From Candidatus Sulfobium sp. (GTDB lineage: Bacteria; Nitrospirota; Thermodesulfovibrionia; Thermodesulfovibrionales; UBA6898), in NCBI GenBank assembly GCA_037380845.1, contig JARRRI010000038.1, forward strand, positions 740 to 28,527: 27,788 nt of DNA, in the 5' to 3' direction. The notes under the pieces are model-generated. The model searched no databases and was not told the origin of the DNA. It saw only the letters and a list, made by a program, of their open reading frames with translations. The position numbers and the translations under genes are program-made. Shown here piece after piece: positions 1 through 27,788 of this stretch; within the stretch, counting starts at the first letter, position 1, and each line of letters opens with the position of its first letter.

Positions 1-311
1 ATCCTTACAAGCGGTTTCCCGTAATCCTGTTCGGTCGTGCGTCTTCACTGCCTTCGGGCATTATTCAGTGGGGAATAAAGAAAAATGCCGCCTTCCTTAC
101 TGCATGGAGCACTGTCGATGTTTCTGAAGGGGGCGACTTTTATCGTCTTCTGACTATAGACCCAGCCATCTCTCAGGAGATGGGGGGCGAATCGGTCCTT
201 CGGGAATACGCTGACAGACTTACACGGTGCATAGCAGAACAACCCTGGCAGTGGATGGGGCTTCCGATCATCGAACAATATGACGAAAGCGGTGTAATTA
301 AAAATGTCTGA
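1..311 (+). CDS. 3' part of a lysophospholipid/lipid A (LpxL/HtrB-like) acyltransferase, truncated by the window edge
   Basis: Not in the ORF track. Frame +3 is open from 3 to TGA 309-311: PYKRFPVILFGRASSLPSGIIQWGIKKNAAF...VLREYADRLTRCIAEQPWQWMGLP...KNV*. 'V.LFGR...LPSG' and 'Y...L...I...P.QW' are C-terminal motifs of the family. The stop overlaps the next ATG (ATGTCTGA). Confidence 0.7.
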   Translation, partial: PYKRFPVILFGRASSLPSGIIQWGIKKNAAFLTAWSTVDVSEGGDFYRLLTIDPAISQEMGGESVLREYADRLTRCIAEQPWQWMGLPIIEQYDESGVIKNV

Positions 312-1470
312 AGTACTCACAATTATTACAGCCGTCTCACCTTCCTACCGGTACTCCTCTGAACTGATGCTCTGCATGCGCATGTTCAGAAAGGCGCTTC
401 CCGAAGATTCACTATTGTTGGTTAACGAGAGTACACAGCCGGGATCTTTCAGAAAATTCGTCAAGGATCATTTCTCCCGGTTATCTCCGTACATATTGAT
501 AGTGAAGGAGCCTGCTTTGTTAATGGGAAAAGATACGGTGAAGACCTTGAGGGACTTTCTCGATGCCAATCCTGATATCGATTGCGTTCTCCCTTCTGAT
601 ATTCGCGGATACAGATCGACTCGTGTTGCAGATTATTACACGCTGAAGGGATTTGAGAGGTTTTCATCTTCCCTGCGTGACCAGTCCTCGACAAGTTCTC
701 CTTATGACGGAAGAGACCAATGGATGTTTCTTATCAGACAAGAGCGGCTTGCCGCAGTGGATATTCCTGAAGACCCTATGGACATCCCGAAGATTCTTCC
801 CGGGGAAAAGACGTGCATTTCTCTCAATTCTTACATTCACCCTTTTATTGATTATTACCATGAAGACAGGAGCGATGTCCTGCACCTTGTTCCGAAGGAT
901 GTTCAGTCATTCCTGGACATCGGATGTGCAAGAGGGAATTTCGGTGCATCCGTCAAAAGAGAAACAGGCTGCAGGGTTGTCGGCGTCGAGACAAATCCCC
1001 ACGAGGCGCAATTCGCCGAAAAAAATCTTGACAGCGTGATAGTGGGTGACGTTCTCGCTGTCGATATCGGGGAGACTTTTGACTGCGTTGCCTGCCTGGA
1101 CGTAGTCGAACATTTTGCAGACCCGGAACCTTTACTCAAGAAAGTGAGGTGCCTGCTCAACGAGGAAGGACATTTTCTGATGGCGGTACCCAATGTCGGC
1201 CACTGGTCTGTAATAGAAGATCTTATGGAAGGCAGATGGGATTATATTCCCGCCGGTATTTTAACTGTATCTCATCTTCGCTTTTTTACAAAGGCGGCAA
1301 TCAAGTCACTTCTTGAAGATATGGGCTTTACAATTGTAACAATGGGAGGACAGCCAACCCGCCTTCCCGCTTACGCCGATGACCTGTCAAGTCTGATGGA
1401 ACAATTCGACATAGAAGTGGACAAGCAAAATCTTTCTTTTCTAAGTTATTATATCTTAGCTAAAAAGTAA
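304..1470 (+). CDS. Class I SAM-dependent methyltransferase (glycan O-methyltransferase-like) with an extra N-terminal domain
   Basis: FLDIGCARG motif I, VGVE, FDCVACLDVVEH..DP, VPNVGHWS, G.WDY...GIL...HLRFFT. The first ~180 aa are a separate domain. Confidence 0.85.
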   Translation: MSEVLTIITAVSPSYRYSSELMLCMRMFRKALPEDSLLLVNESTQPGSFRKFVKDHFSRLSPYILIVKEPALLMGKDTVKTLRDFLDANPDIDCVLPSDIRGYRSTRVADYYTLKGFERFSSSLRDQSSTSSPYDGRDQWMFLIRQERLAAVDIPEDPMDIPKILPGEKTCISLNSYIHPFIDYYHEDRSDVLHLVPKDVQSFLDIGCARGNFGASVKRETGCRVVGVETNPHEAQFAEKNLDSVIVGDVLAVDIGETFDCVACLDVVEHFADPEPLLKKVRCLLNEEGHFLMAVPNVGHWSVIEDLMEGRWDYIPAGILTVSHLRFFTKAAIKSLLEDMGFTIVTMGGQPTRLPAYADDLSSLMEQFDIEVDKQNLSFLSYYILAKK

Positions 1471-1495
1471 CCCTCACATTCCCGGAGAGCACAAA

Positions 1496-2533
1496 ATGTC
1501 GAAAAAAGTCGTCTTTTGTTTCCATACCAACGACCATGAGTATAATATGGGCATAGGGTTTCTCTCTTCTTTTCTGAAAAAGAACGGAGTTGAAAGTGAT
1601 CTCGTAGTTTACCGTGAAATTCCGGGGAAATCGATCGATACGCCTGAATCCGTGGCATCTGAAATCATGGAGAAAGGTTCTCCGGTAGTCACATTTTCCG
1701 TTATGACATTCAACTGGCTTCGTATCAGAAAGATAATCTCCCTCCTCAGGCAGATGAATTATAACGGTCTCATAGTCGTGGGAGGTTATCACGCCATCCT
1801 CACCCCCGATGAAGTCCTGTCGGAACCGGGTGTGGACGCGGTCTGTATGGGGGAGGGGGAAAAGCCATTGCTTGAACTTACGAGGCTTTTTTATGGCGGG
1901 AGCGGAAGGATGCTGCCATCCGTGAGGGGAATTCTACTCAAAGGCGACAGTCCGTATGACATCTCCGACAAGAGATGGCATGTACCGAATCAGGAAGACT
2001 GCCCCTATGTTGATTATGAACTGTTCGGCTCCGAGGGTAATGAGGATCTTTCGAAGAAATTGATCGGCAGCCTTTCACCCGAAGCAACATTTCCACTCGC
2101 TGTTATCGCGGGAAGGGCTTGTCCCCACAAGTGCACATATTGCAGCAACAGCGCTCTGATAGACCATTACGTTGAGGAGGCTTGCACGCTCCGCAAACAT
2201 GGAATAATGATAGTAACGTTCAACATACCTTATGAAACAAAGGACCCTATAAGAAAGACATTTGACCTCAATGCCGCCATAGAACCCGATGCCGCTATAC
2301 CCTTTATTTACCAGGTCTTTCCCTCAACGGAGCTCGCCAGAATCGCTTACGAAGGGAGCATGGTTCCATCCCTGCCCGAGGGGAGATGGGACTATTGCAC
2401 GGCGTCGCTCGACACCCCGGACCTGCCTGCGTCGGATGTCGTAGGAATAGTTCAGGATTTCGGAGAGAGATTTGGGAACAGGGATCAGGTGGAACATGTT
2501 TACTCGACGCTGAGGCAACTCGTTTCGTACTAG
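1496..2533 (+). pseudogene. B12-binding radical SAM protein, in frame but apparently missing the centre of the radical SAM barrel
   Basis: N-terminal B12-binding domain (MGIGFLSSFLK, IVVGGYHA, D.VCMGEGE); CxxxCxxC (CPHKCTYC, nt 2120-2143); then an abrupt jump at about nt 2170 to the C-terminal EEA..LRKHGI...FN.P.ET...T..LN..I.PD. Only 345 aa. Confidence 0.65.
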
Positions 2534-3616
2534 ATGATCTCGGCCATCGTAGTCAATTATCACTCCGCCAAGCTCACCGAAAAGGCAGTTTCCTCCGTAA
2601 CCAACGAAGACGTCGAAAGTGAAATTTTTGTAATTGACAATACGGCTACACCCTCGGAACATGACGAGTTGCGGTCCCTGATGCCAAAAGCCGTAAAACT
2701 GATGTTCAACGGGTCAAACATAGGCTTTGCCCGCGCCTGTAACAGGGCTTATGCCGCTGCCTCTGGAGAACTTATTTTATTGCTGAATCCAGACGCTTTT
2801 TTTCTAAAGGGATCAATATGCAAGCTGGCGGAATTCATGGCTGAAAACGAGGATGCAGGGGCGGTGGGACCGAGGATCTTCTGGGACCAGGAGAAAACTT
2901 TTCTTCTCCCTCCAAGCCTTTTCCCGTCCCCTGCTTACGAATTGTGCCGACAGGCAGAAAAGGCATCTGAGACTTTCGGTGTGATCCATTCGCTTTCCTA
3001 CCGTCGGAGGTCCTTCCTTGCATGGACCACACCATGTCCGATAAGACAAACGGCACTGTCGGGGGGACACGTAATGGTGCGGCGGTCGGCCATCGAAAGG
3101 TGCGGCGGACTTTTTGACGACGGCTTTTTCATGTATTTTGAAGATTCCGATCTTATGCTGAGACTTCAAAAAGGAGGATGGCGACTTTTCATCGAACCCC
3201 GTGCGGAGGTGGTGCATCGCTATATACACGAAAATAGCAAGTTACGTCATATGGAGGAATCGAGCCGGTACTATTACCGGAAAAATTACGGCAACAGCTT
3301 CGTTCTAAAACTGGCGGCCAGAATATCCGGACTGCCGGTACGCCGGTCAGCGTCCAAGTGTACATTCGCTGGAGCGTTCGGCACTCCCCTAAGGGTCAAG
3401 GTGCCGGAGAAGCATCAGGAACGCTGGCTTTTCGAATGGAGCCCTTCCCCGGATCTCGTGCCCTCGGTGGGAAGGTTCGGGTCCGGGCCGGAGTTCTCTT
3501 TTCCCGAAGGATTGTGGAGCCTTATCGGACCCGGCACTTATTACAGCAGGATTTCAACGGCGAAACCTGTAGTCATGTCGGCATCTTACATGTCCTGGGA
3601 AAAGATGGAAGTATGA
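2534..3616 (+). CDS. GT2 glycosyltransferase (rhamnosyltransferase-like) with C-terminal extension
   Basis: ISAIVVNY, VIDN, NIGFARACN, LLLNPDA, GLFDDGFFMYFEDSDL motifs; abuts the upstream stop (TAGATG). Confidence 0.88.
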   Translation: MISAIVVNYHSAKLTEKAVSSVTNEDVESEIFVIDNTATPSEHDELRSLMPKAVKLMFNGSNIGFARACNRAYAAASGELILLLNPDAFFLKGSICKLAEFMAENEDAGAVGPRIFWDQEKTFLLPPSLFPSPAYELCRQAEKASETFGVIHSLSYRRRSFLAWTTPCPIRQTALSGGHVMVRRSAIERCGGLFDDGFFMYFEDSDLMLRLQKGGWRLFIEPRAEVVHRYIHENSKLRHMEESSRYYYRKNYGNSFVLKLAARISGLPVRRSASKCTFAGAFGTPLRVKVPEKHQERWLFEWSPSPDLVPSVGRFGSGPEFSFPEGLWSLIGPGTYYSRISTAKPVVMSASYMSWEKMEV

Positions 3617-3665
3617 TATTATTAAAGGGAATCAGGCAATGAATACGAAGCTCCTGTCTTTCGAG

Positions 3666-3926
3666 TTTTTGTCATTCCGGCTCTTGTCCCGGCCGAGTCA
3701 GGGATTGGTCCGGAATCTTTCTGACATGCTGGCTTTGTGATATAGGATGCATTTGAGGTGTATATAATAGCCAATGTAAGACCAGCCTTATATGTCCGTG
3801 ACCGGAACCCATCTCAAACGCGGTTCTCGGTTCAAGTCCGTCGTTCCCGCCATCCCGAAAGCCTTCTGGAGTCGGGAATTATTCTAAAAACGAAGAAAGA
3901 TTCCGGACAAGCCGAAATGACAAAAA
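3666..3926. repeat. REP-like palindromic cluster (GTCATTCCGG... family) forming a long inverted repeat
   Basis: Left arm TTTTTGTCATTCCGGCT...GTCCGGAATCTTTCT (3666-3722) is nearly the reverse complement of right arm AGAAAGATTCCGGACAAGCCGAAATGACAAAAA (3894-3926). A third unit GTCGTTCCCGC...GTCGGGAATTATTCT lies at 3839-3885. Confidence 0.85.
3758..3803 (+). pseudogene. Remnant of a GIY-YIG nuclease N-terminus
   Basis: Translates VYIIANVRPALYV followed by C GTG ACC. Restoring 2 nt gives VYIIANVRPALYVGVT, matching the 'VYI-x(5-7)-LY.GVT' GIY-YIG signature. The rest of the gene is absent. Confidence 0.55.
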
Positions 3927-3989
3927 TTACCCACACTATTAAGCATAAGATAACGTCATTACCTCGTCCGGAGATGATCAGGCACATGT

Positions 3990-5762
3990 ATGGACAATCT
4001 TAGGGAATTGCCTCAGCCTTTCGGGTTTTACCGTTACGTACTGAAGTCGGACCACCTTCATTTCGGCCTTTGGGGAGAAAACCAGGGTATCCCGATGGAA
4101 GATGCCCAGGACAGCATGTTCAATCGTCTTCTTGCTTTTTTCCCGTCGTCACCGGCAACGGTTCTCGACGTTGGGTGCGGGCTGGGTCTTTCCGCCGCCC
4201 GTTTGTCTCAACTCGGTTATAACGTTACTGCAATCGCTCCTGCGCCGGAGTTGATCAGATATGCCTCTGAGCGATACAGCGGAAGCGGCGTAAGGTTCAA
4301 GGCACTCGGCTTTCTCGACGAAGATAATGAGATTTTCACTGCCGACAGTTATGACGTACTTTTTTTCCAGGAATCTGCACAATATCTGAGCCCCCTCGAT
4401 TCGGCCATCAGGAAAGCCCGACTGCTCCTCAACAATAAAGGCATAGTGGTTATCGGAGACGAAGTGTGCTATGACAGGGACGTAAAACCCTTCACTTCGG
4501 TACATATGTCGCAAGATTTTACGGTTACTCTTTCTGAAAGCGGCTTTCGCATTCTTGAAAATGAAAAGATAGGGGAAGATGTCTCGCCGACATGCGATTT
4601 CATCATCGATCAGTTCACTACCAGATTTGGAGAGATCGTATCCCGTTTTGAGGGCGCTGATGTTTCGGACAATCTCATCTTTTACCGGGAGGGATGGAAA
4701 AAACAGAAGGAATGGTACTCGAACAAACAGATGGGTTATGAGATATTCGTCGCCCGGAAGGACAGCTTTTTCATGAGACCTTACGCTGAGAGTGACGAAC
4801 ACGATATCCTTCCAGCATTCAACCGTTTGTTTCACGTGAACAGACCGCTGGAGCACTGGTACTGGAAGTTCAGGGACAATCCTTACGGTTCTCACAAGGT
4901 CGCCCTTGCATTCTCGGACAGCGTGCCGCTTGCCGCCCATTACGCCGGATATCCAGTCCCTTTTTACTCTGCCCATAACTCCCCTCCTGAGTTCTTCTCG
5001 ATGCAGATAGGGGACACCATGACCAGCCCTGAGGTGCGGAATGTAGGCCTTGGGAAGACGGGGCTGCTTGCGAGGACTTCCCGCTATTTTTATGCAAAAT
5101 TCTGTGAGGAGGGACTGCCCTTCATTTACGGCTTTAATACAGGTCATATAAGGAAGCTGGGAATGAGGTATCTGGGGTATACTTATATACGCCCTGTAAC
5201 TTACTGGGTAAAGGACCTCGCAAAAATTCCTCTGAAACAGCCAGGGTTGATCAGCAGGCTCCTTTCAGGCTTCACGGTGGAGGAGGTCAAGTCGATAGAC
5301 TCAGAATGGGACGTTTTTTTCCGCCGAGTCAGTCCTTCTTATCGCTTCCTCGTCAGGAGGGAGGCCGCATATCTCAAGTGGAGATATCTGGATTGTCCTG
5401 ACAGGGTACACAGAATATTTTCTGTCCGCAGAAGAGGAATACTCATCGGCTGGAGCGTCTTTTCTCTCCGGGAGAGGAAGCTCATTTGGGGAGATGCACT
5501 TTTTGACAAACGGTACCCCGATTCTGTCCGGTATTTGTTGTATACAGTTATCAGGCATTTTTTCCCGAAGGCCGAAACTGTCGAGGGATGGTTCTCGCTC
5601 CGGCCGGCCTGGTGGCGCAGACTTCTTGACGATGCCGGTTTTGCGGTTGTTCCGGAGCCCCACGAGCTAACCCCTGGCTTCGTCATCTTCGGAGATCAGA
5701 TTACCAAGGAGGCTCTTGAAGACCGTTTCTACTATACCTGGGGTGACAGCGACCTCTTTTAG
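3990..5762 (+). CDS. SAM methyltransferase fused to a GNAT-fold acyltransferase region
   Basis: N-terminus HLHFGLW, VLDVGCGLG, YDVLFFQES; C-terminus RPY..SD...I...F...F...W.WKF.DNPYG, GDTMT.P..R..G, YGF, R...YL.WRY...P. Confidence 0.8.
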   Translation: MDNLRELPQPFGFYRYVLKSDHLHFGLWGENQGIPMEDAQDSMFNRLLAFFPSSPATVLDVGCGLGLSAARLSQLGYNVTAIAPAPELIRYASERYSGSGVRFKALGFLDEDNEIFTADSYDVLFFQESAQYLSPLDSAIRKARLLLNNKGIVVIGDEVCYDRDVKPFTSVHMSQDFTVTLSESGFRILENEKIGEDVSPTCDFIIDQFTTRFGEIVSRFEGADVSDNLIFYREGWKKQKEWYSNKQMGYEIFVARKDSFFMRPYAESDEHDILPAFNRLFHVNRPLEHWYWKFRDNPYGSHKVALAFSDSVPLAAHYAGYPVPFYSAHNSPPEFFSMQIGDTMTSPEVRNVGLGKTGLLARTSRYFYAKFCEEGLPFIYGFNTGHIRKLGMRYLGYTYIRPVTYWVKDLAKIPLKQPGLISRLLSGFTVEEVKSIDSEWDVFFRRVSPSYRFLVRREAAYLKWRYLDCPDRVHRIFSVRRRGILIGWSVFSLRERKLIWGDALFDKRYPDSVRYLLYTVIRHFFPKAETVEGWFSLRPAWWRRLLDDAGFAVVPEPHELTPGFVIFGDQITKEALEDRFYYTWGDSDLF

Positions 5763-5794
5763 TCCGGAAGGATGGTTGAAGATCAGTCAGTAGT

Positions 5795-8077
5795 TTAGTC
5801 CTTTGTGTTTCCGAGCATGCTCCGGATATTCTCCGGCAAGTCCTTAAACCTGCGAAGTTCCGATATATAGTATCGGGCCTTCTCCGCATTACCCTTCAAG
5901 TAGTATGCCCTTGCCTTGTTGAAGGGGACCATGTACTTGGGCATGTCGTGTCTTAACGCCTTATCATAAAATTCCCCGGCCTCCCTCTCCCTGCCCATGA
6001 CCATGAGAACATTTGCCATCGAAAGGTAAGGCTGATATGAAAAGGGGGATTTTGAAACCGCTCGCCGGGCGTAAACCAGAGCATCTTCCGGCTTCGATCC
6101 TCTGACCAGCAGAAGGTCCGCCATGTCAGACAGCGCCAGAGTGTTATCAGGGTCAAGCTGAAGCGCTTTAATGAAACAATTATATGCAAGCGGAATATCT
6201 CTTTTCAACATATACGCCACCCCCATGCCGTAATAGGCGGACGCAAACCCGGGATCGATAGACAGTGCCTTCTTGTAGCTCCCTATCGCGTTATTCGCCA
6301 TCCCCTTCGCCCTGTATGAATCGCCAAGTAACGTATATACCACCACCGTATCGGTTGCGTTTGCCTTCGCAGCCGGCAAAACCTTATCGTATTGCCTGAT
6401 AGCCCGGTCGACATTGCCCGTCAGGGAATTATAGAAGGCCCTCAGGATTTCCGGCTTGTAAGAGTCAATAACATTGTTGAATTCGTCTATCAACTTTTTG
6501 GCTTTAGGCAACTGTCCCCTGAAAAGATATATCATGCCGAGGCTGTATGCAGCGTCGTTGAAAAAATGCACCCTCTTGTTTGCACCGCTCATCTTCATGA
6601 CCTTCTCGTAACACCTCCGGGCATTATCGGTGTCAGCCGCTTTAAGGTAGGCGTTACCGAGTGATTGCATTGCCCGTATATTGGAAGGCACTTTTTGCAC
6701 TGTATCTGTCCATAAGGTTATTGAATCCTTCCACACGAAATTCCTCACAAAAGTCAATGACCCGAGGGCAAGACAGAGAACTGCGGCACAGCCCCAAACA
6801 ACCCTCTCCTTTGTCCTGAAAGACACAAGTATCTGGCCCGCTATCCCGATAACCAGGCCCGCAAGAGGCAGGTAATTCCTGTGCTCAAAATAGAGGTCGG
6901 AACCGAGAGCCAGAAAGCTCTCCAGAGATATAGCAATGAAGTACCAGAGAATGCCGAAACACAAGAGGGGGAATCGCTTAATTTTCGATATCGAAAAAAT
7001 CAGGAGTATCAGAATAAACGCCATGGAGAGCAGAGTGGTTATCGGCTCCGTCAGGCCGTGGGAGACGGGATATCCCCACCAGTCAAAAACAAGAAATCGT
7101 GGAAGGGGCGCAAATATGAGCAATATATACCGCGAAACGACCCGGAATTCGGTCAGGATATGCTCAAGCGGAGTCCAGTATACATCGGTCGCCATCCAGC
7201 TCTTTGTCGGCAGCGGTTGATTGAAATTCATTAGCATATGCGCCAACTCATTAAATCTGGAATAGAGGTTGAGAGAATGAGATGCAACACCAATACTTGC
7301 AATACCAATAGCAGTAACGATTAACATCTTCCTGGCGAAAAGTCTTCGGTCAAACCTTGAAAGAAAGACGTAGTCATAAAGCATTATGAGAGGAGCCGCC
7401 ATGACTGCATTTTCTTTAGCAAATATTCCGGTTATGAGAAAAATAGCACTCAGGAAATATAAGCACAGACTCACCGTCCAGCGTTGAGATTTATCGGCGG
7501 CTACATAACTGAGAAGTGAAAGCAGAACGAAAAATGCAGCAAGTGACGCCATCCTCTGGACAATGTAAGCAACTGCGTTGATGTTCAGGGGGTGCAGAGC
7601 GAATATTCCGCCGCTGATGAGGGCAACTGAAAAGGCCCGGTCCTTCAGAGAAGACAGCGGACTTTCCCGCCCCTCGGTGATTTTTTTATCCATAGGGCGG
7701 GTGCTTCGCCCATAAAGAAGGAATATGGACTGGTATGCCAGCAAATATACAAGTGCCGCATTCAGAAAATGGAGAAAAATGTTAAACAGCCTGAAATTTA
7801 CCGGGCTGAAGGGGGCGATAGACCTGTTGAGGAGGAATGTAAAAGAGGCTACCTTTCTATAGCCCACGATATCACCGATTTCGCCAAGACCCACGGGTCT
7901 TTTTGCCAGGACGTCATCCAGCGCCCAGGTACCGTGAAATGAACTCGAATAAGCGAGGAAGGTGGCGAAAAGCAGCAAAATTAAAGCAACTGCATGCTTT
8001 CTGATAATAACGCTGCGACGGCTCCAGTCCCCTGCAGACACTTGTTGATTCAGTTTGCCGGACTGCATGATTCCCAT
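5795..8077 (-). CDS. TMTC-like polytopic GT-C membrane glycosyltransferase with C-terminal TPR repeats (putative protein O-glycosyltransferase)
   Basis: First TM followed by AYSSSF...W.LDD (acidic DD loop), N..LH..N..LV, FALHP...AV.YI.QR, KE.A, FEHRNYLP, RN.VWKD..TLW.D, then several TPRs (A...LG..Y). Start may be ATG 8068. Confidence 0.85.
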   Translation of the reverse strand: MGIMQSGKLNQQVSAGDWSRRSVIIRKHAVALILLLFATFLAYSSSFHGTWALDDVLAKRPVGLGEIGDIVGYRKVASFTFLLNRSIAPFSPVNFRLFNIFLHFLNAALVYLLAYQSIFLLYGRSTRPMDKKITEGRESPLSSLKDRAFSVALISGGIFALHPLNINAVAYIVQRMASLAAFFVLLSLLSYVAADKSQRWTVSLCLYFLSAIFLITGIFAKENAVMAAPLIMLYDYVFLSRFDRRLFARKMLIVTAIGIASIGVASHSLNLYSRFNELAHMLMNFNQPLPTKSWMATDVYWTPLEHILTEFRVVSRYILLIFAPLPRFLVFDWWGYPVSHGLTEPITTLLSMAFILILLIFSISKIKRFPLLCFGILWYFIAISLESFLALGSDLYFEHRNYLPLAGLVIGIAGQILVSFRTKERVVWGCAAVLCLALGSLTFVRNFVWKDSITLWTDTVQKVPSNIRAMQSLGNAYLKAADTDNARRCYEKVMKMSGANKRVHFFNDAAYSLGMIYLFRGQLPKAKKLIDEFNNVIDSYKPEILRAFYNSLTGNVDRAIRQYDKVLPAAKANATDTVVVYTLLGDSYRAKGMANNAIGSYKKALSIDPGFASAYYGMGVAYMLKRDIPLAYNCFIKALQLDPDNTLALSDMADLLLVRGSKPEDALVYARRAVSKSPFSYQPYLSMANVLMVMGREREAGEFYDKALRHDMPKYMVPFNKARAYYLKGNAEKARYYISELRRFKDLPENIRSMLGNTKD

Positions 8078-8306
8078 ATTATAAGCCGGGTGTCTGTCCT
8101 AAAAAAAGGCCCACTGATATCCCAGATTCTCTCTGTCAGATAAAATGACCGGACGGCAAAGTATTTATGGTATGAAAAGAAAGAGATTAATAGTATATCG
8201 CCGGGATTACCGCGCAGCCAGGAAGTCTCGCCGAAACAGAGGTGGCGAGAAGAGGGTTAACCTCCCCGCCGTTCCTCACGTTTCCTGCCAACTCTCCGAA
8301 TAATGC

Positions 8307-10238
8307 CTAATACGATGGGTAAAGAACAGAGTCGTTATCGGCGTAACCTATTCTAATCGAGGGCGCAGTCTTCGTCGCCGTGTTGTAAAGCATAACGTAA
8401 TAACAACCCTCAGGGTTAGGTGCCGGTATCATTACCGTCTCAAACGATATCGAACTTAAAGAGGCATAAAAGCCGCCAGTCCCGGTCTGCCAGGTACCGG
8501 CCTGCCAAGCCGAATGAATCCTTTTCCAGTCAGCCAGTGTGGGTAAAACACCGTCACAGGTCGCTCCTGCATATCTCACGATCATATCCACATAATGAGA
8601 CCCGTCAGACTGCTTCATATCGGCCATATCGATCATCAATGTATTTGCATTGCCTTGCCCTTTATCACTGTTTTCATTGAAATAGTAATATCTCACCTGT
8701 CCGGAAGAAAAGGAGGTAAAATACTTGCTCCCGTTCTTGATCAGAGTCGCATTACTTGGAACGGAGACCGACGCTACCACTAAAGTGACACTGATCGTCT
8801 TGGTGCCAAGGTCGCTGGAGCTCACAGTGACCGTTCCCCTGTAAGTGCCCGCGGGAAGCGCGCTACTGGCAAACTTGACGGTCAAACCGCCGCTTCCGCT
8901 AGCATTCACCACAGGGGACCTGATCCAGGAGATGGTAGAGCCGACAGCCGTCGTGTAGCTCGCCGAAACACCCGTAACCGTATATGGAACCTGGTTGCCG
9001 CAGTTGTCTTCAATGTTGACCACAGTGTCTGCCGCGTCGCTGCCGGCAATGGAATTAGTTGAAACGGAATAGGGGCTCGAAGCAATCGAAGAAGCGGTAC
9101 AAGACGGAGGAGGGGTATTGCCGTCGTTGACATTTACACTGACTCTGAGAGTAGCGGCTGTCAAGCTGCTATAGGCCCCGGTCCCTTTAATGCTCACGGT
9201 GCCGGAATACTGGCCGGCGCTCAGGCCCGATGCTGTAACTGTGATCGTTCCCGAACCGCTGGACTGCACGCTAAGCCACGAATTTCCGCTTGTTACAGAA
9301 GCAGAATAACTGACAGCCGCTCCGCAGTTATTTGTGACGGAGGTCGTCGCCCTCTGTGACACGTTTGGTACAGCGTTCATGCTCACCGGCCAGACACTGA
9401 TGGACGAGGGAGTACATTGTGAACCTCCCCCTCCGAGGTCCAGGTTCGCGGGGGTCACGCTAAGTCTCACAGTCACCGTTTTGCTTTGCCCCCCTGCCGA
9501 GACGGTTATATTGCCGGTATAAGTTACGTTCGCAATAAGGGAGGTCGTGTTCAGGGTAACAGACAGAGCGCCGCTCTGTTTCGAAAGCTCTATCCAGGTC
9601 TGCGACGACGTTGCACTGAAATCCGGAGCGTGCCCACAGGAGTCCCGAACCGTTAAAGTATCCGACCAGCTCGTCCCCTTTGAGACCGATGCCGATATTG
9701 AAGACTTGTTAAGCACGATACCTGTGCATGAATCCGTGGGGGTCGGTGAAGGAGTCGGTGATGGAGTCGGCGATGGGGCGGGGGCGGACTTTATGTATAT
9801 ATTCCTTGTACTGCACGTTGCCGCATCCGTCAGATGACCATCGAATGTCCCGTCCAGGCACACGTGCAAAACAAACGGGTCCATGCCGGTCGTGTCTTCG
9901 GCCAAAACCCATGGTACATATATATAATCGACCATGGATTCGACCTTGACAACCGGCCCAATCTCCTGGTTGTCAAGGAAAGGCACCCACTGCGTCTCAC
10001 CGTTCAGATAATCTTTGTCCTGCGTATTTATACCCTGCTTCCATATAAAAAGATCTACCGGCTTCGACTGCAGGTCTCCGCCCACAAAGAATAAGGGGAC
10101 TGTCAGCGGGCTGCCTTCGTTTACCGTGATATCATCATTGCAATTGTTGATATATATATCGGCACTCGAAGTCACAGCCATTAAAAAAAGGGTGGCACAG
10201 AAGACAAGTGCAACCGACAAAATCTTCCTGCTTTTCAT
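8307..10238 (-). CDS. Secreted multidomain surface protein: signal peptide, N-domain, Pro/Thr linker, three BACON/Ig-like repeats, PPC-like C-terminal domain
   Basis: Start moved to ATG 10238 (AGGAGG at 10245-10250). Signal MKSRKILSVALVFCATLFLMAVTSSA. Repeats contain 'SW(I/L)...G.LTV......L..G.Y.G.(I/V)T(V/I)'. Very Ser/Thr rich. Confidence 0.8.
   Translation of the reverse strand: MKSRKILSVALVFCATLFLMAVTSSADIYINNCNDDITVNEGSPLTVPLFFVGGDLQSKPVDLFIWKQGINTQDKDYLNGETQWVPFLDNQEIGPVVKVESMVDYIYVPWVLAEDTTGMDPFVLHVCLDGTFDGHLTDAATCSTRNIYIKSAPAPSPTPSPTPSPTPTDSCTGIVLNKSSISASVSKGTSWSDTLTVRDSCGHAPDFSATSSQTWIELSKQSGALSVTLNTTSLIANVTYTGNITVSAGGQSKTVTVRLSVTPANLDLGGGGSQCTPSSISVWPVSMNAVPNVSQRATTSVTNNCGAAVSYSASVTSGNSWLSVQSSGSGTITVTASGLSAGQYSGTVSIKGTGAYSSLTAATLRVSVNVNDGNTPPPSCTASSIASSPYSVSTNSIAGSDAADTVVNIEDNCGNQVPYTVTGVSASYTTAVGSTISWIRSPVVNASGSGGLTVKFASSALPAGTYRGTVTVSSSDLGTKTISVTLVVASVSVPSNATLIKNGSKYFTSFSSGQVRYYYFNENSDKGQGNANTLMIDMADMKQSDGSHYVDMIVRYAGATCDGVLPTLADWKRIHSAWQAGTWQTGTGGFYASLSSISFETVMIPAPNPEGCYYVMLYNTATKTAPSIRIGYADNDSVLYPSY
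9739..9786 (-). repeat. 12-bp tandem repeat encoding the APAP(SPTP)3 linker
   Basis: + strand GGGGTCGGTGAA GGAGTCGGTGAT GGAGTCGGCGAT GGGGCGGGGGCG. Confidence 0.9.
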
Positions 10239-10265
10239 AAGGGACCTCCTGGTTAAATCTATGCC

Positions 10266-10294
10266 ATTATAACAATTCATGCGGACATATTCAA
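10266..10294 (-). promoter_or_regulatory. Sigma70-type promoter of the BACON-repeat gene
   Basis: Minus strand TTGAAT-17 nt-TATAAT with extended -10 TG, about 28 nt upstream of ATG 10238. Confidence 0.7.
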
Positions 10295-10580
10295 TGGCAA
10301 TCGAAATTAAATTTTCTCCATAATTTATTTTGATTATATTGGCGCCGTGCTACAGCGCTTTTTTACCTGCTTTCCGGCCGGAATTCACGCGAGGTGGATG
10401 GCCAAGTCCTTTATTTCAAAGGAAAAGGGTGATGGCAGAGGATTTTCAGGAGATTCCCTCCAGAGAGATTTGCGGGGGGCCGTCGGACTAAGGAGCAAAG
10501 GCAAGCCCAAAAAACTCAAGCTGCCTCATCTGAAAAAAACTGCGGCGGCCAAGACTTGTAGACAGTGTGTGACAAATCCC

Positions 10581-10644
10581 GTCATGCCGGCGAAAGCGGC
10601 CATCCGAAACTTTCGAAAATACCTGATTCCCGTCTACACGGAGA
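10581..10644. repeat. Degenerate REP-like palindrome pair
   Basis: GTCATGCCGGCGAAAGCGGCCATCC (10581-10605) followed by a decayed inverted unit CTGATTCCCGTCTACACGG. Confidence 0.65.
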
Positions 10645-10749
10645 CGCAGGAAACGGCTGAATAACGCCTTCTAATGCCTGGAACTGGTAACCGGCTAAAA
10701 AATACCATGCTATTTGATTTATTGCCCTTCTTTGCACAAAGCTTTCCGA

Positions 10750-10790
10750 AGAAAACGGGGAAGCGGATCATTTGTCCGCTTCCCCGTTTC
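10750..10790 (-). terminator. Intrinsic terminator after the S-layer-like gene
   Basis: Perfect 15-bp stem AAACGGGGAAGCGGA (10753-10767) / TCCGCTTCCCCGTTT (10775-10789), 7-nt loop, TTTTCTT tail on the minus strand, 25 nt past the stop. Confidence 0.85.
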
Positions 10791-10814
10791 TCTGCAAAAA
10801 ATGCCTTACCTAGT

Positions 10815-12284
10815 TCACTGAACTGCGATATAATTCGTCTTGAACTTACCAGGCAGCATATGCGTCAAGCCACCTTCGATATATCCCTGCAGCTCATACG
10901 TGATCACAGGAAGTCCCTGCATTGTCACGCTGTTGATGGTGGTGCCGGTGTTTGTAGCGGGAGAAACCTGCAGCCAGCCGAAATTGAAGCCCGCAGGGGC
11001 CTGGAGGTTGAACTGCACCAGGTTCGAATCTACGAGAGGCTCGGCGTTCTGACCAATCACAATGAGGTTGACCTCATCACACTTGAAGAGTTTTGCGGTC
11101 TCACCCGGAGAGAAGCCCGTTGTCGTCGTCGGTTTCTGCTCGGCATCGTTCCAGATGACCGGACCGACTTCCACACACCTGCCACTGTCGGACGGAGTCG
11201 TCACGTCTGTTCTGCACGACGAACCCACCATTGTGCCAACAGCACCGTTATCAGCTATACATGCATCCGGATTAAACGGATTTTGAGCTCCCAAATCCGT
11301 AATCGACCACCTCTTGGTCGGAAAAGTCTCAACGAGGGTTGACGCGGCGGCGAACACTGACTGGATGTCATACATAAAGTCCTCTTCAGACTGCGTCAGC
11401 GCAAAGTTCACCTCGTCGATGCTCGTGCCGTTTAAGTTGTTGTCCGTTCCACTGGAGAGCCTCGGAGGATCTTCCGTCCCAAGACCCGGGGATGCAATGA
11501 CAGTCCTGGTGAAATCGGCAAGGGCGGTCGCGTTGTAAGCATAGGTTCCGCCGTTAACAAAATTATACGCCGTACCCATCAGCGAGTTCGGGGGCGTAAC
11601 AAGCTCCGGTATTGTGAAATTCGAAGGCGCCTGTTGCAGACCGAGCACTGCGGCGCACTCGTCAGGAGTTTCAACCACCTTGGCCGCGCCCGGTGTATCG
11701 CGCCATGCATTTACGGCGATGATTCCCAGATAGCCTTCCTTCGTGTCATCAGCGGACACTGAGGGGGCAGCTCCGGTAGCACTGTAATGCAGCGGTACCG
11801 AAACGAGACTGGAAAGGTCGTCGGCGAAATTATTCGTGGCATCATTGTCACCGTTCGGATCCGGGAAAGTCGGTGTGTCGTTATCATACCAGATGAGCTG
11901 CGCCGGATTGGCGGAATTACCGTCCCCTACAATCCATCCTGACCATTCATCTCCTGCGCTCAGGCAAATGAAGAAGTCAAGAGTTTCATTACTATCAGCA
12001 CCCTCTCTGAACCTCACCTTGGCGGAAACGCCAAAAGACGTGCTCGTATTGACCACCTTGATGAAGTCGAGCGCGTTGCGAGCATTGTAATACCCGTAAA
12101 TCAGTGCCTGACCCTGACCCGCCGGATTGACATAAACATCTGTGGGCGGCGTGACAAAAGAATCAGTGACTCTCTTTGAAGCAAGCCCGTTCACCAAGCC
12201 TTCGGCAGCTTCACTTTTCACGGGCAGGCCGAAGCCTAACATCACAATAGCCAGAACTAATATAAGTAAGCCTCTTCTTATCAT
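10815..12284 (-). CDS. Secreted acidic cell-surface protein, probable S-layer subunit
   Basis: Signal peptide MIRRGLLILVLAIVMLGFGLPVKSEA; strong RBS AAAGGAGG; own terminator; A/T/G/N/D rich. Motifs VNP.G.GQALIY.YY, KVRFRE...S.E.LDF.I.LS..D.W, TFPTK, EVN.I, GW, GLPV recall proteobacterial 'cell surface protein'/S-layer sequences (from memory, not searched). Confidence 0.65.
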   Translation of the reverse strand: MIRRGLLILVLAIVMLGFGLPVKSEAAEGLVNGLASKRVTDSFVTPPTDVYVNPAGQGQALIYGYYNARNALDFIKVVNTSTSFGVSAKVRFREGADSNETLDFFICLSAGDEWSGWIVGDGNSANPAQLIWYDNDTPTFPDPNGDNDATNNFADDLSSLVSVPLHYSATGAAPSVSADDTKEGYLGIIAVNAWRDTPGAAKVVETPDECAAVLGLQQAPSNFTIPELVTPPNSLMGTAYNFVNGGTYAYNATALADFTRTVIASPGLGTEDPPRLSSGTDNNLNGTSIDEVNFALTQSEEDFMYDIQSVFAAASTLVETFPTKRWSITDLGAQNPFNPDACIADNGAVGTMVGSSCRTDVTTPSDSGRCVEVGPVIWNDAEQKPTTTTGFSPGETAKLFKCDEVNLIVIGQNAEPLVDSNLVQFNLQAPAGFNFGWLQVSPATNTGTTINSVTMQGLPVITYELQGYIEGGLTHMLPGKFKTNYIAVQ

Positions 12285-12396
12285 TTCTCCTCCTTTTATC
12301 GCGGCACTTTTTTGCCAGCCACACTGGCAATATTAAAATCTATCTTAATTGATGAGACAAAATTCCTCCCAGCGATCACCACCTCCTTTTCCTTTT

Positions 12397-12879
12397 CTAA
12401 TTTCCTGGGTGAGGTATAAATTGTTCGAAAACATGGTACCACTGACCCTCAAGCCTCACCCACTGCTCATTTACAAACATGTCATGTACAAATGGTTTAG
12501 CACCCGGAATCTTGTACTCTCCATTTACCTTGACCCTTACCTCCGCATGATCTTCGTCCTCTTTATCTATTTTCACAACCTCGAAGTCCCTGTACTTCAC
12601 CATCGGATTTCCCGATCTTTTGATGTAATTTACTAAGCTTATTTTCTCTCTATAAAGTGGAGACTCAAAGATGTACGACCTGTCATATTCCCCTCGGCTC
12701 CTGAATCCCCAATAAGCAACCACTCTCTCTCTCAACGCCTCCTCGTCAGATACTTTCTTTACTGCACCTTTTGTAGCACATCCACTCGAAATAATCAACC
12801 CAAAAAAACCTATGCAAATCGCTGCTACCGATACCGAAAAAAAGCGTTTATATTTTCTCAATCTGAAATCAAGTTCCAA
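12397..12879 (-). CDS. Small lipoprotein, possibly NTF2-like fold
   Basis: Basic N-terminus, hydrophobic stretch, lipobox-like ISSG-C; then EEALRERVVAYW...Y.F..P.YR...EQWVRLEGQWY. TTG start is uncertain. Confidence 0.7.
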   Translation of the reverse strand: MELDFRLRKYKRFFSVSVAAICIGFFGLIISSGCATKGAVKKVSDEEALRERVVAYWGFRSRGEYDRSYIFESPLYREKISLVNYIKRSGNPMVKYRDFEVVKIDKEDEDHAEVRVKVNGEYKIPGAKPFVHDMFVNEQWVRLEGQWYHVFEQFIPHPGN

Positions 12880-12890
12880 AGTTTTAAAAA

Positions 12891-12919
12891 ACTATACTAA
12901 AAGATTCCCAATAAGTCAA
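12891..12919 (-). promoter_or_regulatory. Sigma70-type promoter upstream of the lipoprotein/S-layer genes
   Basis: Minus strand TTGACT-17 nt-TATAGT. Confidence 0.65.
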
Positions 12920-12972
12920 GCATTTTAAAAGCTCTAAAAGCAAAACCGGACGGTCTAAATTATAATACATAT

Positions 12973-12988
12973 AGCAAGATTCCTGCCA
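12973..12988 (-). promoter_or_regulatory. Sigma54 (-24/-12) promoter upstream of the lipoprotein/S-layer genes
   Basis: Minus strand TGGCAGG-AATC-TTGCT versus consensus TGGCACG-N4-TTGC(A/T); exact GG-N10-GC spacing. Confidence 0.7.
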
Positions 12989-13123
12989 GCCCTCCATATG
13001 TTCCATCTTGTCGTTAACGACCCGAATATCCATGTTTTTCGAAGGCAGGAATAAAACGTTTTGATGTACAGTGTGTCTCTGCCTCCACACGTCGTGTATA
13101 ATATTTGCAACAAGAAGACCATC

Positions 13124-15164
13124 CTAAGGGCTAACCGCCGGGGCTATCGCCGGGTGCGGACTGTCCTTTCTTTGTTCTGTTCCGTTTTGTTCGTCCTCTG
13201 TACGTTTCGGTCCATGTATGAACTTGTCTATCTCCTTGTCTTTGGTTTCCTCCTTATACCGATTGATATAACGCGATGTAACGTCCTGCGCCTCCTTCTG
13301 GTTCCGAACAACGTGAGGGGTAAGCAGGATGATCAGCTCTGTTCTGATATCCGAGTCAGATGTATTTCCGAAAAGATATCCCAGAATTGGTATCCTGCTC
13401 AAAAAGGGTATGCCATTTCTTCCATGGCTCTTGTCCTGTCTTATTAGGCCGCCGATAACGATGGTCTCGCCATCCTGGGCAACAAGATTAGACTGGGCCT
13501 CGGTCTTGTCAATCGTTACCTCGTCCTGGCCTGCTATCGACACGGGGGTCCCGATCTGCGAGATCTCCTGGGAGAAATCAAGATTGATCAGCCCGCTGTC
13601 ATTCACCTGTGGCTTTACCTTGAGGATAATGCCGATATCTTTATACTGAATTGTTGATGTAGTTGTAGTCGAGACCGTTGTGCCCGTGCCTATCGGCGTG
13701 TTAGTCTGTGAAGTAGCGAGAGGGACCTGGCTACCGATCTGGATACTCGCCTCTTTATTGTCAGATACCATGATGTGTGGAGCCGCCACGACATTTACGT
13801 TGGACCGGTCTTGAAGAGCAGTAAGCACCGCTCTCACATTGTCGGTTGGATCGAGGCCTATAAAGGTAAACCCTTCAGAGGGAATCGGGTTCGACTGAAT
13901 GTCGAGATTGCCCGGATTCTGCCCCATCTGGCTGTTGAGATTAATATCCCTTTTGAAAGGATGCAACTTCAGGTCTGTCTTCAGAGACCAGGAAAGACCG
14001 AAACTCAGGTTGTCTGTCAGCTTCACCGAGACTATCAGCGCTTCAATAACGACCTGCCTCGGCGGTATGTCGATCTTGGCTATCGCATCCTTGATAATTT
14101 CGTAATCGTCCGGGGTGGCCATTATGATAAGTGAATTCGTGACCTCGTCAGGGATTATCTTCGTGACGTCCGAAACCATTGTGCCGGTCCCCCCCTCGGC
14201 CGTAAAGACCTGCGGCTGCGGGGTGGGGACCGGCTTCTGCCCCGGTATAGTTCTCCTTGCAGGAGTAGTCACAGGCGTCTTTGTAGAAGTTGTCGGCTTG
14301 GCGCCCAGAAATATCTGCTGGAGGAGGTTCGCAACGTCCTTGGCCTTTCCGTTCTGTATCGGATATACGAAGACCCTCGGTGTTATGGCCTTCAACTCTT
14401 CACTATCGAAAAGACTTACGAGTTGAAGCAGCCGTCTGACGTTACTGTCGGTATCCACGATAACAATATAGTTGCTGTTCGGAACGTCTACGATGACAGC
14501 ATTCTTCGACAGAAAAGGCGTCAGCACCCGCACCATCTCTGATGACTGTATGTATTTGATCTGAACCACCTGCACCAGCGCCTTTCCGGTTATCTTTACC
14601 TTATTCGGGTCCCTCCCGACCGCGACGGGAGCAGGCTCTTTCGATATATCGGCTATGGGGATTATCCTGTATAGCCCCCCCTCCTCGACAATGCCGATGC
14701 CGTTAAGCCGGAGTATCACCTCCATCAGAGGCAGAACGTCTTTTTTTGCTACGGGTTCGACAGACCTGAAAGTTACCCTCCCCTTGACCGCGGGGTCGAT
14801 CACATAGTTCACCCTCAGGACGTCCCCAAAAATAGTCTGGATAACGGAATATACGTCCGCATCGTCGAAATTGAAACTCACCGCCCCCCGCGGCTGAGCA
14901 GGAGGCGCCTGGGGCTGCAACGGCTGCTGTTTAGGCTGCGCCGGTGGCGGCGTCTGCTGGGCTTTCGCCGGTGTCGGCATGGCCTCGGGCTTCGGCGCGG
15001 CAGGCGGAAAGAGCCGGGGTTGAGGCTTGGGCTGTTCCGTCTTTGGTGCCGTGGCTGTGCTGTCGGAGGTTGCGCCTTGGGTTGTACAGACGGTGGCGGT
15101 GTCGGCGTGGGCTGTGCGGCCTGCTGGGCCATCATAACTGCCGCTGCCAACCCTCTCCCGTCAT
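13124..15164 (-). CDS. gspD: Type II secretion secretin GspD; main ORF 13124-14980, 5' end apparently frameshifted
   Basis: N0 VSFNFDDAD...NYVIDP.VKGRVT, N-domains, secretin core QVVIEALIV.V, P.I...DN.EA.I.IG..VP, Y.D.GI.L.V.P, GETIVIGGLI, GIPFLS.IPILG.LF, RTELII..TP. RBS AAAGAGGT plus ATG at 15164 is out of frame with the main ORF. Confidence 0.9.
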
Positions 15165-15194
15165 AAAATACCTCTTTAAATATCAGGCAAGTTA

Positions 15195-15223
15195 AGAATA
15201 ATTTATTTGGGGGACTATGTCAA
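15195..15223 (-). promoter_or_regulatory. Sigma70-type promoter of gspD
   Basis: Minus strand TTGACA-17 nt-TATTCT, 30 nt upstream of ATG 15164. Confidence 0.7.
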
Positions 15224-15311
15224 GAAACGGACGGGGGAGAGGTTATTCCTTCGTCAATCTATTTACTGGGCAAGCGCTCGTAAATTGAGCACCATTCTGT
15301 CGCTCCTTCCT

Positions 15312-15430
15312 AGCCGGAATGACCCGACCCTTCACGGGCAACTTTCAGGGAAAGAAGGATCCCGACCTGCATGCCAGCAGGCAGGCGCGAAGCCTGTCCC
15401 GGCTTGTTCGGGGCTTGCGGGAATAACAAA
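15312..15430. repeat. REP-like units with nested small palindromes
   Basis: AGCCGGAATGAC (15312-15323); AAGAAGGATCCCGA...GCGGGAATAACAAA interrupted by near-palindrome CCTGCATGCCAGCAGGCAGG (15366-15385) and by CCTGTCCCGGCTTGTTCGGGG. Confidence 0.6.
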
Positions 15431-15473
15431 CTGTGAGGCTTTTCTTACGACAGTTCTGGTAAGGCTCTAATAT

Positions 15474-17345
15474 TCACTTCCTTGAACTGTCAAGTTTTGC
15501 TATCGCATCGAACCACAGATTTTTCCTGACCTCATCGGAGTCATACAAGGTCAACGCGTTACGATCATAAATGAAGTCGGCGCCATCAGAATTCTCATCG
15601 CCTGAAACTGAATTGTACTGAAGATGCCATCCGATTTCCTTTTCTTTCTTGTCAAAACGGCCAATTCTGTCCCTGAAAATCTTCTTGAGGCCGTGCTCCC
15701 GGCTTCTGATCGGGAAATGCATCGTGATGAACCTGACAGGAAAGATGCGCCTCCCCTCGAAAGCGACCATATGGCCTGCCGTACTGGCCAGATCGATCGT
15801 CTGTCCCAGGTTTTTCCATCCCTTCACCTGCATACTGTCAAAATCCTCGGCCAGCTCGTAATACTTCAAATATTTCCTCACATCGTCTCCTGCCACATAA
15901 GAATCATCAGTCGGCCTGAAGTTCAGCACATTAAAATCGATCGCGTTGTAGCCCAGACTGTCCGCAATGCGAATTCCTTCTTTCAATCCCATACCCGGCC
16001 ACGGCGCCTCACGGAATTCATCCACATCATAATGCATATACCAGTCGGCATCCAGCTCGCCGTGAAGCTGCTCCACCCTCTTTGTAATGAATCGCAGGGC
16101 AAAGGTATTGACAAAATCTTCGGAAAACCCGCTTTCCTGGGGAAATTTCTCTATGCGCAGTAACCCTTTTCCAAGCCATTTTGAAGCCTCGTCGACTGTC
16201 TTGTCGGTTGAATTATGGTCCATGAGATAGACAAAGATCCCGTTTTCGATCAGATGCTTCAGGGAATGGTAGATGATGTCTTCCTCATTGTACACACACA
16301 TGATGGCAATGATCCTGAAATCATCGCTCCCGCGTTGCACAGGCCGTCTGGCGCTGCCCGAGGACTCCGCGGCGGCCGCCTCCATAAAGCCCTTCAGCTT
16401 ACATGCCCGGAGTGCTTCCCAGTATGCCTGATGGAGCAGCCTGAGTGTAACTTCGTCAAGATCAAAGCCTGACTTGAGTTTAAGGTTGGCGATTCTGTCC
16501 AGTTCACGGGCGGCACGCATAATTTCACCAAAACGTCCCCGAATATTGTCCCAGTTCTCAGCAGCACCCGGGACTTCACACCATTCCTGGACGCCCGGGT
16601 CGTCATGCATCCTGCTGCATGCAAAGTTGGACCTCCCCTGCTTCATCAGTCTCCGGCAGAAGCCGTCGAAATCCACCGGCCTCGTCATATAAGCGACGGC
16701 GTTAGCGTTGTAAACAATCCTGAGGCCCTGTTTCGACAGCCGGTATCCCAGCTCCGTGTCCTCGTTGCCGAACCGGAAAGCCGGGTTGAAAACACCATGG
16801 TCGATCAGGAAAGACCGCTTACATGAGGTACGCCCTCCCCAAAAATTCCTGTAATCGAGGATATCGCCGTGTTTGATATAGCGATAGGCAAAGAGAAAGC
16901 ACCCTATGTCGGTCATAAAATGCATAACCGGCGTCACAGAGACCTCGGGAGACCAGGCCGTGTGATGCAATACGGCATAATTATCTTTTGGGTATTTGCG
17001 ATGAGTCTTAACATGTTCTTCGAGAAGACCCGGGGTGGCAATGTCATCATCGTCAAGAAAAAGCAGGATCTTCCCCTGAGCAGTATATATGCCGTGATTC
17101 CTCGCCGAGGCAAGGCCGGCGTTATTCTGATGGAAGTACTTCAGAGGAAGAGTATCTGAGAACGACGCGGCAACCTCCGAAGTATTATCGGCGGAGCCGT
17201 CGTCAATAACGATCACCTCAAACTCATCCCGCGAAAGAGTTTGTTTGACGAGAGCCTCCAGTGCCTCCTTCAGCAACTCGGCCCGGTTATAAGTGGAAAT
17301 GATAACGCTGAGAAATCGAGATTTCTCCGGAGTTGCGCTCTTCAA
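15474..17345 (-). CDS. Two-domain GT2 glycosyltransferase
   Basis: Domain 1: SVIISTYNR, VIDDGS, N.G...ARN.G, LFLDDD, ED.ELGYRL. Domain 2: IIAIMCVYNEEDII, DHNSTD, DW....DVDEF. 4-nt overlap with the upstream gene. Confidence 0.9.
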   Translation of the reverse strand: MKSATPEKSRFLSVIISTYNRAELLKEALEALVKQTLSRDEFEVIVIDDGSADNTSEVAASFSDTLPLKYFHQNNAGLASARNHGIYTAQGKILLFLDDDDIATPGLLEEHVKTHRKYPKDNYAVLHHTAWSPEVSVTPVMHFMTDIGCFLFAYRYIKHGDILDYRNFWGGRTSCKRSFLIDHGVFNPAFRFGNEDTELGYRLSKQGLRIVYNANAVAYMTRPVDFDGFCRRLMKQGRSNFACSRMHDDPGVQEWCEVPGAAENWDNIRGRFGEIMRAARELDRIANLKLKSGFDLDEVTLRLLHQAYWEALRACKLKGFMEAAAAESSGSARRPVQRGSDDFRIIAIMCVYNEEDIIYHSLKHLIENGIFVYLMDHNSTDKTVDEASKWLGKGLLRIEKFPQESGFSEDFVNTFALRFITKRVEQLHGELDADWYMHYDVDEFREAPWPGMGLKEGIRIADSLGYNAIDFNVLNFRPTDDSYVAGDDVRKYLKYYELAEDFDSMQVKGWKNLGQTIDLASTAGHMVAFEGRRIFPVRFITMHFPIRSREHGLKKIFRDRIGRFDKKEKEIGWHLQYNSVSGDENSDGADFIYDRNALTLYDSDEVRKNLWFDAIAKLDSSRK

Positions 17346-18070
17346 ATTCTGCTCATCCTCACCCTGATGATATCCTTAAGCATCTGAAGCGAATCCTTGA
17401 GGGGAGACACTTTGGAGTCCGGAGAATTGAGCCACCTGATCGGGACCTCCTTTATCCTATAACCTGCTTCACGCGCCAGATAGAGGATCTCCACATCGTA
17501 AGCAAAACGGTCTACCGATGCGCTCGAAAAAAGGGCCCGCGCCGAGCTCCCGTCAAAGAGTTTAAATCCGCATTGTGTATCTTTGAAGTCTTCCAGAATA
17601 AGAAACCTCACAATCCTGTTAAAAACCTTGCCCATGAATACTCTCCAGAAGGGCTGTTTCACCTGGATGCGACTGCCTTCCACAGCCCTCGATCCTATGA
17701 TTATATCGTAACCAGCGTCATGGAAGACAAGCAATTTCTCTATCTCCTCGACAGGCGTCGAGAGATCGGCATCCGAGATGAGGACCAGATCCCCCCTTGA
17801 CATGGCGACACCAAAGCGTATTGCATATCCTTTGCCCCGGGTTTGTTCATAGGCCTCATATCGTAACGCCGGTATCTTCCTGCCGGCATCAGACACGACA
17901 GCAGCCGTATCGTCCGAACTCCCGTCATTGACGACGATTATCTCGAAACGTTCGAAGCCCGCACCGCAGTATTCAGCGATCCGGGCCAGGGTCGGGCCTA
18001 TGCGAGCCGACTCGTTATAAGCAGGGATTACTATCGAGATGAATTCTTTTCTCTTTCCCTTTTGATGCAT
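17342..18070 (-). CDS. Polyprenol/dolichyl-phosphate glycosyltransferase (DPG/DPM synthase-like GT2)
   Basis: SIVIPAYNE, VNDGS.D.T, GKG.A.R.G, SDADLSTP, IIIGSR, DTQCGFKLF, F.YDVEIL, IKEVPI.W....SKV. Confidence 0.88.
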   Translation of the reverse strand: MHQKGKRKEFISIVIPAYNESARIGPTLARIAEYCGAGFERFEIIVVNDGSSDDTAAVVSDAGRKIPALRYEAYEQTRGKGYAIRFGVAMSRGDLVLISDADLSTPVEEIEKLLVFHDAGYDIIIGSRAVEGSRIQVKQPFWRVFMGKVFNRIVRFLILEDFKDTQCGFKLFDGSSARALFSSASVDRFAYDVEILYLAREAGYRIKEVPIRWLNSPDSKVSPLKDSLQMLKDIIRVRMSRI

Positions 18071-18242
18071 AAATACTTCCTTCCCTTTCTTACACCAAAC
18101 GCCGCTTCAGTCTTAATATAATTGGAGTCGCCGTCGAGAATTTCAGGGCAGCGGCGCTTCTCGTCATTCCCCACTCAGTAATTATCAGTAATCAGCGTGC
18201 CAGAAAACAAGCGGTTTCTACATTTCCCGAGTCAGCGCAGAC

Positions 18243-18495
18243 TTAACGCTAACGTTGCAAAAAGGCCTGATTTTCAAGTTCGTCATTCCGGCGGTGTGTT
18301 GAGCCGAAATCCAGTTGTTAGTTTTAAAAGTCGCTGGATGCCCCATTAAGGACCTCCGGCATGACGGACAAAGGCTTCATTTGGTGTTAATATCCGGGGG
18401 ACTCCTGATTTAGCCATCTTACTGTGACTCACAGCCCGCCGTTTAACGCCTTTGCGCACATTTATGTGCAAAGTTTTTTGCAATCTAATGGTTAA
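18243..18495. mobile_element. MITE-like element: imperfect terminal inverted repeats enclosing a REP-like doublet
   Basis: TTAACGCTAACGTTGCAAAAA (18243-18263) and TTTTTGCAATCTAATGGTTAA (18475-18495) match 16/21 as inverted repeats. Internal CGTCATTCCGG...ATCCAG / CTGGAT...CCGGCATGACG (18281-18366). Confidence 0.5.
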
Positions 18496-18680
18496 TGCTC
18501 CAATGAATCAATGGACCGCAAGCGAAACTGTGTCCAATTGGTCTGTTCCAAGGGGCTTTCTGTCACGCAACCTTCTCCTTTGTCCGATTTATCTGCTATC
18601 ATATTACGTTCTTCTATAACTAACATTGAAGTCAATGCTGGCGGAACCAATCAAATAAGCGGCCATAATAACAGTCAACA

Positions 18681-20186
18681 ATGCGGGGATTCAATCAGAG
18701 GGTGAGCATACTGAACGTTGAGAGCGAGAGGGGCCGCTGGTTGCTTTTTATCTTTTCAGTTCTTTGCGTTAAACTCCTTATTTTTCTACTTGACCCTCTC
18801 CCCATGTTCTTTCTTGGCGATTCGGCGAGCTATATTCAGACGGCCGTGAATGGCTGGATCCCGCCCGACAGATCGTTTACCTACGGCTTTATTATCAGGG
18901 CGGTTGCCGTCGCCGTCCATTCTCTGACGCCGCTTGTCACGCTTCAGGTATTTACCAGCGGTATTAACGCCATAGTGGTTGCATACCTTCTGCACAAATT
19001 TTTCAAGATAAACTCAAATCTTTCTTTCATATGCGGGTTGCTTTGCGCCATAGAGCCTCACCAGTTGATGTATGAGCGATACGTGATGACGGAAGCCTTT
19101 TCCCTCTTTATATTCGTCTGTTACCTGACGATGATTTTTCATTATATGAGTAAACCGCGACTGCGCCTCCTCGCGGCTGTCCAGATAACCGGAACCATAC
19201 TTATAAGCCTCCGTTTGAGTTACCTCCCCCTTGTTCTCATTTATACCATTCTTGTGCCCCTGCTCATAATCCCGGGACTTCTCAGGAAATACTCGGTAGA
19301 ACTGAGGCCGTTGAGAAATTTCTTTGGTTCTGCCGCGGCAGTCAACCCTGTCATAAAGACGGTGACCATTCATCTTCTATTTTCAGTTCTGCTCACCTCC
19401 GCTTTTCATCTCGGTTATAGAGAGCTGAATGGATTCCTGACAAACAACCCTCCTTCATATCAGTATCGCAGCGGCACGATCGTACTTACAGCTTTTCTGC
19501 CGATTGTAAAGCCGGACGATTTTCCCCGTCATGATATTTCGCGAGAGATTTTTGGTAACGTGAAATATGACTTAAACGTCCGCAATAATCGCGTTCTTCA
19601 CCATTGGCATCAGGGTGGACTTATTGACCTTATTTCCCAAGCGATTCCTGATCCCCTTGAGGCCGACCATGTTGCCGGAGTGACTGCTTTCAACGCCATA
19701 AAACGGGATCCTGTCGGAGCGGCTTCTGTAATTGTCTCAACCTTCGCGGACTTCTGGAATCTGGGCTTTCTCAAGGGCAGCCTGTTAAATGACAGGGGCG
19801 ACAGGCCTCTCCCAAAAGAATTGCTTGAGACATTGAGAAACAGCTTCGGGCTTCAAGCCGAAAATTTACCTTTCCTAAAGACATTTACAAACAGCTACTA
19901 CATGGACGCATGGTTTTGGTACTTATTGCTGCTTTGTTCGCCCTTATTTGCCTTTCTGAACCTTTTTATCTGCCGTACCGAAGTCCGGAGCTTCGTTTTT
20001 GTTGTGTTGCTGTCATCACTTACGGTAGTTATTGTATCAAGCACTTTCGTTGAAGGTGTAACCGTCCGCTATCTGCATCCGCTCGGGTGGCTGGCCTTCC
20101 TTGTTCTGGGCCCCCTTCTTGATTTTTTACTGCTTCGCCATAAAAAAGCGCCCAAGCAGTCTACGAATACGACTCCAGTATCGTGA
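18681..20186 (+). CDS. Polytopic membrane protein, probable GT-C (ArnT/PMT-like) glycosyltransferase
   Basis: Many hydrophobic segments; GDSASY after TM1, P.R...Y, YERYVMTE, late RY..P; large soluble loop. Convergent 26-nt overlap with the next gene. Confidence 0.65.
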   Translation: MRGFNQRVSILNVESERGRWLLFIFSVLCVKLLIFLLDPLPMFFLGDSASYIQTAVNGWIPPDRSFTYGFIIRAVAVAVHSLTPLVTLQVFTSGINAIVVAYLLHKFFKINSNLSFICGLLCAIEPHQLMYERYVMTEAFSLFIFVCYLTMIFHYMSKPRLRLLAAVQITGTILISLRLSYLPLVLIYTILVPLLIIPGLLRKYSVELRPLRNFFGSAAAVNPVIKTVTIHLLFSVLLTSAFHLGYRELNGFLTNNPPSYQYRSGTIVLTAFLPIVKPDDFPRHDISREIFGNVKYDLNVRNNRVLHHWHQGGLIDLISQAIPDPLEADHVAGVTAFNAIKRDPVGAASVIVSTFADFWNLGFLKGSLLNDRGDRPLPKELLETLRNSFGLQAENLPFLKTFTNSYYMDAWFWYLLLLCSPLFAFLNLFICRTEVRSFVFVVLLSSLTVVIVSSTFVEGVTVRYLHPLGWLAFLVLGPLLDFLLLRHKKAPKQSTNTTPVS

Positions 20187-22860
20187 ATGCCTCTTTTCTT
20201 GAGAGATGTGCATTTCTGGATAAATAGTCTTCCATCTCCTTCTTGACGTCAGCATAATCGTAATTCTGCATAGGCTTGCGCATACTGTGGTCCACCCGGG
20301 TCTTGTCGATTATGCCGATCCGGAGGCCGTGTTCTTCGGCAATGCATGGCAGCACGAAATCGAATCCCCATCCCATGGGCGTGCTCTCGTCAAAAGGAAG
20401 TATGAATGGCAGGATGTCATGCCTGAAAGACACCAGGGGTCCGATCTCAACAAACCGCGTTCGCCGCGCCTTCAAACCGTCCATTCCCTCCACAAAGGGA
20501 TGGTCGATGTAACTGTTATGGGTCCTCGCCGGCTGTGCGGCGGCGAAATCATAGCGCCTCTGCATATCGAGAAAGGTATCTACGAAATCGGGGGGCAATA
20601 ATATGTCGTCGTCACAGATGATGACATAATCATAAGAATCGGCGTCAATATTCGAGAGTATCCCGTTCAGGAGAACAACCTTTGGAAGCCGCTCATCCAC
20701 GCGCTTTACAGTGACCCTTCTCACATCCTCAGACAGATGCTCCCCTCCAAGCGCTATCCACTGCTGACGCACATTCCATTTCTTTGAGCAATTAAACTGT
20801 CTCACGATGTGTTCTATGCTGTTTTTCTGATTGACAAGATAGACGCCTGTAACAAGCACGCTACCGCCTGCAGACCCGTTTTCGTTCTCATCTGCCTTAA
20901 GGCATTCCGCTGCAGCTACATACTTTTCATCCTCAGCTGAATCCTCGGGTGGAACTTCTCCGCCCCCGGGTAACCCTTCTTCGGACACTCTTTCATCACC
21001 TTCAGCAAGGACGGTTTCGAGTGCCGGTATTTCTTCCGGCAACAGGATGCGCAGCGATCCGTCACTTTGCAAGAGCCGCTTTTTTAACTCCACAGAAGAG
21101 ACAATAATAGCATCTGCCGCCGCTGCATTCAGGGTCTCAAGCTTCACAGTAGACGGGGTCAATTCATTAAGACAGTATAGAACTTTGCTGCCCGGAGCAT
21201 AGGCTCGCACAAAGGGGAAAGCATCGAAACACCTTTGTCCGCCGAACCCTGCAACATAAGAAAACCTTGCGCCATTGGTCTTCAGGTATTCTTCCGTGTC
21301 TTTCATACGGACAGGTTCGAAACTCTCCTGATCCAGATCCTTCAGAAACTCCGCCAGTGCGGCTCTAAACCGGGACAAATCATTGTCACCTTGATTCAAG
21401 TCGGCAGACTCAAGAAAAAGGACAACCTTCTCCGAAGGAAACTCCATATGAGCTTCGCTTCTTTCTGGATTGTAAGCAGGCGTAACAGCGACGTCCTGAG
21501 ACCCCGAAACTCCAAGCTTTTTATTCACTTTTTCATCAAGTATCGAGGGAGAAGCGTTTCTAATATAATAAAAAAACTTCCGGACATTGACCGCATTCAG
21601 GTTCTTCAATGTGTTCTTCGGATTCCTCAGGCCGTTAACGACCAGCTTCATGACAGACCTCACCCTGGAATTCTCAGGAAATAAAGAGTCCCTGAAGTCG
21701 TAATATTTGATCAGGGCCTTCCATCCGTTCGAATTGTAGATATGAGACAAGGCGGCTTCCTTCTCCCTTAAACGTCTCTCATAATCAGAAATTCTGCCGG
21801 AAAGATTTTGTATCCGCGAGTCCTTTTCACGCATGGCGGCTTCAAGGCCCTCGACTGTTCCTGTAAGCTCCCTCAGTCTGGCCTCCTTTTCCGCAATTCT
21901 TGAGTCCTGTTCCGCAAGCCTGCCATCCCTGTCCCGGATGCCGCCTTCAAGAACATCTATCCTTTCGTCCCTCTCCCTGGCGCCCGTTTCAAGAATATCT
22001 ATCGTGTCATCCTTCTCGAGAAGAAGTTTACGGGCATCCGCTCCGGCCGCTTCAAGTTCCATCACCTTCAGATCTCTTGTCCTGAGATCCCTTCTGTTTT
22101 GGACAAGATCAATCATAACGTCCGGCGTAAACTCTTCTTTGTGCTTTCTTATAATCTGGCGGTGGGCAGTTCGTGCAATCCCCACGGATTCAGAGCTCTG
22201 CGCAATCTGACTTGAAACATTCCATTGCAGGTATTCAGCCGTAGCTTTTCTGACGTGATAGAAAGGGAAAACTTTCGACGCCCTTATGAGCAAGTCCCAG
22301 TCTTCGTAGAGATCAAACTCTTCGTCAAAACCTTTTAACCTATCAAATACATCCCGGGAAAAGAGGATGCTCATGAGAGGAATATAATTGTCAATTATCA
22401 GTTCTTTCCGCGAAAAATCCCGCGATGCGAATATCCTGGGGTTTCGTTTTGCAAGTTCGCGGTTTTTTGGATCATACTGAAGGTCGGCTAGGATGGTGTC
22501 CGAATAGGCAATTTTGAAATCAAGCTGTTCCAGGACGTCAGCCAGGACCCCGACATGTTCCGGATAGAATTCATCATCGTCGTCCAGGAACCCTAAATAA
22601 GCCCCCGCCGCATTCTTTATAGCAAGATTTCCGGCGCGAGCCCTTCCTCTGTTCTTTTCAACCTTTATATAATTCAGTGAAACGCCGTCCAGAATCTTCT
22701 TCAGCTCTTCCACAGGAAGGTCGCAACCGCCGTCATTCACAACAACAACTTCGACGGGGCGGTAAGTCTGCAATGCGACGCTCTTGAGCGCATTTCTGAG
22801 CAGTTTGGGCCTGTCTTTTGTCCTGACCAATATCGAAACTAAAGGCTTATCCTGTCCCAT
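20161..22860 (-). CDS. Multidomain glycosyltransferase: GT2, coiled coil, partial GT-B-like segment, second GT-A-like domain
   Basis: VSILVRTKDR, VNDGG, GFLDDDD, FDE.F..YEDWD; heptad EKD.RI repeats ending SNGWK; C-terminal ICDDDI...QPART...FVEIGP...GWG.D. Confidence 0.85.
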   Translation of the reverse strand: MGQDKPLVSILVRTKDRPKLLRNALKSVALQTYRPVEVVVVNDGGCDLPVEELKKILDGVSLNYIKVEKNRGRARAGNLAIKNAAGAYLGFLDDDDEFYPEHVGVLADVLEQLDFKIAYSDTILADLQYDPKNRELAKRNPRIFASRDFSRKELIIDNYIPLMSILFSRDVFDRLKGFDEEFDLYEDWDLLIRASKVFPFYHVRKATAEYLQWNVSSQIAQSSESVGIARTAHRQIIRKHKEEFTPDVMIDLVQNRRDLRTRDLKVMELEAAGADARKLLLEKDDTIDILETGARERDERIDVLEGGIRDRDGRLAEQDSRIAEKEARLRELTGTVEGLEAAMREKDSRIQNLSGRISDYERRLREKEAALSHIYNSNGWKALIKYYDFRDSLFPENSRVRSVMKLVVNGLRNPKNTLKNLNAVNVRKFFYYIRNASPSILDEKVNKKLGVSGSQDVAVTPAYNPERSEAHMEFPSEKVVLFLESADLNQGDNDLSRFRAALAEFLKDLDQESFEPVRMKDTEEYLKTNGARFSYVAGFGGQRCFDAFPFVRAYAPGSKVLYCLNELTPSTVKLETLNAAAADAIIVSSVELKKRLLQSDGSLRILLPEEIPALETVLAEGDERVSEEGLPGGGEVPPEDSAEDEKYVAAAECLKADENENGSAGGSVLVTGVYLVNQKNSIEHIVRQFNCSKKWNVRQQWIALGGEHLSEDVRRVTVKRVDERLPKVVLLNGILSNIDADSYDYVIICDDDILLPPDFVDTFLDMQRRYDFAAAQPARTHNSYIDHPFVEGMDGLKARRTRFVEIGPLVSFRHDILPFILPFDESTPMGWGFDFVLPCIAEEHGLRIGIIDKTRVDHSMRKPMQNYDYADVKKEMEDYLSRNAHLSRKEAFTILESYS

Positions 22861-23002
22861 GTCTCACAACCACAATGCCCATTTTGACGAAAATCGGCCG
22901 ATCGTATTGAAATACCCCAAAAAGGCAAGTTCGGGCTCCTTTCCCGGAATAGCAACCATGCAGTCAGCGAAAGGAGTTCGATTATTCTCATTTTCCGCGG
23001 CA

Positions 23003-24334
23003 CTAATACGCTCCTTCCCTTTTAAGGACTATCCGCACAGTCTTGAATAGGATAACAATATCGAGCCATAGATTCCAGTTTCTCACGTACCAGGAATCGA
23101 GAGCTATTCTGTAATCGTAGCTCGTATTACTACGCCCGCTCACCTGCCACAGGCCGGTAACGCCGGGCAGCACACAGAAACACAGTTCAGCCATTTCTCC
23201 GTACTGTCTGTCGATTTCCTCCTGTGTGACAGGCCTGGGTCCGACAAGACTCATCTCCCCCTTCAGGACATTGAATATCTGGGGCAGTTCATCGAGCGAC
23301 GTTCTCCTGAGGAAACGCCCGACACGTGTTATCCTCGGGTCGTCATTGAGCTTCCAGTTCTGGTCCCATTCATTTTTTCTGGCCGGGTCCCCTTCCAGGA
23401 GACGATCAAGCTTCTTCTCGGCGTCGACGTACATTGTCCTGAACTTGTAACATCTGAATGCGCTTCCATTTCTGCCCACTCTTTCCTGGGAAAACATCGC
23501 AGGCCCTCTGGAACCCAGCCGGATCAATAATGCAATAACTCCCATGGGAACCGCAAGGAGGGGGACGAGCAGAAAGGTCACAACGATATCAAAGCCCCTC
23601 TTAACCAGTATGTTAAGCGGGTTCGAGAGATTGTTTCTCATCTCAAAGGCAAAGGCTTCCTCGTGGAAAAAATGCTGAAGGTTAGTCCCCAGAACGGCTA
23701 TGCCGAAGATATCCGGGACAAAAAAGATCCTCTCCACCTTGTGCTGCAGACTGTTGACCAACCCCTGAAGCCTCTCTTTACCCGCCCCCGGCATGGCAAT
23801 AAAAAGGTCCTCCAGGTTGCATCTGTTGATATAATTGAACGCCTTGTCGATCCCCCTGTGGATTTTGATGCCCTCGATCCTCTTTCCGAATTTTTCGGGA
23901 TCGTCGTCGACAAATCCTATCACTTCGTAGCCGTAGTTCGGCTCCTTCCTGAGGGCCCTCACGATAAGCTTGCCTGTTTCGCCCGCGCCCAGGATAAGTA
24001 CTCTCCTCTTCAGGAAACCCAGCCTTCTGAGAACCTTCTTCGCAACTATGCGTATCAGGGGGAGAAACAGAAGGGCAGTGAAACCCATAAGGACAACCAC
24101 AGTCCTCGAGACTTCTTCGCTGAATTTCCCCAGAGAAACAATGGTAAAAACGCCGACGGTGGAGTTTGCAAAATCCCTGTAGGATTCTTCACCAGGAAAG
24201 CCCTGATAAAGACGCGGCAACACGTCGCTTCTCAGGATAACTGACGACTGAAAAATGAGCAGAACAGAACCCACATCGAGAAGGAAAATAATCAGAACTT
24301 CAACCGCTGTTTTTAATCTGTTGAATACCCTCAT
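23003..24334 (-). CDS. wbaP: Undecaprenyl-phosphate sugar-1-phosphate transferase, WbaP family; N-terminal membrane region looks shortened
   Basis: ILGAG..G, GFVDDD, KR.FD, F.Q.RVG, KFRTM, DDPRITRVG.FLR.TSLDELPQ, PG.TGLWQVSGR, D..YVRNW.LWLD. Start uncertain (24334 or 24361). Confidence 0.88.
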   Translation of the reverse strand: MRVFNRLKTAVEVLIIFLLDVGSVLLIFQSSVILRSDVLPRLYQGFPGEESYRDFANSTVGVFTIVSLGKFSEEVSRTVVVLMGFTALLFLPLIRIVAKKVLRRLGFLKRRVLILGAGETGKLIVRALRKEPNYGYEVIGFVDDDPEKFGKRIEGIKIHRGIDKAFNYINRCNLEDLFIAMPGAGKERLQGLVNSLQHKVERIFFVPDIFGIAVLGTNLQHFFHEEAFAFEMRNNLSNPLNILVKRGFDIVVTFLLVPLLAVPMGVIALLIRLGSRGPAMFSQERVGRNGSAFRCYKFRTMYVDAEKKLDRLLEGDPARKNEWDQNWKLNDDPRITRVGRFLRRTSLDELPQIFNVLKGEMSLVGPRPVTQEEIDRQYGEMAELCFCVLPGVTGLWQVSGRSNTSYDYRIALDSWYVRNWNLWLDIVILFKTVRIVLKREGAY

Positions 24335-24642
24335 CAGGGCCTTGAATCTTGCAAATGGCATTACGTCTGTCCGGTAGCCGCCGTAAGCTTTAACTTTCTG
24401 CATCCGTCCCGGCAACCGGCACATCCCTGAAACAGCGGCAGGAGCAGAAAGCGAAAACAATTGTACGGCAACGGAATGAGGTCGCCGCGCTGATTTCGTC
24501 TAAGACTTCTGCAGTTGTCGCACCGGACATATTCCCGGAAATCCCTATCCTTGTTTTTTGCAAAGCCGAGTCAATATTTTGTTCCCCTGCAATTGCCCGT
24601 CAGCTACTGCAGAAGAGGCATAATTTCTGTTATATTAATACG

Positions 24643-25362
24643 ATGTTTGTTATTCCTGCAATAGATTTAAAAGACGGCAAGTGTGTGCGACTCCTGCAGG
24701 GCAGAAAAGACGCGGTGACGGTCTACTCCGACGACCCGCCGGCTACTGCCGAAAAATGGGAATCCTACGGCGCGAAAATGCTGCACGTGGTCGACCTCGA
24801 CGGTGCTTTTACCGGCCTTCAGAAGAACATCGATATGGTACTGGACATCAGAAGGCACGTGAAAATGATCATGGAGGTCGGCGGCGGTATACGGGAAATG
24901 GCTACGGTTGAAAAACTGGTAAATGCGGGTATAGAGCGAATCATCCTTGGTACTTCTGCTTTAGAAGACTCTGCATTTGTAAAGGAGGCGTGCAGCAGGT
25001 TCCCAGGCAAAATCCTTGTGGGAATCGATGCGAAAGACGGGAAAGTGGCTGTCAGGGGGTGGGAGGAAGTAAGCACAGTCGGGGCTGCGGAACTTGCAAA
25101 AAAAGTCGAATCGGCAGGCGTTGCCGGTATCATTTACACTGATATTTCGAGGGACGGCATGCTTTCCGGCCCCAATATCGCTGCACAGCAGGAGATGGTA
25201 AAAGCCCTTACCGTGCCTGTGATCGCATCCGGGGGAATAGCCACACTTGACGACGTAAAAAGTCTGCTGCGGATCAAAGGCCTTTGGGGAGCAATTACCG
25301 GCAAGGCAATATACTCCGGGTCGCTCGACCTGAAAGAGGCGATAAGAATAAGTGAGGAGTGA
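24643..25362 (+). CDS. hisA: ProFAR isomerase HisA
   Basis: IPAIDLKDGKCVRL.QG, LHVVDLDGA, VGGGIR, YTDISRDG, VIASGG, G.A.Y.G. Confidence 0.97.
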   Translation: MFVIPAIDLKDGKCVRLLQGRKDAVTVYSDDPPATAEKWESYGAKMLHVVDLDGAFTGLQKNIDMVLDIRRHVKMIMEVGGGIREMATVEKLVNAGIERIILGTSALEDSAFVKEACSRFPGKILVGIDAKDGKVAVRGWEEVSTVGAAELAKKVESAGVAGIIYTDISRDGMLSGPNIAAQQEMVKALTVPVIASGGIATLDDVKSLLRIKGLWGAITGKAIYSGSLDLKEAIRISEE

Positions 25363-25449
25363 GGAGTGAGGAGTAAAGAATCGGAGAATTTTTCTGAGTG
25401 TCGTCACAGAAGGGTTTCACACTTCGCGCTTCGCTCCTCACTCCTCACT
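25351..25449. repeat. Inverted heptamer tandem arrays between hisA and hisF
   Basis: (AGTGAGG)x3 AGTAAAG at 25351-25378, and TTTCACA CTTCGCG CTTCGCT (CCTCACT)x2 at 25415-25449. Confidence 0.85.
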
Positions 25450-25459
25450 GTCTTTTAAT

Positions 25460-26299
25460 ATGCTCGCCAAACGAATCATCCCCTGCCTGGACGTTAAAGA
25501 CGGCCGTGTGGTCAAAGGAGTGAGTTTCGTAAATCTTCGGGATGCCGGCGATCCGGTGGAAAACGCGATATTTTACGATGCGCAGGGGGCTGACGAACTC
25601 ATATTCCTCGACATCACCGCTTCGCACGAAAAAAGGAAGATAATACTTGATGTGGTCGAGCGGACCGCGGAAGATGTATTCATGCCGCTGACAGTCGGAG
25701 GGGGAATAAAGACACTGGACGATATAAGGGACCTTCTGAACGCAGGATGCGACAAGGTGTCCATCAATACGACTGCCGTCAAGGACCCCTACTTCATAAG
25801 CCGGGCCGCGGAAAAATTCGGGACCCAGTGCATCGTCGTGGCGATAGACGCGAAGAGGGTGCCAAAAGATATGACCGACAGCACGGGCGAGGACTGGCTC
25901 AATGACCCTTCCCTTAAGGAAGTCGCTCTTCAACTCCCGGCGCGAGGGCTGACGTGGGCCATCTCTACTCATGGCGGCAGAAAGATGAAGAGCATAGATG
26001 CCGTCAAATGGGCAAGGAAGATGGAGGAACTGGGGGCCGGCGAGTTCATGCTGACGAGCATGGACAAGGACGGGACCAGGGACGGTTACGATATCGAATT
26101 GACGCGGACGATATCGGAGACGGTATCTATTCCTGTGATAGCATCAGGGGGCGCAGGGAACCTCGAACATCTTTATGAAGGCCTGATCGACGGGAAAGCG
26201 GATGCGGTCCTCGCGGCATCAATCTTTCATTTCAGGGAATATACCATCAGGGAGGCCAAGGAGTATCTGCAGGCCAAAGGCGTACCCGTCCGGCTTTAA
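25460..26299 (+). CDS. hisF: Imidazole glycerol phosphate synthase cyclase subunit HisF
   Basis: [62 protein letters not shown]. Confidence 0.97.
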
Positions 26300-26967
26300 A
26301 CAATATTGAGATCGCAGAAGCAGAACCTGCCTTCCCGAAGCACCGTTTCTCCCCTCGTAAATGGCACCGCCTTCTGAAAGACCGGCCCGTCGTAGACAAA
26401 AGTGTGGAATTCACCGTTCTCGCCGCAAAGGTCAACGTCTCCCGGCAGATCGTCTATGAGAGATTCATCGTAATATCTGCCGGCAAAGCACGGATCGAGG
26501 ACCTCCGTATCAACACAGGTGATTATTGCCCTGAATCCAAGCTCAACAAATTCCCGGGCAAGCAGTTTTGTGTCCTTCTTCCATATGGGGAACAACCCTT
26601 TCATGCCTGCCTTTGCAAGCTTGTCCTCCCTGTAACTCCTCAGGTCTTCAAGAAATATGTCTCCGAAGCAGACGGTTCGAACTTCCCTGTGCCGCCCGAG
26701 CGCTTCGCTCATCCTGCTTTCATAATCTGCATCCGAAGAATCTTTGGTGATTAACACCTTTTCCAAAGGTATCTCCAGAGACGCTGCCTGCCTTTCGAGC
26801 AGGACCTCTCTGACGCCGTGCATACTGACCCTGTCGTAACCCTCTGTTACGGTCGTCAGAAGGGCGGCAACCTCGTATCCGCCCATTCCTTTCAGTCTAT
26901 GAAGTGCCATCGCGCTGTCCTTGCCCCCGCTCCATGCGAACAAAACTCTTTCAGTGTCCATCGGCAT
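26296..26967 (-). CDS. Dph6/MJ0570-family ATP pyrophosphatase (diphthine-ammonia ligase-like)
   Basis: PP-loop [39 protein letters not shown]. Start moved to ATG 26967 (or 26961) after AAGGAAAGG. Confidence 0.88.
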
Positions 26968-27018
26968 TTTTCCTTTCCTTAAGTAATGGCTGTTTATAAA
27001 ATACAGTTCGGGTTGGCT

Positions 27019-27075
27019 GCCATTCCCCAAGTTGACCCTGAACTTGATTCGGGATCAAGCCGGACAATGACAAAA
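27019..27075. repeat. Degenerate REP-like unit
   Basis: CCTGAACTTGATTCGGGATCAAGCCGGACAATGACAAAA; same ...AATGACAAAA end as 3915-3925. Confidence 0.55.
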
Positions 27076-27788
27076 TTATGACTTTGCCAGCACTCTCGGC
27101 CAAGTTCCGCTCCTTAGCCTCCTGACCCGTTCGACAACCGGGGGGTGAGAATAATAGATCTTCGCGTAAAGTGGATGTGGATGAAGGTTCGAGAGATTAT
27201 CCTTCGACAATTTCATAAGAGCAGTTGCCAGCCACTCCGGGGCCGAAGTCAGGTCGGCGGCAAAACGGTCCGCCTCGTTCTCATGTACTCTGGAAAAATA
27301 GCTGAAGGCAGGGGTGGCGGGAAACGAGACGATGCTGAAGATAAAGCCCAGGACGACTATCTTTGCGAAAAAAGCGGTCCCCTGAATGTTGAAGACGGCA
27401 GACAGAAAATCGATCTTCAGAAGCCTGAAGGATATATAGGCGGCCGCCAGAGCAATCATCTCCGTTACGGCTATCATTTTCAGGACATGCTTCTTCTTCC
27501 AGTGCCCCGCCTCATGGGCAAGAACAGCAAGGACCTCATTATCGTCCATTAACTCCAGCAGGGTGTCGTACAGGACTATCCTTTTTACTTTTCCTATGCC
27601 CGAAAAATATGCGTTCGTGTGACGGCTCCTCCTCGAGGCGTCTATTTTGAAGACCCTGCTCACCCTGATGCCCGCCCTCCCCATCAAATCACGGATTCTG
27701 TCTTCCAGTTCGTGGCCTTCAAGGGGCGTGAATTTATTGAACAGAGGTTCTATTACATAAGGCGATATGTACATCATGAAGAGGCTGA
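27076..27788 (-). CDS. M48 (Ste24/HtpX-like) membrane zinc metalloprotease, 5' end outside the window
   Basis: PLFNKF.PL, DAS.RS.H.NAYF.G, RIVL.DTL, LAHEAGH (HExxH), E.EAD.FA, YYSHPP..ER. Confidence 0.92.
   Translation of the reverse strand, partial: SLFMMYISPYVIEPLFNKFTPLEGHELEDRIRDLMGRAGIRVSRVFKIDASRRSRHTNAYFSGIGKVKRIVLYDTLLELMDDNEVLAVLAHEAGHWKKKHVLKMIAVTEMIALAAAYISFRLLKIDFLSAVFNIQGTAFFAKIVVLGFIFSIVSFPATPAFSYFSRVHENEADRFAADLTSAPEWLATALMKLSKDNLSNLHPHPLYAKIYYSHPPVVERVRRLRSGTWPRVLAKS

Follow-up and report, generated by a model that had tools for sequence, protein, structure and literature searches.

The window examined here, a 27,788-nt stretch of Nitrospirota contig JARRRI010000038.1 to whose positions all coordinates refer, appears to carry a surface-layer module of an uncultured Nitrospirota with Candidatus Sulfobium MAGs as its nearest named relatives, in which an S-layer protein of the NpdA family would be exported by a T2SS and a TMTC-like glycosyltransferase would modify a component of the surface system. 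We give this whole chain, including a protein as acceptor, a probability of about 0.4; the locus is a plausible candidate case of a glycosylated bacterial surface layer. Family memberships, fold, topology and gene linkage are shown by the data below; from them we infer the following route, donor and, with most reserve, acceptor. The 489-aa S-layer protein would cross the inner membrane by means of its signal peptide and leave through the T2SS; the gene for the outer-membrane secretin of this system lies two genes upstream. The small lipoprotein encoded between the two may be a conserved partner (anchor, chaperone or pilotin), and the Ser/Thr-rich Ig-repeat protein encoded downstream a lineage-specific companion. 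WbaP, the GT2 enzymes and the methyltransferases would build an undecaprenyl-linked glycan, with Wzm encoded on another contig. Acting in the periplasm, where its TPR arm and active-site loops would lie, the TMTC-like enzyme would take a single sugar from a polyprenyl-phosphate donor, made by a 242-aa GT2 or by a GT2+DUF2304 pair on contig C16, and add it to a surface-system component before export. The favoured acceptor would be the 657-aa companion, at its Ig-like domains and Pro/Thr/Ser linker, or the S-layer protein itself.

The 489-aa protein (10815..12284, minus strand) has no Pfam or NCBIfam match, and its AF2 model (pLDDT 91.8) is all-beta. Profile-profile comparison by hhalign of 62 Nitrospirota-type sequences with 10 proteobacterial npdA-position proteins, drawn from Thauera butanivorans, Ca. 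Nitrotoga, Haliea, Thiothrix and Usitatibacter, gave a probability of 100% and E 3e-90 over 429 columns. The genes of these 10 proteins follow gsp clusters, and PMC10765051 lists npdA orthologues for the taxa concerned. In addition, the ESM Atlas gave a feature score of 0.97 to the cluster 'surface layer protein NpdA', and an N-terminal motif is common to the 489-aa protein and its proteobacterial relatives, to which its identity is about 25%. NpdA forms the S-layer in Delftia and Paracidovorax, where its gene lies behind the gsp cluster (PMC3110197, PMC10765051), and an S-layer was seen by cryo-EM in 16 of 17 npdA-orthologue cultures, P. citrulli included (PMC10765051). Judged by these comparisons, the 489-aa protein belongs to the NpdA S-layer family as a distant relative, and it is very probable that the window encodes such a protein together with its T2SS secretin.

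The secretin gene (13124..15164, minus strand; ORF as assembled 13124-14980) matches Pfam Secretin, Secretin_N and GspD N0, and NCBIfam TIGR02517 with 422.3 bits against a cut-off of 351.35. As assembled, it is damaged at the 5' end and lacks a signal peptide, but other metagenome contigs have it intact. At 15162, contigs of runs X1 and X4 carry about 85 further letters, and those of X1, X4, X9 and X10 have one added letter after 15051/15052; ATG 15164 is therefore in frame and is the likely true start. Orthologues, 685-774 residues long as translated, have a signal peptide and a Pro/Gln-rich linker. The lipoprotein (12397..12879, minus strand; 160 aa), in the slot between secretin and S-layer gene, has an N-terminal hydrophobic segment and a lipobox cysteine, C34, that is invariant in 42 aligned homologues. 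Contact prediction between the lipoprotein and the S-layer protein, run on alignments built for the present analysis, gave a median ipSAE of 0.49 (runs 0.64, 0.01 and 0.49; best control 0.00), with run agreement of at least 4% of contacts and partner pLDDT of at least 74. In calibration, 116 of 157 solved complexes and 2 of 215 mismatches reached the mark, and at 0.60 or under only 18 of the 157 did so, both passing mismatches also lying there. The prediction weakly suggests that the two proteins are in contact.

Across 78 related loci from several phyla, the gene order runs gsp genes, GspD secretin, lipoprotein, NpdA-like gene, parvulin isomerase, Wzm/Wzt and glycosyltransferases. Counted over those of the 78 loci with enough DNA, and with gene names checked on two loci, NpdA-like genes are accompanied by a secretin in 50/63, the lipoprotein in 58/71, GspK in 39/50, the isomerase in 43/59, Wzm in 36/57 and Wzt in 35/53. 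Secretin, lipoprotein and S-layer gene follow in this order in 8 of 10 Nitrospirota loci, and T2SS platform genes directly adjoin in 4 of the 10. By sequence and gene order, the secretin is the outer-membrane part of the T2SS that flanks the NpdA-like gene family in many genomes. This conserved order, together with the NpdA family membership, bears out the "secretin-exported S-layer" that an earlier note had read from the DNA. The "complete system" of the same note has to be given up, since Wzm, the isomerase and the genes for the inner-membrane side of the secretion system sit on other contigs of the genome (GspF to GspM plus Wzm on C53, GspE on C64).

A secretin-exported NpdA-type S-layer is already known, and its range is now extended to Nitrospirota. 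Like the NpdA/gsp systems of Delftia acidovorans, Paracidovorax citrulli and other Beta- and Gammaproteobacteria (PMC3110197, PMC10765051), the present locus encodes a protein of about 50 kDa with full-length homology, a signal peptide and no Pfam domain, its gene lying directly behind gspD; in those systems the rest of the gsp cluster is there too, whereas here the platform genes lie apart. The two also differ in identity and in taxon: the reported taxa do not include Nitrospirota, Rhodothermales (L084) or Opitutaceae (L047), PMC10765051 having surveyed Pseudomonadota only. The main text of that paper does not mention lipoprotein, parvulin isomerase or Wzm/Wzt neighbours ('isomerase' and 'glycosyl' occur 0 times), and the Nitrospirota loci add a TMTC-like GT-C enzyme. 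In gene arrangement, the locus can also be likened to the Aeromonas salmonicida A-layer, where the S-layer gene vapA, a dedicated T2SS (sps) and an ABC-transporter-type polysaccharide cluster occur together, vapA and sps lying between wzm and wzt; PMC4483657, as far as it was consulted, reports no GT-C/TPR enzyme, small lipoprotein or isomerase there.

The 760-aa protein (5795..8077, minus strand) has Pfam TPR matches in its C-terminal part. Its GT-C membrane domain (about residues 20-465) is N-terminal and gave no match to Pfam DUF1736, PMT or PMT_2 even at E up to 10. However, the N-terminal half of its AF2 model (pLDDT 85.3) has the GT-C fold: VIA-align placed it on Pmt2 of Pmt1-Pmt2 (6p2r_B) with Z 16.9, 350 aligned residues and rmsd 5.0, on ArnT (5f15_A) with Z 16.5 and on STT3 (6s7t_A) with Z 16.3, 322-350 residues being aligned across the three. 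There are 11 hydrophobic segments with basic inside loops, and the TPR arm faces outward. Invariant in 60 sequences are D54 D55, R74, Q174 R175, K221 E222, D332 W334 and R400 Y402. The animal O-mannosyltransferases TMTC1-4 (CAZy GT105; PMC7801869) likewise have a GT-C fold with 11 membrane segments, N-terminus inside and C-terminal TPRs outside, and carry DD in loop 1, KE in loop 3, DW in loop 4 and E-x-R-x-Y in loop 5; the invariant residues here lie at nearly the same numbers as in human TMTC1. The 760-aa enzyme differs from them in having no DUF1736 match, in motif M2 without His-Lys, in M3 that keeps Arg and loses Asp, in one Pro in M6, and in a donor that would be a bacterial polyprenyl phosphate sugar. 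Taken together, the model and the motifs indicate that the protein is a GT-C enzyme whose TPR arm points outward and which has most of the TMTC motifs, in agreement with the earlier reading. Prokaryotic TMTC homologues have already been noted (PMC7801869).

The 242-aa protein (17342..18070, minus strand) is a soluble GT2 with no hydrophobic segment. Its best NCBIfam matches (PgfS, AglJ, ArnC, dolichyl-P hexose transferase and PpgS) are all below cut-off, and its best PDB sequence matches are ArnC (2.1e-15), DPMS (2.4e-15) and GtrB (7.7e-14), so that the polyprenol-phosphate sugar synthase proposed before is supported as to type. In L014, a fragment of its orthologue (E 5.8e-78) is found immediately upstream of the GT-C orthologue. 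Of 20 loci with a GT-C orthologue, 6 have a lipid-sugar synthase pair, GT2+DUF2304, next to it; in the present genome this pair is on C16, outside the window. DUF2304 is GacJ, which activates a lipid-sugar synthase that supplies a GT-C enzyme (bioRxiv 10.1101/180810). The locus resembles GacI/GacJ/GacL (10.1101/180810), GtrB/PgtC2 and Pgf (PMC11092751) and the three-component systems of PMC11127046 in its GT2 lipid-phosphate sugar synthase, the DUF2304 helper in its relatives and a GT-C transferase that works outside the cytoplasm; secreted proteins rich in Ser/Thr could plausibly serve as acceptors, and the related loci have a parvulin isomerase. It differs from them in the TPR arm and TMTC motifs of the 760-aa enzyme, in a DUF2304 gene on another contig and in the lack of a recognisable flippase gene in the window. 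GtrB/PgtC2 and the Pgf pathway glycosylate Ser/Thr-rich regions of streptococcal PrsA and other proteins (PMC11092751); with bacterial GT2 + GT-C protein O-glycosylation already known, the contrast drawn before with PMT was overstated. The second GT-C-like protein of the earlier note stood in part. A multi-pass protein (18681..20186, plus strand; 501 aa) is indeed present; it has no match in Pfam/NCBIfam searches, and its Atlas structural neighbours are PMT_2/PMT/RgtA-D-like clusters (TM 0.70-0.76), which makes its predicted GT-C likeness a lead only; no homologue was found in its own genome or in any related locus examined.

It seems rather probable that the TMTC-like enzyme acts on the surface system of this locus. 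In 401 sampled Nitrospirota genomes (GT-C family, E up to 1e-10; orthologue, E up to 1e-50), a GT-C orthologue is found in 9 of the 11 genomes with the S-layer gene and absent from 2, against 9 of the 390 without it, all such counts being inflated by kinship among genomes. In 8 of 18 Nitrospirota NpdA loci, no more than about 10 kb separates orthologue and S-layer gene, and in another 8 the orthologue is absent from the examined stretch. The co-occurrence expected by the earlier note is therefore seen in part. Half of the orthologues (9 of 18 genomes) are in genomes where no NpdA-like gene was detected, and these adjoin GT4 genes, BNR-propeller proteins or Wzm/Wzt. Such a distribution would also fit one of several general periplasmic protein glycosyltransferases of the phylum with other targets, e.g. 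pilins or outer-membrane proteins, its S-layer neighbourhood reflecting a habit of envelope islands. GT-C domain homologues do occur in 132 of the 401 genomes, often several in each (4 matches in the present one), far more widely than the S-layer gene. Nevertheless, the orthologous subgroup is much rarer than the family, being found in 18 of 401 genomes, half of which are among the 11 with the S-layer gene, and the close linkage noted above also argues against a general role, which we regard as improbable.

That the acceptor is a protein can be put forward only tentatively. Ser+Thr content is 16.2% in the 489-aa and 25.4% in the 657-aa protein vs 10.9% in the long ORFs of the genome. However, the family median is 16.3% and proteobacterial relatives, in whose NpdA-like loci no such GT-C enzyme was found in the stretches examined, have 17.0%, so the S-layer protein gives no sign of glycosylation in its composition. 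The 657-aa protein (8307..10280, minus strand), which like the S-layer protein has one N-terminal hydrophobic segment, has a Pro/Thr/Ser linker and BACON-like Ig repeats (weak BACON/BACON_2 matches; BACON_2 E 1.3e-5, 25.5 bits vs cut-off 25). Its orthologues follow the NpdA-like gene in L001, L002/L028, L026, L027 and L029, and the 10 companions examined in this slot have 17.6-30.3% Ser/Thr and signal-peptide-like starts; it is a candidate companion or acceptor. Alternatively, with the S-layer and secretion part as proposed, all sugar genes including the TMTC-like enzyme might serve an O-antigen-like polysaccharide that anchors the S-layer, the GT-C enzyme adding a periplasmic side-branch sugar like GtrC, ArnT or GacL, and the proteins staying unglycosylated. 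NpdA sheet assembly is reported to depend on LPS (PMC3110197), and in Aeromonas an O-antigen cluster encloses the S-layer/T2SS genes (PMC4483657); glycan genes close to one for an S-layer therefore need not glycosylate protein. A WbaP above cut-off, the Wzm, Wzt and GT2 genes (31/45) beside NpdA-like genes across phyla, the GT4 and Wzm/Wzt genes beside orthologues lacking an S-layer gene, and the streptococcal GT2 + GacJ + GT-C enzyme that decorates polysaccharide (10.1101/180810) point the same way. This is still somewhat unlikely: the enzyme has a long TPR arm in the periplasm and the set of TMTC motifs, features that go with protein acceptors in the animal enzymes (PMC7801869), and it repeatedly adjoins secreted-protein genes (NpdA-like, BACON-like, BNR-propeller). 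We know of no polysaccharide-modifying GT-C enzyme with TPRs. Finally, the 489-aa protein could be a secreted lectin-like or adhesive protein that shares NpdA ancestry and is no S-layer subunit here. Its low identity, the weak likeness of its N-terminal domain to galectin-type sandwiches (Z 3-3.6) and the 3-4 tandem paralogues found away from any secretin in some proteobacteria would fit a diversifying secreted family, but full-length homology, the same motif, the same position behind gspD and lipoprotein, and the cryo-EM record of npdA-orthologue cultures make this very improbable.

Open reading frames and family searches recovered every element of the earlier gene list in its place; a further gene absent from it (15474-17345, minus strand; 623 aa) encodes a glycosyltransferase with two GT2-like regions (Pfam Glycos_transf_2 in two stretches, Glyco_tranf_2_4), EpsD-like at 175.6 bits, under the cut-off of 370. 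The locus also extends both ways. On the plus strand at 304-5762 lie a 388-aa methyltransferase (304..1470; every family match below cut-off), with homologues beside NpdA-like genes in L044, L081, L082, L085 and L103; a 345-aa B12-binding radical-SAM enzyme (1496..2533; NCBIfam B12/radical-SAM matches below cut-off), with homologues in L009 (E 6e-108) and L033; a 360-aa GT2-type glycosyltransferase (2534..3616; by family matches and homologues), with homologues downstream of NpdA-like genes in 21/78 loci; and a 590-aa methyltransferase (3990..5762; Pfam methyltransferase at residues 43-159), convergent with the GT-C gene. The C-terminal half of the last is GNAT-like: it matches Acetyltransf_9 in L001 and L010, and its homologues directly adjoin the GT-C orthologue in L002/L028, L026 and L033. 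At 20161-24460, on the minus strand, lie an 899-aa GT2 (20161..22860; Pfam GT2) with a central coiled coil (SMC-like matches at 214-376), related GT2 genes being present in 31 of the 45 related loci that extend far enough downstream, and a WbaP-type initiating phosphoglycosyl transferase (23003..24460; TIGR03022, 463.1 bits vs cut-off 403), whose homologue is directly upstream of GspE in relative G398.

The gene order of the window was read from an ORF listing together with Pfam and NCBIfam scans, the minus strand being followed from high to low coordinates. Along that strand stand an initiating sugar transferase of the WbaP type (23003-24460), whose TIGR03022 score of 463.1 bits exceeds the cut-off of 403, an 899-residue GT2 protein with a coiled coil (20161-22860), a 242-residue GT2 (17342-18070), a 623-residue double GT2 (15474-17345), a GspD-type secretin (13124-14980 as assembled), a 160-residue lipoprotein (12397-12879), a 489-residue secreted protein with no family match (10815-12284), a 657-residue Ser/Thr-rich secreted protein with weak BACON matches (8307-10280) and a 760-residue membrane protein with C-terminal TPRs (5795-8077). 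Encoded on the plus strand are a 501-residue multi-pass membrane protein (18681-20186) and, at 304-5762, two methyltransferases, a B12 radical-SAM enzyme and a further GT2. The earlier note had proposed here a complete system in which a secretin exports an S-layer protein or adhesin that is O-glycosylated by a TMTC-type enzyme. The genes that it listed are all real; the span that it drew does hold them, but the double GT2 was omitted and the locus continues past both ends. In the closest named relative, a Ca. Sulfobium MAG (L026), the WbaP, large GT2, lipoprotein, S-layer, BACON-like and TMTC-like genes come in the same order as in the window, and about 2.2 kb with two other ORFs replaces the secretin, the three glycosyltransferase genes and the 501-residue membrane protein. 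The 899-residue GT2 has a central coiled coil with SMC-like matches at residues 214-376, which is reminiscent of the chain-length rulers in ABC-transporter-dependent polysaccharide synthesis.

Judged by its sequence, the 489-residue protein belongs to the NpdA family of S-layer proteins and would form a paracrystalline layer on the cells of this uncultured organism. Mutagenesis and immunolabelling have shown NpdA to be the protein that makes up both the S-layer and the 'nanopod' sheaths in Delftia acidovorans Cs1-4 (PMC3110197). Paracidovorax citrulli likewise has NpdA as its S-layer protein; npdA orthologues occur in 62 betaproteobacterial and 49 gammaproteobacterial species, and npdA stands after a cluster of 12 gsp genes (PMC10765051). 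When a Nitrospirota-centred alignment of 62 sequences was compared by hhalign with 10 proteobacterial proteins, taken from taxa listed in PMC10765051 at the gene position described there, the probability was 100% (E 3e-90, 429 columns, 25% identity). The tie to NpdA of Delftia and P. citrulli themselves is suggested by the matching taxa, the matching position and the name of an ESM Atlas cluster, 'surface layer protein NpdA', to which the 489-residue protein has a feature score of 0.97; Atlas results, like complex predictions, are taken here as weak evidence. A word-indexed protein search returned 122 relatives at E up to 1e-3, all unnamed and without Pfam domains. Among the 120 matches listed, the proteobacterial relatives are called 'hypothetical' throughout, and the proteobacterial genera of the locus survey described below all lie within the orthologue list of PMC10765051. 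The protein has one N-terminal hydrophobic segment (residues 5-23), which fits the signal peptide of NpdA, and it matches no Pfam or NCBIfam domain, as expected for NpdA (about 50 kDa when mature, with no known domain).

The AF2 model of the 489-residue protein is all-beta (pLDDT 91.8, pTM 0.89). Foldseek found no solved match to it at E up to 1e-3, and the best match by VIA-align was TM1070 (Z 5.6), with galectin-like sandwiches at Z 3-3.6; on this model, a known fold relative can be neither claimed nor excluded. A PEP-CTERM/exosortase system, raised by PrsT-like TPR matches and by sigma-54 regulators in a related locus (L006), was rejected, since the 489-residue protein carries no PEP-CTERM tail and the sole exosortase-like fragment lies in L018.

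When one genome per species was scanned by pattern plus tblastn, at least 611 stretches encoding such a protein came up, and the best 78 loci were analysed by homology searches with the window proteins and by unbiased clustering of all ORFs; the gene calls in these loci are simple ORFs, and the genomes are related to one another. Beyond Nitrospirota, the best 78 of at least 611 include Ca. Nitrotoga, Usitatibacter, Thauera butanivorans, Dokdonella, Tahibacter, Haliea, Thiothrix and Wenzhouxiangellaceae, together with one Rhodothermales MAG and one Opitutaceae MAG. A same-strand cassette was recovered, which begins with pseudopilins, GspJ, GspK, GspL/M, a GspN/C-like protein and GspD, and continues with a small lipoprotein, the NpdA-like protein, a parvulin-type peptidyl-prolyl isomerase, Wzm and Wzt and then methyltransferase and GT2 genes. 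Counting, among the best 78 of at least 611, only loci with enough DNA on the relevant side, we found GspK in 39 of 50, the secretin in 50 of 63, the lipoprotein in 58 of 71, the isomerase in 43 of 59, Wzm in 36 of 57, Wzt in 35 of 53 and GT2 in 31 of 45. In one Nitrotoga locus and one Rhodothermales locus, NCBIfam recognised GspG, XpsH/I-like proteins, GspJ, GspK, GspM, an XpsN-like protein and GspD (485.5 and 460.4 bits). Thirteen of the best 78 loci have enough upstream DNA and no secretin, several of them with three or four paralogues in tandem. Arrays of two to four NpdA-like paralogues without a nearby secretin are seen in L035, L037, L044, L094 and L098 (also L051, L069 and L082), and the NpdA-like genes of L044, L081 and L082 adjoin a homologue of the window's 388-residue methyltransferase.

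The S-layer gene is present in 11 of 401 sampled Nitrospirota genomes. In ten fetched Nitrospirota loci, the lipoprotein gene directly precedes the S-layer gene in all ten, the order secretin, lipoprotein, S-layer gene is kept in eight, the isomerase is found in eight, and T2SS platform genes are directly adjacent in four; in one relative (G398), the neighbouring operon carries WbaP, GspE and GspF through to GspM, with no secretin of its own. Inside the window, gspD is the only gsp gene before the 489-residue gene and is followed by the lipoprotein. Elsewhere in the same genome, contig C53 carries GspF to GspM, a GspN/C-like gene and Wzm, contig C64 carries GspE with a second secretin, and contig C2 has the best isomerase match at its start; the assembly consists of 104 contigs. 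An orphan secretin acting alone is rejected, because related loci hold the full gsp set and the genome of the window has platform genes elsewhere. In five relatives, the total number of secretins is three to five per genome.

The secretin of the window passes the curated TIGR02517 cut-off (422.3 against 351.35 bits) and shows the Pfam domains N0, Secretin_N (two stretches) and Secretin. As assembled, it has a Pro/Gln-rich start and no signal peptide; the 180 bases upstream are open and contain no start codon. An ATG does stand at 15164, behind a purine-rich stretch that to the eye resembles a ribosome-binding site, and it is not in frame with the assembled gene. Orthologues in eight related loci (685-774 residues as translated) have a signal peptide, a long Pro/Gln/Thr-rich linker and the same N0 domain. 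The 5' region was compared with contigs, not reads, of four marsh-metagenome runs (X1, X4, X9 and X10), one of which is possibly the source of the window. One X1 contig bridges the site: two of its pieces end on 15162 and are separated by 84 further letters, a net gain of 85 letters, and X4 contigs break at 15162 too, with loose ends. In addition, an extra C follows 15051 in X1, X4 and X9, and an extra A follows 15052 in X10. With these 85 letters and one more, 86 in total, the distance from the ATG at 15164 to the present start becomes 270 bases, in frame, and the restored secretin has 708 residues. The loose end behind this ATG translates into basic and then hydrophobic residues, resembling a signal peptide. 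Most likely, to judge from these contigs, the secretin gene is whole in nature, and the window's version reflects either a strain variant or a mistake in assembly. Between the double-GT2 gene and the secretin, the spacer contains a short palindromic repeat (15365-15445) with five more copies in the same genome at E up to 0.01 (contigs C52, C4, C10, C14 and C5), and many unrelated metagenome contigs pile up there.

The lipobox cysteine and two tryptophans of the small lipoprotein are common to 42 homologues. Complex prediction with the mature lipoprotein and the mature S-layer protein gave a median ipSAE of 0.49 (runs of 0.64, 0.01 and 0.49), against 0.00 for the best control. Of 157 solved complexes, 116 reach the ipSAE mark used, as do 2 of 215 mismatched pairs; passing values of 0.60 or under account for only 18 of those 157 complexes and for both passing mismatches. 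The runs, made with custom alignments, agree in at least 4% of contacts, with partner pLDDT of at least 74. A contact of the lipoprotein with the S-layer protein thus receives weak support from modelling. A role as pilotin of the secretin is a candidate reading. A weaker lipoprotein homologue was seen in L017 and L022, between a BNR-propeller gene and an orthologue of the GT-C enzyme, with no secretin.

The 760-residue enzyme reveals itself in Pfam and NCBIfam by TPR matches only, TPR_1/2 and further TPR families covering residues ~450 to 750. No DUF1736, PMT or PMT_2 match was obtained in Pfam for residues 1-359 at E up to 10, nor for the whole protein; a PDB sequence search returned TPR proteins only, and Foldseek on the whole model was likewise filled by them. 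Among the 120 matches listed, seven homologues carry the JGI label 'protein O-mannosyl-transferase'. The GT-C fold was revealed only by an exhaustive structural search, in which the AF2 model (pLDDT 85.3) was compared with about 48,000 solved chains. Residues ~20-465 align with GT-C enzymes: Pmt1-Pmt2 (6p2r_B, Z 16.9, 350 residues, rmsd 5.0), ArnT (5f15_A, Z 16.5), STT3 (6s7t_A, Z 16.3), AglB (Z 16.3), ALG12 (Z 16.1), Pmt4 (Z 15.7) and PglB (Z 13.4). No solved TMTC chain is among the structural matches listed. Helical proteins score high by arrangement alone, but these matches span the greater part of the domain and come from a single class of enzymes. Hydropathy analysis found 11 segments, with a basic N-tail and basic alternate loops. 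It suggests that the loops with conserved acidic residues and the TPR arm should face the periplasm; the odd number of segments would likewise place the C-terminal TPRs on the non-cytoplasmic side.

In 60 aligned homologues, D54 D55, R74, Q174 R175, K221 E222 N223, D332 W334 and R400 N401 Y402 are invariant, and E398 is nearly so. The TMTC motifs M1-M7 read DD, SHKSYRP, RxD, KE(T/Q)xxT, DW, PxxP and ERxxY, with DD at 52/53, KE at 219/220, DW at 330/331 and E-R-Y at 403/404/407 in human TMTC1, and prokaryotic TMTC homologues have already been noted (PMC7801869). The 760-residue protein is predicted to share with the TMTC/GT105 enzymes the GT-C fold, 11 segments, an inner N-terminus and outer C-terminal TPRs. 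However, it lacks the Pfam DUF1736 segment, which lies between TM7 and TM8 in TMTCs; of M2 only Y-R...F..LN remains, His-Lys being absent, M3 retains R175 and no Asp, and M6 has one Pro (P370). Because DUF1736 is missing and M2, M3 and M6 are only partly kept, we call the enzyme TMTC-like, not TMTC. The TMTC/GT105 enzymes transfer mannose from polyprenyl phosphate to Ser/Thr of folded beta-sandwich domains, and the likeness stated here is one of sequence and model. Among the papers listed on GT-C/TPR enzymes of the periplasm, we found no study of a bacterial TMTC-like protein.

Whether the TMTC-like enzyme goes with the S-layer module was examined in gene neighbourhoods. Homologues of the GT-C membrane domain occur in 132 of the 401 sampled Nitrospirota genomes, and a clearly separated orthologous group (E up to 1e-50) in 18. 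The orthologue is found in 9/11 genomes with the S-layer gene (it is absent from G392 and G398), against 9/390 without it, a contrast inflated by kinship because all these genomes belong to one class. At the level of loci, 18 distinct Nitrospirota S-layer loci were considered (the window, L001-L010, L026, L027, L029, L030, L032, L033 and L034), leaving out L028 (a repeat of L002), L031 (a repeat of L005) and the 3.3-kb fragment L092. The orthologue lies within the examined stretch in eight (the window, L002, L006, L008, L010, L026, L033 and, as a fragment at the end of the contig stretch, L004); two have another GT-C/TPR paralogue (L005, with a PMT_2 match and GtrA beside it, and L007), and the remaining eight, four of them short contigs, have no GT-C/TPR enzyme in the examined stretch. 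The co-occurrence that the earlier note proposed to check is partial: it holds for most S-layer genomes and for eight loci, but two S-layer genomes lack the orthologue and nine orthologue genomes lack the S-layer gene. In such genomes without the S-layer gene, the TMTC-like orthologue was seen behind a secreted BNR-propeller protein (L017 10899-12703; L022 2809-4604; L015 4421-6187). Among the non-Nitrospirota loci of the best 78 of at least 611, no such GT-C enzyme was found, the window protein matching TPRs only. Thirteen betaproteobacterial loci among the same best 78 (L040, L046, L050, L055, L056, L063, L064, L066, L071, L075, L088, L089 and L096) encode instead a cytoplasmic protein that joins TPRs to a GT41 (OGT-like) domain and shows no hydrophobic segment; its gene lies about 4-7 kb downstream of the NpdA-like one. 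No such protein was found in the Nitrospirota loci or in the genome of the window. Cytoplasmic glycosylation of adhesins is the work of HMW1C-type GT41 enzymes.

On the donor side, the 242-residue GT2 has its best PDB matches in enzymes of the lipid-phosphate sugar synthase type, namely ArnC (2.1e-15), archaeal dolichol-P-mannose synthase (2.4e-15) and GtrB (7.7e-14). Its best NCBIfam models (PgfS, AglJ, ArnC and PpgS) are all equivalogs scoring far below cut-off, e.g. PgfS with 72 bits against 500, and the protein has no membrane segment. A fragment of its orthologue lies directly upstream of the GT-C orthologue in L014. A different GT2 (233-287 residues) and a DUF2304 protein adjoin the GT-C orthologue in L008, L010, L014, L018 and L021, and DUF2304 stands alone at the contig end in L016; overall, DUF2304 is near the orthologue in 6/20 orthologue loci, and the window's own genome has a GT2-DUF2304 pair on contig C16. 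The DUF2304 family includes GacJ, a protein that binds GacI, the GlcNAc-P-undecaprenol synthase, and stimulates it; the GT-C enzyme GacL uses what GacI makes, and Rv3632 does for PpgS what GacJ does for GacI (bioRxiv 10.1101/180810). In contrast to the three-component GT-C system of synthase, flippase and GT-C enzyme, the window does not hold all three genes together, no GtrA or other flippase-type gene being recognised in it by Pfam or NCBIfam. The 501-residue protein, which the earlier note had listed as a second GT-C-like protein, resembles GT-C enzymes by its Atlas structural neighbours only; it has no homologue in any locus examined, and therefore is not part of a conserved system.

Taken together, one linked place encodes an NpdA-family protein, GspD, a conserved lipoprotein, a GT-C/TPR enzyme predicted to face the periplasm, a GT2 resembling lipid-sugar synthases and a glycan pathway that depends on Und-P. 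In Nitrospirota, the position behind the S-layer gene is taken by one or another secreted protein, BACON-like, of the Flg_new_2 type or without a known family, and the Ser+Thr content of these proteins is 17.6-30.3% against a background of 10.9%; in the window, translation of the 657-residue companion shows a Pro/Thr/Ser linker. The Ser/Thr richness of the S-layer protein was rejected as a sign of glycosylation, because its 16.2% equals the family medians (16.3% Nitrospirota-type, 17.0% proteobacterial) and so says nothing about it. The boldest reading, given a probability of roughly 0.3, is that the TMTC-like enzyme adds O-linked sugars in the periplasm, ahead of type II secretion, to the S-layer protein of the NpdA type, to its Ser/Thr-rich companion with Ig repeats, or to both. 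Both proteins would cross the inner membrane, might there receive single sugars from the GT-C enzyme, and would then exit via the T2SS and assemble on the outer membrane. By analogy with animal TMTCs and cadherins, the TPR arm would recognise folded beta-sandwich domains. Protein glycosylation as such is a tentative reading, held somewhat short of even odds. The TPR-GT41 proteins of the betaproteobacterial loci hint that TPR-guided glycosylation of NpdA-type cargo may have arisen twice.

The strongest rival to glycosylation of the S-layer protein or its companion is that all the sugar genes serve an O-antigen-like polymer that holds the S-layer, the GT-C enzyme decorating polysaccharide. Wzm and Wzt are conserved neighbours of the NpdA-like genes. 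NpdA sheets need LPS (PMC3110197), and in Aeromonas salmonicida vapA and the T2SS genes lie between wzm and wzt of the O-antigen cluster (PMC4483657). We regard a role confined to such a polymer as possible, on the unlikely side. That the TMTC-like enzyme has an unrelated target seems quite improbable.

The combination of an S-layer with a T2SS is a design already known from NpdA and Aeromonas VapA. In Gram-positive bacteria, clusters for S-layer glycans bring together WbaP-like, Wzm/Wzt and methyltransferase genes. GT2 plus GT-C glycosylation is likewise known in bacteria, on polysaccharides and on Ser/Thr-rich secreted proteins (10.1101/180810; PMC11092751). No literature on S-layer glycosylation in Nitrospirota was found. 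What is new is, in the first place, the extension of the NpdA system with dedicated secretion to Nitrospirota and two further phyla (Rhodothermales, Opitutaceae), published reports of S-layers of this kind being confined to Beta- and Gammaproteobacteria. Main-text descriptions also lack the broader cassette, in which the lipoprotein, the parvulin isomerase, Wzm/Wzt and glycosyltransferases join the system, so that it is new with respect to them; Fig. S5 of PMC10765051, which gives gene neighbourhoods, may already show the lipoprotein and the isomerase. The pairing of an NpdA-type S-layer system with a TMTC-like enzyme, in one lineage, is new as well, and for a large, uncharacterised bacterial TMTC-like family the locus supplies specific candidates for the acceptor and for the donor synthase. 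If the S-layer protein or its companion is O-glycosylated, that family would gain its first assigned acceptor, and NpdA-type S-layers their first glycosylated example; a protein acceptor would also offer a simple bacterial model of the choice of folded domains by TPR-bearing GT-C enzymes.

The 590-residue methyltransferase of the window (3990-5762) has a C-terminal half that is GNAT-like where Pfam detects it (L001, L010), and this half is a recurrent direct neighbour of the TMTC-like orthologue (L002 16011-17084; L026 16323-17360; L033 16653-17765).
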